IMG/VR virus record: IMGVR_UViG_3300021961_000134
Location: 1-54,241 of that record
Length of the DNA stretch: 54,241 bases
Source of the DNA: a virus
Lineage: Duplodnaviria; Caudoviricetes
Reading direction: 5' to 3' (one strand)
Below are positions 1 through 54,241 of this stretch, one piece after another. The translations under genes were made by a program, and so were the position numbers. Position 1 is the stretch's first letter; each line of letters starts with the position of its first letter. Below the pieces are notes generated by a model. The model was not told where the DNA came from and searched no databases. It was given only the letters and a program-made list of their open reading frames with translations.

Positions 1-752
1 TCACTGAAGGGATCAGCCTCACTAAAGTCTAGTATGTCATCTGATTCTGATTGTATGTATTCGTTTTCTGCACTTGTTATAGTATCGTAATCTCTAGCAG
101 AATCATAACTAGAATCTGATCTATCTTCATTTTCATTCAATATTCTATATCCATCTTCAGTAAACAAAGGCTCGTCTTTTTCAGATACCAGCTGCACATC
201 TATATAGATATCCTGTGAAAACTCTATTTGTAGGTTATCAATTTCAGCAATACCAGTATTAAACTCTTCGTTACTGTATTCGAATAGCTCTACTCTTAGT
301 TGATAGAATTGTAGGGCACCCATTTGATAGAATACAGGTTCGTGCTCAACAAAGCTAATTGAGTATAGTTTACCATTGAGAGGGAACATTAATAAGTCGC
401 CTTCTCTAGGACGCTCAATATTAAACCTAGTCATTAACTCATTTTCAAACTGTCTTCTTGAAATAGCAAGAAGCATTGTGTCTCTAATTTCTAATCCAAA
501 TTTAGAAATAAAATCGCCTTCACCTTGGAACCCTTCAACGTTGACTATATAGCATGCGATGTCAGCATGCTCAGTATATACCGCTCTGTCCTCTTCGGAG
601 TACAGTTGATCATAACCGTCTTCACTATAATTTTTAGGTAGGTAAGTAAACTCAATTCCATACATCTTAATGGACTCGTGAACGAGATCTTCAATGAGAT
701 TTTGCTCACCAAAGTGAGCCCATTTGTTGAAGTACAGATTTGTAAGTGCCAT
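1..752 (-). CDS. gp14: Neck protein gp14 (3' end runs off the window)
   Basis: Not in the ORF track. Manual translation from ATG at 752 gives MALTNLYFNKWAHFGEQNLIEDLVHESIKMYG...EGFQGEGDFISKFGLEIRD...RPREGDLLMFPLNGKLYSISFVEHEPVFYQMG, which is typical of T4-like gp14. It follows gp13 with a TAATG overlap. Confidence 0.92.
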   Translation of the reverse strand, partial: MALTNLYFNKWAHFGEQNLIEDLVHESIKMYGIEFTYLPKNYSEDGYDQLYSEEDRAVYTEHADIACYIVNVEGFQGEGDFISKFGLEIRDTMLLAISRRQFENELMTRFNIERPREGDLLMFPLNGKLYSISFVEHEPVFYQMGALQFYQLRVELFEYSNEEFNTGIAEIDNLQIEFSQDIYIDVQLVSEKDEPLFTEDGYRILNENEDRSDSSYDSARDYDTITSAENEYIQSESDDILDFSEADPFS

Positions 753-1492
753 TAGCCTATCATATCCATTACCGGTAGTGAGTAAGAAGAGATCATTTCA
801 CCTTCTAATTTGTCTATCTCTTCCTGTGCTTGCTGGTAAAGTGTTTCACCATTAAATGTAACACCACCAGGAAGCTGCAATCCTGTAAACTTAATTAAGT
901 TCTGACCCCATTGTCTTTTAATTAATGCTGTAGCATATCTTTGTAGCCACCTATCATTCCATACATCCGTATAAGTATCTGGATCTACAATTCGATATGC
1001 CTCAGCTATCAAATATTCTCCAACGTTGACTTTTTCCCAATCCATATCTACATATAATCTATTAACATGTCTATTGTATCTTATAGGCTGTTTACCTACT
1101 AGTATTTCTTCGATCATTCTTATGTTTTGAAAATTCATATAAAATGGTACCAAGTCATATCTAGATAAATCATAAAGATCGTTAAGAGCTATTTGATACC
1201 GAACATTAAATAGATTATTAGTACTAGTGGAATCGCCCACGTCAAATATGTTAATAATCCCAATGATGTTCTCCGGTACTGTTACGTATCTGTTAGTAAT
1301 ATCATCAGCTGTTATTGTTGCTTTATAAAATGTTTTTTCTACACCATCAAAGTGATAGTCTTGATAGTATAACAATGCTTCATCAATTCTATCATCAACC
1401 TGATCATCGTCAACGTTGATTTCCAATACAGGTTTACCTAATCTTCTCAAACAATATTCTTTGAACAGAGTCTTGGATGTAGGTTTAGTCAT
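752..1492 (-). CDS. gp13: Neck protein gp13
   Basis: Motifs YCLRRLGKPVLEINVDDDQVDDRIDEAL and WLQRYATALIKRQWGQNLIKF...LPGGVTFNG; synteny with gp14. Confidence 0.95.
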   Translation of the reverse strand: MTKPTSKTLFKEYCLRRLGKPVLEINVDDDQVDDRIDEALLYYQDYHFDGVEKTFYKATITADDITNRYVTVPENIIGIINIFDVGDSTSTNNLFNVRYQIALNDLYDLSRYDLVPFYMNFQNIRMIEEILVGKQPIRYNRHVNRLYVDMDWEKVNVGEYLIAEAYRIVDPDTYTDVWNDRWLQRYATALIKRQWGQNLIKFTGLQLPGGVTFNGETLYQQAQEEIDKLEGEMISSYSLPVMDMIG

Positions 1493-1956
1493 TACTCGTT
1501 ACCCCAAGCTGTATTTCCATTGGAATATAAAACTTTTAATTCTCTACCTGAACCATCAATTAAAGATCCTGTTACTGTAACATTTGCACCTAGCGTTACA
1601 TCAGCAGCAAATTGATCTGTTAAATAATTTTCGACAGCTTTAGAAGATACTAGAGTTGTTGTGTTTGATAGTTCAGCAACATTGGAAGATACACCAACGT
1701 ACTTTGTATTACTACCACCAGATGTTGTAATAGTTATTCCTGTAGTTTTAACATGATCTATATGACTATTAGCATCAGCAACAAGTGCTTGATTTGCTGT
1801 AAGTGTACCAGGGTATTCTCTACCACCAACCGATATAACAGAACCTTCTTGTCCAATGAACATCTTTGATCCATTGGCAGAAAAAGCTAACTCTCCGTTT
1901 GCTAGACTTGTAGGTACTGCTGTATTACTACTATATTTTACTGTAATTTCTACCAT
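1492..1956 (-). CDS. Small fibre-related virion protein
   Basis: The N-terminus ITVKYSSNTAVPTSLANGELAFS...KMFIG resembles the 'P-x-x-L-x-x-GELA' N-terminal module of T4-like fibre proteins. It occupies the wac position upstream of gp13, with TAATG coupling. Confidence 0.6.
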   Translation of the reverse strand: MVEITVKYSSNTAVPTSLANGELAFSANGSKMFIGQEGSVISVGGREYPGTLTANQALVADANSHIDHVKTTGITITTSGGSNTKYVGVSSNVAELSNTTTLVSSKAVENYLTDQFAADVTLGANVTVTGSLIDGSGRELKVLYSNGNTAWGNE

Positions 1957-2120
1957 TAGAATGAACCTCCACTTACTCGTGATCTCTCTTCAACATAGAA
2001 GGTACTATTGGCAGAATTGTATTTTATTACATCTCCATTGGCCAAATCAGTAGTATCAATGTCTCCAAGATCTAGTACTCTATGAGTAACTCTAGTTTGG
2101 ATTTTGATAGTATCACCCAT
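1956..2120 (-). CDS. Small hypothetical virion protein (54 aa), paralogue of 2120..2344
   Basis: Below the ORF-track cutoff: MGDTIKIQTRVTHRVLDLGDIDTTDLANGDVIKYNSANSTFYVEERSRVSGGSF. It fills the gap exactly, with TAATG overlaps at both ends. Confidence 0.85.
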   Translation of the reverse strand: MGDTIKIQTRVTHRVLDLGDIDTTDLANGDVIKYNSANSTFYVEERSRVSGGSF

Positions 2121-2344
2121 TAAAAACTACCCCCCGAAACTCTATCAGCTTGGAGAACAAACTTTTTAATATCTGCATTCCAAACCAAAATTGATCCAGA
2201 TGTTTTATCTGACATTCTAACATCATCTAATTCTGCTAAATTATTTTGACCAGCAGCAGCGACCGATGGTGTAGCAGAAATAGTTAATGAGTTTAGTCTA
2301 TTATTAAGACTCCTACCAATTCTAAAAGGATTAGGATTTGCCAT
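2120..2344 (-). CDS. Small hypothetical virion protein (74 aa)
   Basis: L-x-x-L-x-DV...G-x-IL-x-WN fibre-type motif; ends in RVSGGSF; TAATG coupling. Confidence 0.8.
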   Translation of the reverse strand: MANPNPFRIGRSLNNRLNSLTISATPSVAAAGQNNLAELDDVRMSDKTSGSILVWNADIKKFVLQADRVSGGSF

Positions 2345-2679
2345 TATTGTGTTACCCTCGGTGTTACTGTTACCAAGCCTTCGACGACTCGTAGTTTAGT
2401 ATTAGCTGAGGTATTGGTCAAAACTAAATCATAAACATATCTACCTTCAGCAAGGTTAGCTGTTTCTGTGAACGTAAGTTCCATAGTTACTGTGCCATTA
2501 CTAGTACCAGTAGTGCAAGTAAATGTAGCTGCAGCATTAGATGTAGAATAATGTTTTCTTACCTGGGCAGCTGCTGTATAATTTGTTAAATCTACACGAT
2601 CACCGTTAGCGTCAGTGACGTCGATGTCGGTGGAGAAGCTAGCTCCTTGATCTATAACTATGTTAGCTTTCTCTGCCAT
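2344..2679 (-). CDS. Conserved T4-like virion structural protein (Ig-like, 'IDQGAxF' family)
   Basis: ANIVIDQGASF...GRYVYDLVL...RVVEGLVTVTPRVT is a family I recognise from marine T4-like phages. An AGGAG RBS and a late promoter lie upstream. Confidence 0.75.
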   Translation of the reverse strand: MAEKANIVIDQGASFSTDIDVTDANGDRVDLTNYTAAAQVRKHYSTSNAAATFTCTTGTSNGTVTMELTFTETANLAEGRYVYDLVLTNTSANTKLRVVEGLVTVTPRVTQ

Positions 2680-2696
2680 TATATGCTCCTAGGTAT

Positions 2697-2712
2697 TATA
2701 AATATATTTATA
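2697..2712. promoter_or_regulatory. Back-to-back T4 late promoters (TATAAATA on both strands)
   Basis: Perfect 16-bp palindrome TATAAATATATTTATA: + strand TATAAATA at 2697-2704 and - strand TATAAATA at 2705-2712, between two divergent operons. Confidence 0.85.
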
Positions 2713-2735
2713 CATTACAATATTTGGTGGTAATC

Positions 2736-3320
2736 ATGTCAAAATTAAGTGAGCTCAGACTACACGCACGTAATAGAAAACTCCCAACAGCTGCATGTAT
2801 TGGCAGACTAGAACCACAATTCATATCCTATAACCTATTTATCTATGATAGTCTAAAGGGTGATCGTTCTAATTACACTGGGATGAAGACAGCAGAAGAG
2901 AGACACGAACATGCTGTAGCTGGTGTTAGTACTGGTGAAGATGTGTACAAGTTAGGTGATTTTTATAATCAAATTCACACATCTAAAATACAAATAAACG
3001 AAAATGATCTAAAAATTAAACTGCATAATACAAGATATGCAATTCTAGATTCTGGACATGATCTAGAATATCACATGGATCCACCAAACATATATAATAT
3101 TATAATTCCTTTATCAGATCCAATCACATTTAAGGCTCAAGTACCACATTTAAAGGGGGATGAGATTGATTGTGTTGATATAGAAATAGGTCAAATATAT
3201 TTTGTTAATCCTAGTTATATGCATATGACTAGCCATCTGTCCGATGAACCCAGAGTAGCTATCTTAGCTAACTTTAATTACAATGAGGAAATTTATGACA
3301 CCATTAGAGGGCTACTATGA
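2736..3320 (+). CDS. 2OG-Fe(II)/cupin oxygenase, aspartyl/asparaginyl beta-hydroxylase-like
   Basis: H-x-D (YHMD), a distal His (YMHMT) and a C-terminal PRVAIL strand. ATG at 2736 follows a GGTGG RBS. Confidence 0.65.
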   Translation: MSKLSELRLHARNRKLPTAACIGRLEPQFISYNLFIYDSLKGDRSNYTGMKTAEERHEHAVAGVSTGEDVYKLGDFYNQIHTSKIQINENDLKIKLHNTRYAILDSGHDLEYHMDPPNIYNIIIPLSDPITFKAQVPHLKGDEIDCVDIEIGQIYFVNPSYMHMTSHLSDEPRVAILANFNYNEEIYDTIRGLL

Positions 3321-4224
3321 ACTTGATCCTGAGGACAATCATTTTACTGATGTCACAGCAGATGTAACTCATAGATGTAATATGGCTTGTGGGAATTGTT
3401 ATATTCCTAACAGAGACATACCAGATATGGATACTGATAAACTCATAGAGTGTATCAGCAAGTTCCCTAAAAAAACAATGATAAGAATAATGGGTGCAGA
3501 GCCTACTGTAAGAGAAGATCTGCCAGACATTATTAAGAGAATTAGAGCATCTGGTCACAGATGCACTTTGCTAACTAATGGTTTAAGATTAGCAAGTAAC
3601 AGATATGTTCAGAGATTAAAGGAAGTTAAACTATCTCATATTTATATTAGTCTCAATGGTGTCGATAATGATGACTGGTATGAACAGATAGATGAACTTA
3701 GATGTGCTAAAACTAAAATGTTAGCTGTTGATAATATTGCTAGAAATAAATTTATTGTGGACACTGGTACTATTGTTGTTAAAGGAATAAATGATGAGGC
3801 CCCTGGAAGATTGGTCAGTGTGCTTAAACAAAAGGGAATAGATAACGCTCTTCTTAGAATAAAAAACGTAGGTCAATATGGTGACCATATGGTAGATTCT
3901 AACAACAATTATAGTCTTGATGGTCTAATAGAGTTATGTGCAAAACAATTTGGTATTTCTGTTGACTATATTAACTCTTTCAGAGATCATCCTATATACG
4001 GAGAGTATGTGGAAACTGATACGTTTATATTCCCAATAGATCCAAACTCTAAAGGCAAATGGATGCATAGAAGTGGGTATTGGGTCAAGATTACTGATTG
4101 GGATAGTGATCATGGTAATAAGCCCTATCCTTGGATGGGACAAAAGCGTAGAGGTAGAATAACAGAGGACTTCAAAATTGCTCCTCTCTCTGCTCATTTG
4201 GTGGCTAATTTAGGTGGTTATTAA
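3295..4224 (+). CDS. Radical SAM enzyme (MoaA-like core)
   Basis: CxxxCxxC (CNMACGNC), GAEPT, LLTNG, YISLNG and VVKGIND motifs. The ATG at 3295 follows a GAGGA RBS. Confidence 0.9.
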   Translation: MTPLEGYYELDPEDNHFTDVTADVTHRCNMACGNCYIPNRDIPDMDTDKLIECISKFPKKTMIRIMGAEPTVREDLPDIIKRIRASGHRCTLLTNGLRLASNRYVQRLKEVKLSHIYISLNGVDNDDWYEQIDELRCAKTKMLAVDNIARNKFIVDTGTIVVKGINDEAPGRLVSVLKQKGIDNALLRIKNVGQYGDHMVDSNNNYSLDGLIELCAKQFGISVDYINSFRDHPIYGEYVETDTFIFPIDPNSKGKWMHRSGYWVKITDWDSDHGNKPYPWMGQKRRGRITEDFKIAPLSAHLVANLGGY

Positions 4225-4673
4225 TGGAAGAAGATCAAGAAGAACCAACAATTGAAGTTCCTGTAGATACACCAATTCCTTCCTACTTCGAAAGACCAGA
4301 CAAAGAGTACGAAGCTGTACGGATACTATTCAACCCTAGAAAATATAAGTATTTTATTAAGACTGTATATGAAGACACTTATCAGGCATACTTAAATCCT
4401 TATGATTTTAAAACAAGATCTAGAATTAAATTTGAATATAATGAAGTTTCAAAACTATTTGTTATACATAAAAGTTTTAGTGGGTTTCAAGGGCACACAT
4501 CACCAATAATGGATTCTACATCACTGATGGTAGATAATTTTACTGTGGTTGATTATATGTGGTGTAAGGAATGGTTTCCGTTAACATTATTATATGATGA
4601 AAGTAAAACTGAGGAAAAGGTAGATGAATATCTAACTATTACTAGGAAATGGATTAATGACGGACCCAATTAA
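4224..4673 (+). CDS. Hypothetical protein
   Basis: 149-aa ORF, TAATG-coupled within the operon. Confidence 0.75.
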   Translation: MEEDQEEPTIEVPVDTPIPSYFERPDKEYEAVRILFNPRKYKYFIKTVYEDTYQAYLNPYDFKTRSRIKFEYNEVSKLFVIHKSFSGFQGHTSPIMDSTSLMVDNFTVVDYMWCKEWFPLTLLYDESKTEEKVDEYLTITRKWINDGPN

Positions 4674-5403
4674 TGTATATTTAATAAAGACAACCCATTC
4701 AGAAACTCCCCTTAGAGTTGAGGTGGATGTTCAAGATTATTATACTGATACTCATGTATATACATTATGTTCGCATGTCGATAGAAGTTTAAAAGCGAGA
4801 AAAGGATTTAATCTACTAACAAATGATACATTAGTTATGAGACCAGACGTTAAAATTATTAACGTAGGTCACCTAGATCTTTGGGGCTGGTGGAATAAAA
4901 TGTATCTGTTCAGTAAAGAAGTTAGTGGTGATGGGATCAATATATATTTTGATCTCGATCTAAAAATACAAAGAGATATAACCTGGGTTACAGATTTTTG
5001 TTTAGATGATAAAATTACCATGTTGTATTCTTATTGGAAACCTATCGACTGGGAACAAACTGCATACAAGGTATCTAATTACGACCCTAGTTTTAAGTAT
5101 TCAACATTAACTAATTCTTCATTCATGATGTGGAAGGGTAAACAATTTCATTACATATGGGAAGAATACAGTAAAGATCCAGATAAGTTTATGATAGAGT
5201 TCAGAGGTAACGATGACTATATGAACAGATTCCATAGAGATGTCATTAAAGTAATGCCTCGAGGTTTTGCTCACTCGACATTTTACGGTGCAGAAGCTGG
5301 ATCAGAATTCTTCCCTAGAGATAAAGATCCTTATAAAGAAAGACCTCAGTATCATTTAAATTTATTAAATGGATTAGGTAAGCCAAACAAAGTGAGGCAA
5401 TAA
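4657..5403 (+). CDS. Putative glycosyltransferase (GT-A fold, GT8-like phage family)
   Basis: WWNKMYLF, DxD motif (YFDLD) and NSSFMMW. Confidence 0.75.
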   Translation: MTDPINVYLIKTTHSETPLRVEVDVQDYYTDTHVYTLCSHVDRSLKARKGFNLLTNDTLVMRPDVKIINVGHLDLWGWWNKMYLFSKEVSGDGINIYFDLDLKIQRDITWVTDFCLDDKITMLYSYWKPIDWEQTAYKVSNYDPSFKYSTLTNSSFMMWKGKQFHYIWEEYSKDPDKFMIEFRGNDDYMNRFHRDVIKVMPRGFAHSTFYGAEAGSEFFPRDKDPYKERPQYHLNLLNGLGKPNKVRQ

Positions 5404-5404
5404 C

Positions 5405-6172
5405 ATGAAAATAAATTTATTGACTATGAAATGGGGCACTAAGTTTCAAGCAGATTATCCAAATTTAATACATCGGATGGCCAAGAGATGGATGCCTGAA
5501 TATGTTGAGTTAGAGTCATATTGTATGACTGATGATGGTACTGGTTTGGATAAAGATATAAAGGTTGTTGAATGTACTGAAAAATGGTTGTGGGATGATA
5601 TAACTAATAATGACCAATGGTTCTTTTGGGACGGTATTAAGATGTCGTTATTTGCACCACAACTTTGTGGTATTGAAGGTAGAATATTATTTTCAGATTT
5701 AGATAATTTGTTTATAGGACCATTGGATAGAGTAGTAAATACTCAACCTCCAGCTATGATACCATGTGATTGGATGCCTCCATGGCACCTAGGAATGCAT
5801 CAAGGCAATTACTTTCTTACTATGATGTTTAATGCTAGTTTAATTTATGTGGACAATACTCATCCTATAACTAATGAGATATGGGAACACTTCACTAAAA
5901 ACTACAAAAAAGCGAAAGGTTCTTTATATAGTGCTGACGCATATTTGTGGAGATGCTGGAGACATAAAATAACTGGGTATCCTAAAGGCACAGTTTATGC
6001 ATATAACAGAGGTGCTGCATATCCAGACAACTTCTCTTTAAGAGGATACGACTCGAAGTACATATACAGACCAGATCATAGTGTATGTATTTTTATGGAA
6101 GAACACGAACCGGATCCGCTTGATATAAAGGAAGGTTGGGTTTATGAAGAATGGAGTCAATACTTTAAATGA
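5405..6172 (+). CDS. Putative glycosyltransferase (GT-A fold)
   Basis: MKWGTKF...Y, CMTDD, FSDLD (DxD) and FNASL; paralogous to its neighbours. Confidence 0.75.
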   Translation: MKINLLTMKWGTKFQADYPNLIHRMAKRWMPEYVELESYCMTDDGTGLDKDIKVVECTEKWLWDDITNNDQWFFWDGIKMSLFAPQLCGIEGRILFSDLDNLFIGPLDRVVNTQPPAMIPCDWMPPWHLGMHQGNYFLTMMFNASLIYVDNTHPITNEIWEHFTKNYKKAKGSLYSADAYLWRCWRHKITGYPKGTVYAYNRGAAYPDNFSLRGYDSKYIYRPDHSVCIFMEEHEPDPLDIKEGWVYEEWSQYFK

Positions 6173-6819
6173 TTGTATGTATGAAGATTGGAGAAGGATA
6201 TGGTTCTAGATATGTAAACCAATTATATAAACAAGTTAAAGATTTTGATGAGGTTCTTTGTTTCACAGATGATCCTGAGGGACTAAAGCATGAGATAAAA
6301 GTTCATAAAGTAGATAGTTGGTGTACAGAAAGACTTTGGTGGAACAAAGTTATGTTATTTGAACCTGGCCTTTTTAAGGAAAAAGTCGTCTACGTTGATC
6401 TAGATTCGTTCATACATGATAGTCCCCGTCACGTTCTTAATCATGCTAATGAAAAATTGATACTATTAAAAACACATTGGTTTTCACCAGATACAAGAGA
6501 AAAAATACATATGTGTGATGTCAATTCATCAGTTATGGTAATAGGTCCACAAGGCTCTGAGCCATTATACAGAGAATGGTATGATAATAAAGTTAAACTT
6601 TTCAAATCGTTTTACGGTTTAGATCATTGGATATACAGAAGACACAGAAGTAATATAGATTATTTTCCTTCCGGAGTAGCATATTCTTACAGGTATGGTA
6701 ATCAATACCCAGATGACATAGATGAATTTAAAATAAGGACAGAAATTCCTATTACAGTATTAGATGACATCGTTGAAAAGGATAAAGCTATTGATAAATT
6801 ATGGAGAACCAAACAATGA
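6169..6819 (+). CDS. Putative glycosyltransferase (GT-A fold)
   Basis: CMKIGEGYGSRYVNQL, CFTDD, WWNKVMLF, YVDLD and NSSVM. Confidence 0.78.
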   Translation: MIVCMKIGEGYGSRYVNQLYKQVKDFDEVLCFTDDPEGLKHEIKVHKVDSWCTERLWWNKVMLFEPGLFKEKVVYVDLDSFIHDSPRHVLNHANEKLILLKTHWFSPDTREKIHMCDVNSSVMVIGPQGSEPLYREWYDNKVKLFKSFYGLDHWIYRRHRSNIDYFPSGVAYSYRYGNQYPDDIDEFKIRTEIPITVLDDIVEKDKAIDKLWRTKQ

Positions 6820-7427
6820 TTCATCCAGCACTAGATGAAATATACAGATTGTGGCACAGAGGTCTTGGATATGTTGCTGATAAACACGTGTACAAATTTA
6901 AAGATTTCAGTGAAAGTATTTTTGATACTCAAATTCAAAGCAAGGCTTGGTTGTGCCATTCTCTGAATAAATCAAAAGACAGAGAAATAAAACAAGTAGA
7001 AATCTTAGCAGGATGGTATGGAGTTGTTTCAATACCTATGATAATGTATACATTTGGTAGAGATGTAAAGATTAATATTTATGATGTAGATGAATGCACA
7101 CATGACATATCCAAATTTATGTTTGAAAACTATCAAAATGTAAATGTGTACCACAAGGATGTTGTATTTGATAATCTGGAATTAGAAGGTGATACAATCA
7201 TTAATAGTTCATGTGAACATATGTATGACATGTCAGACCTTGTAAATGCTAATAGAGGTAAGTTATTTGTACTTCAAAGCAACAATAACAGAAACGTAAA
7301 ATGGCTTCATATAAATTGCGTAGATACCTGTGAAGAGCTGATCGAACAAGCAGATATTAAAAATGTTTTGTATAAAGAAGCTACAAATATATATGGAAAC
7401 AAAAGAATGATGGTAATTGGAACATGA
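6816..7427 (+). CDS. Putative class I SAM-dependent methyltransferase
   Basis: Motif I-like VEILAGWYG, acidic IYDVD, INSSCEHM and LQSNN. The ATG at 6816 (ATGA overlap) follows GGAG. Confidence 0.7.
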   Translation: MIHPALDEIYRLWHRGLGYVADKHVYKFKDFSESIFDTQIQSKAWLCHSLNKSKDREIKQVEILAGWYGVVSIPMIMYTFGRDVKINIYDVDECTHDISKFMFENYQNVNVYHKDVVFDNLELEGDTIINSSCEHMYDMSDLVNANRGKLFVLQSNNNRNVKWLHINCVDTCEELIEQADIKNVLYKEATNIYGNKRMMVIGT

Positions 7428-7816
7428 AGTTAACTATTGATAGTCAAATATATGGGTTCACTTTTCTTATGTATGGTCAAATGATATTTGCTCATATGTT
7501 TGATAATAAAGAAAATGCTGAATGGGGCAGAATACAACCGTGTTTAAAGAAAATACACAGTGAATTAAATAGATCGAATAAAGACCTAGGATACAAAAGA
7601 GCTGTAGAATATAATGGGATGTCACCAATTACATATGATGGATTTCATGATTTGTATTACGTTTTCTATTGTATGTCAAATTACAGGGTTCCGGAAATAA
7701 GAATAGGACCAAATGCACAACTCGATCAAGAGAATAGAATCATGCATATGGTCCTATGTAACGTGTGTAGAAAATCACACAAAGATTATAATAGATGGAT
7801 ATCTAGATTTATTTAG
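7424..7816 (+). CDS. Hypothetical protein
   Basis: 130-aa ORF with an ATGA overlap; last gene of the rightward operon. Confidence 0.7.
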   Translation: MKLTIDSQIYGFTFLMYGQMIFAHMFDNKENAEWGRIQPCLKKIHSELNRSNKDLGYKRAVEYNGMSPITYDGFHDLYYVFYCMSNYRVPEIRIGPNAQLDQENRIMHMVLCNVCRKSHKDYNRWISRFI

Positions 7817-8672
7817 ACTCAAATTTTTCTCTTATCATTGGGCGTTCTACATAATTAGCTCCCCCAACAATAGGACCATCATATTTGAATTGTTCTATTT
7901 TAGAATAATCTAATTCCGCAATAGGCCATTGAAATTCTTCTCCTGTAAGTTCTTCAACCATATCCTTCCAAAGACGAACGTCAAATACAACATAACCTAA
8001 ATTGATTCTAGGGGACTTTGAATAAGCTGAGTGCCAAAGAATCTTATCATGTTCTTCTTTCTTCCCATAATAACCAACCTTCATACTCCAGCCAGGCTTA
8101 TCTGGAATGGTAACTATAGAATCGTTTAACGATTGTGCATCATCTTTATTTTTGCCTCGTGGTTTGTGTCCAGTTGATCTAGATGGATCCACAAATCTAA
8201 AATAACCATCACCTTCTGGATTATAAGTCATGAGAATGTTATATCCAGGTACGTTCCAGTTAGTATGCCATGCAATATATCCATCAGTAGGATACCACAT
8301 TTTTAACGCACAAAATCTCGATCCCATATAGTTACCTAATGTTTGATCAAGCCAATTACTTTTTTCAATACATTTTTGTGCTAGCTCTGGATTTATTCTT
8401 TCATGCTGCATCCATCTTTGCATTTGGTTAAAATCATAGCCCATAGAGTCTGGAGGAAATCCATCATGAGTATCATGATTCATAGACTCTAAACATTCTT
8501 GGCTACATGAAAATTCTGATCTATTTTCTCTATAAAATTTGCCACCTTGTGCTTTGAAACTTTTATCATTTCCAAAGCCATAGTTTTCTTCTAACTTTAA
8601 AGACCAAATAAAATCAGACCACTCATTTAAATACGTCAAAACTTCCGACTGAATTTCGTATATTGGGGTCAT
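7809..8672 (-). CDS. Putative 2OG-Fe(II)/cupin-fold oxygenase
   Basis: YPTDGYIAWHTN...ILMTY...GYFRF...LWHSAYSKSPRINLGY gives a double-stranded beta-helix pattern with H-x-N...H...R. Confidence 0.6.
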   Translation of the reverse strand: MTPIYEIQSEVLTYLNEWSDFIWSLKLEENYGFGNDKSFKAQGGKFYRENRSEFSCSQECLESMNHDTHDGFPPDSMGYDFNQMQRWMQHERINPELAQKCIEKSNWLDQTLGNYMGSRFCALKMWYPTDGYIAWHTNWNVPGYNILMTYNPEGDGYFRFVDPSRSTGHKPRGKNKDDAQSLNDSIVTIPDKPGWSMKVGYYGKKEEHDKILWHSAYSKSPRINLGYVVFDVRLWKDMVEELTGEEFQWPIAELDYSKIEQFKYDGPIVGGANYVERPMIREKFESK

Positions 8673-9492
8673 TAATTAATCCTTCATCTTGTTGTCTTTT
8701 TGGTAATGTAAAATGGTGAATAATTTTTTCTTCACCTTTTAATTCACTGTCTCTATACCCCCTGATGAAGTTCCATTTAGGATCTATTTCCATGATCCTT
8801 ACATTATAATTTGTATAAAAATTTGTTCGCCAAAAGGCATACGTATCCCAAAACCACAGGGACTTCGGATGAGGGTATTTCCAATCCTTCTTACTCTCAA
8901 TTTGTTCTCTATAATTATCATACCAAGCATGGAGCATTTCAAGGACGTTTGGTTTATTCCTATAAAGGAACATACCACAGTGCCACATTAATCTATAGAC
9001 ACCGTTCTTTGCGTTTTCTTCCCAAGAGTGAACTGCATAAAGTGGTTTGCCATTTTTTTCATCACCACCTTCCCAGATCAACTCTTTGTCTTCTTGCTTA
9101 TAATGTCTCAGTTCTTTATCTTCTGTAAAATAAACTACCTTAGCATTATACGCTCTATTTATTGTCATAGACATATCGTGATCATCATCAATCTGATCAA
9201 AGATATATTTAATATCTTCTGATTCACAATAAGTATCTGCATCCATATAACAAGTTAAATCATATGGTGTTTGATCTAAAGCCCATAACTTAGCTCTACA
9301 ATGAACAGGAATATTAGTAATAATATTCTCAAAAATTAATGGGTCTCTTCTTTCATCTACCCACTCTTTGTGAGTAAACAAAGTTAACTTTGCTTCAGGC
9401 CAATAGTCCTTAATAGACATAGCTGACATAACAGCAGCATCATAATAAGGCTTTGTTAATGAAGCAACATAAACAAAACCATTATTGCTCAT
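8623..9492 (-). CDS. Putative glycosyltransferase (GT8-like)
   Basis: GFVYVAS...A..SA.SIK..WP, KLWALDQTPYDLTCYMDAD (DxD), WDTYAFW, KWNF and IIHH. Confidence 0.75.
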   Translation of the reverse strand: MSNNGFVYVASLTKPYYDAAVMSAMSIKDYWPEAKLTLFTHKEWVDERRDPLIFENIITNIPVHCRAKLWALDQTPYDLTCYMDADTYCESEDIKYIFDQIDDDHDMSMTINRAYNAKVVYFTEDKELRHYKQEDKELIWEGGDEKNGKPLYAVHSWEENAKNGVYRLMWHCGMFLYRNKPNVLEMLHAWYDNYREQIESKKDWKYPHPKSLWFWDTYAFWRTNFYTNYNVRIMEIDPKWNFIRGYRDSELKGEEKIIHHFTLPKRQQDEGLINDPNIRNSVGSFDVFK

Positions 9493-10044
9493 TTGTTGCA
9501 GCCTGCTCTTTCTTCAATTGTTCTAATGCAACTAAAGCTCCAACATATGCTGTGACTTCCATAATAGATTTAGCTTTTCTAATTTGAGATTTAACTTCTC
9601 TATTTTGAGCATCAGCTACAATAGGAATTTCAAATGCTTCAATCTTAGCTTGGAAAAGATCTTCTTGTTTACGCTTAGTATCCATTTCCTTCATTTCATC
9701 TTCTTCACGCTTACGTAGACGATTGATCTTATTGATTTCTCGTTTAGTAGCGTCATTAATTTGATCTTCAGTAAATGTTTTCTTTACCCAGAACCAAGCA
9801 GCAGCATGCTGCTGAGATTTATCTATTGTATGATTCTGAACTGAGTTATCAGGCATTCTTAAAAAGAATGTGATTAGGTTTCGAGCATCATTACCATAAA
9901 ATGCGTAAATTAATTCACCGTCACCAAAAGGATATTCTGGTTGTTTTTGTTCTTCTTCAGCCACTTTTAATTCACTCCTTTTCTTCAAAACGTCATCTTT
10001 AGACATACTAACTATATTATCTCTATTATTAGCTAACTGCTCCA
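9482..10044 (-). CDS. Hypothetical protein with a coiled-coil C-terminus (start uncertain: 10228, 10177, 10044 or 10006)
   Basis: The ORF is open from 10228, but 10073-10206 forms strong RNA hairpins, so a downstream start is plausible. It sits directly after the giant gene, so it may be an assembly partner (inference). Confidence 0.65.
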
Positions 10045-10072
10045 TCAAAATAGTTTCTTTAGTAGATGATTC

Positions 10073-10206
10073 ATCGTGAGGAAGGCCAGATCCTTCGATC
10101 TCCTTCCTCCCACGATTTACTCTATAGTCGAGGGAACGGTTGGCCTGATCTGCTTCAGTGCCAACGTCTTCAAGCATTACTTTAAATCCGTGATCTTCAG
10201 GATTTA
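10073..10206 (-). other. Three consecutive RNA stem-loops downstream of the giant gene stop codon
   Basis: Inverted repeats at 10183-10206 (TAAATCC/GGATTTA), 10136-10167 (TTGGC..CTGA/TCAG..GCCAA) and 10073-10116 (ATCGT, GAGGAAGG and AGATC arms). The region is locally GC-rich. Confidence 0.7.
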
Positions 10207-10209
10207 TCT

Positions 10210-13200
10210 CTAAGCTACTCTCACCCATAATGTATAACTATCCTCTTCACCAGCACCATAACTACCTGCATACGTATTTATATATGCCTTTTGATAAGTT
10301 GCATCATATCCTCTATTGAAAACACCTACGTAAGTGTTTTCAAAGTATCCTGTAAACACACCACTGTATGTCGTAGTATATGTTTTAGTGTACGTATATT
10401 CACCTTCGTATGTCTTAGTCCATATCTTGGTAAAGTCACCTGAATCTAATGTATATGTTTTAATATAATCTGTTACGAAATTTGTGCTGTATACTTTATT
10501 ATATTCTTTAACATAATTAGTATCTAATTGATATGAATTTTGATATACTGTTGTCCAGTTCTTAGCGTAAGTAGCTTCATATGATTTTTCATAATCCGTA
10601 TCACCAACATATACTTTATCCCAGTTGCCTATGTAAACTTTTTCCCACGTCTTATCATATGATTTATCAAAATTTACACCGCCTGCATAATCTTTACTAT
10701 AAGTCTTTACAAAGTCATGGTCAACGAGAGTTGTGTATGTTTTAGTGTAATCGAATTCTTTATTGTATACTTTCTCCCATGTCTTCTCGTAATCTTTGTT
10801 CCATACTTTGTCGTATGCAGCCTCGAAGTTTACAGGAGACGAATATGTACCAGTCCAATCTTGCTGATATAACTTTTGCCAATCTTTTAAGAAAGCCCCT
10901 GTATAGGTTTTTGAGAAAGGCTGATCAGATGAATAACCTCCATCGTAAGATTTTTCATAATCTTTATTCCATACCTTAGAATATGTTTTTACAAAATCTA
11001 CGTCGCTTACATATTCACCAATATAAGTTTTTTCCCATGCCTTTTCGTATTCCTTAGTATATGTTTTATCAAATGAGTGAACTGATGTGTAAGTTGCGAT
11101 ATAATCAAAAGCAAAGTTGGCTGAATACGAAGCTTCATATCCAGTAGAATAATCCATATAACCTTCATATGTTGCTTCATAATCTTTAGACCAAGTACCT
11201 TCATATGTACCTTGCCATAATTTTGAGTAATCTACATCACTAACATATTCACCAAGATATAATTTATTGTATTGACCGACATACAATTTATTCCAACCAC
11301 GCTCAAAGTTTACATCGCCAACGTATTGACCAGAATAATCAGTACTATAGGTCGCAACGTATTCTTTATTATATGCTCCAATGTACCCTACTTCACCAGA
11401 CCATGCTTTGTCATAAGCTGCTATATACTCAGCTTGATAATCCTTTGCATAACTTCCAGTATAGTCACCTGAGTAATCTTTTTGGAAGTTGGATTCATAA
11501 GAAGCCACGTATGTTTTTGTCCAATCACCAACATATAACCCAGCAAAATCTCCTTCATAATTTCCAGAGAATGATCCGGAATAATTTCCTACGTACGTAC
11601 CTTCATAGTCTTTTGAGAATCCGCCTGAATATTCACCCTCAAAGTTTTGAGAATATACACCCATCCAAGCTCTATCATATGTCTTTACATAATCTGTTTC
11701 ATAACTTTTTATGTAATCTCCAACATATGTTCCTTCGAATAACGATGAGTATGTACCTTGGTAAGTAGTTGTCCAGTTCTTTGCAAAGTCACCTTCATAT
11801 GTGCCAGCATATAATTTAGAAAATTCTCCTGTGTATACTCCAGCAAAATCATGTGACCATAATTTGTTGTATGTATGCTGATATTCTTTAGCATATTCTT
11901 TTTGGAAATGTCCAACATACGTACCTTCAAAATCTTTAGACCAAATTGTGGTGTAAGCAGCACCATATTCTTTAGTAAATGATTTTTCATATGTCTTTAA
12001 ATATTCTTTTATATACTCTCCAGTATAATCACCGTCATATGATCCTGTATAATCTACAGAATATGTTTTTTCATATCCGCGATCGTAAGCGTGGAGATAT
12101 TCTCCTTGATAAGTTCCTTCAAACAGTGATGAAAACTGACTGCTATATGTTCCTTCATATTCTTTTACATAAGTTCCATCATATTGTTTAACATAATCTT
12201 TGTTAAACTGACCAGAATATGACTTTTGATATAGACCCAAGAAATTGGATGAATATGTTTTGTTCCAATCACCTATATAATCTTTGTTGTAGTCACCTTC
12301 ATAGGTTCCTTCAAACAAAGAGGCAAAAGAAGATTCATAGTTGCCAAGGTATGTTTTAGTATAAGTACCACTCCATTCATGAACATATACTTTGTTCCAA
12401 TCCTTAGAATATGCTTTTACATAGTCACCTTCATACGTACCTTCAAACAATGACGAGAATGTTTGATCGTAGGACCCTTCATATTCTTTAATGTATATTC
12501 CAGACCAATCTTGCGAATAAGTTTTTACCCAGTTCTTAGTATACGCTTTTACATAATCGCCTTCATAAGTACCTTCCCACATCTTTTGATAGAGAGCAAG
12601 ATATGTACCTTCATATGTTTTAGTATATGCACCTTGATAGGTTTTTTCATATGTTTTTTCGAACCCACCAATGTATGTCTTTTCATATTCACCAGACCAG
12701 TCTTGAGAATAGGTTTTTGTCCATTCTTTTTGATACAGACCTGCATACTCTTTAGTGTAGTCACCATCATATGTTTTAGTATAGATACCAGAATATGTTC
12801 CTTGATACTCTTTAATGTATGCTTCAACATAATCTTTAACGTATGTACCAGAATATTCTTTTACATATACGCCCTCATACTCATTTGCATATAGAGCAGT
12901 ATATGTTTTTTCATATGTCTTGTCGTAATCTTTAGCAAAGTCTGAACTGTATACACCTTCATATGCGCCTTGATACAAAGTTGTGTAAGTCTTTTCGTAG
13001 TTCTTGTCCCAGCTTCTTTCAAAGTTTTTATTAAATATACCAGTATAGTTTCCTGAGTAATCACCTACGTAAGTTTTTACATAATCTTTAGCCCACAGGC
13101 GAGTCCACAATCTATCATACGAACCTTCATAGGTACCTTCATATGTTGTATCATAATTCTTTAAATAGTTCTTATTCCAGTTGTGAGTGTACACACCTGT

Positions 13201-16200
13201 GTACGTACCTTCATATGCACCTTCCCAGTTCTTTGTGTAAGTTCCGACATAATCTTTTACCCAAGTATTATTAAATACACCAGTATATTGACCCGTGTAG
13301 TTACCAGCCCATGCTTTATTATAGAGAGTAGTATATGTCTTTTCCCACGTATTGGCAAAGTAACCAGTGTATACACCTGAGTAAACGCCAGTATAAGCGC
13401 CTTGATACAACTTAGCATACAGCTTTTCCCAGTTATGTGTATATACGCCAGTATAGTTACCTGAATAATCTCCAGCATATTCGTTCGCATAATTTTTAAT
13501 ATAGTTAGCTGTATAGTTACCGGTAAAGTATCCAGTATATGTTCCATCATAATAACCAGTATACACACCAGTATAATCACCAGAATATGCAGCTTGATAT
13601 GTCTTAACGTAATCCTTGTTCCAGATTCTTACCCAGTTCTTTGTATAATTGCCTGTATAGTAACCTGTATATACACCGGTGTAATCGCCAGCCCAGTTCT
13701 TAATATAGTTACCAGTGTAGAAATTTTGATAGTACCTTCCAAAGTAACCTGTGTATGTTCCATCATAATAACCAGTATACACACCAGTATAAGCACCAGC
13801 CCAAACCTTAGCATAGGTCTTTACATAGTTTGCTGCAAAGTAGCCTGTGTATGTACCAGTGTATACACCGGTGTAAGCACCAGCCCAAGCCTTCGCATAT
13901 GTTTTGTCGTAATTGTTACCAAAGTAACCTGTGTATGTACCAGTGTATACACCAGCCCAAGCCCTAGACCAAACCCTTACATAATCCTTGTTGTACGTGT
14001 TATTATATGTTCCAGTATAGTAACCAGTATATGCTCCAGAGAAGTTTCTTGCATAGTTGGCCCCGTAGTAGTTAGGATAGTATCTACCAAAATATCCTGT
14101 ATAGGTTCCCGTATAGTATCCAGTATAGGCACCGCTGTAAACACCAGCCCACGCTCTTACCCAAGCTCTTACATAGTTCTTACTATAGTTTCCTGTAAAA
14201 GTTTTAGCCCAAGCCCTTGAATAAATTTTAGCATAACTATTTGCAAAGGTCGTATTTCCACTAAAGAATCCTGTAAAATAACTAGTCCCTTGATAATAAT
14301 TTGGATTAAGGTATCCAGCATAGTAAATGTTACCGTAGTACATTGTTCTACCATAGTTACCAGAATAACTTCTTCGGTAATTTGGAGAGAGGAATCCACC
14401 GTAGTAAATATTACCGTAGTATAATGGACCTAGCCATGTCTTTGCCCAGTTTTTAGTATAGTTAGCAGTAAAGTATCCAGTGTATACACCTGTCCACACT
14501 CTGACATAATCTTTGTTGTATGTTCGGTTATAATATCCTGTATAAAATCCAGTATAATATCCAGTATAAGCTCCAGAATAGTTACCAGCCCAGTTCTTTA
14601 AATAATCCTTTTGCCATACCTTAGCAAAGTTGCCTGTATAGGTTCCAGTGTAGTATCCTGTGTAAACGCCTGTCCAAGCCTTTACATATCCCTTAACATA
14701 ATTCTTACTATAGTTACCGGTATAGTATCCAGTATATGCACCTGTATATGCACCAGCCCAAGCCTTAGCATAGGTCTTTACATAGTTAGCAGCATAATAC
14801 CCAGTATAGGTACCAGTGTATACACCGGTGTAAGCACCTTCCCATGCCTTAGCATATGTTTTGTTATAATTGTTACCATAGTATCCGGTATATACACCTT
14901 CATAGTTACCTACATACGTACCGGTATATGCACCAGCCCAGTTCTTTAAATAATCTTTTGTCCAAGTTTTTGCATAGGTGTTGGCAAAGTATCCTGTGTA
15001 AACACCGGTATAGTTACCCGCATATACGCCAGTGTATACATTATCATAAGAAGCATCGTACGATTTAACATAGTTTTTTGACCAGTTGTGTAAGAAAGTA
15101 CCAGTATACACACCAGTATAGTTACCTACATACGTACCGGTATATGCTCCTTCCCAAGCCTTTGACCAAACTCTGTTCCATATTCTAGCCCAAGAGTTTG
15201 CAAAATATCCTGTAAACGTACCTGTGTAAACACCAGTATAGGCACCTTGCCACAATCGCGACCAGTCTCTTCCCCAGTTTTTGGTATACACCCCAGTGTA
15301 GGTACCTTCATATGCTCCAGCATATGTTGTATCGTAATTCTTATTCCAGTCTTTAGAATAATCAGCTGAAAAGTATCCAGTAAACACACCAACGTAGTCA
15401 CCAGAATACGTTTTGTCGTAATTCTTTAGCCAATTTTTGGAATAGTTGTCAACATAATAACCTGTAAAAACTCCTGTATAATCACCGCTATAATCACCAA
15501 CATAAGTCTTTACGTAATCTTTGACCCATGTGTGAGCAAAGTATCCAGTATAGATACCTGAATATTCATTTGCATAAACTGCTTCATAATGCTTTTCGTA
15601 ATTTTTATCCCAGTTTTTCTGATAGACACCGGTGTATGTACCTGCGAAGTTACCTTCGTAGTTTGTTAGATAAGACTTGACATAGTCTTTGTTCCAAACC
15701 TTTTCCCAGTTTTGATTATAAACACCAACAAAATCACCAGTATAGTGTTTGGTATATGTCTTAACATAATCTTTATTCCAGTCCCTTGACCATTCCCCTT
15801 GATAAAGACCAGCGTATTCTTTGTTGTATGTACCAGTATAAGACTTTACATATGCATGCTCGTATGCAGCTTTATAAGTTGTAGTGTAGGTTCCCTCATA
15901 GGCGCCTTCGTATTCTTTATTGTATTGGCCAACATATAATCTGTTATAGATACCTTCGTAATGTGCTTCGTAAGCCTTATTATAATCGCCCGTGTAAGTA
16001 CCTTCGTAGTGTTTACTAAAGTCACCAGAATAATCCTTTACATAATCTTTGTTGTATTCACCGAGGTACGTTGTATCAAACGTACCTGTCCAAGCTCCAA
16101 TATAGTCCCCTTCATAAGTTCCGGACCACAGCTGAGAATAGGTTTTATTGTATATTGTTACATAATCTTTATTGTAATCGCCAATATACGTACCTTCATA

Positions 16201-19107
16201 ATCGCCTTGGTAGATACCAGCAAAAGCTCCAGTAAAGTCGCCTTCATAATTGCCCGCCCAAAGATGAGAATATGTTTTGTTGTATTCTGTGGTATATGTT
16301 TTAGTATAATCGCCTGCATATCTTCCAATGTAAGCCTTATCATATGACCCAATAAACAGACCTACGAAATCTCCCTCATAGTTACCTGCCCACAATGTTG
16401 AGTAAGTTTTTTCATAAGTTTTGGAATACGTCTTTACGAAATCACCTTCGTATGACCCTTCATAATCTTTTGCAAAATCACTGCTATATGTTGCTTCATA
16501 TGCTCTTAAATATGTACCAGTATAATCACCTACATATATTCCAGAGAAGTCACCAGTGAAGTCTCCTTCGTAGGTTCCAGCCCAAAGATGGGAATACGTT
16601 TTAATATAATCCTTAGAATATGTCTTATTGTAATCGCCTTCATATGTTCCTTCATAAGACTTGGAATATGAACCTTCATAGTGACCAAGATAAGTTTTTA
16701 TAAAACCGCCAATGTAATCCGTGTTGTAAGAAGTTCCATAACTTGCAGAAAAATGTCCTGTATAATTACCAGAAAAATCCCCACCATACAATTTATTGTA
16801 GTTATGCGAATAATCTTTTTGATATGCTGCTGCAAATTGACCGGTATATAATCCTATAAAATCTCCAGACCACGTACCTTCATATGTACCTTCAAAATCT
16901 TTTGCATATATTGTTGTCCAGGTTTTAACATATTCACCAGTGAAATCGCCTTCGTAATTTCCAGCCCAATCTGTAGAATAGGTCTTGTCATAATTTTTTG
17001 TATAGGTTTTTAAATATTCACCTGTGTAAAAACCAGAGAATTGACCAGTGTATTCACCTAAGAACTGGCCACTGTATTCCCTATTGTATATACCTAGCCA
17101 ATCTCGTGAAAATGTTTGACTATAGACACCTTCGAAATTCTGACTGTATATGCCCTCATAATTAGTTGAATAAACTTTGTTCCAATCTTTAGCAAACGCC
17201 CCAGCATATTGTACCTCTACTATTCTATTATATGTTTTATCATATGTTTTTTCGTAGTCTTTATTCCAGGATTTCTCATATGTTCCAACAAAATCTACTG
17301 GAGAAGAATAAACACCTAAGTATGTTTTAACATAATCTTTATTCCAGTCACCAACATACGTGCCTTCAAAAGCAACTGGACCAGCATACAATGTTGAATA
17401 TGTTTTAACATAGTCACCATCATAAGTTTTTTCATAATCGCCCTGGAATGTTACTGCTGATGTATATGTTGCTTCGTAATCACCAGCGTATAACGTATTG
17501 TATTCTTTAGCATAAAGTTGTGAATATTCTAATGGACCATGATAAGCTTCACCCCAATCCTTTGAAAATGAGCCTTCGTAAGTTGCTTCATATGCTTTAT
17601 CAAAAGAATGAACTGATGTGTATGTTTTAACATAATCATATTGATATTGAGTATTGTAATCTGTCTTGTATTCTCCTGCAAAGGTAACAGCAGAAGTATA
17701 TGTTTTTTCATAATCAGTATTATATGTAGCTTCCCAATTTCTTAAATAAGTTCCAACAAACTCTACTTGTCCGAGATATGTTTTAGTGAAGTTCTTTTCG
17801 TATGATGCACCATAATCTTTAACATAATCTCCAGTATATGATCCATCGTAGCCTACTTCACCTGCCCATTGTTTGTTGTATAAAGTAGTATAAGTTTTTT
17901 GATATAGGGTACTGTAATCTGCAGCATATCCTGTTGTTCCAACATAAATCGTACTCCATTCTTTGGCATACGATCCTGTGTATGTTGTTAAATAAATTTG
18001 TTCAAAGTTCACATCGCCCTGGTAGGTTTTAATATAATCAGCTGACCAAAGTTTAGCGTAATCCCCACCATAATGTTTTATATAATCTGTTTCTAAATTA
18101 TATGCTTTAATATAATCTTTATTGTAATCAGCACTATAGGTTTTTGTCCAATCGCCAGTATAGTATTGATCTAACACATATGTCTTTAAATAATCTTTAG
18201 AAAAATTACCTTCGTATGATTGATCATATGCTTTCAAGTAGTGCTGGTCAGTTCTAGAATATACAGTTTCATAATCAGTAGAATAAGATTCTAATGCAAG
18301 ATAGCTTTTACTCCAAATTCTATCGTATGTACCTGTGTATTGACCAATCCAGTTGGTAGTATAAGAGCCTTCGTATTCTTTAGTAAAAGATAAAGCATAA
18401 TCGTCTACATAATCTTTAGCCCATGTTTTACTATAAGTTGTAGCTCCAATATCTCTAACTGTACCTCTCGCTTCCCATGTACCAACGACAGGAGCAGATG
18501 CACCAATGAAATATTGACCTACACCGGTATCCACAATCCTCTGTCTAAGTCTTTCAGTAAAGAACGATTGTATTTGGGTATTAGTAAATTGTTTAAGCGT
18601 ATTGTCGTCTGATATTAATAGAGGATAAATTGCTGTTGCTGACGAAGAGTTGGATGTTCTTCTTCTTAAATAATAAGTAGTACCACCAGACTCGTTTATA
18701 GTATTGATAGTTGTATATAATGTGTTTGAACTATCACTGGTTAAAATATATGATCCTATACCATTAGACACCATGTTAGATATCATTGTGTCTACTAGGC
18801 TATTAAGAGTAGATGTATTAGCTTCTTCGATAGTAGTGTTAAAAACTACATAACCAGATACATCAGAAGTATTAGCAGTAGAAGATAAGTTCTGAGTTAG
18901 CGACGAATTAGTGCCACCAACATCTACTAGTATACCAGCATTTGATCCTAAATCTGTAGAAAAACTAATTGCACCAGCTAATGTATTATTAGATGCAAAA
19001 CTAGTTAAAGTTTGCTCAATAATATGATTCAATTCTATGGATGGCATTTCTTGCAATGCAATCCAACTTCCACCACCCGTTGTTTTAATTTTTAGTGGAT
19101 TGGCCAT
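10210..19107 (-). CDS. Giant Tyr-periodic repeat protein (2965 aa), putative fold-back virion fibre
   Basis: About 225 aa of non-repetitive N-terminus, then ~2730 aa with Y/F/W at every fourth position, and a short C-terminal SYTLWVRVA. An AAGGA RBS is upstream; it lies in the tail/fibre region. Confidence 0.85.
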   Translation of the reverse strand: MANPLKIKTTGGGSWIALQEMPSIELNHIIEQTLTSFASNNTLAGAISFSTDLGSNAGILVDVGGTNSSLTQNLSSTANTSDVSGYVVFNTTIEEANTSTLNSLVDTMISNMVSNGIGSYILTSDSSNTLYTTINTINESGGTTYYLRRRTSNSSSATAIYPLLISDDNTLKQFTNTQIQSFFTERLRQRIVDTGVGQYFIGASAPVVGTWEARGTVRDIGATTYSKTWAKDYVDDYALSFTKEYEGSYTTNWIGQYTGTYDRIWSKSYLALESYSTDYETVYSRTDQHYLKAYDQSYEGNFSKDYLKTYVLDQYYTGDWTKTYSADYNKDYIKAYNLETDYIKHYGGDYAKLWSADYIKTYQGDVNFEQIYLTTYTGSYAKEWSTIYVGTTGYAADYSTLYQKTYTTLYNKQWAGEVGYDGSYTGDYVKDYGASYEKNFTKTYLGQVEFVGTYLRNWEATYNTDYEKTYTSAVTFAGEYKTDYNTQYQYDYVKTYTSVHSFDKAYEATYEGSFSKDWGEAYHGPLEYSQLYAKEYNTLYAGDYEATYTSAVTFQGDYEKTYDGDYVKTYSTLYAGPVAFEGTYVGDWNKDYVKTYLGVYSSPVDFVGTYEKSWNKDYEKTYDKTYNRIVEVQYAGAFAKDWNKVYSTNYEGIYSQNFEGVYSQTFSRDWLGIYNREYSGQFLGEYTGQFSGFYTGEYLKTYTKNYDKTYSTDWAGNYEGDFTGEYVKTWTTIYAKDFEGTYEGTWSGDFIGLYTGQFAAAYQKDYSHNYNKLYGGDFSGNYTGHFSASYGTSYNTDYIGGFIKTYLGHYEGSYSKSYEGTYEGDYNKTYSKDYIKTYSHLWAGTYEGDFTGDFSGIYVGDYTGTYLRAYEATYSSDFAKDYEGSYEGDFVKTYSKTYEKTYSTLWAGNYEGDFVGLFIGSYDKAYIGRYAGDYTKTYTTEYNKTYSHLWAGNYEGDFTGAFAGIYQGDYEGTYIGDYNKDYVTIYNKTYSQLWSGTYEGDYIGAWTGTFDTTYLGEYNKDYVKDYSGDFSKHYEGTYTGDYNKAYEAHYEGIYNRLYVGQYNKEYEGAYEGTYTTTYKAAYEHAYVKSYTGTYNKEYAGLYQGEWSRDWNKDYVKTYTKHYTGDFVGVYNQNWEKVWNKDYVKSYLTNYEGNFAGTYTGVYQKNWDKNYEKHYEAVYANEYSGIYTGYFAHTWVKDYVKTYVGDYSGDYTGVFTGYYVDNYSKNWLKNYDKTYSGDYVGVFTGYFSADYSKDWNKNYDTTYAGAYEGTYTGVYTKNWGRDWSRLWQGAYTGVYTGTFTGYFANSWARIWNRVWSKAWEGAYTGTYVGNYTGVYTGTFLHNWSKNYVKSYDASYDNVYTGVYAGNYTGVYTGYFANTYAKTWTKDYLKNWAGAYTGTYVGNYEGVYTGYYGNNYNKTYAKAWEGAYTGVYTGTYTGYYAANYVKTYAKAWAGAYTGAYTGYYTGNYSKNYVKGYVKAWTGVYTGYYTGTYTGNFAKVWQKDYLKNWAGNYSGAYTGYYTGFYTGYYNRTYNKDYVRVWTGVYTGYFTANYTKNWAKTWLGPLYYGNIYYGGFLSPNYRRSYSGNYGRTMYYGNIYYAGYLNPNYYQGTSYFTGFFSGNTTFANSYAKIYSRAWAKTFTGNYSKNYVRAWVRAWAGVYSGAYTGYYTGTYTGYFGRYYPNYYGANYARNFSGAYTGYYTGTYNNTYNKDYVRVWSRAWAGVYTGTYTGYFGNNYDKTYAKAWAGAYTGVYTGTYTGYFAANYVKTYAKVWAGAYTGVYTGYYDGTYTGYFGRYYQNFYTGNYIKNWAGDYTGVYTGYYTGNYTKNWVRIWNKDYVKTYQAAYSGDYTGVYTGYYDGTYTGYFTGNYTANYIKNYANEYAGDYSGNYTGVYTHNWEKLYAKLYQGAYTGVYSGVYTGYFANTWEKTYTTLYNKAWAGNYTGQYTGVFNNTWVKDYVGTYTKNWEGAYEGTYTGVYTHNWNKNYLKNYDTTYEGTYEGSYDRLWTRLWAKDYVKTYVGDYSGNYTGIFNKNFERSWDKNYEKTYTTLYQGAYEGVYSSDFAKDYDKTYEKTYTALYANEYEGVYVKEYSGTYVKDYVEAYIKEYQGTYSGIYTKTYDGDYTKEYAGLYQKEWTKTYSQDWSGEYEKTYIGGFEKTYEKTYQGAYTKTYEGTYLALYQKMWEGTYEGDYVKAYTKNWVKTYSQDWSGIYIKEYEGSYDQTFSSLFEGTYEGDYVKAYSKDWNKVYVHEWSGTYTKTYLGNYESSFASLFEGTYEGDYNKDYIGDWNKTYSSNFLGLYQKSYSGQFNKDYVKQYDGTYVKEYEGTYSSQFSSLFEGTYQGEYLHAYDRGYEKTYSVDYTGSYDGDYTGEYIKEYLKTYEKSFTKEYGAAYTTIWSKDFEGTYVGHFQKEYAKEYQHTYNKLWSHDFAGVYTGEFSKLYAGTYEGDFAKNWTTTYQGTYSSLFEGTYVGDYIKSYETDYVKTYDRAWMGVYSQNFEGEYSGGFSKDYEGTYVGNYSGSFSGNYEGDFAGLYVGDWTKTYVASYESNFQKDYSGDYTGSYAKDYQAEYIAAYDKAWSGEVGYIGAYNKEYVATYSTDYSGQYVGDVNFERGWNKLYVGQYNKLYLGEYVSDVDYSKLWQGTYEGTWSKDYEATYEGYMDYSTGYEASYSANFAFDYIATYTSVHSFDKTYTKEYEKAWEKTYIGEYVSDVDFVKTYSKVWNKDYEKSYDGGYSSDQPFSKTYTGAFLKDWQKLYQQDWTGTYSSPVNFEAAYDKVWNKDYEKTWEKVYNKEFDYTKTYTTLVDHDFVKTYSKDYAGGVNFDKSYDKTWEKVYIGNWDKVYVGDTDYEKSYEATYAKNWTTVYQNSYQLDTNYVKEYNKVYSTNFVTDYIKTYTLDSGDFTKIWTKTYEGEYTYTKTYTTTYSGVFTGYFENTYVGVFNRGYDATYQKAYINTYAGSYGAGEEDSYTLWVRVA

Positions 19108-19116
19108 TAATATTCC

Positions 19117-22100
19117 TTACTGGTATTTGTATGTGGTATCGCCCAAGATGTTACCTTCATATATGAAGCTAACATTATTTATGTCGAACCCAACCACGGC
19201 TGCTCCAGGAAGTCCCCCATCACCGCAGTTATGGAATCTAGATTTTCTTCTAAATTCTTCGCCACCACCCATACCAACTTGGCCTAGGTTACCACCAACA
19301 CCACCAGGTAATCTCGTATTACCATAATCATAATTTGGCTGTCCTCTTAAACCGCCATTGATTAAAGTTCCGTTACGAGGCTCTACTTTAAGCTGAGCAC
19401 TTTCATATTTTGAACTTTTAGGTGAAATACCAACAGTCCACCCAGCACCACCTGACCCTGGTACACCTACTATGTCTGAAGTACCAAAGAATGATCTATT
19501 AATTTCTTGAAGATAGTTTGCACCTTCATATGTTCTTGCATATGATCCTACATATGCTTTAGAGTATGTCGCACCATAAATCTTTACATAACTTTTAGCA
19601 TAATCAGCAACAAACTCATTCGCATAAGAACCTGCATAAATGTGGGTCCATGCTTTAGTATATGTTGCAGAATAATTTGCATTTCCTAAGTAACTTGTTG
19701 AGAGATGGAAGACGCCAGTATATGGAGTTAAACCAGAATACAAAGTTTCATTAAGGTATGCACCACCATAGTAAATATTACCATAATAAGCAATTGCAGA
19801 ATAACTTCCTGTATACGTTCTAGTCCAATTACCACCAAATGCACCACCACCAAAGTATACTGGACCTAGATAACTAATACTACCCGACCATGTCTTATTG
19901 TACACTGCTGTATAACTTTTGCTATAATACCCTACAAACACATTAGCATACGACGCTTGCCAATTTTTACCATATGTTTTTGACCAATTTTTAGCATAGT
20001 CTTTACCATAAGTTTGATCAAAGTAAAGCGCGCTAGTTGCAGTATAGTAAGCTGTCCATGCATATGCATTTTCATATGTTACACTATACACAGCCTCGAC
20101 TGCATGATAAGATTCTGGAGTTGTTGAATATGTTGTTCCATAATCATCAGTCCAACCTAATGCACTAGTATATCCTACATATGTGGTTTGATATCCAGCA
20201 GCCCAAATTTTGTTATAATCAACATCTAATGCTGTTGAATATTCGCCAGTATAATTTGTAGATATATTATAATTAACTTCACTTCCGTAATTACCACCAT
20301 AAGGAGCAAATGTATCTGCAGATTCATAACCGTTATATAATAAAGAAGCTGCTCTTGAATATCCTTGAAGACCTTCGTACCCAACGATTCTTACTCTATT
20401 GTAATTTACTGAGTATGATTTATTATATCCTTTGAGATATTCTTTTGTATATGTTCCACTATATTCAGCAGTGAATGTAACATTATAAGATTTTGTATAG
20501 TTACCAACGTATTCAGCTATATACTCTCTTGCATATGTATCCTGATAATCTCCAGTAAAGGTTCTAGAATAAGAACCGGAATAATTTTTTGTATATTCCT
20601 TGTTGTAGGTTTTTGAGAAACTACCTTGATAGGATCCAACAAACGCTTTTGTATACTCCTTAGTAAAATCTCCAACATATGCAGCTGTATAATCTACGGA
20701 ATATTCAGCAACAAAATCCCCTGCATATGCGTTGTATGTTCTATCATAAGATTTACTGTAGGTTTTTTCAAATGTTTGTTGATATGTTGCTTCGTAAGAA
20801 CCTAGATATGTACCTTCAAAGGCTTGTGTATATAATTTATTATATTGTTTTACATATGTAGCATCGTAACTACCAATATAAGCCCCTACAAAATTGCTTT
20901 GATAATACCCTCCACCATATGCACTTGGTTCACTACTATAAGATTTCTGATAATGCCCTACATATGTAACATTATAAGAAACATTATATTCTTTGGTATA
21001 CAGACCTTCGAAGCTAGCAGAACTACCTACAGTAAGATAAGTTTTATTAAACTCACCTGAGTAAGCTCCAGCATATGCTCTTTCAAATGATCTCTCATAC
21101 TCTGTACCCATGTAATAAACTGTTCCACCATATACTGTTACGCCAGAATAAACTCCAGTAAATGATGTAGTATTGTAATCATTAGTATAACCCTTTGAGT
21201 AATTTGTACTAAAGGTTTTTATAAATTCATCGCTCACTCCAGCATAAATTGTACTTGAAACATATGTGTTGTATGATCCGCCATAATTTGCTGTATAACC
21301 TGGTACTGACGTATATGCGGTTACTGTTCCAACATAATTTCCACCGGACCAAGATCCAGTAAACGCTTGAGCTGGAGTATAAGCTCCAATATAGGCTTTA
21401 ACATATTCAGTCTTGGTATATGTATGCTCACCTACGTATGTTTCAACTACACCTGGATATGAACCAGCAATACCATCCCTTCCTTCAGCATAAGATGCTT
21501 GTCCAACATATCCACCTACATAATTCTTTACATAATCAACACCGTAGTTTGCACCACCACCACTATAACCTAGATACGATTGATAGTATAATAATCCGGA
21601 ATATTGTTTTGAATAAGGAACAATGAACTGGCCCCCAACAGCTTCAAAGCTAATAGCATATGTTCCAGTATATGTTTTGCTGTATGTTCCTGAATACGCT
21701 TTAGTATATCCTTTTTCATACGAGCCAGCATATGTTCCTATAAAACTGCGACTGTATCCACCAGTATAAGAACCTACATAAGTTTTTAAGTATGATCCTA
21801 GATACGTACCTAAAAATTCTCTGTTGTAGTATATCGTTCCTGTATAATGTTTTACGAAGTTACCAGTAAATATACCAGTATAGGTCTTTACATAATTTTG
21901 ATATCCCCCACCATAATAAACTTCTGTACCATAACTTAAAGCAAATGTTGTTGTGTTTAAGAACCCAGCTCCAGATGCATAATTACCAGTAAAATAAAGA
22001 GTTCTCGAATAATAATTAGGATTAAGATATCCTGAGTAGAAAACATTACCATAGTAAGCTACTGTTCCATAACCGGGGCCTACAAAGTTTCTTAGTGAGT

Positions 22101-25100
22101 TGTATCCGTTGAAATATTCAGGTGCTGATTGGTGATATGTAGTAATAGTGTTTCCGTAATATATTAAGCCAGTGTAGTTCGTTGCACTATAACTTGGACC
22201 GGAAGCGTATGATCTTGGACCTTGATACGTATTAGTATAAGTGCCTTCAAAATGTCCTACATAGGTTTTAGCATATTGAATTTGGCTTATATAACCACCA
22301 TAATAAAGTATACCAGCAAAGTTTCCTGTATAGGATCCAACATAAGATTTTAAATAATGTTTTACATAGTTACCATCATATACACCAGTATATGAACCAG
22401 CATAAGCACCAGTAAAGTTTCTTTCAAAATTATCAACATAGGTTTTATTAAACACGCCAGTATATGACTTTGCGAACCCAGCCCCAGAATAATAATTAGT
22501 AAATACATTTGTAGGAACGTATTCTGTAGCATCAGCTCCGCCCTGCCATACTCTACCAAGATACGTTGCTTGATAAACACCAGCTTGATCTGAATATGGA
22601 TCAGTAATACCAGAGGCACCACCACCTCCACCGCCACCACCTATTGTCCCATAGTTTTCTATGAATAGATGAACATCTGAACTTGAAGTTTTGATAGCAT
22701 CGCCACCGTTTGTACCAGAATATGACAAACCTCTTGGACCACCAATGTCGCCACCGTTACCACCTTTACCTACAATGTAACCACATGGATATGTGACAAC
22801 TCTTACAAGATGTTTTAGGTCTGCAGTTGTTGATCCAGACACGTTAGCTGTTACTGCCTGCATAGTGCTTAAATCAAGTGAGGAAGAAGTACTTCCATCT
22901 GATCCTAAAATAAATGTCTTGCTATGTTCTAATTGTTCACCTATAAAAATGTTAACCATCTGAAGGTTTTTATCTGGATCTTTACCTATTGAAAATAAAT
23001 AATCTCTGAGGTTAAAGTTGTTTATGTAGTATACAATCTTTCCGTCAATATAATCACTACCTCTTGAAGAACCTGCATTTTCAGAAATTAGTCGACCATT
23101 ACTATTAAATATGATGTCTGTATGATCATATCCAACATATGCGATTTTCCAATCGCCACCTTCTTTAACATTAATATATCTAACTTGTTTCCACGAATCC
23201 TCTTGTTGTACAAACATATTCTTTACAGATTGCCAACTACTGTCGTTCATAACAAACAACTTAGGATCAGAATTTTGAGTGTTTAATTGACCTGAAGAAG
23301 GACCTACGAAGCTAGTTGTTCCTCTGTAAACTTCTTGTCTTGTTAAATTACCGGTATAGTTTTTAACAAATTCAGTTTGACCTGTGTATGAAGGTTGGAA
23401 CGAACCCTGGAATTCAGACAAATATGTTTTAGTGTAATATAACAAGCCTTCATAGTTAGTAGATCCAGTATAATCCCCTACATATGCTGCGACAGGGGAA
23501 TATGAACCTAGCCAGTTTTTAAGGTAATCACTAGAATAAGCACCAATATAATTTTTATTGTATGATTTGTCGTAGTTCGTAGATGTAACTTTTGTATATG
23601 TACCAGTGTAGGCCTTTTGCCATATTTTAGTATATACACCTTCCCATGAATGCACATATGAAGCCGAATATGTACCTTCATATGTTTTAACGTATGAAGT
23701 GCCATCCCCTCTATATGCTTTAGCATATAACTTTTCAAAGGAACCCGTATATGATCTAGAATATATTTTGTTGTAAGCAACAAAGTTTTCTATTCTTTGT
23801 GTTGTATAATTTCTAGACCAAACTTTAGTATAAGCCTTGTCGTATGATTTACTATAAACTTTTTGATAGTATGCATAGCTTTCAGATATATATGATCTTG
23901 CATATAATTTGATATATTCACCTGCGTATTCTTTACGGTACCCACCTGTAAAATTACCGAGGTAAGTTCCATATGCAGGGCCCTCTAAATAATGTTTATT
24001 ATAATTTGTAGACCCAACATATGCTTTGACATATTCTTTATTAAAATCAGCTGAAGGTCTGTATGTCTTTTGCCAGTTCTTAGTATAATTAACTAAAGGT
24101 GAGAAGTATACATTAAATGTCTTTGTAAAGTTTGCTTGACCAGCAAAATAACCTGTAAATGTTTGTGCAAATCCACCATAAGTTTTTAGGAATCCATTGT
24201 ATTCCTTAATGTATCCACCAAAGTATGCATCGCCAGAATAAGCTTTTTCATAGCCTTTTATAAAGTTAGCTGAAGCGTTATAGTAACCGGTATAATAAAG
24301 AACCCCCTGATAATAATTTGGATTAAGGTATCCAGCATAGTAAATGTTACCATAGTAAGCTGCTGTTGCATACAGTTTGGCAAAATTTCTTAGGTATCCA
24401 GCAAAATATGCAGTACCAGAATATTCTTTGTTATATGCTCTAGAAAAATATCCAGTTCCAACAAATGAATGAGAATAATTTTTTAGGTACCCACCAAAAT
24501 ATGCAACACCCGTATAAGTTACAGAGTATTCTTTTGTGTATGATTTAAGGTAACCACTGTAGTATGGTAAACCTGAATAAGTTTTATTATAATCTTTAGC
24601 GTAGGTTTTAATATATCCAGCATAAAAAGCATCGCCCCTGTAAGATACATTATAAGTTTTATTATATTCAGCGAGTCGTACACCACCAAAATACGCATCC
24701 CCAAGATAAGCCCTAGACCAATATATTAGAGTGTAATTGGCTCCTGAATATCCACTAAAGAATAGAGGACCTATAAAGTCCTGATTGTAAACACCAGAGT
24801 AATATTTATTAAATACTCCAGTCCATATTCTACTGTATTCCTTAGTGTAACTTAATGTTCTAGAATAACCACCAAAGAAAAGAGGACCAGCATAATCTTT
24901 AGTATATGAGCCTACCCAAATCTTATTATATGTTGTAGACCAGTTTTTAGCATACTCTTTAGTATAGACGTTCTGATTAGACCACCCACCAAAGTATATG
25001 ACAGGACCGTGGAAAGATCTTGCATAATCAGGACCTGAAAAAGTACCAGACCATAGTCTTAAATATTCTTTGGAATAGTATCCTGATTCACTCGTGTACC

Positions 25101-28100
25101 CACTGTAGTACGTTAAGCCTCTATAAGCTCTATCAAACGTACCACTCCAAACTTTATTATATGCTTGATCAAATGTTCCTGTATACACTGCGTCATAATT
25201 TTTAGTAAATGTACCAGAATAATTTGTCGTTATGTCACCAACATATGTTGCTACATAGGTCTTTATATACGATCCTAAAAACGTTCTTGAATAAGCTGCC
25301 TGCCAGGATGACGTATATACAGAACCCCATTCTGATGTATAATATCTAATACCTGTCCAGTTTTTAGAATAATATGCAACTCCAGAATAGTTACCACCAA
25401 GTGCACCATAGTTTTTAATAAATTTAGCAAAAATGCCACTATAATTTTTGCTATATGTTTTTGTATAATCACCTACATATGTCTTTTCATAGTTCTTAAC
25501 ATAGTCTTTATTGTATTCACCAAGGTAATTTTTAGTATAAGTTTTTTCATATGAACCTTGGTATACTGCAGTGTATGCTTTTACATAATCAGCACCATAT
25601 TCTTTTACGTAATTCTTACTATATGCACCTTGATATGTTTTTGTATACGTCTTATTGTATACATTAGAATATACACCATCCCATGTTCTACTATATTGTT
25701 TTGTATATTCTTTATTGTACGCTCCTTCATATGATTTACTATATCCTGCAACAAATGTTTGAACATAATCCCCTTGATATGTGTGTGAATATATCCCTTG
25801 GAAAACTTGTTGATAAGTTTTTTCATATTCTCCTACCCATACTTTAGCGTAGGCTTTGTTGAATTCATTACCATAATCACCAGCATATATTGTAGTGTAT
25901 ACTGCACCGTATTCGCCAATATAAGTTTTATTATAATCTTTGACCCAAGCTGACTCGTATGTCTTTACCCAGTCTTTACTATAATATCCTGTTTGAGCTG
26001 CATATGCTTTAACATAAGTTGTAGTATAAGTTTTGTCGTAATTTTTAGTCCAGTTTCTATCATAATTTGCAGTATAAAATCCAGTAAAGGCACCTGAATA
26101 TGTCCCTGTAAACACACTACCAAACGAACCTTCCCAAACCCTATCATAATTTTTAGTCCAGTTTCTGGAATATGTTAAAGACTGAATATATCCTTGGTTG
26201 AAGTATCCTGTATAAACACCTGACCAAATTCTTTGATAATTCTTAGACCAAACCTTTGTATAAGATAGAGACTGAATATATCCTCGGTTGAAGTATCCTG
26301 TGAAAACTCCAGTGTAAGCACCTTGCCATATCTTGTTGTAATCTTTGTTGTAGGCAGTAGTACCAGCAAAGAAACCTTGGAAAGCTAAAGCAAACCCAGA
26401 AAAATATGCATTACCAGAATACGCTTTAGAATAATCTTTTAAAAATGATCCAGTGCCTGTGAAGAATCCAGTAAAATATTGTACTGATTGATAATAATTG
26501 GGATTAAGGTACCCCGAATAATAGATATTACCATAATAAGCTGTTCCAGCAAACGTCCTAGCATATGATCTGGAATACCCAGCATAGTATGCTATACCTG
26601 AATATTCTTTAGTATATTCGCCAGAAAAGTATCCGGTTCCAACATACCAACCAGAAAAATTTCGTTGATAGTTAGGAGATAGAAACCCACCGTAGTAAAT
26701 ATTACCATAATATAAAGGGCCTATATATGTTTTTGTATATGTTTTATTCCAATCATGTATGAACACACCAGTATATGTACCAGCATATGACTTTACCCAT
26801 GTTCTGATATATCCATTATAATTTGCATTACCTAGATATGATGTAGTCCAATCCCTAGAATAATCATTTGTGTATCCACCGGTGTAGTTTCCTGCCCAAG
26901 CTCTAACCCAAGTTCTAAGATATCCATTATAATTTGCATTACCAACATACGCTGCTTCATAATTAATATTATATGTTTTATTAAAAGAACCTACAAAAGA
27001 GTTTCCCCAATCGTGGGTAAAAGCACCAGTATATGTTCCTGACCACACCTTTGAATATGTAGCAGTATAAGTTGTACTGTATGTTTTGTTCCAGTCTTTT
27101 GTATACGTGTTTAAGTAGTCTGTTTCTGGTAACCCAACATATGTTCCAGAGTAGGCCTTTAAAAAGGTTCCATTATATGTTGTTAAATATGACTTAGTAT
27201 AATCACCAGCCCATACACGATCATAAGATTTGGTATACAATCCCTGGAATATTTGTGCATATGTTTTAGTATACACCGCATCATAACTTCCAGCATATAC
27301 TTTGTTGAAATCTCCAACATATTCACCGCTATAGTCTTTACTGTAAAATGCAATGTAGGTATGATCATAGTTTTTACTATACGTCTTTACGTATATACCA
27401 GCATAGTTAGTGGTGTATGTTTTGTTGTATTCTTTTTCATACGAACCGACCCAATCTTTATTGTAGGTCTTTTCATAGTTTTTACTGTATTCCCCAAGAT
27501 AAGTTTTGACATAATCTTTAGCCCACAACTTAGAATATGCAGTGTTGTAATCTTTAGAATATTCACCTAGATAATTTTTATGATATACTGATTCATATGA
27601 ACCTGTATATGTTGCAACATAATTTTTAAGATAAGTTTTACCATATTCCCCTTGATATAACTTTAAATAATTTTTAACATATGTGCCTTCATATATTAAA
27701 GCACCAAAAGAAGTTAGTCCGCTGTAATCACCTGTGTATTGAGTTGCACCACCCTCAAAGTTAATTATTGCAACATAACCTGCGGTACCAGCATAATCAG
27801 CAGTATATTGTGGGGCGCCATAATCTTGCAGACCTGAGTATGCTTCTGATATTTGATAATTAGCAGTATAGGTAACAACGCTAGTATAGTTCTTAGCATA
27901 TTCTTTATTGAATGCTAGCTCAGATACCCAAGCTGCTTGTCCTTCATAGGTTTTACTATAACCTACGTAACCACTATATTCTCCTAAAAACCCTTCTGAT
28001 ATTGTTACTATTCCAGAATATGAACCAATACCTACATATGCTCTAGAAAACTGGGTATACCCAGTATAATACTCACCAGAATAGCTTTGGTAGCTTATTG

Positions 28101-28848
28101 CCCCCCCATATGCTTTATTATACTGAACAGGTCCTCCAACATAATTTAAAAACGTATTATATACTGAAGTATAGGTACCTGTATATGTTGCTGGCGCATT
28201 ATATTCCTTTGAATACGCTCTTTGAAATTCACTTTCGTAATATCGTGTACCAAGATATGCTTTGTTATAGTAAACAATTCGATCAGCAGTACCAGTATAA
28301 TTTTTTGCATAGTCAACAAAACCGTTGAAACCTTCACCATAAGTTCTTATATATGTTTGAGCGCCTTCATACGTACCAGTGTATATTCCACCTCTATAAT
28401 ACGCAGGACCTATGTATGTTACTGGACGCGAGTAGTTAGTGACGTTCCCATATGTGCCTTGGTAAATAGCAAATTGGTTGGCATCTGCCCAAATACTATC
28501 AGGTTGATTTGCTGCTGAAGCATATTCTTTAGAATATTGAATAGTACCTGCATACACTGCTGCTGCTTCATAGGTTGCAGTATAGGTATCAACGTCTATG
28601 GAATTGTAGTTTTGGGTCGTTACATATGTTGCTGTGTAACCTACTGGACCGGATGCAAAGTTACCATGCCAGGAAAGGGTTGATGTTCTACGTACAGTAT
28701 AAACGCCTTGATACCCATTATAGAATCCGCTATAAGCATTTGTATATGACATAAGAGCATTATGAGTAGACTCTCTTAGATAAGAGACTTGTCTATCTCT
28801 ACTCTCTCCTGCGTATTCCGATGCGTAAATTCTAGAGGCGTAACTCAT
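19117..28848 (-). CDS. Giant Tyr-periodic repeat protein (3243 aa) containing a split gp38-like adhesin domain
   Basis: YxxxY periodicity, plus non-repeat segments YIVGKGGNGG...GTNGGDAI...IENYGTIGGGGGGGG (~22610-23280) and GGVGGNLGQVG...GGLPGAAVVG...EGNILG (C-terminus) that match T2/T6/S16-type gp38 glycine-rich motifs. Confidence 0.85.
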   Translation of the reverse strand: MSYASRIYASEYAGESRDRQVSYLRESTHNALMSYTNAYSGFYNGYQGVYTVRRTSTLSWHGNFASGPVGYTATYVTTQNYNSIDVDTYTATYEAAAVYAGTIQYSKEYASAANQPDSIWADANQFAIYQGTYGNVTNYSRPVTYIGPAYYRGGIYTGTYEGAQTYIRTYGEGFNGFVDYAKNYTGTADRIVYYNKAYLGTRYYESEFQRAYSKEYNAPATYTGTYTSVYNTFLNYVGGPVQYNKAYGGAISYQSYSGEYYTGYTQFSRAYVGIGSYSGIVTISEGFLGEYSGYVGYSKTYEGQAAWVSELAFNKEYAKNYTSVVTYTANYQISEAYSGLQDYGAPQYTADYAGTAGYVAIINFEGGATQYTGDYSGLTSFGALIYEGTYVKNYLKLYQGEYGKTYLKNYVATYTGSYESVYHKNYLGEYSKDYNTAYSKLWAKDYVKTYLGEYSKNYEKTYNKDWVGSYEKEYNKTYTTNYAGIYVKTYSKNYDHTYIAFYSKDYSGEYVGDFNKVYAGSYDAVYTKTYAQIFQGLYTKSYDRVWAGDYTKSYLTTYNGTFLKAYSGTYVGLPETDYLNTYTKDWNKTYSTTYTATYSKVWSGTYTGAFTHDWGNSFVGSFNKTYNINYEAAYVGNANYNGYLRTWVRAWAGNYTGGYTNDYSRDWTTSYLGNANYNGYIRTWVKSYAGTYTGVFIHDWNKTYTKTYIGPLYYGNIYYGGFLSPNYQRNFSGWYVGTGYFSGEYTKEYSGIAYYAGYSRSYARTFAGTAYYGNIYYSGYLNPNYYQSVQYFTGFFTGTGSFLKDYSKAYSGNAYFSGFALAFQGFFAGTTAYNKDYNKIWQGAYTGVFTGYFNRGYIQSLSYTKVWSKNYQRIWSGVYTGYFNQGYIQSLTYSRNWTKNYDRVWEGSFGSVFTGTYSGAFTGFYTANYDRNWTKNYDKTYTTTYVKAYAAQTGYYSKDWVKTYESAWVKDYNKTYIGEYGAVYTTIYAGDYGNEFNKAYAKVWVGEYEKTYQQVFQGIYSHTYQGDYVQTFVAGYSKSYEGAYNKEYTKQYSRTWDGVYSNVYNKTYTKTYQGAYSKNYVKEYGADYVKAYTAVYQGSYEKTYTKNYLGEYNKDYVKNYEKTYVGDYTKTYSKNYSGIFAKFIKNYGALGGNYSGVAYYSKNWTGIRYYTSEWGSVYTSSWQAAYSRTFLGSYIKTYVATYVGDITTNYSGTFTKNYDAVYTGTFDQAYNKVWSGTFDRAYRGLTYYSGYTSESGYYSKEYLRLWSGTFSGPDYARSFHGPVIYFGGWSNQNVYTKEYAKNWSTTYNKIWVGSYTKDYAGPLFFGGYSRTLSYTKEYSRIWTGVFNKYYSGVYNQDFIGPLFFSGYSGANYTLIYWSRAYLGDAYFGGVRLAEYNKTYNVSYRGDAFYAGYIKTYAKDYNKTYSGLPYYSGYLKSYTKEYSVTYTGVAYFGGYLKNYSHSFVGTGYFSRAYNKEYSGTAYFAGYLRNFAKLYATAAYYGNIYYAGYLNPNYYQGVLYYTGYYNASANFIKGYEKAYSGDAYFGGYIKEYNGFLKTYGGFAQTFTGYFAGQANFTKTFNVYFSPLVNYTKNWQKTYRPSADFNKEYVKAYVGSTNYNKHYLEGPAYGTYLGNFTGGYRKEYAGEYIKLYARSYISESYAYYQKVYSKSYDKAYTKVWSRNYTTQRIENFVAYNKIYSRSYTGSFEKLYAKAYRGDGTSYVKTYEGTYSASYVHSWEGVYTKIWQKAYTGTYTKVTSTNYDKSYNKNYIGAYSSDYLKNWLGSYSPVAAYVGDYTGSTNYEGLLYYTKTYLSEFQGSFQPSYTGQTEFVKNYTGNLTRQEVYRGTTSFVGPSSGQLNTQNSDPKLFVMNDSSWQSVKNMFVQQEDSWKQVRYINVKEGGDWKIAYVGYDHTDIIFNSNGRLISENAGSSRGSDYIDGKIVYYINNFNLRDYLFSIGKDPDKNLQMVNIFIGEQLEHSKTFILGSDGSTSSSLDLSTMQAVTANVSGSTTADLKHLVRVVTYPCGYIVGKGGNGGDIGGPRGLSYSGTNGGDAIKTSSSDVHLFIENYGTIGGGGGGGGASGITDPYSDQAGVYQATYLGRVWQGGADATEYVPTNVFTNYYSGAGFAKSYTGVFNKTYVDNFERNFTGAYAGSYTGVYDGNYVKHYLKSYVGSYTGNFAGILYYGGYISQIQYAKTYVGHFEGTYTNTYQGPRSYASGPSYSATNYTGLIYYGNTITTYHQSAPEYFNGYNSLRNFVGPGYGTVAYYGNVFYSGYLNPNYYSRTLYFTGNYASGAGFLNTTTFALSYGTEVYYGGGYQNYVKTYTGIFTGNFVKHYTGTIYYNREFLGTYLGSYLKTYVGSYTGGYSRSFIGTYAGSYEKGYTKAYSGTYSKTYTGTYAISFEAVGGQFIVPYSKQYSGLLYYQSYLGYSGGGANYGVDYVKNYVGGYVGQASYAEGRDGIAGSYPGVVETYVGEHTYTKTEYVKAYIGAYTPAQAFTGSWSGGNYVGTVTAYTSVPGYTANYGGSYNTYVSSTIYAGVSDEFIKTFSTNYSKGYTNDYNTTSFTGVYSGVTVYGGTVYYMGTEYERSFERAYAGAYSGEFNKTYLTVGSSASFEGLYTKEYNVSYNVTYVGHYQKSYSSEPSAYGGGYYQSNFVGAYIGSYDATYVKQYNKLYTQAFEGTYLGSYEATYQQTFEKTYSKSYDRTYNAYAGDFVAEYSVDYTAAYVGDFTKEYTKAFVGSYQGSFSKTYNKEYTKNYSGSYSRTFTGDYQDTYAREYIAEYVGNYTKSYNVTFTAEYSGTYTKEYLKGYNKSYSVNYNRVRIVGYEGLQGYSRAASLLYNGYESADTFAPYGGNYGSEVNYNISTNYTGEYSTALDVDYNKIWAAGYQTTYVGYTSALGWTDDYGTTYSTTPESYHAVEAVYSVTYENAYAWTAYYTATSALYFDQTYGKDYAKNWSKTYGKNWQASYANVFVGYYSKSYTAVYNKTWSGSISYLGPVYFGGGAFGGNWTRTYTGSYSAIAYYGNIYYGGAYLNETLYSGLTPYTGVFHLSTSYLGNANYSATYTKAWTHIYAGSYANEFVADYAKSYVKIYGATYSKAYVGSYARTYEGANYLQEINRSFFGTSDIVGVPGSGGAGWTVGISPKSSKYESAQLKVEPRNGTLINGGLRGQPNYDYGNTRLPGGVGGNLGQVGMGGGEEFRRKSRFHNCGDGGLPGAAVVGFDINNVSFIYEGNILGDTTYKYQ

Positions 28849-28860
28849 TCTTTATTCACC

Positions 28861-29154
28861 TCAGGAGTATACTTGGTACCAGATATCTCCATTTGCTCCA
28901 CCACTGGGAGCATCTGTGCTCACATAAACAACATATGAAGAAAGGTTATTTGAATCGCCACCGAAGTTAACTGAGGTCTTCTGAATCTCTGCTACACTTA
29001 TAGAATTAACTATACCTTTATCTGTAACATTAGCTGTTACAGCAAATGTTGTATTTCCAAACTCTCCAGTTGTAATACCAGTATCGGGAAGGGTACTTAT
29101 TTGTACGTTGGCTGAGCTATTAACAATCTCAACACCTGCGACTTTAAGAGCCAT
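28861..29154 (-). CDS. Short tail-fibre tip/adaptor protein
   Basis: GxFGxxT...VTDKGIV fibre motif and C-terminal VSTDAPSGGANGDIWYQ, a common phage fibre-tip motif. Confidence 0.65.
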   Translation of the reverse strand: MALKVAGVEIVNSSANVQISTLPDTGITTGEFGNTTFAVTANVTDKGIVNSISVAEIQKTSVNFGGDSNNLSSYVVYVSTDAPSGGANGDIWYQVYS

Positions 29155-29812
29155 TCGAGTCCTCCAGAACTTTTATTCTTTTTGAAAGATCTTTAATTGC
29201 CTCTAACAATAAAGGAATCAAAGATTGATATTTCACAGCCAAGTTTCCGTTTCCGTTTGTTTCAACAAGGAATGGAAGCATCTCCTGGACTTCCTGAGCA
29301 ATAACACCCAAATCAGTTTTACCGTCTTTTTGATCCCCTGTCTTCCACTCAAATATATATCCATTTAATTTTTCGAGGATGTCAACTGGATTCTCAATTA
29401 TTCTTATGTTATCTTTAAGGTTTCTATCTGAGGAATAATTAGCTTCAACGTCTCCTGTTGCAAACAAGTTACGTACATGAGTGTTACCAAATTGATAAGC
29501 TGCGGATCCTAAATCATATGAATTATTAGAAGTAGGAATTATATTAGAAGATAGTCCTAAAGATGTAGCTACTGATACAGTACCACCCCTAATAGCATCT
29601 ACAGCAGTAAATGTGTTAGCTGAAAATACACCTTCAACATGACCATTACCTGTTGTGGTAGTATGGTTAGTTGAGTTAGGCTGAGCGACAGCTCCTACTG
29701 TAACAATGATTGTACCAGCATCATAAACTAGCTGGTTAGTTCTAACTCTCCATTCGTCAAATGTATCAGTCGAAGCTATTACATTTGCGCCTAGGTATGT
29801 AGTTTTGGCCAT
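29144..29812 (-). CDS. Tail fibre protein with a C-terminal intramolecular chaperone (peptidase S74) domain
   Basis: Autocleavage motif YSSDRNLKDNI, followed by LNGYIFEWK, GVIAQEV and YQSLIPLLLEAIKDL. The N-terminal DTFDEWRVRTNQL motif is typical of T4-like fibre proteins. Confidence 0.85.
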   Translation of the reverse strand: MAKTTYLGANVIASTDTFDEWRVRTNQLVYDAGTIIVTVGAVAQPNSTNHTTTTGNGHVEGVFSANTFTAVDAIRGGTVSVATSLGLSSNIIPTSNNSYDLGSAAYQFGNTHVRNLFATGDVEANYSSDRNLKDNIRIIENPVDILEKLNGYIFEWKTGDQKDGKTDLGVIAQEVQEMLPFLVETNGNGNLAVKYQSLIPLLLEAIKDLSKRIKVLEDSNGS

Positions 29813-29813
29813 A

Positions 29814-30023
29814 TCATCCTCGAGATAAACTTAGCAACATATTTTTAATTTCTGCAATGTCTGACTTTAATTGCTCAACATCATTATATATTTGTTTAGC
29901 TTTTTTTGCTTCTTCACGTTGAGCTTTATAAAGTCTAAATGCTTCTACGTCTCTATTTATAAGAGCCATGTTGCTAAGATCTCGAACGTATTGTTCTTTT
30001 TCAGTTACAAATCTTTGTGACAT
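29814..30023 (-). CDS. Small coiled-coil hypothetical protein
   Basis: YVRDLSNMALINRD...LKSDIAEIKNML, a small ORF type I recognise downstream of the large structural gene in T4-like phages. Confidence 0.75.
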   Translation of the reverse strand: MSQRFVTEKEQYVRDLSNMALINRDVEAFRLYKAQREEAKKAKQIYNDVEQLKSDIAEIKNMLLSLSRG

Positions 30024-30024
30024 A

Positions 30025-33000
30025 TTAGATACTCAATGCAATTGCTCTATAGTTATCAACTCTTGGTACCAGCGCTTTATCTGTTGCTAGCATTACTATT
30101 TTAACTTGATAATATTTAAACGTATCAAATTTAATAGTATCTGAGTTATAATATGTAGCAATATAATCATTTTGAGGATCTTTAAACAATGTTTGTTTTT
30201 GAGTTACCTTTTCTAACGAACATTGAGAATTTGTAAAAGATAAGCTGTTACCAAGTGTAATTGTTGTACCAGATATAGATGTAATAGCCTCTATTTGATA
30301 ATCGGACAATCTACTTGTATTGACTACTTTAAGTAGATCGCCAACTGCTAAATCTCCAGCAGTATCATGATCCACTGTGCTTGTAACTGTAGCACTGCCT
30401 GAAGTTACAGTAGCATACCCATCCAACGAGCTTGTCGGAGGTGTTTGAGGTATTCTATATTCATACTCTCTATAATCCACTCTGTTATATGGATTAGTAA
30501 ACGAATCATCCCCTTGCAATTCTAACTTTGTCCATTGTCTATCAATAAAGCTATCCGATTCAAGAGCATTCGATCCTTTGATGAATACTTCCAATTGTGA
30601 CCCAGGAGGCTTTGTAGAAGTAACGTACAATCTCATATCTTCTGCATCTAATTCAGAATCTAGAGTAACTACTTTAGAAACATACTTAGCATCAGCTGAA
30701 CCTTGACCTGGCAGATATTCATTGGTACTATCATTATTAATAATATTATGATATCTTACTATACCCATTGTACTTGCATCTATAACAGGAGATACAATTC
30801 TATTTCCTGTAGTGAGAGTAAATGATGGTCTGAAAGATTTACCAGATACAATCTGATTAGATTTACTATTCAATTTACCAGCTGTTGATAAATAGTTTCT
30901 ATTATTCATCGGATACCCTGTACTAGCTATACTTCCAGAAGCTGTGTTAACTGTAGCAGCTTGCGACAGTAAAGTTTCGTTAGGAGTAAACGAATATATT
31001 AGATTTTCAAATGAAGTTATATCAACATTTTCTACTGCATTTATAGTACAATTTGCTCCAGACCTAGATCCAATAACTTGGTTACCAGATGCAAATTTAA
31101 ACGTAGTATTAGATGCTGTAGAATCGATAAGGAACAAATCATTGTTCGCAGATGTATTCTCAAAGAAAACTACCTTACCTACTGGCGTCTTTTGTATGTT
31201 AGCTGTAGTATCTGTAAACTTTGGATATCCTCTAACCTTCAAACTTGTATTGTTGGCTATGGCAATAACTTGTCTGATATCATGAGATGTTCCATTAGTA
31301 AGAGCGATAGTATCGCCAACTACTAATTCAGAACTAAATGAAGTTCCAGTACCTGTAATAAAGTTATTACTTGTAGAAAATGATACTGTGCCAGTTACAT
31401 TGGCAGAGTTATTATAGACAAAAGCCAATTCTCCAGTTTCGAACCTACCGTTGATATTAGCCATATCAATAAACTCATAATCTTTTTCAACAAACTCAGC
31501 AGTTCCACTTTCACTGGAAAATTCTGCCCTGTATAAAATGAATTTTAAATCTTCATCAATTACTGGTTTCCATGCAGTGTTATTCGTTGATAAGAATAGA
31601 CTACCTAGGAAGTTATCATTGATGTTAGGTACATTTGTTCTTAGATCATTCTCACCAGTTTTTCTGACAAATACATTATAGTTAGGGTTATTACCATCAG
31701 GTAAAAGAACTACACAAAATTCTTTTTCTGTAGGTAAGTATACTGGAGCGTCAAATGTTACTGTTGTAGCCACAGATCCATTAGTACTAAGATTTACTTG
31801 ACTAGAAGCTAAGTGAATCTGCGCATATGGCAGTATGTTTGGTGCAGGGTATCCGTTGTTTACTTCTCTTAGTTCTACTGTTATACCTAATCTCGGATCT
31901 CTGGTTTCAAAGAATAGATCCATTTTAGTAACAAAAACTCCAGAAGCTATTTCATTCTTAGCTAAGTTAACTCTAAACGTCTGCGATAGCGGATCACCAT
32001 TGCTATTGCCACCATCACTTTCTTGTGCGGGAGGCTCATTCCATCGACGTGTAGTTATGCTCTTTAACGAAGTTTTTTGAGACGTAGAGGTTTCTGAAAC
32101 AACCCTTTGACCTGTATTAACAACGTTTTGTTTTGCCTTTATTTCTTTAGTAGTTAAAGTAACTGCGGATTTGGTAACACCAAAGTTGTATGCACTGAAA
32201 TCTTGTGTACAAAATGATCTACTAGCATCAATATTGGTATAGAGATTCTTTTCAGAAACTAAAACTTGTCTATCACCAACTTTGTATGTTTGTGCAGGAA
32301 TGTATAATTTGAAGAAACATTCCCCTGAAGAGTTGGTAATAATAGAACCACCTCTAACTCCTCTATCAGCAAAACTTCCTTGCTGTACCTGTTCACCGGC
32401 TTCAATAGCACATGGTGTTACATAACTGCTGTGATCCTTTTCATCAAAATAAACATAGTGTCTTGTATCTGGTTTTAACCCGTAACAATATACTTCTATT
32501 TCTTGCTCTCTAATATAAGGAGAGGAAGTCAAATCGGTCACAAATGAACCAACAGGAATAGTATTTTCTACTTCGTCGTAAGTTATTTGAGTAATACTAT
32601 CTTGAATTAAATCAGTTCTCGTATCGCTATAAGTTTCTACTGTCACCTCATCTGCATTTTCTTGCAGATCAAAACCGCTTCCAGAAGTTGCTCTTACAGT
32701 TCTACGATTAGTTATACTGGTAGATGTTCCTAATAGCACTGAGTCATATGTAGAACTTAAAACTTCAGATTTAGGTCTTTGAATAGCCTCTATTTGATTA
32801 AGCTCACTTATAAGAGCTTTTGTACTAGCTCCAAGATCTAAACCGACATTTATTGCTTTATCTGGAGGAGTTTTAACGTCAAAGTAGTTATCATAGTCTG
32901 GAAGAAGTACACAAGTACCTGACCATTTCCAGAAAAATTCTGCACAGTTTCTTGTTCTTGTAGCTCCAGTTTGAGACTTAAACTCTACATGATTGTAAGG

Positions 33001-36000
33001 TAATGTTATTAGGTTACCAGTTTTGACTGTGTTAGTAAGTGTTGAACTTTGCAAATCAATATTGAATTGTCTGTTTCTAGGAGTCAACTGGTTGAACCCT
33101 ACATCTCTACCAGCTTTGAATTCTCTATCAATCAACGAACCAACGTTGAAGTTTTTAAAATTGTCAACCAAAATACCGTTTTTAAATCTGTTTTTGGTAG
33201 CATCTGCAGATGATGGAATTTGTAAATCAGCAGCTTGCTTTTCTAACAAGTTTAAAGAAGTGTAATATTCTATTCTTTGGATTCTTTTATCTACAGCTTT
33301 AATATCTTTCATAGTATATCTTACCAATTGTTTATTGGTAATAGTAACTTGATAATCTGGTCTTCCTGCCTGTTTTGCTCCTGTTGTCGACAACGTTGGA
33401 TAAGGAGCAACAGATATTACAGCCATATCCATACCATCCTCTGGTACTCTAGGAGGATTTGGCTCTGCTTCTGAAATACCTTCAACTATTGTAAGTTTAC
33501 CTTTTTTACTCATATATAAAGCATCAATTCTAGGTAAGTAATACTGATAATCTATATTATTAGTTTTATTTGGAGTAGATAAGTATTGTTCACCAGAAAA
33601 TGATATTGTAGTTCCTGGATTGGTTGTTGCTGATGCAGCAGAAGTTGCATATGTAGCAGTTGCTGTTGCATATGGTCTAAAGTCAATACTATCTCTCAAA
33701 TCATATGCTTCACCTAAGGTTGGTGAAACATATGTAGGAATTTGTTGTGTTGTTATAGCATTAACAGGTGTAGGTATTGTAGCATCATCAACAGGATAAC
33801 TATCTACACTGAAGTAGCCTAGACCTGAAGACCCAGATGTAGTGAAAGGTCTTACAACAACTAAAATTTTGTCAGAAGCACCTATTGTTAAAGTAGAAGT
33901 TGATTTAAGTTTTAATTGTGATAGACCATAAAACCCATCTTGTTGATTGTTAATTAACTGGAAATTACTAGTTTTGTCATAGGTTGTACCTTCTATTCCA
34001 GTAAAGGTAGTATGAACATAAACTTTTTGAATATCAAATACATCTGGTAAACCTAAAGACCAAGGTCCTGAAGAAGTAGCAGCATTATTACTACAATCAA
34101 TCTTTACGTAAGTATTAGCACCTAAGGTCTTAGTTTTTTGTTGAGCTTGAGTTTGTTTAACATTGAAATATACATTAACGTCTAGTGTACTTTCAAGAGT
34201 TTGACCTCTTGATGCGTTAATAGTAAGAATCTTTTGTGTTGACGAAACTTCAGCATTAGATGCAGCAGAATCAAATAAGTTTATTGGAACATCAGCTGGG
34301 AAATATCTTCTATGAGCAGCTCCAGATACCGAAGATCCAAAGTCTGTTGCAACAGTTAAATGTGTTGTGTTGGTAATACCAGTTATTCTTTGTTCACCAT
34401 TAGTAGCTCCAGCAACCTTAATCCAATCACCAACAACATATTCTGATGTAAAATCAGATGTCGAACCAGTTACTGTATTTGCACCTGAGGATACTGTTAC
34501 AGTACCTGTCAAAGGTTGAGTTTGAGCAGTTGCATTACCTGTAACTATTATAAGTTCTCTTTCTTGTTCTTCTGAAAGATAACCGCTAGCTGTATAATCA
34601 AACACACGGGTACCAGTTAATGTAACGGTACCAGACCCGTTGGCTTGCAATGTTGTTGTATTACTAGTCCTATAAAAATATGTTGCTTGTGAAGTAGATT
34701 TGTGGTCAAGAGTTTTAATGGCTTTTTGACCAATTCTATTAATAAAGACTTTGTTGTTTGTTTCCTTGAGAACAGCTTTACTGTTTTCTAAAACGATATC
34801 AGCAATACCTTCACCATTGTATGCGATTGCTTTAGCATCAGCGAAGTTTTTACCAGCATTCATTTTTACATTAAACAGATACATTCTATATTTACCTGCT
34901 GGTGTTCCAGGCGTTCCACTTTCGTATCTTATAGATCTTATGTTAGCTGTACCTACAATTGCTCCAGTATACGAAGGACTTGTACCTGAAAAATGGGTAG
35001 AGTTAGCTGCTGAAGGAACTGTAGGATCTGATCCAGCAGGAGTAGTTGATATTCTATTCGTTGCTGTACCTAATATCTTTACTTCTACAGCTGTGTTAAA
35101 TGGTATTGTGCCCAACATTTCATCGACAAAAACATAATTACCTATTGTTTGTGAAATGCTTCCTGAATCGACATTTGCGTAATCATTACCTTTTCTTATT
35201 GGCACAGTTGATGTGCCTATTGTTTGGTTTCTGTAACCTTTTACATAAGCAATACCAGCTCCAACTTTAATGTCAAGATATGTAGTGTTACCCTCTTTTG
35301 TTTCACTGTTTAAAGAGAATAACTTTGTTACATAATCTCCGCTCTCTTCATATGTTCTTTGAGCCATTGCGTCACCAATCTTACTGTATTCAGTAGTTGG
35401 CTTAATTTCAACAGGAAATCCATTTTCATATCTAACAATAGTAAAGAAGTTATTTGATACTGAAGCGTTTGTAGTAGTATTCGATACTAACACAGGTGTC
35501 AATTTTAATCTATCTGCACCTGGAGCATTTTCGTTATTGAATCCTGAAGCATTGTCAAGAAGCGAAGTATCTTTTGAATAATCTACTAATGCTTCCTCAG
35601 TAATAAAACCTACAGAATAACCATTAGGGACAGCATCATAATCTTTAACAATTACTCTCTGTGAGTTGACACGTATAAAATGCCCTTTTTGGTATATAAT
35701 ACCATCGGAAATTTTTAGAGTTGCAACTGAACCTACTACGTTAAACAACGTGTTACCAGTTTCAAAAGAATTATTAGCAACTGTAAAAGATGCAGATGAA
35801 TTTATTTGAGCTATAATGTTTGCACTAGAACCAGTTGATGTAACTACATTTATAACCGGTACACCATCCCATCTATATCGACTTCCTGCAGATATTAAAT
35901 TAACTGCAGTAATACCTCCTGTTGTATTAGTCGTAACATTAGCTGATGCGCCCGTTCCACTGTCACTAATAAATTGAAGCAAATCTCCGTTTGTGTAACC

Positions 36001-36504
36001 CAACCCTCCTGAAGAAATAGTAAACGTATTTGAAATCTGTCCGTTTGCTGGATAAAATTTCAAAGTTTTACCTTGTTCAAAGGTATCAATAGTATTATTA
36101 CCAGAATTAATATAACTACCAACAATTGTTTGAAGATTAGGATTAGTTACTTCAAATCCAGCTTTAGATAAAGTTACTTGGAACGTAAGATTGGAAGATG
36201 CATCTACAAAAAAACCATTTGAATAATCAGAAACAGTAAACGTGTTACCAGAAGTATCTCTATCAGATAATTTTACATATTGTAAGGTATCAAACATAAA
36301 CGTACAACCACTTATGATTGATCCTGATTTAATAATGTTGTCTCCAAATCGTTCAATTTGGGTCTGTAAAATAGTCTGTAACTGAGTTAGCTCTCTAGCT
36401 TGTACAGGAACAGAGGGTTTAAAGAGAACCCGATGAAAGTTCTTAGTTTCATCAAAGTCATCAAAATAAGGACTTGTATTTAAGTTAGTATCAATAGATG
36501 ACAT
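30025..36504 (-). CDS. Large virion structural protein (DUF4815/VrlC-like)
   Basis: LNTSPYFDDFD..KNFHRVLFKP..PVQARELTQLQTILQ, NENAPGADRLK, RTYEESGDY, YDLRDSIDFRP, RFKNGILVDNF and DPLSQTF. Confidence 0.88.
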   Translation of the reverse strand: MSSIDTNLNTSPYFDDFDETKNFHRVLFKPSVPVQARELTQLQTILQTQIERFGDNIIKSGSIISGCTFMFDTLQYVKLSDRDTSGNTFTVSDYSNGFFVDASSNLTFQVTLSKAGFEVTNPNLQTIVGSYINSGNNTIDTFEQGKTLKFYPANGQISNTFTISSGGLGYTNGDLLQFISDSGTGASANVTTNTTGGITAVNLISAGSRYRWDGVPVINVVTSTGSSANIIAQINSSASFTVANNSFETGNTLFNVVGSVATLKISDGIIYQKGHFIRVNSQRVIVKDYDAVPNGYSVGFITEEALVDYSKDTSLLDNASGFNNENAPGADRLKLTPVLVSNTTTNASVSNNFFTIVRYENGFPVEIKPTTEYSKIGDAMAQRTYEESGDYVTKLFSLNSETKEGNTTYLDIKVGAGIAYVKGYRNQTIGTSTVPIRKGNDYANVDSGSISQTIGNYVFVDEMLGTIPFNTAVEVKILGTATNRISTTPAGSDPTVPSAANSTHFSGTSPSYTGAIVGTANIRSIRYESGTPGTPAGKYRMYLFNVKMNAGKNFADAKAIAYNGEGIADIVLENSKAVLKETNNKVFINRIGQKAIKTLDHKSTSQATYFYRTSNTTTLQANGSGTVTLTGTRVFDYTASGYLSEEQERELIIVTGNATAQTQPLTGTVTVSSGANTVTGSTSDFTSEYVVGDWIKVAGATNGEQRITGITNTTHLTVATDFGSSVSGAAHRRYFPADVPINLFDSAASNAEVSSTQKILTINASRGQTLESTLDVNVYFNVKQTQAQQKTKTLGANTYVKIDCSNNAATSSGPWSLGLPDVFDIQKVYVHTTFTGIEGTTYDKTSNFQLINNQQDGFYGLSQLKLKSTSTLTIGASDKILVVVRPFTTSGSSGLGYFSVDSYPVDDATIPTPVNAITTQQIPTYVSPTLGEAYDLRDSIDFRPYATATATYATSAASATTNPGTTISFSGEQYLSTPNKTNNIDYQYYLPRIDALYMSKKGKLTIVEGISEAEPNPPRVPEDGMDMAVISVAPYPTLSTTGAKQAGRPDYQVTITNKQLVRYTMKDIKAVDKRIQRIEYYTSLNLLEKQAADLQIPSSADATKNRFKNGILVDNFKNFNVGSLIDREFKAGRDVGFNQLTPRNRQFNIDLQSSTLTNTVKTGNLITLPYNHVEFKSQTGATRTRNCAEFFWKWSGTCVLLPDYDNYFDVKTPPDKAINVGLDLGASTKALISELNQIEAIQRPKSEVLSSTYDSVLLGTSTSITNRRTVRATSGSGFDLQENADEVTVETYSDTRTDLIQDSITQITYDEVENTIPVGSFVTDLTSSPYIREQEIEVYCYGLKPDTRHYVYFDEKDHSSYVTPCAIEAGEQVQQGSFADRGVRGGSIITNSSGECFFKLYIPAQTYKVGDRQVLVSEKNLYTNIDASRSFCTQDFSAYNFGVTKSAVTLTTKEIKAKQNVVNTGQRVVSETSTSQKTSLKSITTRRWNEPPAQESDGGNSNGDPLSQTFRVNLAKNEIASGVFVTKMDLFFETRDPRLGITVELREVNNGYPAPNILPYAQIHLASSQVNLSTNGSVATTVTFDAPVYLPTEKEFCVVLLPDGNNPNYNVFVRKTGENDLRTNVPNINDNFLGSLFLSTNNTAWKPVIDEDLKFILYRAEFSSESGTAEFVEKDYEFIDMANINGRFETGELAFVYNNSANVTGTVSFSTSNNFITGTGTSFSSELVVGDTIALTNGTSHDIRQVIAIANNTSLKVRGYPKFTDTTANIQKTPVGKVVFFENTSANNDLFLIDSTASNTTFKFASGNQVIGSRSGANCTINAVENVDITSFENLIYSFTPNETLLSQAATVNTASGSIASTGYPMNNRNYLSTAGKLNSKSNQIVSGKSFRPSFTLTTGNRIVSPVIDASTMGIVRYHNIINNDSTNEYLPGQGSADAKYVSKVVTLDSELDAEDMRLYVTSTKPPGSQLEVFIKGSNALESDSFIDRQWTKLELQGDDSFTNPYNRVDYREYEYRIPQTPPTSSLDGYATVTSGSATVTSTVDHDTAGDLAVGDLLKVVNTSRLSDYQIEAITSISGTTITLGNSLSFTNSQCSLEKVTQKQTLFKDPQNDYIATYYNSDTIKFDTFKYYQVKIVMLATDKALVPRVDNYRAIALSI

Positions 36505-36516
36505 CTTTTCCCTCTA

Positions 36517-38298
36517 TTAAAATTCAATAGTTAGTTTAACTGTTTCTGTTGTTGTGTTAGATCTCGACACTGCGTCTATATTTTTAATATATAGAATCTC
36601 TCCGCTACCATTAATTAAATCTGGTTTAATTACTGACTTGAATCTTACTGTTTCACCAGAATCTAAATGAGCTTCACCGACATTGTTGCCTTGAACAATG
36701 AACGTATCTGTAGTATCAAATGTTCCTTGAACATGAGTTAAAACAGTATGTGTTGTATTAGAGCTTAATACTCTACCCCTAGGATTATCTAAAGCGAGCT
36801 GGACAACGCTCTCATCTTCATTGAGAGGATTACCAGAAACTAACGTATGTTCAAATTTATATGTTTGAGTAAAGTAGTTTACATTAGATCTAGTATCATC
36901 AGAATTTATTAAAATACTAACTATGTTAGAAGTCGCACCAGATGAAGATCCTGTAACATTAGATGATGGATGAAAATGTCCAAGAACACTTGTCATCCTA
37001 ACAACAGTAGAATTTGCAAATGTGACTTTACCATATGCACCTGTAGGATGAGTAACAGTTTCGCCTACACTATAATCTGTAGTAGGGGAGTCAATAGTAA
37101 GCTGTACATTTGCATAAAGCGGATCTTTAATAATACCTACTGTTCTAAAATCATTATCAGTTGGTATATTTCCTAATTCTGTATTAGCAAAACTTGTAGA
37201 TATAGTAACATATTTACTATTAAGCTCTCTTATAGGATCAAATCCATGTCCTCCATATGGACCTATTACAGCTCTGAAAGAAGCCATATTTGCTGTTGCC
37301 ATATTATTAGATTCAATGTATACATCAGTATGTGTGTATCCACTACCTCTTGAGAGTATCTGAACATTGGCAATTGTATTGGTTGACGTATCTATAATAG
37401 GTCTAGCTGAGGCGTTTGTTCCGTCTCCAACTATTCTCAATGTAGGCGATATTTCGAAATAATTTGAGGTATCAGGTACACCGCTAAAAGGACTGTACAG
37501 TGTTAAGAATTTACCTGCTGAGTTGCTAGTATATGATTGTATCTTTTGTATTTCGCCAGCAAGTCCTCCAGACGTAATATAAACAGAACAGTTTTTATAA
37601 AAATCATTGTTGCCAGAAAACCCAGTACCTGTTATCTTAACAAATGTGGTATTACTATCACCATCTGGAGAAAACTGTCCTGTCACATATTCATTATAAT
37701 TGTTACCACTATTAAGAACAATATATCTATCTAATGATCCACTAACCGCATTAGATACTGCGTTTTGATGTGTAATTATAGGAACAAAGGTATTTGAAGA
37801 AAACTTATCATATTGTATACTTGGAATAGTATACATAAATCTCCATTGATAACCATCAGCTGCGGACTTGATATACAGCTCATCTAACGTTGATGAAACG
37901 TCTGTATACAAGGGCTGAGAGTTTGAAGCTGTGTTACTGTTATTATCTATACATTTCCACACATGACGTTCGCTGCCTTCAGTCGTTACGACATAGTAAT
38001 TTTTAGTATCCAATGTTGTATCATAATCATCATATGGTGTATATATTGTACCATTGGCCCATTCGATTGAGGGAATAGAATGGGAAACGTCGTTTGCTGT
38101 AACATGCTTACCAAATATCATATTGATATATTGATAATTTACCTCTTTATAAGAGTCAGTTGGTGTTGCAGGCCAATTACCGTATTCTTCATGTCCTGCA
38201 GCATAAACATAGTATAACGTATTGGATTGCTCGCTGACTGACTCAACGAACTGCCTAGCAAAGTGTGAATGTGCATCTCTTAATAGTTTTTGCGTCAT
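36517..38298 (-). CDS. gp8: Baseplate wedge subunit gp8
   Basis: YYVVT...VWKCIDNN, DGYQWRFMYTI, GGHGFDPIREL, NDFRTVGIIKDP and SGEILYI...ETVKLTIEF. Confidence 0.88.
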   Translation of the reverse strand: MTQKLLRDAHSHFARQFVESVSEQSNTLYYVYAAGHEEYGNWPATPTDSYKEVNYQYINMIFGKHVTANDVSHSIPSIEWANGTIYTPYDDYDTTLDTKNYYVVTTEGSERHVWKCIDNNSNTASNSQPLYTDVSSTLDELYIKSAADGYQWRFMYTIPSIQYDKFSSNTFVPIITHQNAVSNAVSGSLDRYIVLNSGNNYNEYVTGQFSPDGDSNTTFVKITGTGFSGNNDFYKNCSVYITSGGLAGEIQKIQSYTSNSAGKFLTLYSPFSGVPDTSNYFEISPTLRIVGDGTNASARPIIDTSTNTIANVQILSRGSGYTHTDVYIESNNMATANMASFRAVIGPYGGHGFDPIRELNSKYVTISTSFANTELGNIPTDNDFRTVGIIKDPLYANVQLTIDSPTTDYSVGETVTHPTGAYGKVTFANSTVVRMTSVLGHFHPSSNVTGSSSGATSNIVSILINSDDTRSNVNYFTQTYKFEHTLVSGNPLNEDESVVQLALDNPRGRVLSSNTTHTVLTHVQGTFDTTDTFIVQGNNVGEAHLDSGETVRFKSVIKPDLINGSGEILYIKNIDAVSRSNTTTETVKLTIEF

Positions 38299-40970
38299 GC
38301 TTGACTTACACTCGATTCGGTTATACTAACAGAGGTATTATCATAAGTATCTATTTGAACTTTACCAAAAAGTTTATATCCAGCAGTATGAATTACCTCT
38401 TTTAAAACTTTTTCATATCTATTTAGTTCTAATTCTGACAATACTTGGTACGAATAAGTTTGATAAAAGTCGTTATCATGAATGAACGAATCACTTCCTA
38501 TTAAACCAGATTCAGATCTCCATGTTCCTGGAGATACTCCAGTACCATTTGATACTGCTGTACCATTAACTGCAATAGTAGTTCCATTAATTTTAAAAAT
38601 TAACTCTTCTCCAGTCTTAAATTTTAACCCTGAATCCACAATAGATACGGTATTAATAACTCCAGTACCTATTGCCACATTTGCGAATACATTAGCATTA
38701 GTACCAGCAATGGTTGTAAAATTATATGTATTTGGAGAAAAATCTACTACACCTATTATTTCTGCTGATTTGCTGTTATTGTTTGTTGCCATTCTATAAG
38801 TGTTACTTACATATAACACCTCGTTTTCCTCTATGCTCATTTCCTTAACAACTATTGAATTGTTTGAAGGATATGTTTGTAAAACTTTTGAAGTAGAAAC
38901 TGCATTTAAAGTAATAATTTCATCTACATCTATACCAGAAACTGCTTCACCTGTAACTCTACCAGTTATATCAGCTCCTATTTGAACATTAAAAGCAGCA
39001 TCTTGACCTACACCAATAATATTATAATCACTATCAAACGTCTTTGCAAACCTAATAACTAATGTGTAACTATCAGGGATAGAATCAACTTGGCCAACAG
39101 TATTGGCAGTGCTATTGACAACATGGATAATTCCCTCTCCGACTTGAAAATTATCAGTCGTTCCTGTATTAAAGGTTAAGATTCTCATATCCAAAGGATT
39201 AGTTTGTCTAATAATATCACCAACTGTAAACTCAGCACCAGCTCTTTGTGTAAATTTAACTTCTTTTAAACCACGTTGCTTGTGATCGAGGAATTTATTT
39301 TGTACTAATACAATTGGATCAGCTAAGTATCCTGAACCTGTGCTTGTTATAGTTAAAGACCTAACCTCGCCAACCAAAGACGATTCATATGTTAATGCTC
39401 TATCTAAAATACTGTTAACATTTGCAGATGTGTCTTTAGTAAATCCATAACCATTACTAGCAACATTACTATTAGATCCATCAATTACTATATTCATAAA
39501 TGGAACATTACCTGAGTTATTTCCTGCTAAATAATTAGTATAAACATTTGATGATGCAACATTACCAACAGCATTTATTGACATAACAGTATTAGATCCG
39601 CTTCTATTGGCAAATATAGTAGCTACTGTATTAGAAGAATTTCCTTTAAGAAATGATTGTGATTCAGCTGGAATTGTAGCTGAATTGTCTGTTAAACCTA
39701 AAACGATTGATCCGCTAGGTAATGTTTTTATACCTACATATGTTCCTGTAATTGTATTATCTACGTATGTGTTAACAACAGCATTAGCTGCTGTGTTACC
39801 AGCAATTAATAGTTTTACAGCAGAAGTCCAGTCTCCTGATTTTCTGTAAATTGTCATTTCAGTATTTGTAAAACCAGCTATTAATCCATTAGCTACATGA
39901 CCTAGGGTACTATTAGCACCTATCACGTATGTTTGGTTATTAATTGTAGATGTAAACCCAGATGTTGGCGTAAAGGTTAATGTAGATCTAGGTATAGTTA
40001 CTGTTTCAAAAAGATCAAAAGTATTTGCTGGTCTAGTATTTTGTGAATAAGCAGTATTTGAATCATCAAACTTAGCAGACGTAAAAGTGTTACTTATAGA
40101 AGAAACTTCTAATATTACATCGCTGACTATTACATTCGATAATGAATTATTTGAGCTGTAGCCACTTCCTCCTTCAAATACTGAAATTAAAGGAACGCCT
40201 GTACCATTAGCTGTTGAAGTTACCCTTATTACACCTTCTGTAGATGTATTAGCTTGAGTTTTTACTGTTATGTCTTGACCTACAGAATATCCTGAACCAC
40301 CTACAGTAATATTAATTCCAGATAATGATCCTGATAGTCTTGCTTGATAAGTATTTGTTTGATCTTCAACTAGTTCATTGGCTATAAATTCTCCTTTTAA
40401 ATCTTCTAGATATAAAATATGAATTATTCTACCGTGAACTTCTGTACCTACAATAGAAGAGACATAAGCAGTAGCGCCACTTCTGTCACCATGAACATAA
40501 CTGCCAAGTAAGCCTTTGAGAGTAGCGTCATCTGCATATGTCTCCAAATATCTAGGTGTAAAATAAATGGCGTCAGATGCTTTAAATATATGCTCGTTGG
40601 GAATATAAACATCTACATTTTTATTATATACCAGTTTAAAAAATAATTCTAAAGATCTTTTACTGCCTTTAGATCTATATAAATCTAAAACGTGTTTAAT
40701 TAAAAACTTAAAATCAATGTTATCTGATTCTGGTATACTAAACAAATATGTTTTTTTAAAATGATCCAAGAAAGAAGAAACAGATTGATCTACATCTACA
40801 TATTGAATCAAATCTCTTGACAAATTGGAAGACTGGTTATTTGTTTCTAGCCATTCATAATAGGCTTTTACAAACAAAACCATAAGCGGTCCATCGTCAC
40901 GATAAACCGCTGGAAACTGATTAGCAATGAATGTAGAAATATAATCTTCTACTTCATTAATTAAAACCAT
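38295..40970 (-). CDS. gp7: Baseplate wedge initiator gp7-like
   Basis: QFPAVYR...FVKAYYEWLE, LYRSKGSKRSLELFFKLVY and C-terminal IHDNDFYQTYSY...HTAGYKLFG; lies between gp6 and gp8. Confidence 0.82.
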   Translation of the reverse strand: MVLINEVEDYISTFIANQFPAVYRDDGPLMVLFVKAYYEWLETNNQSSNLSRDLIQYVDVDQSVSSFLDHFKKTYLFSIPESDNIDFKFLIKHVLDLYRSKGSKRSLELFFKLVYNKNVDVYIPNEHIFKASDAIYFTPRYLETYADDATLKGLLGSYVHGDRSGATAYVSSIVGTEVHGRIIHILYLEDLKGEFIANELVEDQTNTYQARLSGSLSGINITVGGSGYSVGQDITVKTQANTSTEGVIRVTSTANGTGVPLISVFEGGSGYSSNNSLSNVIVSDVILEVSSISNTFTSAKFDDSNTAYSQNTRPANTFDLFETVTIPRSTLTFTPTSGFTSTINNQTYVIGANSTLGHVANGLIAGFTNTEMTIYRKSGDWTSAVKLLIAGNTAANAVVNTYVDNTITGTYVGIKTLPSGSIVLGLTDNSATIPAESQSFLKGNSSNTVATIFANRSGSNTVMSINAVGNVASSNVYTNYLAGNNSGNVPFMNIVIDGSNSNVASNGYGFTKDTSANVNSILDRALTYESSLVGEVRSLTITSTGSGYLADPIVLVQNKFLDHKQRGLKEVKFTQRAGAEFTVGDIIRQTNPLDMRILTFNTGTTDNFQVGEGIIHVVNSTANTVGQVDSIPDSYTLVIRFAKTFDSDYNIIGVGQDAAFNVQIGADITGRVTGEAVSGIDVDEIITLNAVSTSKVLQTYPSNNSIVVKEMSIEENEVLYVSNTYRMATNNNSKSAEIIGVVDFSPNTYNFTTIAGTNANVFANVAIGTGVINTVSIVDSGLKFKTGEELIFKINGTTIAVNGTAVSNGTGVSPGTWRSESGLIGSDSFIHDNDFYQTYSYQVLSELELNRYEKVLKEVIHTAGYKLFGKVQIDTYDNTSVSITESSVSQA

Positions 40971-42763
40971 TAGTTTCTTTCCTCTACAATAGTCAATTTA
41001 ATATTTTCATTTCTAATTCTTACTATGTCCCTAAATTTACCTTCGATATCTGTATCTTTAGGCGTAGCATATACTTTAAAACTAGTGTTAGTAGATGCAT
41101 ATGAACTAATAACTAAATTAGCAATACTTACTTCGCCTGTAGTATAATTTACCGTTCCCACATTAGAGTTTAAAACATTTAAATCTGTTGTATTAGCAGT
41201 AACTACTTGAAGGGTTCCTTTACCATCATCTCTCAAAGAAGCACCAGTAATGTTGTTATAGGAAAAGACTTCAGAAGTAACAGTCGGATTAGAAAATCTT
41301 ACATAAGCATCCTGTGTGTCTGGATTTATAGGATTGGTTCTGTTTAATTCGTTATGAAATAATAAAGAAGAAGTAAATGAAACATTGGTATTAGGCGATA
41401 CAGTTTTAACCATTCTTACTTTAGTATCATTACCTAAAATAGAAGAATGTGAACTGTTAATGCTTTCAGATAGTTTACTTCTTCTAAATGTTTTATCAAA
41501 TTTATTTAAGTTAGCAGTGTTAAATGTTTCTATTGCAGTTACCACAACAGATGAAATTTCACTACTTGTGTCTGTTGTTAAGTTTCTATTAAATTTAACT
41601 GTAGAAGTAATTTCTATATCCGTATAAAAAGGGTCATATACCTGAAGTGATACACCTATAGGAGTCTTAGGTTTTATAAAAGAAGTTATTTGATTTTTAA
41701 GACTTAAAGGCATAATATCAAATGAATCACTTCTTGCTGTAATTACAACTGTTCCAAATTCTGGAGGATTTAATTCTTCACCACCAAAAACATGCGTGTC
41801 AGTAATATCATTAAACTCTCTTGTTATTAGAGTTTCATAATCTAGTTTTGTTACTGCTCTTTCTTGTACAGCTAATGCTCTAGGAGCTTGGAATCTAATG
41901 TCATCCAAAGATTCAAATTCAGCTCCATTGGTGGCCCTAGTAACCAACGATACAGCAGCATCATATCCTGCCACTGAAGCTGCAGAAAAATTGTTTGCTC
42001 CATTTGGTGCAAGACCGTTTGATACTCTGTATGTCATTTCGACAACATTATTGTTGCTTAAACTTCTACCAAAGGTTCCATTGCCAAAAACAACATTGTA
42101 GCTGCCATTAGAAGAGGGCTCTACAAAAAATACATTAGATGTACTAGTTACGTTAAATAAACTATTAGCTCTAAGAAAGATAGTATTAGTATCATCAGAA
42201 GTAGAGTTTCTTACTTTAATAGTGAGGCTTGTAATATCTACATCGAAGTTATTAATGTAATAAGTATTGTTATTATTGGATACTAGATAAGCTTCATTAA
42301 CTATAGTACCTTCGTATATTGCTACATTAGATGCCAAATAACCATTGTTAGCGTAAACAACAATATCATTATTTGTAGAAAACACATAGCTTGTTTCATC
42401 CACTACTGTTGTAAATTGAGTCAATCTTGGGATTGTTATGGAGTGAGGGTTGTCATCAGGATTAACGTCTATGTTAATATAAGCAACAGAGGATCTATAA
42501 GATCTCGGTAAGTAGTTTAGTGATTTAGCTAATGAATAAACACTGTCTCTTAACTGTGCACTATCCAAAAACATCTCAGTTGCTACATGATTAAGATATA
42601 TATTATTGTAGTACGTGTTGTATGCTAACACATCTAAAAGTACGTTTAGATTAGAACCAGTAAAATTATAGTCTCTAAAAACTTCCTGGCCTTGCATATA
42701 GGCAAGTAAGTTTGATTTTATAGAATCAAACTCAAGATTAGCTACGTTAAACTCTGAGGCCAT
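40970..42763 (-). CDS. gp6: Baseplate wedge subunit gp6
   Basis: LEFDSIKSNL...FRDYNFTGSNLNVLLDVLAYNTYYN, EMFLDSAQLRDSV and QERAVTKLDYE. Confidence 0.95.
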   Translation of the reverse strand: MASEFNVANLEFDSIKSNLLAYMQGQEVFRDYNFTGSNLNVLLDVLAYNTYYNNIYLNHVATEMFLDSAQLRDSVYSLAKSLNYLPRSYRSSVAYINIDVNPDDNPHSITIPRLTQFTTVVDETSYVFSTNNDIVVYANNGYLASNVAIYEGTIVNEAYLVSNNNNTYYINNFDVDITSLTIKVRNSTSDDTNTIFLRANSLFNVTSTSNVFFVEPSSNGSYNVVFGNGTFGRSLSNNNVVEMTYRVSNGLAPNGANNFSAASVAGYDAAVSLVTRATNGAEFESLDDIRFQAPRALAVQERAVTKLDYETLITREFNDITDTHVFGGEELNPPEFGTVVITARSDSFDIMPLSLKNQITSFIKPKTPIGVSLQVYDPFYTDIEITSTVKFNRNLTTDTSSEISSVVVTAIETFNTANLNKFDKTFRRSKLSESINSSHSSILGNDTKVRMVKTVSPNTNVSFTSSLLFHNELNRTNPINPDTQDAYVRFSNPTVTSEVFSYNNITGASLRDDGKGTLQVVTANTTDLNVLNSNVGTVNYTTGEVSIANLVISSYASTNTSFKVYATPKDTDIEGKFRDIVRIRNENIKLTIVEERN

Positions 42764-43185
42764 TATCTAGTCCTCTCCAGTGTTAGATTAAATGTTACAG
42801 GCTCCGTACTATTTATTAGTGAAAACCTTACAGTAATATATGCTTGGTTCCTATCAGTATCAAAAGTCACGTCACTGAACAACAAATTTGCTCTTGGTTC
42901 GTGCTTTTCAAAAACCTCTTGCACTAATTGTCGTGTCATTAGTAAAGCATCTACAGTAGCATTCTCGAATAACAAAGATCTTATACTAGAACCTATTTCA
43001 GGGTGAAACAGTCTTTCGCCTCTATCTGTAAGTAAAAGATTTCTTACAGATTGAATTACAGCTGCTTCATTTCGTTTTTTATTAAGCTGACCTGTTACTA
43101 CATTTCTAGAAAAATCAGTGAAGAAATCTGAAAATATTTCAGGGTTTCTAGAATTAATTTCGGTTTTAACTATAGTCTTACTCAT
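42763..43185 (-). CDS. gp25: Baseplate wedge subunit gp25
   Basis: AVIQSVRNLLLTDRGERLFHPEIGSSIRSLLFE and HEPR. Confidence 0.93.
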   Translation of the reverse strand: MSKTIVKTEINSRNPEIFSDFFTDFSRNVVTGQLNKKRNEAAVIQSVRNLLLTDRGERLFHPEIGSSIRSLLFENATVDALLMTRQLVQEVFEKHEPRANLLFSDVTFDTDRNQAYITVRFSLINSTEPVTFNLTLERTR

Positions 43186-44318
43186 TAGACGTCTGCACCA
43201 GAATTATCTGGTCCTCCTCCTCCAAGTTGATTGAAAAACAGTTCTAATTGTGCCCCTGTTTGATCTAATTTAGGTTTAAGTGATTTGTCAAGTTCTTTTT
43301 CTATTTTAGCTAACTCTTCAACATTAATGCTAATTCCACTTACAGGATCTACTTTACTGTTTCGTACCCCTTTAATGTTTGCACTAGGTACTGGTGGTAT
43401 TGCTATATTTGATGCTTCTGATAGCTTACGAGCACTATCTTGAAACACTTTTGATCCCTGACCAAACAATTGTTTGAGCGAACCCATAGCATTTTGCATT
43501 TTACCTACAGCAGCATTTCTTCCTTGTTCAAACTTAGCTGCGAAATCTTCATTACTAGGAAACCCAGATGGTACCATCACTGAATTACCATGCTCATCTG
43601 TTTGAGCTTCGTAAACAATGTTTTCACCAGTTGAAGGATCTGTTTGAACTACTGTAGTTACAGGAACCTGAAATTTATTTATTGGTAGCCTTCCCAAAGC
43701 AACAATCAATCCATTGTTAGCTAAGAAAGGATTCTTCAATACCTGCGCTGGAACCTTAGGTTCAAATATTGGTGGATCTGGCTCACGTTCAGAATCATTC
43801 ACAGGACTATTAGAAGGTTTTCCTAATTCTATAGCTATTAACTTTTCTACTGGCTCCCCATTTTCGTCATAATCAATTTCTTTTTTAATTTTTATTTTAG
43901 GAATTACTTTGCCAAAATCTAGACCACCTAATTTACTAGATCCCGAACTAAGACCATCGGATATTTTTTTGGTTATGTCTGTAGCTTTAAACTTGTTAAT
44001 ACCAGCTTTATCCATTAGTTGTTGTATCGATGTTTGACCTTCAGGGCTATTCATTGCTCTGGCAAACTCAGTTTGAAAATCTATCAAAGGCTCTTTAAGA
44101 GCAGTTGCTGCATTTAACATATCTTCAGAAACATCAGCAATAGCTTCTAAAGCTGTATTCATTTTAGCTATAGCTGCTTCTGGAGATTGAGCTGAGAAGT
44201 CTGTATTCTCAACTTCTTTCATCTTCTCTTTAATCTTTTCATCAATAGCCTTTAGTTTCTCGTCTACGCCAGACTTTTCAAAACTCGATACTATTTTATT
44301 AAAATCTAAGTTAAACAT
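43185..44318 (-). CDS. Hypothetical protein (377 aa, helical/charged)
   Basis: TAATG-coupled between gp5 and gp25; no motif recognised. Confidence 0.75.
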   Translation of the reverse strand: MFNLDFNKIVSSFEKSGVDEKLKAIDEKIKEKMKEVENTDFSAQSPEAAIAKMNTALEAIADVSEDMLNAATALKEPLIDFQTEFARAMNSPEGQTSIQQLMDKAGINKFKATDITKKISDGLSSGSSKLGGLDFGKVIPKIKIKKEIDYDENGEPVEKLIAIELGKPSNSPVNDSEREPDPPIFEPKVPAQVLKNPFLANNGLIVALGRLPINKFQVPVTTVVQTDPSTGENIVYEAQTDEHGNSVMVPSGFPSNEDFAAKFEQGRNAAVGKMQNAMGSLKQLFGQGSKVFQDSARKLSEASNIAIPPVPSANIKGVRNSKVDPVSGISINVEELAKIEKELDKSLKPKLDQTGAQLELFFNQLGGGGPDNSGADV

Positions 44319-45646
44319 TAGTTAAGATCTATCCTCGGTCCATCAATATCTACGTTTGCACCCCCATCTATATCAACAGTTACACTAGATTCAATTTTAA
44401 CATTTGCAACAGCCAATAGATTATAATGGGAACCAACTGTAATATTTGTATTGCCAGTAGTTGAGTAGGTATACGATTCCCCAACCAACAACCTTTTATA
44501 TTTTCTATTCAATTCATAAACATCACCATGAATTGTCGTATTAGAAGTACCTCTGACTGTCTTATCTTCTGATCCATCAACTACGAGTTTTTTATTCTTT
44601 GTAATTCTTTCACGTCTATCACCATTTATTTGAGTTGCTTGATCAGACATAACTTCCTTTTGTTCATTGCCTTGAATTTTGGTTATCACGCTACCTTTAA
44701 CATTAAGATGATAATCACCATCTATTTCTTCATACTTAGTTCCTTGAATGTAAGTTCTTACATCACCTTGAATCGTAAGATTTACATTTCCTTTTACTAC
44801 CACGTTATTATTTTTTAGATAAATTTGATAATCATCACCGACTACTTTTGTTACTTTAGTTCCATCAGGTTGTATTTCATAAAACGTGCCTTTTGTGTGG
44901 TACTGATGAATTCTTTCACCCCCTGGAGTATCATCATATTCCATGACATGACCAGATTCTGTAGTATACGTATGATTGTAAGGATAGGTTGATTTAGAAG
45001 GACCTTCTCCTGTTTCTTCATTGATTATACATGTATCTTGTACATTATCATTTGAGATATCTCTTTGGCCACCATATCTTGGGTTAGGTTCATTCCAATA
45101 AGGTCTTTCGTAAAAAAACTCTTCTTCATTATCTCTGACTGTAGGTACTTTAGGAGGTACAGCTTTTTTTACATCTCTTACTCTATCTCTGATTTTTACA
45201 GCTAAAGATTCCTCGCCATATGCATTATCACCTCTTGCTAACTTATTAACATCAGATTGATTCATATATTTTTCTTTAGGATAGACTCCTAATGGATCAG
45301 AAAAGCCTTCTGTCGATGGTCTTTTTTCACTACTAATACCAGCAAATGATCCAAATATAATAGGTTGTTGTGCTTCTTTTCCATCTAAAAATATACCAAT
45401 CACCCATGACCCTTCTACAAGGCCTGTAGGAGAAAGACCTACACCACTTACAGATGCACTGTTAACAGGTAGTATAGGCTGTGCCCATGGTAATCCATCT
45501 GTGGGAATTAATGTTTTATCTTCTGTATGTAACCCTAAAATTCTTACTCTTACTCTACCAAGATTTAAAGGATCATTTCTATCCTCTACAATTCCTACAA
45601 AAAAAGAAGTATTTCTAAAGGTATCATATGTTGATTGAACTGACAT
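44318..45646 (-). CDS. gp5: Baseplate hub/spike gp5 (OB-fold plus beta-helix, no lysozyme domain)
   Basis: FVGIVEDRNDPLNLGRVRVRILGLH...LPWA, YPYNH...TESGHVMEYDDTPGGERIH and VxGN beta-helix repeats. Confidence 0.92.
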   Translation of the reverse strand: MSVQSTYDTFRNTSFFVGIVEDRNDPLNLGRVRVRILGLHTEDKTLIPTDGLPWAQPILPVNSASVSGVGLSPTGLVEGSWVIGIFLDGKEAQQPIIFGSFAGISSEKRPSTEGFSDPLGVYPKEKYMNQSDVNKLARGDNAYGEESLAVKIRDRVRDVKKAVPPKVPTVRDNEEEFFYERPYWNEPNPRYGGQRDISNDNVQDTCIINEETGEGPSKSTYPYNHTYTTESGHVMEYDDTPGGERIHQYHTKGTFYEIQPDGTKVTKVVGDDYQIYLKNNNVVVKGNVNLTIQGDVRTYIQGTKYEEIDGDYHLNVKGSVITKIQGNEQKEVMSDQATQINGDRRERITKNKKLVVDGSEDKTVRGTSNTTIHGDVYELNRKYKRLLVGESYTYSTTGNTNITVGSHYNLLAVANVKIESSVTVDIDGGANVDIDGPRIDLN

Positions 45647-46965
45647 TATCCCATTGCCTCCACAATACTATCTTTAAGTACACTTACCACACAGTTGTAA
45701 GTATCTTTACCAAATGAATGAGTAACGCTTTCTATCAACCAATATCCACTGAATTTAGTTTTTGATCTTTCTGAAGCAGCCTTTGTATCAAAAGCTGACA
45801 TTTCTGGAATGTCAAACTCAATAACTTTACCACATTTCAAAGTACTGTCTCCATTAATTAAAAAACTTACCTTAATGTTATTTAAACTCAATACAAAAGG
45901 CATTCTTCTTCCTAATATAGCTTCAAACCTTTGATTAGGTTTAGAGGAATCTTTGAACAACAGATACTCATAATTACTTCTAGTAAAGTCTTCAAGATAC
46001 TTATTGTCCACTAGTTTTTTTGGACCAAGTTTTTTAAAATGTACATGTTCCTTCTCATAGATAAAGTTAAAGTCTTTAATAGTTTTTCTTATCATATCAA
46101 CAGATCTTACTGTGTTTCTATAAACACCAGCAGTAGTATTATCAATACTATTAGTTAAGTCTACCGATTGAAACGTTTTTATCTTACGTTCAACATTAGG
46201 AGTACTGCTTTGATCTTCTTCAGTAGAGGCATATCTGAAAACTAAATCCCTATTAGATTTTATTTCTTTTACTCCATCCTCTATAAGTTTTTCTAAATTA
46301 TGAAAATTAAAACCACTTATGCTCTGATAGGAGATAAAGACACTAGCTCTATAGTCAGTATTAATAGATCTTCTTGCACAAAATTCTAATGCTTCTAATG
46401 GCTGCTGTCCTGGAATGATAAACTTTTCTGCTCCAATGGAATCATGTACATCTAATTTTGGTTTATTAAATTGAACTATATCACTTCTCTTAACAAAAAT
46501 ATTTTTAAATCTACTATCTTTCTCTATATAATTCTCAAATATTTTTTCTGCAGCTTTGCTATATGTGGATTGAAATGCTTGATTTACACTAGCATTCATA
46601 TCAATTATACTCTCGTATGACATAAGAGCTAGTGTAAAAGAAGAACTTTGACTTTGGTTAGAGAATTCTATATTGGTTACTTCACCTACAGCAAATTGTA
46701 GATTAAAGGGTTCTTTATCTTTTGATCTAGCTTTTATAAATAGAATTTCTTGTGCTTGGAAACCTACTTTATTAAATCTAGTTAATAAACCTTTACCGTC
46801 AACTAGCGTGATTGTACCAAATATAAAGTCGCCAAAAATGCTTTCAGTAAAAGAACATTGAATAAACATATCGTGTACTGATACAATGTCTTCTACTCCA
46901 TCGCGACTTACTCTGGCAATCGCCATATGAAGAATTTCAATTTTACCATTTTCAATATCAGACAT
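45646..46965 (-). CDS. Probable baseplate hub protein (gp27-like)
   Basis: ESIFGDFIFGTITLVD, INGDSTLKCGKVIEF and SGYWLIESVTHSF form a gp27/GpD-like hub pattern; lies between gp53 and gp5. Confidence 0.65.
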   Translation of the reverse strand: MSDIENGKIEILHMAIARVSRDGVEDIVSVHDMFIQCSFTESIFGDFIFGTITLVDGKGLLTRFNKVGFQAQEILFIKARSKDKEPFNLQFAVGEVTNIEFSNQSQSSSFTLALMSYESIIDMNASVNQAFQSTYSKAAEKIFENYIEKDSRFKNIFVKRSDIVQFNKPKLDVHDSIGAEKFIIPGQQPLEALEFCARRSINTDYRASVFISYQSISGFNFHNLEKLIEDGVKEIKSNRDLVFRYASTEEDQSSTPNVERKIKTFQSVDLTNSIDNTTAGVYRNTVRSVDMIRKTIKDFNFIYEKEHVHFKKLGPKKLVDNKYLEDFTRSNYEYLLFKDSSKPNQRFEAILGRRMPFVLSLNNIKVSFLINGDSTLKCGKVIEFDIPEMSAFDTKAASERSKTKFSGYWLIESVTHSFGKDTYNCVVSVLKDSIVEAMG

Positions 46966-47476
46966 CGAACAAATCTTTTAAATCAGATAAAATTTTAGGT
47001 AAAAATTCATCAGAAACTAATTTAATGTGTCTGTTGTTATCATTAATAGTACTATAGTGATCATAAGCATACACTGGTCTGTAATCTCCAGCGTTTATAT
47101 AATCTAAAGAAGCGCTCAAATCATATGAAGTTTTACTAATAGTAATATTTTTAGTACTATGAGTGTAATGAAGTATAGTAGACATAGCAGTTTCAATGCT
47201 ACCATATTTTTTTATCATCCAATTATCAAAATCTTTAGTAATCATTGGCCACTGATAATATGGATCTAATTGTACATTAGGTAATAATACTAACCAGGCT
47301 AAAGTAGCGTCTTCATAATAATAATGGGCAATGTCTTCTGGTCTATCACCTTCTTGTACTGCATAATTTTGTAATTCGTATAGATTCAAATTAAATTGAT
47401 CTGCAATTTTAATGCCTTTAGTTATATCAACTATGTCTCTATTTTTAAATTTAACTATTGGTAAAAAATTAAACAT
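46958..47476 (-). CDS. gp53: Baseplate wedge protein gp53 (LysM-like)
   Basis: YAVQEGDRPEDIAHYYY...WLVLLPN...DPYYQWP, KKYGS and C-terminal NDNNRHIKL. The start at ATG 47476 has a TAATG overlap. Confidence 0.9.
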   Translation of the reverse strand: MFNFLPIVKFKNRDIVDITKGIKIADQFNLNLYELQNYAVQEGDRPEDIAHYYYEDATLAWLVLLPNVQLDPYYQWPMITKDFDNWMIKKYGSIETAMSTILHYTHSTKNITISKTSYDLSASLDYINAGDYRPVYAYDHYSTINDNNRHIKLVSDEFLPKILSDLKDLFDV

Positions 47477-48414
47477 TATGTGAACATTCCTGCTGATGTA
47501 GTAGATTGCCCATAATCTTCTCTGCTCCAAATATCGTTCTCTTGGAATGATATAGCTATTTGGACGCTAGCTGGATATCCATCTTCTAACAAAGCCAAGC
47601 TACCACCAGCTGTAAAGTTTACGTTCATGCTTGTTATAAAACTTGGTTTGAATCTCATTAACGATTCAGTTCCATTCGACATCATTATAACTTGTGCTTC
47701 GTAAGGATATGACAATGTCAATCCTCCTAACTTTCTTTCAGGTAATGCATCTCTTCTTATGTTGTTAATCATTCTAGCTATTATTTGACTTTCAACCTTC
47801 ATCCTAGGCATTAAAGTCCAACTAAAAGAATACTTTTTAAGAGTCACACCTTTGAACAGAGTAATAGCATGTGGGTTTGGTACTTGTCCGAGTATTGATC
47901 CTACAACACCTGTAGCATTAGTTACACCTTTCTTGCTAGATAATGATGCAGCTGCTGCATTGAGTCCAGCCAATGCGTCTGTAGAACTAGCATTCTTGGC
48001 TGTTTGTACAGTATTGTTAACAATTCCTTTTACAGCTTCAGCAACGTTTTTAGTCATATCTGCATTGTTACCACTGTTTTGCGCAGCACTTGCTACCTCA
48101 CCTACAAGTCCAGCTATCTCACCACCAACAGCTCCCAACTCTGTAACATTATAATTAAGACCTAATTCGTCTGATATATTTCTGGGCAATGGAAGATTAT
48201 ATATACTTCTTAATGTTGTGATGTTTCCTTGTTGTCTATCATATTTGTATTCATGCATCATAAGTATGAATCTTGTATCACCAGGTAGATCAACTGGATA
48301 AGTCATAGATCCAGGACCTGACATGTTAGCTTTATTTTGTTCAATAATTTGAGATGCTTGAGCTATACTTGTAGACTTTTTGAGCCCAAATTGTGTCCCA
48401 TTTAATACGCCCAT
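47476..48414 (-). CDS. gp48: Baseplate tail-tube cap gp48
   Basis: LPLPRNISD, NPHAITLFKGVTLKKYSFSWTLMP and ITSMNVNFT...GYPASVQIAISFQE. Confidence 0.85.
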   Translation of the reverse strand: MGVLNGTQFGLKKSTSIAQASQIIEQNKANMSGPGSMTYPVDLPGDTRFILMMHEYKYDRQQGNITTLRSIYNLPLPRNISDELGLNYNVTELGAVGGEIAGLVGEVASAAQNSGNNADMTKNVAEAVKGIVNNTVQTAKNASSTDALAGLNAAAASLSSKKGVTNATGVVGSILGQVPNPHAITLFKGVTLKKYSFSWTLMPRMKVESQIIARMINNIRRDALPERKLGGLTLSYPYEAQVIMMSNGTESLMRFKPSFITSMNVNFTAGGSLALLEDGYPASVQIAISFQENDIWSREDYGQSTTSAGMFT

Positions 48415-48424
48415 TACTGTTCCT

Positions 48425-48432
48425 TATAAATA
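48425..48432 (+). promoter_or_regulatory. T4 late promoter
   Basis: Exact TATAAATA ending 4 nt before the gp4 ATG. Confidence 0.8.
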
Positions 48433-48436
48433 ATGC

Positions 48437-48859
48437 ATGAGTTACAAGGGTAAATTTCGTCCTAAAAACAAATCAAAATATAAAGGTGATCCCACTAACA
48501 TTATTTATCGTAGTTTGTGGGAATGCAAGCTCATGATGTATTTAGACGAACACCCAGACATAGTTAATTGGGCTAGCGAGGAATTCTTTATACCATATAG
48601 AAGCCCTATAGATGGTAAATGGCATAGATATTTTCCAGATTTTTGGATAAAGAAGAATACAAATGAAGTCATTGTTATCGAAGTTAAACCCGCCAGCCAG
48701 ACTAAGGCTCCAAAAATACAGAAGTCTAGAACAAGAAAATATCTGTATGAAGTCAAAACGTGGGGAATCAACCAAGCAAAGTGGAAGGCAGCATCTGAGT
48801 ATTGTAAAGACAGAGGATGGCAATTTAAGATCATGACAGAGAAGGAATTAGGAATCTAA
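48437..48859 (+). CDS. gp4: Head completion protein gp4 (TnsA-like nuclease fold)
   Basis: YKGKFRPKN..KYKGDPTNIIYRSLWE, WASEE..IPY, HRYFPDF, IEVKP and NQAKWKAA. Confidence 0.95.
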   Translation: MSYKGKFRPKNKSKYKGDPTNIIYRSLWECKLMMYLDEHPDIVNWASEEFFIPYRSPIDGKWHRYFPDFWIKKNTNEVIVIEVKPASQTKAPKIQKSRTRKYLYEVKTWGINQAKWKAASEYCKDRGWQFKIMTEKELGI

Positions 48860-49434
48860 TGGCAAGTTATCTTTTTACGGACTTGTTAGCAAGAGCTCCA
48901 TCAGAAATCCAAAAGAATGTAGTCGATGCTAGAGATTGGATCACAGACAATGTAAAAACTGTTACGAATAACAGAATATTAAAAGGTGATCCAGATAGAT
49001 TAACTTCTCGTTTAGATTATGGTAAAATGTATATGTTCATATATGATGCTAAATTTAAAGACAAACTACCTTATTGGGATAGATTCCCTTTAATATTTCC
49101 ATTAGATGGTGACAGTAATAGTTTCTATGGTCTCAACATGCATTACTTACCTCATCTAGCTAGAGCTAAGTTAATGGACGCTTTATGGCCTTACATAGAT
49201 GATGAAAAGCTAGGCAAGAAAGCTAAACTAAACATAACGTATGAGATAATCAAAAAAACCTCTAGAATGAAAATGTTTAAGCCTTGTATCAAAAGATATC
49301 TAAATACTAATGTTAAATCTAGGTTTGTGACCATATATCCTCAAGAGTGGAATTTAGCTTTGTTCTTGCCAACCGAAAGATTTATGAAACAAGATATTAA
49401 AAAGGTTTTCAAAGATTCGGTGGATATGTATTAA
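48859..49434 (+). CDS. gp2: DNA end protector protein gp2
   Basis: GKMYMFIYDAKFKDKLPYWDRFPLIF, FYGLNMHYLP and PCIKRYL. Confidence 0.93.
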   Translation: MASYLFTDLLARAPSEIQKNVVDARDWITDNVKTVTNNRILKGDPDRLTSRLDYGKMYMFIYDAKFKDKLPYWDRFPLIFPLDGDSNSFYGLNMHYLPHLARAKLMDALWPYIDDEKLGKKAKLNITYEIIKKTSRMKMFKPCIKRYLNTNVKSRFVTIYPQEWNLALFLPTERFMKQDIKKVFKDSVDMY

Positions 49435-50252
49435 TGGCAATAACTGACGTAGTCAATAAAATAAATTTAGGAGTTGGTATAGCTGGATCAGCTGTAAACG
49501 CCATCAACAGCTTAACAGGTGCTGGTAGAAATGGCGGATCTTCTAGATTCAATGTACAGGCTATGGCTTCCGAATTAACTCAAAGAAATGGTTTATATAA
49601 ACCTAATCTATTCTTAGTTAACGTAAATGCACCTAATTGGGCTAGTAGTTCTTCAACTTCAAGATTATCGTTTATATGTCATTCTGCCTCTTTGCCAGGT
49701 AAACAAATAACAATAGCTGACGACGTAAGATTAGGTTATGGTACGATAGATAGAAAAGTAACCGGTATGGTCAATCCTGATGTACCTTTAACTTTCTTTG
49801 TAGCAAACGATGGTGAGCCTTTAACATTCTTTAATGAATGGTTAGACAACATATTGTATTCTGATGCTTCAAAGGGATCTGATGGAGTAAGTCCATCTGG
49901 TGTTCCAGTAATGAAAATTCGTTACAAGAGTGAATACGAAACTACAATTGAAATAAAACTCTATGATGCAGCATCAAAAGAAATATTAACATATACATTA
50001 TACGAAGCATTTCCGACACAGGTATCAGACATTACTACTGAATGGGCAATGACTGATCAATTTGCATCTGTAACTATTAACTTTTCATATAGGTATTATA
50101 CATTAAGTAAGGCTTCTGCTCCTTCTGTAAACGGTGTTACCTCTGCTTCTGGTATTATGACGGGATTAAAGAATGGATTGGGAGTAATAAATAGACTTGC
50201 TACTAGTAGCACAGCTAGAAGGGCAATAGACCTTTTAAATATTGTAAGATAA
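49434..50252 (+). CDS. Tail tube-like protein (gp19/gp54 family)
   Basis: KPNLFLVNV, ICHSASLPG and LYEAFPTQVSDITTEW...VTINFSYRYY. Confidence 0.75.
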   Translation: MAITDVVNKINLGVGIAGSAVNAINSLTGAGRNGGSSRFNVQAMASELTQRNGLYKPNLFLVNVNAPNWASSSSTSRLSFICHSASLPGKQITIADDVRLGYGTIDRKVTGMVNPDVPLTFFVANDGEPLTFFNEWLDNILYSDASKGSDGVSPSGVPVMKIRYKSEYETTIEIKLYDAASKEILTYTLYEAFPTQVSDITTEWAMTDQFASVTINFSYRYYTLSKASAPSVNGVTSASGIMTGLKNGLGVINRLATSSTARRAIDLLNIVR

Positions 50253-50267
50253 TGATTGGAGTTTGGA

Positions 50268-50969
50268 ATGGCATTACCGATTATTCAACACCCTATTTTT
50301 ACCCTCAAATTACCATCTTCAGGACAGACAGTTAAGTATAGACCTTTTCTTGTAAAAGAAGAGAAGATTCTTTTACTTGCTCAGACTGCTGGTACACCAA
50401 ATGATTTTATCAGAGCAGTCGTTCAGGTTATAGCTAACTGCGTACTTGATGATATTGATACCGAACAATTCACAAGTTTTGATACTGAATATTTCTTTCT
50501 TAAACTAAGAGCAGCTAGCATATCTAATGAACAAAATATTAGATATTGGGATAATGACTTAGAAGATTATACAGACGTTACAATAGACTTTGATAATCTA
50601 GAAGTAACAAAGTCAGATAAAAGTAATATAATTGATATTAATGAAACTGTAAAGCTAGAATTGAGATATCCACGTTACAACGATCTTCTCGAAATGGCAG
50701 ATGACACTACTGTAGAAAATTCTACTGAAGTTCTTTCAAGTTGTATCAAAACAATATATGATGGTGAAGAACCTATTGATCCTAAAGATAGTAGCACAGA
50801 AGAATTGAATACTTTTATTGATTCTATTCCCTCTTCAGCTTTTAAAGTAATCCAAGAATACTTTGCTGATATGCCTAAGATTACTATGAAGCAACAATAT
50901 GAAGTAAAGGTAAACAATAAAAAGAAAAAGAAAACAGCTATTCTTACAGGAATTAATGATTTTTTTTGA
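50268..50969 (+). CDS. gp26: Baseplate hub assembly protein gp26
   Basis: MALPII.HP.F.LKLPSSG..VKYRPFLVKEEKILL, FDTEYFFLKLRA, LRYP and terminal GINDFF. Confidence 0.9.
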   Translation: MALPIIQHPIFTLKLPSSGQTVKYRPFLVKEEKILLLAQTAGTPNDFIRAVVQVIANCVLDDIDTEQFTSFDTEYFFLKLRAASISNEQNIRYWDNDLEDYTDVTIDFDNLEVTKSDKSNIIDINETVKLELRYPRYNDLLEMADDTTVENSTEVLSSCIKTIYDGEEPIDPKDSSTEELNTFIDSIPSSAFKVIQEYFADMPKITMKQQYEVKVNNKKKKKTAILTGINDFF

Positions 50970-51142
50970 TAGCGCTGGCTCATACGAGCCTATCTAATTA
51001 CTATAATACAGTTTTTAGTATGGTCCAGCATCATAAATACTCTATAGAAGAAATTGAAAACTTATATCCATTTGAACGTGATCTTTATTTTGAATTGTTA
51101 ATACAGCACTTACAAGAGCTGCAAGAAAGGGAACGTTTTTAA
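50966..51142 (+). CDS. gp51: gp51-like baseplate hub assembly ORF (probably expressed as a -1 frameshift fusion to gp26)
   Basis: Not in the ORF track: LIALAHTSLSNYYNTVFSMVQHHKYSIEEIENLYPFERDLYFELLIQHLQELQERERF. QHHKYS..EIEN..P.ER..Y is the cyanophage-type gp51 motif. It is in the -1 frame relative to gp26. Confidence 0.8.
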   Translation: MIALAHTSLSNYYNTVFSMVQHHKYSIEEIENLYPFERDLYFELLIQHLQELQERERF

Positions 51143-51489
51143 TGGCAGAAGAAGAAATTAAAACTATAGATGCATCAGCAGTTGCAGGAGCAGACGCTAA
51201 TGGTGATGGACATATTTCTAAAGAAGAATGGGAAATGCATCTTGAGTTCAAAAGAAGAGAACTAGAAGACCAAGACGCTCAAAGAGATGCAATGAGAAAG
51301 ATGACATGGTTTGCTTTGTTTGGTATGTTACTATACCCAGCTACCATTCTTGCAACATCTGTCCTAGGTGCTGATAATGCTGCACAAATTATTGGCGATA
51401 TTGCACCGACATACTTTGTTGCTATTGCTGCATTGGTTGCAGCTTTCTTTGGTGCTGATGCAGTAAAAGAAGGTAAAAAGAAGAAGTAA
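51142..51489 (+). CDS. EF-hand-containing small membrane protein
   Basis: Canonical EF-hand loop DANGDGHISKEE, two hydrophobic helices and a basic C-terminus KEGKKKK. Confidence 0.75.
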   Translation: MAEEEIKTIDASAVAGADANGDGHISKEEWEMHLEFKRRELEDQDAQRDAMRKMTWFALFGMLLYPATILATSVLGADNAAQIIGDIAPTYFVAIAALVAAFFGADAVKEGKKKK

Positions 51490-51492
51490 TAA

Positions 51493-53619
51493 ATGGCTAA
51501 ACCTAACCCAGTCAATAAAGGCGCCAGTCTTTCAACTGTAAACCGTACTATGCTAGATGTTAAGGGTCTACAAAAACAAACCCTTAAGGAAATTGCAGGT
51601 TTACGTAAAGACAATAAACAATCTTTAGGTGTAATGAAGTCTACACTTAAAGAGATAATGGGTATTCGTAAAGATAATAAAAAACCTTTAAAAGATCAAT
51701 CCAAAGCACCAGGCTTGTCAAAGAAGCCTGGTCCGGGTGGTTTCTTTGGCGATAAAAAAGACGACGGAGGCGGTTTAGGTCTTTTAGGCGGGTTAGGATT
51801 AGCTGGTCTTTTGGGTGCAGGATTCCCAGAAGAAATGAACGCATTTACAAAGGGTCTTATTAACGGGTTAGTTGGAAAAGATTCTGGTGTTGCCACCGCG
51901 TTTAATTGGTTAAAGAAAAACCTAGGTGAAACAGCTTTAGCAATAGGTACAATAGCAGCACCGTTTCTAGCATTTAAATTAGGTCTTAGTGGAATAACAG
52001 CTGCTTTAAAAGGAGCTGTCGAAGGTATTTTATCTGTACCAGGATTAATTGGTGATAAATTAAGAAAGTGGTTTGTAACATCTGGAGCTAAACCTGATGT
52101 TGATGTAGACAAAAATAAAAAACCTGGCGCAGACACGGATAAAAATAAAAAACCTACAGCTGCCAATGACAATAAAGCAGGAAAAACTACAACCACTGGT
52201 GATGCCAAACCTAAAGGACAATCAGTAGTTGGTCAAGATGCTAAAGGCAGAGATCTTGTAGATGCAGGTAAAACTAAAACAGGTAAACCACAAGTTAGAG
52301 TAGCTCCTGGCCAACCAGGTGCTGGAGAATTCTCTAAAGTAGATCCTACACGTAAGGTACCTACAGGCACAACAGCAGCAGAACCTCCTAAAGCTGGTGC
52401 ACCTAAAGCTAATGTGCCTACTGCAGCTAATGCTAATGCACCTGCAGCAGCGAAACCGTCTGCAGCTCCTTCAGCTCCAAAAGGCAGTGCCCCAACTGCA
52501 GCTAAACCTTCAACTATTAATCCAGCAAAACCAGTTGGATTACCAAATGCACAAACGTCAGGTAAAAAAGCAAACAAATCAGTTCTTAAAATGCTTTCTA
52601 AATTAAAATACCTCAAAGGTCTTCCAGGTGTAGGCATTGCTTTTGGTGGAGTTTTTCTTGCTGTTCAAGCATATGAAATGAGTGACTTACCTCCGGAACA
52701 ATTGAAAGCAGAGATTGTAAAAGCAATAGGCGGTGCTTTAGGAGGTGCTGCTGGAGCAATGATAGGAGCTTTTTTAGGAACACTGGTATTTCCAGTAGTT
52801 GGTACAATAGCAGGAGGTTTATTAGGAGGTTTAATTGGTTCTCTTGGCGGAGATGTTTTAGCTGAAAAACTTTATGATTGGTTAATGAATGATAAAGATA
52901 TTAGTAAGGATCCAGCAATTGTAAAAGCTGCTGAAAAAGCTGCTAATGATAATCCAGAAGCAGCAGCTCAGATAAAGGCATCAACTTCTGCAACTCCTCC
53001 TCCACCTACTCCTCCAAAACCTCCTGCAGGTGCTAAACCAATAATGACAGGCGGATATGGGGATTTAGATGCTTCTGCTGCTACTCCAGATATGCCTAAA
53101 CCTGCTGCAAATGATAATGCTAAAAAACCATCCCCACCAAAACCAGCTGATGTTCAACCTAAAAAACCTGTTGGAATGGAAAAGCCTCAAGGACCTTTAG
53201 GAGAAGGATATGTTGACTCATCATACTTTGGTGGATCAGTAAAAGAGGGCGTTGTAGGATTAATGTCTAAGATGAGCCATCTGTATAGACAGATGGGTGT
53301 TGATCCTAAACAAATTATGGATTTGGCAAATCAAGGAAAATTTGAGCAAGATGGCATCACAGCTGAGGATGCTAAAATTGTTCAAGATATGATGAAGAGT
53401 GGAGATTGGAAAGTTGGGGATCAAATAAGCAAAGCAACATTTGTAAATCAAAGAGCCAACCAAGGTCCTGCTGTTACTCCTCCTGTCATTATAAACAATG
53501 ATGGGGGCGGAGGACAAGCTAGTGCCCCACCACCCCCATCTGGCGGAGGTTCTACCACAGTAGTAAATCTAAGTAATAGAAGTTCCACTTATGGTAGAAA
53601 GTTCGCTGTAGGACAATAA
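51493..53619 (+). CDS. Probable tape measure / baseplate hub gp29-like protein
   Basis: Follows gp26/gp51; Ala/Gly/Pro/Lys-rich with a glycine-zipper hydrophobic segment (GGAAGAMIGAFLG...GGLLGGLIGSLGG) and a C-terminal PPVIINN. Confidence 0.6.
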   Translation: MAKPNPVNKGASLSTVNRTMLDVKGLQKQTLKEIAGLRKDNKQSLGVMKSTLKEIMGIRKDNKKPLKDQSKAPGLSKKPGPGGFFGDKKDDGGGLGLLGGLGLAGLLGAGFPEEMNAFTKGLINGLVGKDSGVATAFNWLKKNLGETALAIGTIAAPFLAFKLGLSGITAALKGAVEGILSVPGLIGDKLRKWFVTSGAKPDVDVDKNKKPGADTDKNKKPTAANDNKAGKTTTTGDAKPKGQSVVGQDAKGRDLVDAGKTKTGKPQVRVAPGQPGAGEFSKVDPTRKVPTGTTAAEPPKAGAPKANVPTAANANAPAAAKPSAAPSAPKGSAPTAAKPSTINPAKPVGLPNAQTSGKKANKSVLKMLSKLKYLKGLPGVGIAFGGVFLAVQAYEMSDLPPEQLKAEIVKAIGGALGGAAGAMIGAFLGTLVFPVVGTIAGGLLGGLIGSLGGDVLAEKLYDWLMNDKDISKDPAIVKAAEKAANDNPEAAAQIKASTSATPPPPTPPKPPAGAKPIMTGGYGDLDASAATPDMPKPAANDNAKKPSPPKPADVQPKKPVGMEKPQGPLGEGYVDSSYFGGSVKEGVVGLMSKMSHLYRQMGVDPKQIMDLANQGKFEQDGITAEDAKIVQDMMKSGDWKVGDQISKATFVNQRANQGPAVTPPVIINNDGGGGQASAPPPPSGGGSTTVVNLSNRSSTYGRKFAVGQ

Positions 53620-54241
53620 TCAGTCTTCTTCAGCTAACTTCTGAAAGAAAGCCAATCCATCATCCTCTTCATCGTCCTGCCATGGTGCAGATGCTTTCTG
53701 CTGGACAGGTGCTGCACGCTCCTTTTGTACTGGTGGAGCTGCTTCTGAGACCTCTTCTGCAGTCATTGTATTTGCAGTAGGTCCTCCATCAAGAGCCAGA
53801 GCTTTATATAGCTTGGCCTTTAGTTCATCATAAGACCTGAACTGTGATGGATCGATAAGAGCACTAAGTGATTTCTCCTTGTTCCAAATATCTTCGAGAG
53901 CATCATCCTCGAGATCACCTAATACTGATGGTGAATCGAACTCGGACTTATCGTAGTTACGATACCCTTCTACGTTACGAATCTTCAGACGGAAGTCAGC
54001 ACCTTCCCATAGATCAAATGGGTTGACTGGTGACTCATCATCGAACTCAGGTACCATCTGGTCATTAATCTTATCAAAGATCTTCTTACCAAACTTATAC
54101 AGGAATACCTGTCCTTCGTTCTGAGGATTAGCTGGATCCTTAACAACATAGATGTTAGAGATATAAGAAAGTCGACGTTTAGTCTTCGTACGAACAAATG
54201 TTTTATCTTGTTCTGTACCTTGGTTCCAGAGCATAGAATTG
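53620..54241 (-). CDS. gp32: Single-stranded DNA-binding protein gp32 (5' end outside the window)
   Basis: KRRLSYISNIYVVKDPANPQNEGQVFLYKFGKKIFDKI, NPFDLWEGADFRLKIR.VEGYRNYDKSEF and acidic tail FFQKLAEED. Confidence 0.96.
   Translation of the reverse strand, partial: NSMLWNQGTEQDKTFVRTKTKRRLSYISNIYVVKDPANPQNEGQVFLYKFGKKIFDKINDQMVPEFDDESPVNPFDLWEGADFRLKIRNVEGYRNYDKSEFDSPSVLGDLEDDALEDIWNKEKSLSALIDPSQFRSYDELKAKLYKALALDGGPTANTMTAEEVSEAAPPVQKERAAPVQQKASAPWQDDEEDDGLAFFQKLAEED

What the first reader, a model, noticed from the sequence alone, without database searches (positions are those of the whole stretch)
2697..28848. Candidate new system: giant Tyr-periodic virion fibres with a dedicated late modification cassette
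Seen: two adjacent ~3000-aa proteins dominated by Y/T/G/K/S with an aromatic residue at every fourth position. They sit next to four DxD glycosyltransferase-like genes, a radical SAM enzyme, two 2OG-Fe(II)-like oxygenases and a methyltransferase. One GT and one oxygenase are on the same strand immediately downstream of the giant genes. The rest follow an exact T4 late promoter, and the whole block is embedded between baseplate and neck genes. Established: T4-like DNA-modification genes are normally early/middle and lie in replication regions. Inference: these enzymes act on virion proteins, for example by O-glycosylation of Tyr/Thr/Ser, hydroxylation, methylation or radical-SAM aromatic cross-linking, producing a chemically decorated fibre.
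Basis: partly seen in the sequence, partly recalled or inferred. Interest (0 to 1): 0.93.

Follow-up and report, generated by a model that had tools for sequence, protein, structure and literature searches.

The report
Aromatic-repeat phage fibre with linked enzymes
Two giant proteins of an uncultured marine T4-like phage are extreme expansions of an undescribed repeat-protein family that is almost always followed by a small helical protein, a sugar-transferase-like gene and a hydroxylase-like gene, which suggests an enzyme-matured virion fibre.

Summary
Two adjacent ORFs (2965 and 3243 aa) carry an aromatic residue at every fourth position: lag-4 conditional probability is 0.88 and 0.63, against 0.06 in a control ORF. 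They lie between baseplate and neck genes, beside GT-like, radical-SAM, cupin-like and methyltransferase-fold genes.

The interpretation needs refining. Giant A is the orthologue of a widespread protein that is usually small (314-751 aa). That protein has an N-domain, a (Y/F)-(T/S)-G-x repeat and a conserved C-terminal cap. It has no Pfam, PHROG or PDB match.

In three overlapping sets of IMG/VR loci, 205 of 208 testable loci place this protein next to the same trio: a helical protein, a GT8-like DxD transferase and a prolyl-hydroxylase-like DSBH protein with an invariant HxN...H motif.

The other enzymes (three GT paralogues, the methyltransferase-fold protein, radical SAM, second cupin) are variable and are absent from a clade that also has giant forms.

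Lineages with 90-93% Phe in place of Tyr keep the trio, so conserved Tyr-specific chemistry is unlikely.

Modification of the fibre is the best-supported reading, but it rests on inference only. Published work on pelagimyophages reads such GT8 genes as host O-chain modifiers.

The parts
10210..19107 (-). Giant A (2965 aa). N-domain at residues 1-217, then about 2700 aa of aromatic-x-(G/K)-x tetrads, then a C-terminal ...LWVRVA end. It is the orthologue of the widespread small repeat protein.
   Evidence: The N-domain HMM built from the small proteins hits residues 1-217 at E 1.4e-29. No Pfam or PHROG match.
19117..28848 (-). Giant B (3243 aa). A paralogous repeat protein without the N-domain. 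It has non-repeat inserts (about 1830-2010) and a Gly-rich C-terminal domain.
   Evidence: The N-domain HMM does not match (E 0.91). The insert and C-terminal domain are conserved in related loci at 27-49% identity.
9482..10228 (-). o248b: a small helical protein. Its conserved core is about 145 aa, with a conserved motif in the long C-terminal helix (alignment A14). Candidate chaperone or adaptor.
   Evidence: It lies directly downstream of the repeat gene in every testable locus. Alignment A14. No PHROG match.
8623..9492 (-). o289: a GT8-like (GT-A) glycosyltransferase-like protein with an invariant D84-x-D86.
   Evidence: PDB profile: 18 of 20 hits are glycogenin, best E 0.0066. Pfam on members: 14 of 27 Glycos_transf_2, 3 of 27 GT8, 2 of 27 Nucleotid_trans, all sub-threshold. 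The Atlas gives a lead only.
7809..8672 (-). o287: a DSBH (2OG-oxygenase-fold) protein, nearest to protein prolyl hydroxylases. H136-x-N138...H214 is invariant, and R222 is kept in at least 90% of members.
   Evidence: AF2 pLDDT 86.4 with a 140-sequence MSA. Foldseek PDB: 22 hits at E<=1e-3. VIA wide: 50 of 50 rows are 2OG oxygenases, top Z 8.8. BFVD search.
7424..7816 (+). o130: a small conserved protein of unknown function.
   Evidence: Conserved at 30-46% identity in the window's clade. No family match.
6801..7427 (+). o208: a class-I SAM-methyltransferase-fold protein (methyltransferase or aminopropyl-transferase-like).
   Evidence: Profile A8 against PDB: spermidine synthases at E 4.3e-4 to 6.2e-4, methyltransferases at E 0.2.
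6169..6819 (+). o216: a GT-like DxD protein, paralogue of o255 and o248.
   Evidence: phrog_1962 'glycosyltransferase' at 2.7e-12. hhalign probability 100 to o255 and o248. Profile A7 against PDB finds only LgtC (E 0.022, 0.11) and a Skp1 alpha-galactosyltransferase (E 0.54).
5405..6172 (+). o255: a GT-like DxD protein, the most conserved of the three paralogues.
4657..5403 (+). o248: a GT-like DxD protein, the third paralogue.
4224..4673 (+). o149: a small conserved protein of unknown function.
3283..4224 (+). Radical SAM enzyme with a CxxxCxxC motif and no SPASM/twitch Cys cluster. Accessory: present only in part of the window's clade.
   Evidence: Pfam Radical_SAM 8.9e-17. The nearest families are TrsS, Tes, MoaA and PqqE, all far below their cut-offs. 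Distribution.
2736..3320 (+). Cupin / 2OG-oxygenase-like protein with an invariant H113-x-D115...H163/H167. Accessory, with the same distribution as the radical SAM gene.
   Evidence: Asp_Arg_Hydrox at E 0.0032, below cut-off. Alignment A13. The PDB profile search found nothing significant.
2697..2712 (.). Divergent pair of exact TATAAATA motifs (T4 late-promoter consensus), facing the + strand cassette and o111.
   Evidence: The motif lies upstream of the o111 homologue in 13 of 13 loci checked.
10275..10282 (-). TATAAATA motif inside the 3' end of giant A, 54 nt upstream of the o248b start.
   Evidence: The same arrangement occurs in L025.
29954..29961 (-). TATAAATA motif upstream of o222, heading the o222-o97-B-A-o248b-o289-o287 gene string.
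   Evidence: The motif lies upstream of the gene preceding the repeat gene in 6 of 13 loci checked.
29144..29812 (-). o222: a protein resembling the C-terminal parts of many tail-fibre families.
   Evidence: 34 PHROG families of tail-fibre or baseplate proteins match; the best is 2.4e-30.
28861..29154 (-). o97: a small conserved protein between o222 and giant B.
2344..2679 (-). o111: a small conserved protein that closes the module in nearly all related loci.
   Evidence: phrog_1084 at 2e-27 and phrog_3304 'L-shaped tail fiber protein assembly' at 3.9e-24. Distribution.

Best explanation
The region is the host-recognition part of the late structural module of an uncultured marine T4-like myovirus. 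Its core is a four-gene unit conserved across several hundred related viral contigs.

The four genes are:
1. A fibre-like structural protein. It has an N-terminal domain of about 220-250 aa, a repeat of variable length built from (Y/F/W)-(T/S/x)-(G/K/R)-x tetrads, and a short conserved C-terminal cap.
2. A small helical protein.
3. A GT8-like DxD glycosyltransferase.
4. A prolyl-hydroxylase-like DSBH protein with an HxN...H...R motif.

In this phage the repeat of the orthologue (giant A) has grown to about 2700 aa. A second repeat protein without the N-domain (giant B) lies just upstream.

Most likely mechanism (inferred, not shown):
- The genes are transcribed late, together with the fibre genes.
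- The helical protein assists folding or assembly.
- The GT8-like enzyme O-glycosylates the repeat protein from a host UDP-sugar. Thr/Ser at repeat position 2 is a more likely acceptor than Tyr.
- The DSBH protein hydroxylates the same substrate, or a residue in its invariant non-repeat parts.
- The three further GT paralogues and the methyltransferase-fold protein, where present, would extend or cap the glycan.
- Radical SAM and the second cupin are lineage-specific extras.

Shown: the periodicity, the orthology, the gene linkage and the fold or family leads. Inferred: virion location, co-transcription, catalysis and substrate.
For: Periodicity and size.

Orthology of giant A with the small proteins: N-domain HMM E 1.4e-29, and a shared C-terminal LW[VIL]R[TV]A-type end.

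Linkage.
- Starting from o289 relatives (31-73% identity), 72 of 72 testable loci have a repeat ORF just upstream. The background is 9 of 1337 other ORFs.
- Starting from the repeat protein, 67 of 67 testable loci have o248b, o289 and o287 within 3 kb downstream on the same strand.
- Starting from distant o289 relatives, 66 of 69 do.
- The only GenBank phage hit (C48C1, Kyanoviridae) has a 3347-aa repeat protein followed by the same trio and none of the other cassette genes.
- The core order stays fixed while the other cassette genes change strand and number.

Operon layout. The genes overlap or lie 9-12 nt apart on one strand, behind TATAAATA motifs. Terminator-like sites are at background level (4 found, 3.1 expected).

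Enzyme identity.
- o289 resembles glycogenin/GT8.
- o287 has the DSBH fold, and its top structural neighbours are protein prolyl hydroxylases, including Dictyostelium Skp1 PhyA and the PBCV-1 collagen P4H.
- The GT paralogue profile hits only GT8 enzymes, among them a Skp1 glycan galactosyltransferase.

Neighbour. An ORF resembling tail-fibre C-termini lies directly upstream.
Against: - No proteomic, structural or expression data exist. Virion location and modification are inferences.
- All the loci belong to one broad group of T4-like phages with conserved synteny. The three sets overlap and contain near-identical contigs, so the counts are not independent events.
- The enzyme assignments rest on marginal sequence scores: E 0.0066 for o289 and 0.022 for the paralogues, with Pfam below cut-off.
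- For o287 the Z scores (8-8.8) are in the range the tool calls common.
- o287 has HxN in place of the canonical HxD/E metal triad in 140 of 140 sequences, so it may not be a standard oxygenase.
- Pro makes up only 0.3% of repeat residues, so a prolyl hydroxylase has no target inside the repeat.
- A distant branch of the o287 family sits next to thymidylate synthase and replication genes with no repeat protein nearby: 0 of 80 loci.
- Published work reads the GT8 genes of this genomic island as host O-chain modifiers (PMC7029224).
Confidence: 0.45

Rival explanations
1. The GT-like enzymes, and perhaps the other enzymes, modify the host cell surface (LPS O-chain or capsule) during infection, to block superinfection or to alter receptors. 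On this reading they lie among fibre genes only because this island gathers host-interaction genes.
For: This is the published reading for GT8 genes in the pelagimyophage host-recognition cluster between the baseplate and gp14 (PMC7029224, passages). GT8 enzymes such as LgtC, which the paralogue profile hits, act on LPS. The accessory GT paralogues vary in number and strand between lineages, as expected for host-adaptive genes.
Against: The near-invariant adjacency and shared strand of o289 with one particular structural-type protein over a 31-73% identity range is not expected for a host-surface enzyme. The genes lie behind late-promoter motifs in a string with fibre genes, and late expression suits exclusion poorly (inference). 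No membrane segments, flippase or sugar-nucleotide genes were noted in the cassette; this comes from the ORF list and family scans only.
Confidence: 0.15
2. The trio are assembly factors rather than modifying enzymes. The helical protein, the GT-like protein and the DSBH-like protein would act as chaperones or as minor fibre components that have kept an enzyme fold. The HxN variant might be catalytically dead.
For: Tail-fibre chaperones are typically encoded just downstream of their fibre gene (general phage knowledge, recalled). o287 lacks the canonical Asp/Glu metal ligand in 140 of 140 sequences. The linkage is equally strong for the non-enzymatic o248b.
Against: The DxD of o289 is invariant in 27 of 27 homologues. 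H136, N138 and H214 of o287 are invariant, and R222 is kept in at least 90% of members, across 140 sequences at 22-57% identity. Such conservation points to a maintained active site.
Confidence: 0.2
3. The enzymes hypermodify phage DNA. A TET/JBP- or AlkB-like dioxygenase, a methyltransferase and glycosyltransferases would together make glycosylated bases.
For: The o287 model also aligns to NgTET1 (Z 7.6) and to AlkB-family proteins (Foldseek ABH2 at 1.7e-4, TM target 0.37), within about 1 Z unit of the prolyl hydroxylases. A distant branch of the family lies beside thymidylate synthase, a helicase and UvsX. A methyltransferase-fold gene and GT genes are present.
Against: The branch found in the window is always in the structural operon next to the repeat protein. 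The best matches of o208 are spermidine synthases, not DNA methyltransferases. The C48C1-like clade keeps the trio without any methyltransferase-fold gene or GT paralogue nearby.
Confidence: 0.05

Closest known systems
Host recognition cluster of pelagimyophages (Zaragoza-Solas et al. 2020, PMC7029224; passages read)
   Same: A large variable island in the structural region between the baseplate (VrlC) and neck gene gp14 of marine T4-like phages. It holds tail fibres, several GT8 glycosyltransferases and radical-SAM cassettes.
   Different: The passages I read do not mention an aromatic-periodic repeat protein, an oxygenase-like gene or a fixed four-gene unit. The GTs are read there as host O-chain modifiers. 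I could not see the supplementary tables, which may list these genes. The window's o289 and repeat protein have no tblastn match in the cultured pelagiphages of the GenBank phage set.
Glycogenin (GT8), the best PDB match of the o289 profile
   Same: The N-terminal nucleotide-binding region and the DxD motif align (E 0.0066). Glycogenin glycosylates a protein Tyr (recalled).
   Different: The score is marginal and Pfam GT8 is below cut-off. Lineages with 90-93% Phe in place of Tyr keep o289, so a glycogenin-like Tyr acceptor is unlikely to be the conserved target.
Skp1 hydroxyproline-glycosylation pathway of Dictyostelium/Pythium (PhyA prolyl hydroxylase plus several GTs, including a GT8-type galactosyltransferase)
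   Same: A P4H-type DSBH enzyme and several GT-A enzymes act in turn on one protein. PhyA (6t8m, Z 8.6) and the Skp1 galactosyltransferase (6mw5, E 0.54) are among the hits.
   Different: The scores are weak. o287 has HxN rather than HxD. The repeat has almost no Pro. The pathway's mechanism is recalled, not tested here.
Viral collagen-like fibres with virus-encoded hydroxylases and GTs (PBCV-1 prolyl hydroxylase 5c5t; Mimivirus L230, recalled)
   Same: A virus-encoded repeat structural protein paired with a 2OG hydroxylase and a glycosyltransferase. The PBCV-1 enzyme is a structural neighbour of o287 (Z 8.4).
   Different: Those viruses infect eukaryotes and their repeats are Gly-X-Y with Pro/Lys. 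Here the host is presumably a bacterium and the repeat has period 4 with an aromatic residue.
Virion glycosylation in mycobacteriophages (Freeman et al. 2023; seen only as a cited reference, content recalled)
   Same: Phage-encoded GTs next to structural genes that glycosylate virion proteins.
   Different: The phage group, the GT families and the substrates (capsid and tail tube) are all different. There is no hydroxylase partner and no periodic repeat.
T4 fibritin (wac), by gene position (recalled)
   Same: A fibrous protein gene lying between the short-fibre/baseplate genes and gp13/gp14.
   Different: There is no sequence or family match. Fibritin is a coiled coil with a foldon, whereas this is an aromatic/Gly tetrad repeat.

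Membership tests
GT8 / GT-A glycosyltransferases (o289) | DxD metal/nucleotide-sugar motif | tested here: met
   D84 and D86 are invariant in 27 of 27 aligned homologues. They align to the DxD of glycogenin.
GT8 / GT-A glycosyltransferases (o289) | Significant match to a curated family model | tested here: not met
   Pfam Glycos_transf_2 scores 18.2 bits against a cut-off of 23.3 for the window protein. Among members, 14 of 27 hit GT2, 3 of 27 GT8 and 2 of 27 Nucleotid_trans at E<=0.01, all sub-threshold. NCBIfam gives nothing.
GT8 / GT-A glycosyltransferases (o289) | GT-A fold | not tested
There is only profile similarity to glycogenin (E 0.0066) and an Atlas lead.
GT8 / GT-A glycosyltransferases (o248, o255, o216) | DxD motif and similarity to known GTs | tested here: inconclusive
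   D77 and D79 are invariant in 41 of 41. phrog_1962 matches o216 at 2.7e-12. The PDB profile hits only LgtC (E 0.022, 0.11) and 6mw5 (E 0.54). Pfam GT8 is found in 2 of 41 members.
2OG/Fe(II) oxygenases (o287) | Double-stranded beta-helix fold | tested here: met
   AF2 pLDDT 86.4. Foldseek PDB gives 22 hits at E<=1e-3, led by 2OG oxygenases. VIA wide gives 50 of 50 rows as 2OG oxygenases, Z 6.4-8.8.
2OG/Fe(II) oxygenases (o287) | HxD/E...H iron-binding triad | tested here: not met
   H136-x-N138...H214 is invariant in 140 of 140 sequences, with Asn where Asp/Glu is expected. The assignment of positions is by sequence pattern, not by superposition.
2OG/Fe(II) oxygenases (o287) | Basic residue that binds the 2OG C5 carboxylate, about 8-10 residues after the distal His | tested here: inconclusive
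   R222 lies 8 residues after H214 and is kept in at least 90% of 140 sequences. Its role is inferred by analogy only.
2OG/Fe(II) oxygenases (2736-3320 ORF) | HxD...H triad and a family model match | tested here: inconclusive
   H113-x-D115 and H163/H167 are invariant in 4 of 4. Asp_Arg_Hydrox scores 17.8 bits against a cut-off of 22.6. The best PDB profile hit has E 0.58.
Radical SAM superfamily (3283-4224) | CxxxCxxC cluster motif and a family model above cut-off | tested here: met
   The CxxxCxxC motif lies near residue 30. Pfam Radical_SAM scores 62.2 bits against a cut-off of 29.5.
SPASM/twitch peptide-modifying radical SAM enzymes | C-terminal auxiliary Fe-S Cys cluster | tested here: not met
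   NCBIfam matches cover only the N-terminal core (residues 19-224) and lie far below their cut-offs. The C-terminal 130 aa hold a single Cys.
Class I SAM-dependent methyltransferase fold (o208) | Rossmann core with a Gly-rich motif I and an acidic residue after strand 2 | tested here: inconclusive
   The profile hits spermidine synthases at E 4.3e-4 and methyltransferases at E 0.2. D95 is invariant, but motif I is non-canonical: its centre is W72-x-G74 where G-x-G is expected.
T4-type late transcription unit | TATAAATA upstream of the genes | tested here: met
   Motifs at 2697(+), 2705(-), 10275(-), 29954(-) and 48425(+). The motif is conserved before o111 in 13 of 13 loci. It is not enriched overall (7 found, 12.8 expected).
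T4-type late transcription unit | Late sigma factor (gp55/gp33-type) and late timing | not testable with these tools
   The contig is 54 kb and holds no transcription genes. No RNA run was listed.
Known tail-fibre or fibrous-protein families (giants A and B and the small repeat proteins) | Match to any fibre family or solved fibrous fold | tested here: inconclusive
   No Pfam or PHROG match. The best PDB profile hit has E 0.11. The repeat was never folded.
Glycogenin-type Tyr O-glycosylation | A conserved Tyr acceptor | tested here: not met
   Four lineages have 90-93% Phe at the aromatic position (L181, L182, L313, L326) yet keep o248b, o289 and o287.

The most novel reading that the evidence does not exclude
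The tetrad repeat, with an aromatic residue and Gly alternating on one face, is a new type of fibrous protein architecture. Marine T4-like phages would tune its length from about 20 to about 680 tetrads to build appendages of very different reach. Building it would require a dedicated maturation trio: a helical chaperone, a GT8-type protein O-glycosyltransferase, and a prolyl-hydroxylase-fold enzyme with an unprecedented His-x-Asn metal site. If so, this would be an enzyme-matured glyco-fibre in tailed phages of Gram-negative marine hosts. It would also overturn the current reading of these GT8 genes as host LPS modifiers.
Probability: 0.3. Interest if true: 0.85.

Novelty: new variant of a known kind. 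Interest (0 to 1): 0.74.

Why it matters
If the reading is right, several things follow.
- A large group of abundant uncultured marine myoviruses decorates a length-variable appendage with its own glycosylation and hydroxylation machinery. That would affect host recognition, adsorption range, stickiness to particles and grazing.
- The GT8 genes that dominate the pelagimyophage-type host-recognition islands would need to be re-annotated.
- The repeat is a clean, experimentally tractable object. The 314-370-aa forms can be co-expressed with three small genes.
- The invariant HxN variant of the 2OG-oxygenase site is an enzymological question in its own right.
- Even if the modification idea fails, a protein family that keeps an aromatic residue in strict register for 952 residues without DNA-level repeats is a structural puzzle.

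Tried and rejected
- Megablast of 2000-10300 and 36517-50000 against GenBank phages gave no match.
- tblastn of o255 gave no match.
- tblastn of o289 and of the small-protein N-domain hit only C48C1.
- The first AF2 job on o287, with a 5-sequence alignment, failed (pLDDT 41.8). It was repeated with 140 sequences.
- PDB profile searches gave nothing usable for o287, the repeat protein, the second cupin or the first shallow o289 profile.
- Pfam on the 140 o287 relatives found one member at E 0.0026 for 2OG-FeII_Oxy and nothing else meaningful.
- Complex prediction on three copies of a 325-aa repeat protein returned 'no answer' (score 0.00). This is not evidence either way.
- The search for homologous proteins on giant A residues 1-700 found only 3 long proteins. 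It is word-limited on repeats and was not informative.
- The look-up of sequencing runs listed no RNA holder, so nothing can be said about expression.
- The short-sided joints in read laying (21-23 letters) look like repeat artefacts and were not interpreted.
- Sigma-70-like promoters and terminator-like sites are at background level.
- Literature searches for C48C1, 'tyrosine glycosylation' with bacteriophage, tyrosine-rich fibre repeats, and P4H plus GT plus collagen-like in phages found no paper on this repeat or module (listings only).
- I considered and rejected a conserved Tyr-O-glycosylation or Tyr cross-linking function, because Phe-dominated lineages keep the trio.
- I considered and rejected recent slippage as the source of the periodicity, because DNA repeats are nearly absent.
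- I considered and rejected an assembly artefact, because four runs cover the genes.
- I did not test which ORF is the VrlC of the literature.

Full report
WHAT THE WINDOW IS. The window is the whole record held (one 54,241-base contig), with GC near 0.34. PHROG scans place it in the structural module of a T4-like myovirus. The genes are gp14- and gp13-like (3-1492), gp8-, gp7-, gp6-, gp25- and gp5-like, gp48/gp53-type baseplate genes, then gp4-, gp2-, gp3- and gp26-like genes from 36517 onward. The gp6-like protein is at most 36% identical to any GenBank phage (Caulobacter Cr30, Sinorhizobium phiM12, Pelagibacter phages), and megablast finds nothing. The finding's interval lies between the baseplate and neck genes.

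THE OBSERVATION. The two giant ORFs are real.
- An aromatic residue recurs at lag 4 with conditional probability 0.877 in A and 0.630 in B. At lags 1-3 the value is 0.008-0.09, and in the adjacent 2159-aa ORF it is 0.064.
- In A the register is unbroken for 238 tetrads (952 residues).
- Both ends of A show a 26-residue super-period, made of six tetrads plus two residues.
- Position 1 of the tetrad is Y/F/W. Position 2 is mostly T/S/A/E. Position 3 is G or K. Position 4 is variable.
- Tandem Repeats Finder sees only 14 short, diverged arrays in 18.6 kb, so selection on the protein maintains the pattern rather than recent slippage.
- Contigs from four metagenome runs cover every bin of 9000-28900 with SNPs only. 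Two of the runs may be the source of the window; the other two come from other studies.
- Neither giant matches any Pfam or PHROG family.

THE ENZYME-LIKE GENES.
- Radical SAM (3283-4224) is secure: Pfam 8.9e-17 and a CxxxCxxC motif. Its nearest named families (TrsS, Tes, MoaA, PqqE) are far below their cut-offs, and it has no C-terminal Cys cluster.
- o289 (8623-9492) has an invariant DxD (27 of 27). With a 27-sequence profile, 18 of its 20 PDB hits are glycogenin, the best at E 0.0066, aligned over the nucleotide-binding half and the DxD. Pfam hits of family members are all GT-A families but sub-threshold. The Atlas gives matching leads.
- o248, o255 and o216 are paralogues (hhalign probability 100). 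o216 matches phrog_1962 'glycosyltransferase' at 2.7e-12. Their joint profile finds only LgtC and a Skp1 alpha-galactosyltransferase, all GT8, at E 0.022-0.54.
- o208 has a methyltransferase-type Rossmann core, with spermidine synthases at E 4e-4.
- The 2736-3320 ORF has HxD...H and a sub-threshold Asp_Arg_Hydrox match.
- o287 (7809-8672) had no sequence match at first. A profile search of 1.84 billion representatives then found 987 clusters at E<=0.001. With a 140-sequence alignment, AF2 gave pLDDT 86.4.
- Foldseek (22 PDB hits at E<=1e-3) and VIA-align (50 of 50 rows) both place o287 among 2OG/Fe(II) oxygenases. The top VIA rows are protein prolyl hydroxylases: Tpa1p Z 8.8, a PHD 8.7, Dictyostelium PhyA 8.6, PBCV-1 collagen P4H 8.4. 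TET and AlkB enzymes lie within about one to two Z units. These Z values are in the range the tool calls common, so only the superfamily is secure.
- The o287 family keeps H-x-N...H invariant in 140 of 140 sequences, with Arg eight residues on in at least 90% of them. This is Asn where the canonical triad has Asp/Glu.

WHAT THE GIANTS ARE.
- Twelve IMG/VR loci found with giant A showed the whole block conserved in three lineages. Giant A ranges from 1363 to 2708 aa in them. In one lineage the cassette is inverted onto the fibre strand.
- The only GenBank phage with an o289 relative, C48C1 (Kyanoviridae), has a 3347-aa 'hypothetical protein' with the same periodicity (lag 4: 0.54). It shares the N-terminal motif and the C-terminal end. 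It is followed by o248b-, o289- and o287-like genes and then an o111-like gene, with none of the other cassette genes.
- Searching IMG/VR with an o289 alignment gave 237 relatives. I examined the 80 best loci plus the C48C1 locus, 81 in all. Nine had less than 900 nt of upstream sequence and were not testable. In all 72 testable loci the ORF just upstream has at least 8 in-register aromatic pairs in a 60-aa window. Among the other ORFs of those loci, 9 of 1337 do.
- In most of these loci the protein is only 324-448 aa. It has an N-domain of about 250 aa, a repeat of 80-150 aa and a conserved C-terminal cap.
- An HMM of that N-domain matches giant A residues 1-217 at E 1.4e-29 and does not match giant B.
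- Giant A is therefore the orthologue of a widespread small protein. Giant B is an added paralogous repeat protein.

RECIPROCAL AND DISTANT TESTS.
- Starting from the small repeat protein (363 relatives; 78 new loci), 67 loci had at least 2.3 kb of downstream sequence. All 67 carry o248b, o289 and o287 within 3 kb on the same strand. Several lineages have two tandem repeat genes, and three have a 1.4-kb insertion before o248b.
- Starting from the most distant o289 relatives (121 relatives; 80 loci), 66 of 69 testable loci have the repeat ORF, o248b and o287 in place. The other three have o248b and o287 but no repeat ORF within 2.5 kb. Two of those three have one 3.4 kb further upstream.
- Most loci of this distant clade have repeat proteins of more than 1000 aa and only the trio plus o111. 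They have no GT paralogues and no methyltransferase-fold gene.
- The three sets overlap and contain near-identical contigs, so these counts are not independent events. They do span o289 identities from about 30% to 73% and 145 distinct repeat-protein sequences.
- Against a simple 'enzyme = fibre modifier' rule, a distant branch of the o287 family (429 relatives; 80 loci) has none of the module genes nearby: 0 of 80 loci. In one such locus it lies after UvsX, a DnaB-like helicase and thymidylate synthase, and before a radical SAM gene.

TRANSCRIPTION CONTEXT.
- Exact TATAAATA motifs lie before the + strand cassette (2697), o111 (2705, minus strand), o248b (10275, minus strand), o222 (29954, minus strand) and the gp4-like gene (48425).
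- The motif is not over-represented: 7 were found against 12.8 expected.
- It recurs before the o111 homologue in 13 of 13 loci checked, and before the gene preceding the repeat gene in 6 of 13.
- From o222 to o287 the genes overlap or are 9-12 nt apart. Terminator-like sites are at background. Late co-transcription is therefore a reasonable inference, but it is not shown.

MECHANISM. The best reading is a fibre-like structural protein with a dedicated maturation set.
- The linkage of one structural-type protein with a GT8-like enzyme and a P4H-fold enzyme recalls protein hydroxylation-glycosylation systems: Skp1, viral collagen-like proteins and glycogenin. These comparisons are partly recalled from memory.
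- Two details constrain the chemistry. Four lineages have 90-93% Phe at the aromatic position yet keep the trio, so the Tyr hydroxyl is not the conserved target. Thr/Ser at position 2 has a median of 49% and is the more plausible acceptor.
- Pro is 0.3% of repeat residues. A hydroxylase target, if any, would be another residue, or the invariant prolines of the N-domain.
- The extra GT paralogues and the methyltransferase-fold protein vary between clades. Radical SAM and the second cupin occur only in part of the window's clade.

PRIOR KNOWLEDGE. Zaragoza-Solas et al. 2020 (PMC7029224; passages read) describe a hypervariable 'host recognition cluster' in pelagimyophages, between VrlC and gp14. 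It holds tail fibres, GT8 glycosyltransferases and radical-SAM cassettes, and they propose host O-chain modification. The general setting is therefore known. The periodic repeat family, its size range, the fixed four-gene unit and the HxN DSBH partner were not found in the passages I read or in four literature searches.

VERDICT. The strong result is comparative: a new repeat-protein family tightly linked to three genes. The functional claim remains an inference, with confidence about 0.45. The live rivals are host-surface modification, non-catalytic assembly factors and DNA modification.

Noticed in passing
window 51142-51489 (+): A 115-aa ORF is 65-70% identical to ORFs in distant loci (L146, L132, L152) that otherwise share almost nothing recognisable with the window. 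It is an unusually conserved small protein of unknown role.
   Followed up: no
window 51493-53619 (+): A 708-aa ORF has weak tape-measure or tail-lysin PHROG matches. It lies where GC rises to 0.42, against about 0.34 elsewhere.
   Followed up: no
window 10210-19107 (giant A residues 290-626 and 2575-2885): Both ends of the repeat show a 26-residue super-period (six tetrads plus two residues), while the centre is strictly period 4. At the DNA level only a few 84-nt (28-aa) units are detectable.
   Followed up: partly
L181, L182, L313, L326 (repeat ORFs): In these lineages the aromatic position is 90-93% Phe rather than Tyr. Across 145 distinct proteins the Tyr share ranges from 7% to 100%.
   Followed up: yes
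L211, L213, L228, L229, L239, L241, L247, L248, L250, L281, L300 and others: Many lineages carry two tandem repeat-protein genes before the trio. L215, L217 and L227 have a 1.4-kb insertion between the repeat gene and o248b.
   Followed up: partly
L146:856-2645 and 7334-10474: In a distant phage, nucleotide-sugar epimerase- and UDP-glucose-dehydrogenase-like genes lie beside UvsX. The o287-family paralogue there sits between thymidylate synthase and a radical SAM gene.
   Followed up: partly
window 2697-2712: The two late-promoter motifs form one 16-base palindrome that serves divergent genes.
   Followed up: partly
window 30025-36504 (-): A 2159-aa protein with DUF4815 (6.2e-53) and phrog_358 (3e-303) precedes the module in nearly all related loci. 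It may be the 'VrlC' of the pelagimyophage literature, but I did not test this.
   Followed up: no
window 19117-28848 (giant B residues about 1830-2010 and 3080-3243): Giant B has non-repeat, Gly-rich inserts with poly-Gly runs. They are conserved at 27-49% identity in related loci and match no family.
   Followed up: no

Follow-up and report, generated by a model that had tools for sequence, protein, structure and literature searches.

The window, i.e., the whole stretch of DNA that was analysed, comprises 54,241 nt of IMG/VR record IMGVR_UViG_3300021961_000134 (Duplodnaviria; Caudoviricetes) and stems from an uncultured marine T4-like myovirus whose baseplate region returned no match by megablast. 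The gene of interest, which encodes a 2965-aa protein referred to here as P0001, lies downstream of a DUF4815/VrlC-like gene, an order that recurred in five of the five related records examined, and it sits among that VrlC-like gene, a Peptidase_S74 fibre gene and glycosyltransferase-like genes. The parts of P0001 and its neighbours are collected in Table 1.

Table 1. Features of the predicted fibre gene and of its neighbourhood (nt positions are those of the window; aa positions are those of P0001 unless another protein is named).
Feature	Position (nt)	Strand	Basis or remark
Whole ORF, predicted fold-back fibre protein P0001, 2965 aa	10210..19107	(-)	ORF and spacing analysis
N-terminal base domain, aa 1-209	18481..19107	(-)	family alignment A2, profile search, AF2 of homologue L041
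Outgoing base strand, aa 210-225 (TWEARGTVRDIGATTY)	18433..18480	(-)	mirrors the C-terminal tail in register 3175
N-arm proximal 'kink' zone, aa 226-606	17290..18432	(-)	period-4 lattice; D/E-rich
N-arm inner zone, aa 607-1554	14446..17289	(-)	period-4 lattice without breaks; G-blocks and K/R-blocks alternate, 28-32 aa
Central tip, aa 1555-1620	14248..14445	(-)	sole large lattice break; putative turn and distal end
C-arm inner zone, aa 1621-2568	11404..14247	(-)	period-4 lattice without breaks; mirror of aa 607-1554
C-arm proximal 'kink' zone, aa 2569-2950	10258..11403	(-)	kinks mirror those of the N arm
C-terminal tail, aa 2951-2965 (GAGEEDSYTLWVRVA)	10213..10257	(-)	the family's conserved C-terminal strand motif [ET]TYTLYVR[VT]A
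Neighbouring 3243-aa protein, same aromatic lattice	19117..28848	(-)	five tip-motif copies, at aa 713, 771, 1498, 2265 and 3021 of that protein
222-aa fibre protein with Peptidase_S74 intramolecular chaperone domain	29144..29812	(-)	
2159-aa DUF4815 (VrlC-like) structural protein, start of host-recognition cluster	30025..36504	(-)	
T4-like baseplate module: wedge subunits, hub/lysozyme, tube cap	36517..48414	(-)	

P0001 contains 724 aromatic residues (519 Tyr, 109 Phe and 96 Trp), and 593 of its 723 successive aromatic pairs are spaced by exactly four residues. Superimposed on this lattice is a super-period of 26-32 aa that is present in every zone, with the alternation of Gly blocks and Lys blocks falling on the aromatics' own face, and Lys or Arg occupies the aromatic-bearing face in about a third of the lattice units counted. 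Regular interruptions, or kinks, consist of spacings of 6 with the consensus Y-x-[GS]-x-V-x-[FY] that recur every 26 aa, with one module of 30 aa in each arm, so that in the N-arm kink zone the register shifts by +2 with each 26-aa step. There are 13-14 kinks per arm, confined to aa 269-606 and 2569-2906, i.e., to the two outermost zones in which the original prediction had placed them. The 66-aa tip is rich in Gly, Pro and Asn, and it holds the twin YYGNIYYxGxLxPNY motif that had been reported for the centre, at aa 1563-1577 (nt 14377-14421) and aa 1590-1604 (nt 14296-14340).

The ends of P0001 tie it to a large family of marine phage proteins. The base domain starts with MANPLK, stops just ahead of a conserved GTW, and corresponds to the family N-domain, for which a profile search returned 545 clusters (at 50% identity), the members being 281 to 4046 aa long; in the best 150 of the 545 clusters, this domain lay at the N-terminus, within the first ~550 residues. 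Alignment A2 of the N-domain has 31 invariant columns, G209, T210 and W211 among these. The family signatures are '..PLK...EENY...GTWxxxGT' for the N-domain and 'ETYTLYVR[VT]A' for the C-tail, the latter having the general form [YFW]x[LIV][YFW]x[RK][TVI][ASDE] at the very end of the protein, and the N motif and tail were found together in 112 of 170 family representatives, the remainder of which include fragments. P0001 carries both: its N-domain is 26-29% identical to those of the family and has the invariant GTW, and the protein ends in ...SYTLWVRVA. Both termini are conserved in the family, and the stretch between them can expand (about 45 to about 3700 aa). Among these proteins, P0001 is the most regular member seen, with its unbroken period-4 lattice and the exact mirroring described below.

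The closest relatives of P0001 share only about 26% identity with it; a search with the whole protein produced no match above 30% identity, and searches with the N-domain found no close relative in viral contigs or metagenome contigs. The same was true of the tip region in metagenome contigs, viral contigs and the protein database, the tip motif being common only to P0001 and the gene at 19117..28848. At the thresholds used, neither Pfam nor PHROGs yielded a family for the whole of P0001, for its N-domain or for five small homologues (three of 281-338 aa and two of 430-437 aa). The sources searched held no functional name for the family, the named rows reading 'hypothetical protein', and the portions of the literature covered by our search held no description of a PLK/GTW family or of a whole-fibre hairpin. 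Phage C48C1 was the single related record among GenBank phages.

The original prediction held that P0001 is mirror-organised around its central tip, with landmarks pairing about aa ~1590 (a sum of ~3180). Mirror convolution of the protein demonstrated that this organisation is real and stronger than first stated, and shifted its centre to aa 1587.5: there is one best register, i + j = 3175, at which 652 of the 724 aromatics face an aromatic, and away from this sum the mirror score declines as a triangle. The correlation between each position and its mirror partner that the original prediction anticipated is therefore present, at sum 3175. The mirror segment is ungapped and pairs aa 218-1554 with aa 1621-2957, i.e., 1337 aa per arm, in which 324 of the 362 positions with any aromatic are aromatic pairs. 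The midpoints of the N-arm and C-arm kinks pair at the same constant sum, as do the single 30-aa modules, the outermost spacings of 7, both ends of the lattice (225/2950) and the edges of the tip (1554/1621). It extends to the flanking strands, where T210, at the conserved GTW strand start, and A2965, the C-terminal residue, also add up to 3175. The two copies of TYTSVHSF, proposed as mirror landmarks, obey the rule as well (aa 496-502 and 2673-2679). Four independent sequence features (kinks, inner-zone lattice phase, tip borders and lattice ends) share reflection point 3175, and the tip sits exactly on this dyad, with the irregular block at aa 1558-1620 falling 1.5 aa off the exact midpoint.

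Several controls were applied to this register. Shuffling the C-arm spacings (1000 shuffles) gave a mean of 123.7 aromatic pairs and a maximum of 189 versus the 324 observed, and shuffling only the order of the C-arm kink modules (2000 shuffles) gave a mean of 279, with a fraction of 0.0005 reaching 324. In the N-arm kink zone (aa 226-606), 87 of 90 aromatics were matched at 3175, compared to 75 at the second-best register. Fourteen phase-shift events matched at exactly the expected register, whereas control windows averaged 3.2 and never exceeded 10. The inner zones gave independent support: their G-block/K-block pattern had its best sum at 3179, with 3175 third of 86 registers, although it pins the register only to within one or two lattice units.

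Could such a symmetry have arisen without contact between the arms? Each half might be an independent rod, either a local solenoid or a multi-chain triple beta-helix, that owes its symmetry to a central duplication or to selected hinges. The composition of P0001 does show a gradient from centre to ends, as expected from an outward ageing of repeats, and the super-period resembles the coils of a solenoid. A duplication, however, gives direct order, and all of the direct-order controls were lower than their mirror counterparts: the best direct register for aa 226-606 matched 71 aromatics rather than 87, reversal of the C arm reduced the pairs from 324 to 237, and direct-order pairing of kinks gave 8 identities versus 22 between mirror partners (12.9 expected, p = 0.011). 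Composition along the arms behaved likewise, with D/E correlating at r = 0.60 in mirror order and -0.27 in direct order and Gly at 0.53 and -0.44, which bears out the symmetric composition that had been noted. Moreover, the arms show no net indel across their 1337 residues each, their 30-aa modules match and their ends are flush, all of which calls for a length constraint between them, and the presence of Lys/Arg on the aromatic face in roughly a third of lattice units is unlike a buried solenoid core. Nor does P0001, as a sequence, resemble a beta-solenoid, since its dominant period is 4 and it has no coil-length repeat with a buried hydrophobic face; it matched none of the solenoid Pfam families. 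Arms that do not touch are, in our view, an improbable explanation.

The GNNY...AGAYTG block, which had been noticed in both arms (aa ~1400-1468 and ~1719-1787, midpoints summing to 3187), supplied a further insight. Over its 69 aa, the two copies are identical at 56 positions (81%) and the DNA is 77.8% identical, and 20 of the 56 identical residues are encoded by different codons. Based on these synonymous differences, a recent duplication was rejected as the origin of the similarity between the arms, and the similarity is attributed to selection.

We think it quite likely that P0001 is a virion fibre that forms one giant hairpin. The chain would exit the ~210-aa N-terminal base domain, head outward for about 1340 residues, turn within the 66-residue tip that bears the twin motif, and return over ~1340 residues, antiparallel and in register, until its final 15 residues run alongside the strand leading out of the base domain. 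If residue i is next to residue 3175 - i over the whole length, the aromatics at every fourth position would face each other as a ladder, with Gly or Lys/Arg at the position between them. The local structure would most likely be a two-stranded antiparallel beta-ribbon, which may be bundled with further copies; we infer both ladder and ribbon from periodicity and composition only. At about 3.3 Å per residue, such a fibre would be roughly 0.4 µm long, and both chain ends would be virion-proximal, leaving the middle of the sequence as the distal, variable and receptor-facing end. The charges do not follow the expectation for a simple salt-bridged ribbon: at register 3175, salt-bridge complementarity is absent, with 1 opposite-charge and 102 same-charge pairs, so that Lys faces Lys. 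Cross-arm pairing of rare residues (H, P, M, R, Q) likewise showed no excess over chance, the sole mirrored His pair, H500/H2677, being no exception.

The mirror statistics would be identical whether the antiparallel pairing is made by one chain or by several, so a dyad between molecules has to be weighed, in which residue i faces 3175 - i of another chain in a head-to-tail assembly; identical kink motifs about a local dyad would indeed suit a homodimer interface. Several observations make this unlikely. A distinct, G/P/N-rich lattice break of 66 aa lies exactly on the dyad of P0001, and irregular, non-lattice blocks also occur at or near the centre of homologues, including, in some large members, stretches in or close to the middle that look globular. 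For the fold-back itself, 61 members were scored: the largest irregular block deviated from the midpoint by no more than 2% in 19, far above the 3.2 expected by chance, and by no more than 5% in 26 (8.0 expected), and the 25 members in which it was more than 10% off-centre count against a fold-back. Family members down to 281 aa retain the N-domain and C-tail with only about 45 aa between them. In addition, a head-to-tail rod would carry attachment domains at both ends, and the AF2 monomer described next confidently positions the C-tail at the N-domain within one chain.

That model was obtained for L041, a 490-aa family member, from 31 sequences. The N-domain was predicted with pLDDT >90 and the C-tail with 89-97, and the C-terminal strand and N-domain are placed together in the model at a pLDDT of about 90-97. 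Two strands of ~28 residues (239-266 and 459-488) were taken as paired because of their equal length and confidence, and the first of these is the counterpart of the outgoing base strand of P0001 (aa 210-225). The lattice was folded by neither prediction: in the L041 model (263-465), its pLDDT was below 50, and a central window of the kind that the original prediction had advocated for AlphaFold, run with AF2 without alignment on the central 360 aa of P0001 (1408-1767), had a mean pLDDT of 34.8 and lent no support to a lattice hairpin. Foldseek with the L041 model produced nothing at E <= 0.001 from the PDB or BFVD. VIA-align listed 8b6v_A (Z 7.0, rmsd 3.7, 121 aligned), 2qp2_A (6.7) and 3tow_A (5.7), a range the tool itself calls common; the best match group for the base domain was the MACPF C-terminal/MABP beta-prism domains, whose Z of 7.0 is at noise level there.

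The exactness of the mirroring proved to be special to P0001 and not a property of the family, which counts against a hairpin and for arms that do not touch. In an event-by-event test of the 22 members that had 4 or more events in each arm, only four (P0001 included) beat every control window; e.g., in member L050 (3237 aa) one arm had 38 phase-shift events and the opposite arm 12. When mirror and direct local alignments of the arms were compared, the sign varied over the 44 members scored. Where homologues could be compared in pairs (P0004/P0006, P0019/P0020 and P0002/P0003), the indels fell in the irregular centres. One-sided large indels had been named in advance as evidence against a fold-back, and a single pair, P0004/P0006, has one, of 114 aa, which lies inside the irregular centre. 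Overall, the fold-back antiparallel reading of the original prediction is upheld by the shared reflection point, and the family evidence agrees with it; the hairpin fibre is well supported as a prediction, its structure itself being unproven.

There is a precedent for a fibre chain that goes out and back in T4 itself. Domain D10 of gp37 is made of residues 811-881 plus 1010-1026 (PMC6957217), and on that basis the gp37 tip falls in the middle of the D10 sequence stretch. The gp37 needle (D10-D11) likewise belongs to a fibre of a T4-type myovirus, its chain runs out to the receptor-binding tip and then back, and its elongated outgoing and returning stretches lie side by side, an arrangement that in P0001 is predicted from sequence. 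As would be expected of an out-and-back chain, the tip of P0001 is at the exact midpoint of its mirror register. The differences are considerable: the out-and-back part of gp37 is about 130 residues versus about 2750 in P0001, i.e., about 20 times the length, and gp37 is trimeric and folds back only at its tip, the rest running one way, whereas in P0001 the entire fibre is predicted to be hairpin. The needle of gp37 contains seven iron ions bound by His residues of the trimer (PMC6957217). A similar metal-binding needle was rejected for P0001, which has no HxH motif among its 26 His in 2965 aa and instead has an aromatic at every fourth position, and Pfam and PHROGs revealed no sequence or profile similarity to gp37 or to known tail-fibre families.

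The proposed ladder has parallels of another kind. Cross-strand aromatic pairs and ladders are known from the beta-hairpins of tryptophan zippers and from the single-layer beta-sheets of OspA-based self-assembly mimics, all of them peptides or short engineered segments, only tens of residues long. As in those cases, the aromatics of P0001 would pair between antiparallel strands, on a single sheet face and with no conventional hydrophobic core, over about 330 predicted rungs rather than tens of residues. P0001 offers a natural, very long and almost idealised test case for such ladders, and it may be a template for designed nanofibres of programmable length.

What the fibre would do is suggested by where its gene lies. 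Genes downstream of VrlC are described as tail fibres of a host-recognition cluster, and the fibres of these marine T4-like phages could not be identified in that work (PMC7029224). Since the P0001 gene is in this cluster downstream of a VrlC-like gene, its product probably has a role in host capture or recognition. A hairpin with some other purpose, such as a whisker on the neck or capsid, or a spacer or ruler, or one that acts outside the virion, strikes us as very improbable. In its favour, the functional assignment depends solely on gene position, no receptor-binding domain was recognised in P0001, and the base domain is without a clear structural relative at the noise-level Z noted above. 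That position is nonetheless the same in 5/5 related records, the region in the window is of the kind described as the host-recognition cluster, and in Phage C48C1 the P0001 homologue, a member of 3347 aa, sits amid genes annotated as tail fibres and fibre chaperones. Family proteins are also hypervariable in their middle, like receptor-binding parts.

Fibre genes are usually read by a simple rule, i.e., the N-terminus attaches and the C-terminus binds. If P0001 is a recognition fibre of the proposed kind, that rule would be inverted, with both ends at the virion and the receptor-facing part mid-gene, and a phage fibre hundreds of nanometres long would have been made from one simple four-residue unit. 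It would also supply an architecture for a widespread family, the 545 clusters, in the host-recognition cluster of marine T4-like phages, and it is relevant to ecology in that phage-host encounter rates with sparse hosts depend directly on fibre length. A bolder proposal, which we regard as possible but short of probable, is that a single polypeptide here forms the longest beta-hairpin known, with about 330 cross-strand aromatic rungs and a length of about 0.4 µm, the size of a host cell, and represents a new architectural class of phage fibre. Its length would be set as the two arms grow in pairs, between a base of N-domain and C-tail that stays fixed and a central tip that can be swapped; it would act as a 'fishing line' that widens the capture radius for the sparse, tiny cells of the open ocean; and the family, from 281 to >4000 aa, would be a natural series of one design at all lengths.

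The neighbouring 3243-aa protein has neither the family N-domain nor the C-tail, yet it shares the aromatic lattice and tip motif of P0001, and one mirror segment within it (388-570 with 960-1142) matched at 46 of 47; this protein probably forms several shorter hairpins.

The 2965-aa protein (P0001) contains 519 Tyr, 109 Phe and 96 Trp, and the gap between consecutive aromatics is exactly 4 in 593 of 723 cases. This lattice runs from Y225, just after an N-terminal domain that lacks repeats, to Y2950, with 15 residues remaining to the C-terminus; it is broken in three ways, by a central block, by kinks and by additional aromatics. Self-convolution of the aromatic indicator gave a best reflection of i + j = 3175, i and j being mirrored residue positions, at which an aromatic lies opposite an aromatic for 652 of the 724, and the score dropped linearly on either side, as would be expected if ~26 kinks lose register one at a time. 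The original prediction, that the two halves are mirror-organised around a central tip with the outer-zone kinks paired at equal distance from the centre, was thereby upheld. The kink midpoints (603, 577, ... 313, 286.5 against 2572, 2598, ... 2862, 2888.5) sum to 3175 in every pair, as do the positions of a lone 30-aa module (417/447 and 2758/2728), the outermost spacing of 7, the lattice ends (225 and 2950), the tip borders (1554 and 1621), and the T of a conserved GTW motif taken with the last residue (210 and 2965). A single ungapped mirror segment (aa 218-1554 with 1621-2957) holds 324 aromatic pairs among 362 positions with any aromatic. Shuffling the C-arm spacings (1000 times) gave a mean of 123.7 matches and a maximum of 189, reversal of the C arm gave 237, and reordering only its kink modules (2000 shuffles) gave 279, with a fraction of 0.0005 reaching 324. 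Within the kink zone, 87 of 90 aromatics were matched at 3175, versus 75 in the runner-up register and 71 in the best direct (non-mirror) one.

Features of the window and of the 2965-aa protein P0001
Feature	Position	Remarks
T4-like baseplate module	minus strand	first along this strand of the window
DUF4815 protein, 2159 aa	minus strand	after the baseplate module
Peptidase_S74 fibre, 222 aa	minus strand	after the DUF4815 gene
Lattice protein, 3243 aa	19117-28848 (-)	directly upstream of the P0001 gene
P0001 gene, 2965 aa	10210-19107 (-)	after the 3243-aa lattice protein gene
Three ORFs, 248, 289 and 287 aa	7809-10228 (-)	after the fibre gene; starts/stops overlapping
Glycos_transf_2-like ORF	downstream of P0001	E 0.0026, below Pfam cut-off
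Radical-SAM gene	2724-4224 (+)	PF04055, E 8.9e-17; farther downstream of P0001
P0001 central block	aa 1555-1620, 66 residues	two YYGNIYYxGxLxPNY copies, 1563-1577 and 1590-1604
P0001 kinks	only aa 269-606 and 2569-2906	consensus Y-x-[GS]-x-V-x-[FY]; period 26 aa; two-residue lattice shift
P0001 YY/YF doublets		additional aromatics; lattice phase unchanged

The likeness between the arms extends beyond the aromatics. Mirror-partner kinks are more alike than non-partners: outside the lattice positions they have 22 residues in common, where 12.9 +/- 3.3 would be expected (p = 0.011), and pairing in direct order gives 8. The clearest case is the TSVHSF kink, present in identical form at 499 and 2676, a predicted pair whose sum is again 3175. 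The composition was also symmetric about the centre, as had been proposed, since acidic content correlated across the arms at r = 0.60 in mirror and -0.27 in direct order, and Gly content at 0.53 and -0.44. In the kink-free inner zones, Gly-blocks alternate with Lys/Arg-blocks at a period of 28-32 aa, at the site midway between aromatics, and this pattern ranked S (the mirror sum) = 3179 best among 86 registers, followed by 3207, 3175 and 3183, so that the inner zone agrees with the outer to a precision of only one or two lattice units. The long GNNY...AGAYTG block noted earlier in both arms lies at aa 1400-1468 and 1719-1787, with 81% protein identity; its DNA identity of 77.8%, and the different codons used for 20 of 56 identical residues, indicate a likeness that has been maintained and is not recent. 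The simplest account of these patterns would be a single chain that folds back on itself, with both ends at the base and the mid-sequence at the distal tip. Two results tell against this account or limit it: charges across the arms are alike, not complementary, and a test for pairing of rare residues across them found none.

P0001, its N-domain and small relatives had no matches in Pfam or PHROGs, but database searches revealed a family with a conserved N-domain (M..PLK to GTWxxxGT), a conserved C-terminal tail (ETYTLYVR[VT]A) and a middle of any length, for totals of 281 to 4046 aa. An N-domain profile matched 545 clusters at E <= 0.001 among 1.84 billion representatives, and in the best 150 of the 545 the domain is at or near the N-terminus. 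The family is described nowhere in the literature and databases searched; the 50,697 phage records of GenBank yielded a member in Phage C48C1 (Kyanoviridae) alone, 3347 aa in length, annotated as hypothetical and situated among fibre and fibre-chaperone genes. In short members a putative hairpin can be read by eye, e.g., L012 has ~ten YxGx units, AGRNAG, ~ten further units and the tail. The location of the tip was examined in 61 representatives whose lattice spans 150 aa or more and whose largest irregular block measures between 8 aa and 40% of that lattice. The block centre was within +/-2% of the midpoint in 19, +/-5% in 26 and +/-10% in 36 (3.2, 8.0 and 16 expected if uniform); the block lay 5 aa or less from the exact midpoint in 15, and more than 10% off-centre in 25. 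An AlphaFold2 model of the 490-aa member L041 (31 sequences) had pLDDT >90 at residues ~10-260 and 89-97 over the final 20, with long strands predicted at 239-266 (from GTW) and 459-488 (to the C-terminus), which we infer to pair from their length and from structure-alignment ranges extending to residue 490; the lattice between them had pLDDT <50, and no structure prediction run folded the lattice. An antiparallel arrangement between chains, not within one, would yield identical mirror statistics, but we rate it lower than the single-chain fold-back because a distinct central break sits on the dyad, the irregular blocks of relatives lie at or near the centre, the minimal members are of 281 aa, and the L041 model is a monomer. 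Family tips and centres are very diverse, including PTNYAG tandem repeats in L073 (10001-11311), RLRIAISNRQ repeats in L080 and an ~80-aa Trp-rich block in L050. P0002/P0003 have large non-lattice stretches (PF14312 is listed for these proteins and PF13385 for P0005, no positions given), and the N-domain of short members has two G[IV]GxY...GTWxxxGT copies, resembling an internal duplication. The L041 base domain (N-domain and C-tail) gave weak structural alignments to the MACPF C-terminal beta-prism and MABP domains, which are membrane-binding modules, at a noise-level Z of 5.7-7.0.

Beta-strands are suggested by the abundance of Tyr, Thr, Gly and Val and by the even period of the lattice. A period of 4 would put every aromatic on the same side of a two-stranded ribbon, in alternation with Gly or Lys/Arg, and 1337 residues at ~3.3 Å per residue would span ~0.44 µm. 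As Lys/Arg occupy the aromatic face in roughly a third of counted lattice units, a fully buried core is unlikely, and the pattern would agree better with an aromatic ladder that is exposed or with a bundle that is buried in part. Among known designs the T4 gp37 needle comes closest; its chain, according to passages of PMC6957217, reaches the tip and then returns (D10 comprises residues 811-881 and 1010-1026) in a trimer with seven irons. Judged from sequence, P0001 would have this known out-and-back topology with a new scale, a new stabilising principle (an aromatic lattice versus His-iron; the HxH motif is absent from P0001), a new extent (the whole fibre versus the tip only) and a new sequence family. 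Results from relatives tell in part against the fold-back reading or limit it. Kink-by-kink mirroring is peculiar to P0001, with 14 matched phase-shift events; only 4 of 22 members exceeded controls, L050 has very unequal event counts between its arms, and local mirror-versus-direct alignments in relatives were mixed. Indels paired between the arms had been anticipated in homologues, and here one pair departed with a one-sided indel of 114 aa, yet it is located at the edge of the irregular centre.

The viral record is 54 kb, with an estimated completeness of 32%. Passages of the pelagimyophage paper (PMC7029224) begin the host-recognition cluster of pelagi- and cyanomyophages after VrlC and state that its fibre proteins could not be identified; the P0001 region occupies exactly that place, after the VrlC-like DUF4815 gene. 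In 5/5 related records checked, one a complete 149-kb genome, the family gene likewise has a DUF4815 gene upstream. The three overlapping ORFs could encode fibre-modifying or assembly factors; the glycosyltransferase-like match is to the middle one, and the other two had no matches. The radical-SAM gene adjoins a weak Asp/Asn beta-hydroxylase-like ORF, and radical-SAM cassettes are mentioned where PMC7029224 compares the variable region of two pelagimyophage genomes. A second group of proteins (P0010-P0018, P0021-P0023; ~1630-1820 aa) has a different N-terminus (MKDIES...FPDFY...), and some, e.g., P0012, finish with ~700 aa of Y/F period-4 lattice, so the lattice module may be common to unrelated fibre scaffolds. 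The 3243-aa neighbour had no Pfam or PHROGs matches and is without the family N-domain and C-tail. The arms flanking its first tip pair mirror each other over 183 aa (46 of 47 aromatics matched), so this one chain may form several hairpins of lesser length. As in P0001, its aromatic lattice has a period of 4, and the tip motif YYGN[IV][YF]Y occurs five times (aa 713, 771, 1498, 2265 and 3021); aa ~1850-2100 are Gly-rich and non-lattice, and near the first tip the arms are of unequal length, with repeats of 2 x 37 aa versus 2 x 30 aa.

Follow-up and report, generated by a model that had tools for sequence, protein, structure and literature searches.

An uncultured marine T4-like phage (a myovirus) carries a giant tail-fibre gene, P0001, in which a gp38-like adhesin domain is interrupted by 1040 residues of tyrosine-rich repeat, and profile matches together with structure predictions make it very probable that this is one gp38-type domain, split, that refolds from both of its halves. 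The window, by which we mean the whole 54,241-nt stretch of viral DNA analysed, holds the gene on the minus strand at 19117..28848 (stop codon counted in) as a single uninterrupted frame of 3243 aa, amid a T4-like baseplate and fibre module recognised by PHROG matches to baseplate wedge and hub. Read from the N-terminus, and all on the minus strand, the protein consists of a shaft of degenerate [Y/F/W]-x-[K/G/R]-x tetrads (aa 1-1850; 23299..28848); three W-K hairpin-type repeats, a linker and the gp38-like N-half with its GKGGNGG motif (aa 1869-2084; 22597..23244), assigned by a family HMM, Pfam GP38 and PHROGs; the insertion, made of shaft-type tetrads and lying between family HMM positions 178 and 185 (aa 2085-3124; 19477..22596); and the gp38-like C-half (aa 3125-3243; 19120..19476), which bears GSGGAGW, GGVGGNLGQVG, GDGGLPGAAVVG and EGNILGD and is assigned by the family HMM, phrog_11439 and predicted docking. 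The original prediction, made from the sequence alone, had described a gp38-like adhesin cut by a Tyr-repeat insertion of ~1030 aa and preceded by ~1850 aa of repeat, and this layout is upheld: the motifs that it quoted lie in the P0001 reading frame (VRVVTYPCGY at aa 2015, nt 22806; the poly-G run at aa 2070-2077; GSGGAGW at aa 3131; EGNILG at aa 3231), tetrads occupy aa 1-1850, and the HMM bounds give an insertion of 1040 aa.

Evidence for a split gp38 domain

The cut itself is confirmed by a family HMM built from 12 unsplit homologues, on which the two halves are consecutive pieces: the N-half (aa 1869-2084) covers HMM positions 2-178 at 116.5 bits and the C-half (aa 3125-3243) covers 185-297 at 40.5 bits (i-E 2.8e-14), both aligning to the Gly-rich motifs of the family. 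In phrog_11439, a profile of 775 positions, the N-half falls at 601-665 and the C-half at 672-742 (E 3.2e-4 for the C-half); like P0001, the members of this family are longer fibre proteins that finish in a gp38-like domain, but the two halves adjoin in its profile (665, 672), unlike those of P0001. The N-half also matches phrog_2056 and Pfam GP38 (PF05268; E 3.7e-8; 33.9 bits, or 29.4 in a second run, against a cut-off of 25), the Pfam match spanning only profile positions 51-118 of 218, and nine of the ten homologues tested pass the same cut-off, with coverage of up to positions 4-216 of 218. Full-length P0001 has no Pfam match, and the C-half alone has neither a Pfam match at E<=1 nor a PDB sequence match, so that its assignment depends on the family HMM, phrog_11439 and the fold predictions; nothing meaningful came out of the PDB when it was searched by sequence with either half or with the profile of the family. 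When the family alignment was compared by hhalign with the gp38 of the T-even phage fFiEco06, the two matched over 220 columns and gp38 residues 37-264 (probability 96.3%, E 1.8e-9), with five Gly-rich motifs of gp38 aligned in conserved order.

The hhalign comparison with T-even gp38 places the insertion after the poly-G motif and ahead of the GGGG motif that follows. In the coordinates of PMC12032242 this segment is HVS2, and PMC12892980 places loop-B of PP01 gp38 (Q161-V170) at the distal tip and describes it as required for adsorption; the site corresponds to HVS2/loop-B, and its earlier placement at the hypervariable receptor-binding loop is borne out. In every characterised relative, receptor binding is the task of the gp38 domain, and the loop interrupted here is one that binds (PMC12032242, PMC12892980). 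The HVS segments of gp38 comprise 14-37 alignment positions in PMC12032242, whereas the HVS2-equivalent loop of P0001 comprises 1040 aa in place of a short loop. Moreover, T-even gp38 is there described as a separate, monomeric protein of ~260 aa docked non-covalently on the gp37 tip (PMC12032242), whereas the domain in the window ends a 3243-aa chain. Sequence identity to T-even gp38 is ~24%; gp38 residues 1-36 are unmatched by the family, and P0001 departs from the gp38 pattern of a small protein fixed to the gp37 tip through an N-terminal domain. Against the T2-type Straboviridae gp38 (PF05268; S16, 6F45; PP01, 9V85), the order of Gly-rich motifs is alike, as is the fold by prediction. Among 13 BFVD matches at E<=0.001, of which the listed entries are all <=1147 aa, the gp38-like fibres of Prochlorococcus phage P-SSM2 (Q58MW9, 1147 aa) and of an uncultured phage (a tail fibre of 756 aa) have the domain at the fibre end, like P0001.

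For docking, the two halves were supplied as separate chains with alignments; three runs gave the predicted pairing an ipSAE of 0.81, 0.80 and 0.81, whereas each of three controls scored 0.00. About 370 contacts formed among the Gly-rich motifs, at least 89% of them common between runs, with a partner pLDDT of at least 71. Among solved complexes 58 of 80 reach the mark applied, as do 2 of 110 mismatched pairs; this calibration is only rough here, with custom alignments in use. The high score may partly reflect likeness to the solved gp38 structures 6F45 and 9V85, and, since the alignments for both predictions include unsplit homologues, these predictions may be biased toward joined halves. The single-chain fold was that of L009, the split homologue with the shortest insert (1102 aa; 58% identity to P0001 in the N-half region). 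Its halves are modelled at pLDDT 77-94, and the model superimposes on the solved PP01 gp38 (9v85_A) with a Z of 20.1 and an rmsd of 2.8 A over 204 residues (model range 1..1102), the next best structural match having a Z of 3.8. The L009 insertion is modelled at pLDDT 21-60, and its structural matches (Z<=3.8) are read as generic long beta-hairpins; Foldseek with the whole 1102-aa model found nothing at E<=0.001; its matches, all at E>0.1, were to beta-barrel and pore proteins. The model of an unsplit relative (P0014; pLDDT 69, pTM 0.71) matches 9v85_C at E 4.3e-8 and 6f45_D at E 1.6e-4. A beta-helix with a three-layer polyglycine-II sandwich is thus predicted in the relatives L009 and P0014, and for P0001 itself the prediction is that of docking alone. 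On the L009 model the joined halves take the gp38 fold, as had been proposed for P0001.

The tetrad repeat and its relatives

Insertion and shaft are of one repeat type, [Y/F/W]-x-[K/G]-x, with a unit of four residues: the aromatic lag-4 autocorrelation is 2.69 over aa 1-1850 and 2.71 over aa 2086-3110, and successive aromatic spacings are exactly 4 in 277 of 459 cases in the shaft and 146 of 240 in the insertion. Tyrosine runs at 14-23 per 100 aa over aa 1-1800 and 2101-3100, and at 3-7 per 100 aa in the intervals that hold the two Gly-rich segments. The repeat has no match in Pfam, PHROGs or the PDB (for the shaft, neither a Pfam nor a PHROG family was found, and for the insertion a PHROG search found no family), and an ESM Atlas search with the insertion returned unnamed clusters, with a best score of 0.87. 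At the DNA level, no long repeat of the insertion occurs elsewhere in the window, the best match being 93 nt at 78%, and TRF detects no array within it. A recent duplication was considered as the source of the insert and rejected: protein similarity to the shaft and the neighbour is 27-30%, repeat-driven and without a long DNA match. That neighbour, directly following P0001, is a second giant tetrad-repeat gene (2965 aa), and 15 of 22 related loci share its conserved 230-aa domain at the N-terminus.

These 22 IMG/VR loci came from an alignment query of viral contigs; a single N-half query of the same kind of contigs gave five pattern matches and a related-locus search of genome contigs gave 38, none of them confirmed. 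Gene order around P0001 is kept in the related loci, and 12 of the 22 are split, ten with both halves present and two truncated by the contig end. From the end of the poly-G run to the C-terminal motif there are 929-1674 aa in split loci, as against 88-106 aa in two unsplit loci matching the same pattern; the inserts of the other split loci are ~835-1580 aa, in frame and tetrad repeat throughout, and the loop of unsplit relatives from poly-G to the next Gly-rich motif is 13-31 aa. The ends of the insertion are conserved over the first ~35 and last ~25 residues. An N-junction of the form …SGI[T/S]DPYS..AGV[Y/F] is common to P0001 (…SGITDPYS…) and 12 of the 22 loci, and a C-junction of the form …G[VT][APG]G[SG]GGAG[W/F], mostly …GVAGSGGAG[W/F] (…GVPGSGGAGW in P0001), occurs in all ten loci that reach the C-half. 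Among split forms, pair identity averages 0.73 at the N-junction and 0.26-0.46 in the insertion interior; in the halves it is 0.5-0.73, above that of the insertion, over eight diverged split lineages. Gly is invariant in both halves across 18 aligned rows, and Pro and Ala positions are likewise invariant across the split lineages.

In the tree, a branch with support of 84/84, which is below the star threshold, separates the 11 split rows from the rest; the unsplit giants L003 and L004 are sister to the split forms, and T-even gp38 is unsplit. Judged from these sequence relationships, the insertion probably had a single origin and is derived from the unsplit state. The unsplit marine homologues (L003, L004, L017-L024; P0006-P0028; metagenomic) share the shaft repeat, the W-K repeats, the domain and the gene neighbourhood with P0001, but they are 780-2593 aa long and have no long loop, and their gp38-like domain is the C-terminal end. 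Megablast and tblastn with the region and with each half found no match among 50,697 phage records; tblastn with the unsplit P0009 reached three of those records, in the W-K repeat part only and at ~31% identity. Region 2010-2130 was also searched against the near-length proteins of a 5.8-billion-protein set, where none of 4400 candidates attained E<=1e-5.

What the insertion might be

The explanation toward which we incline, with some reserve, is a gp38-type adhesin with an insertion arm at its receptor face. P0001 would be a giant fibre ending in such an adhesin (beta-helix and polyglycine-II sandwich), fused covalently to the 1850-aa shaft and interrupted once, at HVS2/loop-B, by the 1040 aa of shaft-type tetrads. 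If the two halves do form a single gp38 fold, the insertion has to exit and re-enter at one distal, receptor-facing point, and there it would form a long hairpin-like arm or closed loop, one per chain because there is one insertion per chain. The ‘tentacle-like’ arms originally envisaged may correspond, in plainer terms, to an additional arm or loop of fibre at the face that binds the receptor. Such an arm would enlarge the receptor-recognition surface as an extra flexible Tyr/Lys/Gly-rich fibre and would be the first to touch the host envelope, probably in a multivalent manner, and binding of a specific receptor may still fall to the short loops that remain in the sandwich; that the arm does take part in host contact is put forward only tentatively. 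The insertion would have been gained once in the ancestor of the clade and then kept, with its junctions conserved and its interior variable. A more radical version, which we regard as possible but doubtful, is a covalently branched fibre, in which the sandwich would be the branch node, a second fibre of ~1000 residues would run out and back, and the last 120 residues would close the node, making this a new fibre class with a tetrad repeat. The tetrad repeat might form a monomeric beta-ribbon, with Tyr stacked on Gly or Lys.

The gp38 adhesins are a favoured chassis for phage retargeting, and in the textbook account a handful of short loops, carried by a rigid Gly-rich scaffold, determine host range. 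By the predictions, this scaffold would tolerate 800-1600 residues inserted into a binding loop, which would greatly raise the upper bound on polyglycine-II sandwich display, and the split arrangement is retained in at least eight diverged marine T4-like phage lineages. Among the papers that literature searches returned, no title or abstract describes a large gp38 insertion or a Tyr-tetrad fibre repeat; the tetrad is apparently an undescribed fibre repeat, amounting to several thousand residues per genome here. A branched fibre, if true, would be a new way to widen the capture radius on sparse, small marine cells, and P0001 in any case offers a concrete target for studying first contact by phages of dilute ocean hosts.

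The sandwich could instead be a structural clasp, a knot or folding nucleus that closes a 1040-aa shaft loop, or a branch or hinge node, with receptor binding residing elsewhere, for example in the 2965-aa neighbour or in other fibres. The insertion is after all of the shaft repeat type, its interior is conserved no better than generic repeat, 1040 aa on the binding face could obstruct the other short loops, and the second giant tetrad-repeat gene, with its recurrent N-terminal domain, lies next door. Nonetheless we consider this unlikely: in every characterised relative the domain binds the receptor, interrupted loop included (PMC12032242, PMC12892980), the domain is terminal in unsplit homologues, as in adhesin tips, and no result attributes binding to another protein. 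It is quite improbable that the insertion ruined the domain, leaving Gly-rich remnants that no longer co-fold and a protein that is repeat fibre only; the C-half without a Pfam or PDB match of its own and the full-length protein without a Pfam match would suit such decay, but eight diverged split lineages conserve the halves, keep Gly, Pro and Ala positions unchanged in them and show higher identity there than in the insertion; both junctions are conserved, and co-folding is predicted. Still harder to credit is removal of the insertion before function, as an intron or an intein or by translational bypass, to leave an ordinary gp38-like tip. Mobile elements inserted in phage structural genes are known, and strongly conserved junctions would fit one; yet in all split loci the insert is in frame and consists of 835-1580 aa of protein-coding tetrads, it has no PHROG family, and Rfam at gathering score over 18500-29500 reports no family, intron included. 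Intein junctions follow a Cys/Ser/Thr … His-Asn pattern, from which both P0001 junctions differ.

An artefact of metagenome assembly, in which the assembler joined repeats to create the insertion, has next to no likelihood, even though P0001 is repetitive and the window, a viral contig from a metagenome, is 32% complete by CheckV. The repeats are degenerate in DNA (no more than the 93 nt at 78%, and no TRF array in the insert), and the split is found in 12 other IMG/VR contigs. In Logan, moreover, four runs from four studies carry 97-99% of the sampled words. One joint in a contig of run X1 (20468->22381) was examined as a deletion variant and rejected, its sides being 21 letters each with 163 other letters between; it is taken as a look-alike repeat from another organism. 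Single contigs of runs X1 and X2 cover 19000-23400, with both junctions within. The source sample may account for three of these runs; X4, the one without a possible-source flag, has contigs that tile the stretch and cross the C-junction, with 4 base differences and 0 indels.

The interrupted gp38-type domain

The fiber gene (19117..28848, minus strand) is a single open frame of 3243 aa, within which aa 1-1850 (the shaft) and aa 2085-3124 (the insertion) are both built from a degenerate repeat of four residues, with Y/F/W at position 0, mainly T/S/N/V/D/E at positions 1 and 3, and, in 71-76% of in-phase tetrads, K, G or R at position 2. The lag-4 autocorrelation of aromatic residues is 2.69 in the shaft and 2.71 in the insertion, and the aromatic spacing is exactly 4 in 277/459 and 146/240 cases, respectively. 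This pattern is broken twice, by Gly-rich segments at aa ~1855-2084 and aa 3125-3243. A ~30-residue motif around AYYGNIYY[SAG]GYLNPNYY, out of tetrad phase, recurs five times in the fiber protein (aa 713, 771 and 1498 in the shaft; aa 2265 and 3021 in the insertion), has two further copies in the second giant protein encoded beside it (aa 1563 and 1590), and may mark turns or hinges.

The original prediction took the two Gly-rich segments for parts of one T-even gp38-like adhesin, and the motifs that it quoted are indeed present in both. The Pfam GP38 profile matches the N-terminal segment (N-half) at 33.9 bits (cut-off 25), covering just positions 51-118 of 218, and the C-terminal segment (C-half) alone has no Pfam match. 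Both halves align with the 775-position tail-fiber profile phrog_11439, the N-half at positions 601-665 (E 9.6e-6) and the C-half at 672-742 (E 3.2e-4). Among 1.84 billion representative proteins, 30 match the N-half, and most of these homologs terminate 100-140 aa past the poly-G motif, which corresponds to an uninterrupted domain. A family HMM made from the C-terminal 300 aa of 12 uninterrupted homologs matches the fiber protein twice, at aa 1869-2084 (positions 2-178, 116.5 bits) and at aa 3125-3243 (positions 185-297, 40.5 bits); since these matches are consecutive, the 1040 aa between them occupy what is a 13-31-aa loop in the homologs.

The domain resembles gp38 in sequence and in predicted structure. 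The Pfam GP38 cut-off is passed by 9 of the 10 homologs tested, several over nearly the full profile (positions 4-216 of 218), and hhalign aligns a 14-homolog profile with residues 37-264 of T-even gp38 from phage fFiEco06 across 220 columns (probability 96.3%, E 1.8e-9). The closest unsplit relative, P0014, was modeled with AlphaFold2 (pLDDT 69, pTM 0.71), and the model matches the solved structures of PP01 gp38 (9v85_C, E 4.3e-8, TM 0.51/0.54; 9v85_A, E 9.3e-7) and S16 gp38 (6f45_D, E 1.6e-4), with E>1 for every PDB row other than these three gp38 chains. One metagenomic homolog of 1127 aa, P0032, has four tandem Pfam GP38 matches (98.6 bits), and is a chain of gp38-like domains and not a protein with one tip domain.

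Refolding of the halves was checked by two substitutes for the joined sequence, a two-chain prediction and a single-chain split homolog, the alignments for both of which include unsplit forms. Given as two chains, each with its alignment, the halves associate with ipSAE values of 0.81, 0.80 and 0.81 versus 0.00 in three controls, a pass that may be helped by the existence of solved gp38 structures and for which the calibration (58/80 true and 2/110 false pairs pass) is rough here because custom alignments were used. The predicted interface comprises ~370 contacts, at least 89% of them common to the runs, with partner pLDDT of at least 71; the pairs of least error all lie among the Gly-rich motifs. 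For the single chain, we used the homolog with the shortest insert, locus L009, from domain start to stop (1102 aa, 18 aligned rows), in place of the window's own chain. Block pLDDT in this model is 77-94 at residues 1-140 and 990-1102 and only 21-60 in the insertion, where long beta strands of 19-40 residues and some hairpins are drawn at low confidence and are not relied on. With low-confidence stretches trimmed, the model superimposes on 9v85_A at Z 20.1 and rmsd 2.8 Å over 204 residues, spanning model residues 1..1102; the second-ranked structural match has Z 3.8. That aa 1869-2084 and 3125-3243 form one gp38-type domain, interrupted at a receptor loop and with halves predicted to refold, is well supported.

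An insertion of this size in a repeat-rich gene raises the issue of assembly artifact. The insertion repeat is degenerate at the DNA level, its best match in the rest of the window being 93 nt at 78%. Tandem Repeats Finder detects no array within the insertion, and its GC content, 0.34-0.355, is the same as that of its surroundings. Four public sequencing runs from four studies contain 97-99% of the words sampled from 19000-23400. Two of these runs (X1, X2) carry the whole stretch on single contigs, and the other two (X3, X4) tile it; X4, the sole run without a flag as a possible source sample, crosses the C-terminal junction, differing at four bases and showing no indel.

Insertion site and putative role

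The hhalign match places the insertion between the poly-G motif and the next GGGG motif of gp38. In the coordinates of PMC12032242, as far as the consulted part of that paper goes, this is aa 166-179, the second of four hypervariable segments of gp38. The equivalent PP01 gp38 segment, given as a 26-residue stretch, is loop-B (Q161-V170) in the consulted part of PMC12892980, which also reports that swapping residues 158-170 abolished infection. Given the correspondence to both the second hypervariable segment and loop-B, within what those sources cover, the placement of the insertion at the hypervariable receptor-binding loop was right.

Since both ends of the insertion meet the predicted fold at a single point of its distal face, the insertion would form either a closed loop or an arm resembling a hairpin. 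Such a long Tyr/Lys/Gly-rich extension may take part in host contact, where it could widen the reach of the adhesin or give multivalent weak binding. The main rival is that the polyglycine sandwich is merely a clasp or branch node, with receptor binding elsewhere. The domain is homologous to gp38 and would work like it, but gp38 is a separate small protein and this domain is not, and one "hypervariable loop" is here a thousand residues long. Fusion of a gp38-like fold to a longer fiber protein is likewise found in phrog_11439 and in P-SSM2 Q58MW9 (1147 aa). Within a 50,697-record collection, tblastn detects no relative of the marine gp38-like domain in any cultured phage, and none of the titles and abstracts returned by literature searches describes a gp38 insertion of such size or the tetrad repeat. 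The split form is a new variation on the known gp38 adhesin.

Conservation and origin of the split form

An IMG/VR profile scan returned 22 related loci, the ORFs of which were scanned with the family HMM. Both halves with a long insert between them are found in 10 (L005, L006, L007, L009, L010, L011, L013, L014, L015 and L016), two more (L008, L012) run off their contigs just past the same junction, and the remaining 10 (L003, L004 and L017-L024) are unsplit. Split forms with a pattern match have 929-1674 aa between the poly-G end and the C-terminal GDGGxPGAA-type motif, compared with 88 and 106 aa in the two unsplit loci with a match. The insert starts with …SGI[T/S]DPYS..AGV[Y/F]..T[Y/F].G… in all split forms and ends with …SY.G.AE..GVAGSGGAG[W/F] in most; across eight split rows, mean pairwise identity falls from 0.73 at the N-junction to 0.44-0.67 in the C-half and 0.26-0.46 in the insert interior. 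The split architecture is real and conserved. The longest insert among the split homologs is that of L013 (4370-15601, plus strand), where the frame also runs ~90 aa beyond the usual gp38-like C-terminus, into more Tyr-rich sequence.

In a maximum-likelihood tree of the 175 aa that lead up to the end of the poly-G motif (21 rows, exact duplicates L012 and L015 left out), all 11 split rows fall on one side of a branch with support 84/84, the unsplit giants L003 and L004 are their sister, and both are separated from the short unsplit forms at 99/98. Because the split rows group together and T-even gp38 is unsplit, the simplest account of the insertion is one derived event.

Gene setting

The 54-kb window, which CheckV rates 32% complete, holds a T4-like baseplate and fiber module with PHROG matches to baseplate wedge and hub proteins. 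Its gp6-like protein is ~36% identical to counterparts in Caulobacter phage Cr30, Sinorhizobium phiM12-type phages, pelagimyophages and Methylophilales phage Melnitz. The virus occurs in marine and estuary samples. Split and unsplit loci share the gene order around the fiber gene.

Between a gp8-like baseplate gene and the fiber genes lies a 2159-aa DUF4815 protein (30025-36504, minus strand; 180 bits); at the matching position, pelagiphage Mosig has a gene annotated as "putative VrlC protein", with no tetrad-repeat fiber genes after it. Upstream of the fiber gene, a 222-aa ORF (29144-29812, minus strand) carries a Peptidase_S74 "chaperone of endosialidase" domain (55.5 bits) and resembles the C-terminal ends of many tail-fiber PHROGs. 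In loci with short unsplit fibers its counterpart forms the end of a 1032-1404-aa protein, and in giant-fiber loci it is a 223-231-aa ORF. Downstream of the fiber genes, a 289-aa ORF (8623-9492, minus strand) has a weak, sub-threshold match to glycosyltransferase family 2 (18.2 bits versus a cut-off of 23.3); its identity is 52-72% in most of the related loci extending that far and 35-38% in L018 and L024.

The second giant protein (10210-19107, minus strand; 2965 aa) starts 10 nt after the fiber gene. The family HMM finds no gp38-like domain in it. In-phase tetrads of the form [Y/W/F]-x-[G/K]-x account for 87% of its residues 231-2940, and the repeat is purer than that of the fiber protein. 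The gene is missing from L011, L013 and L016, though its downstream genes are present there. Its 230-aa N-terminal domain matches no Pfam family and is kept in 15 of the 22 related loci at 29-45% identity.
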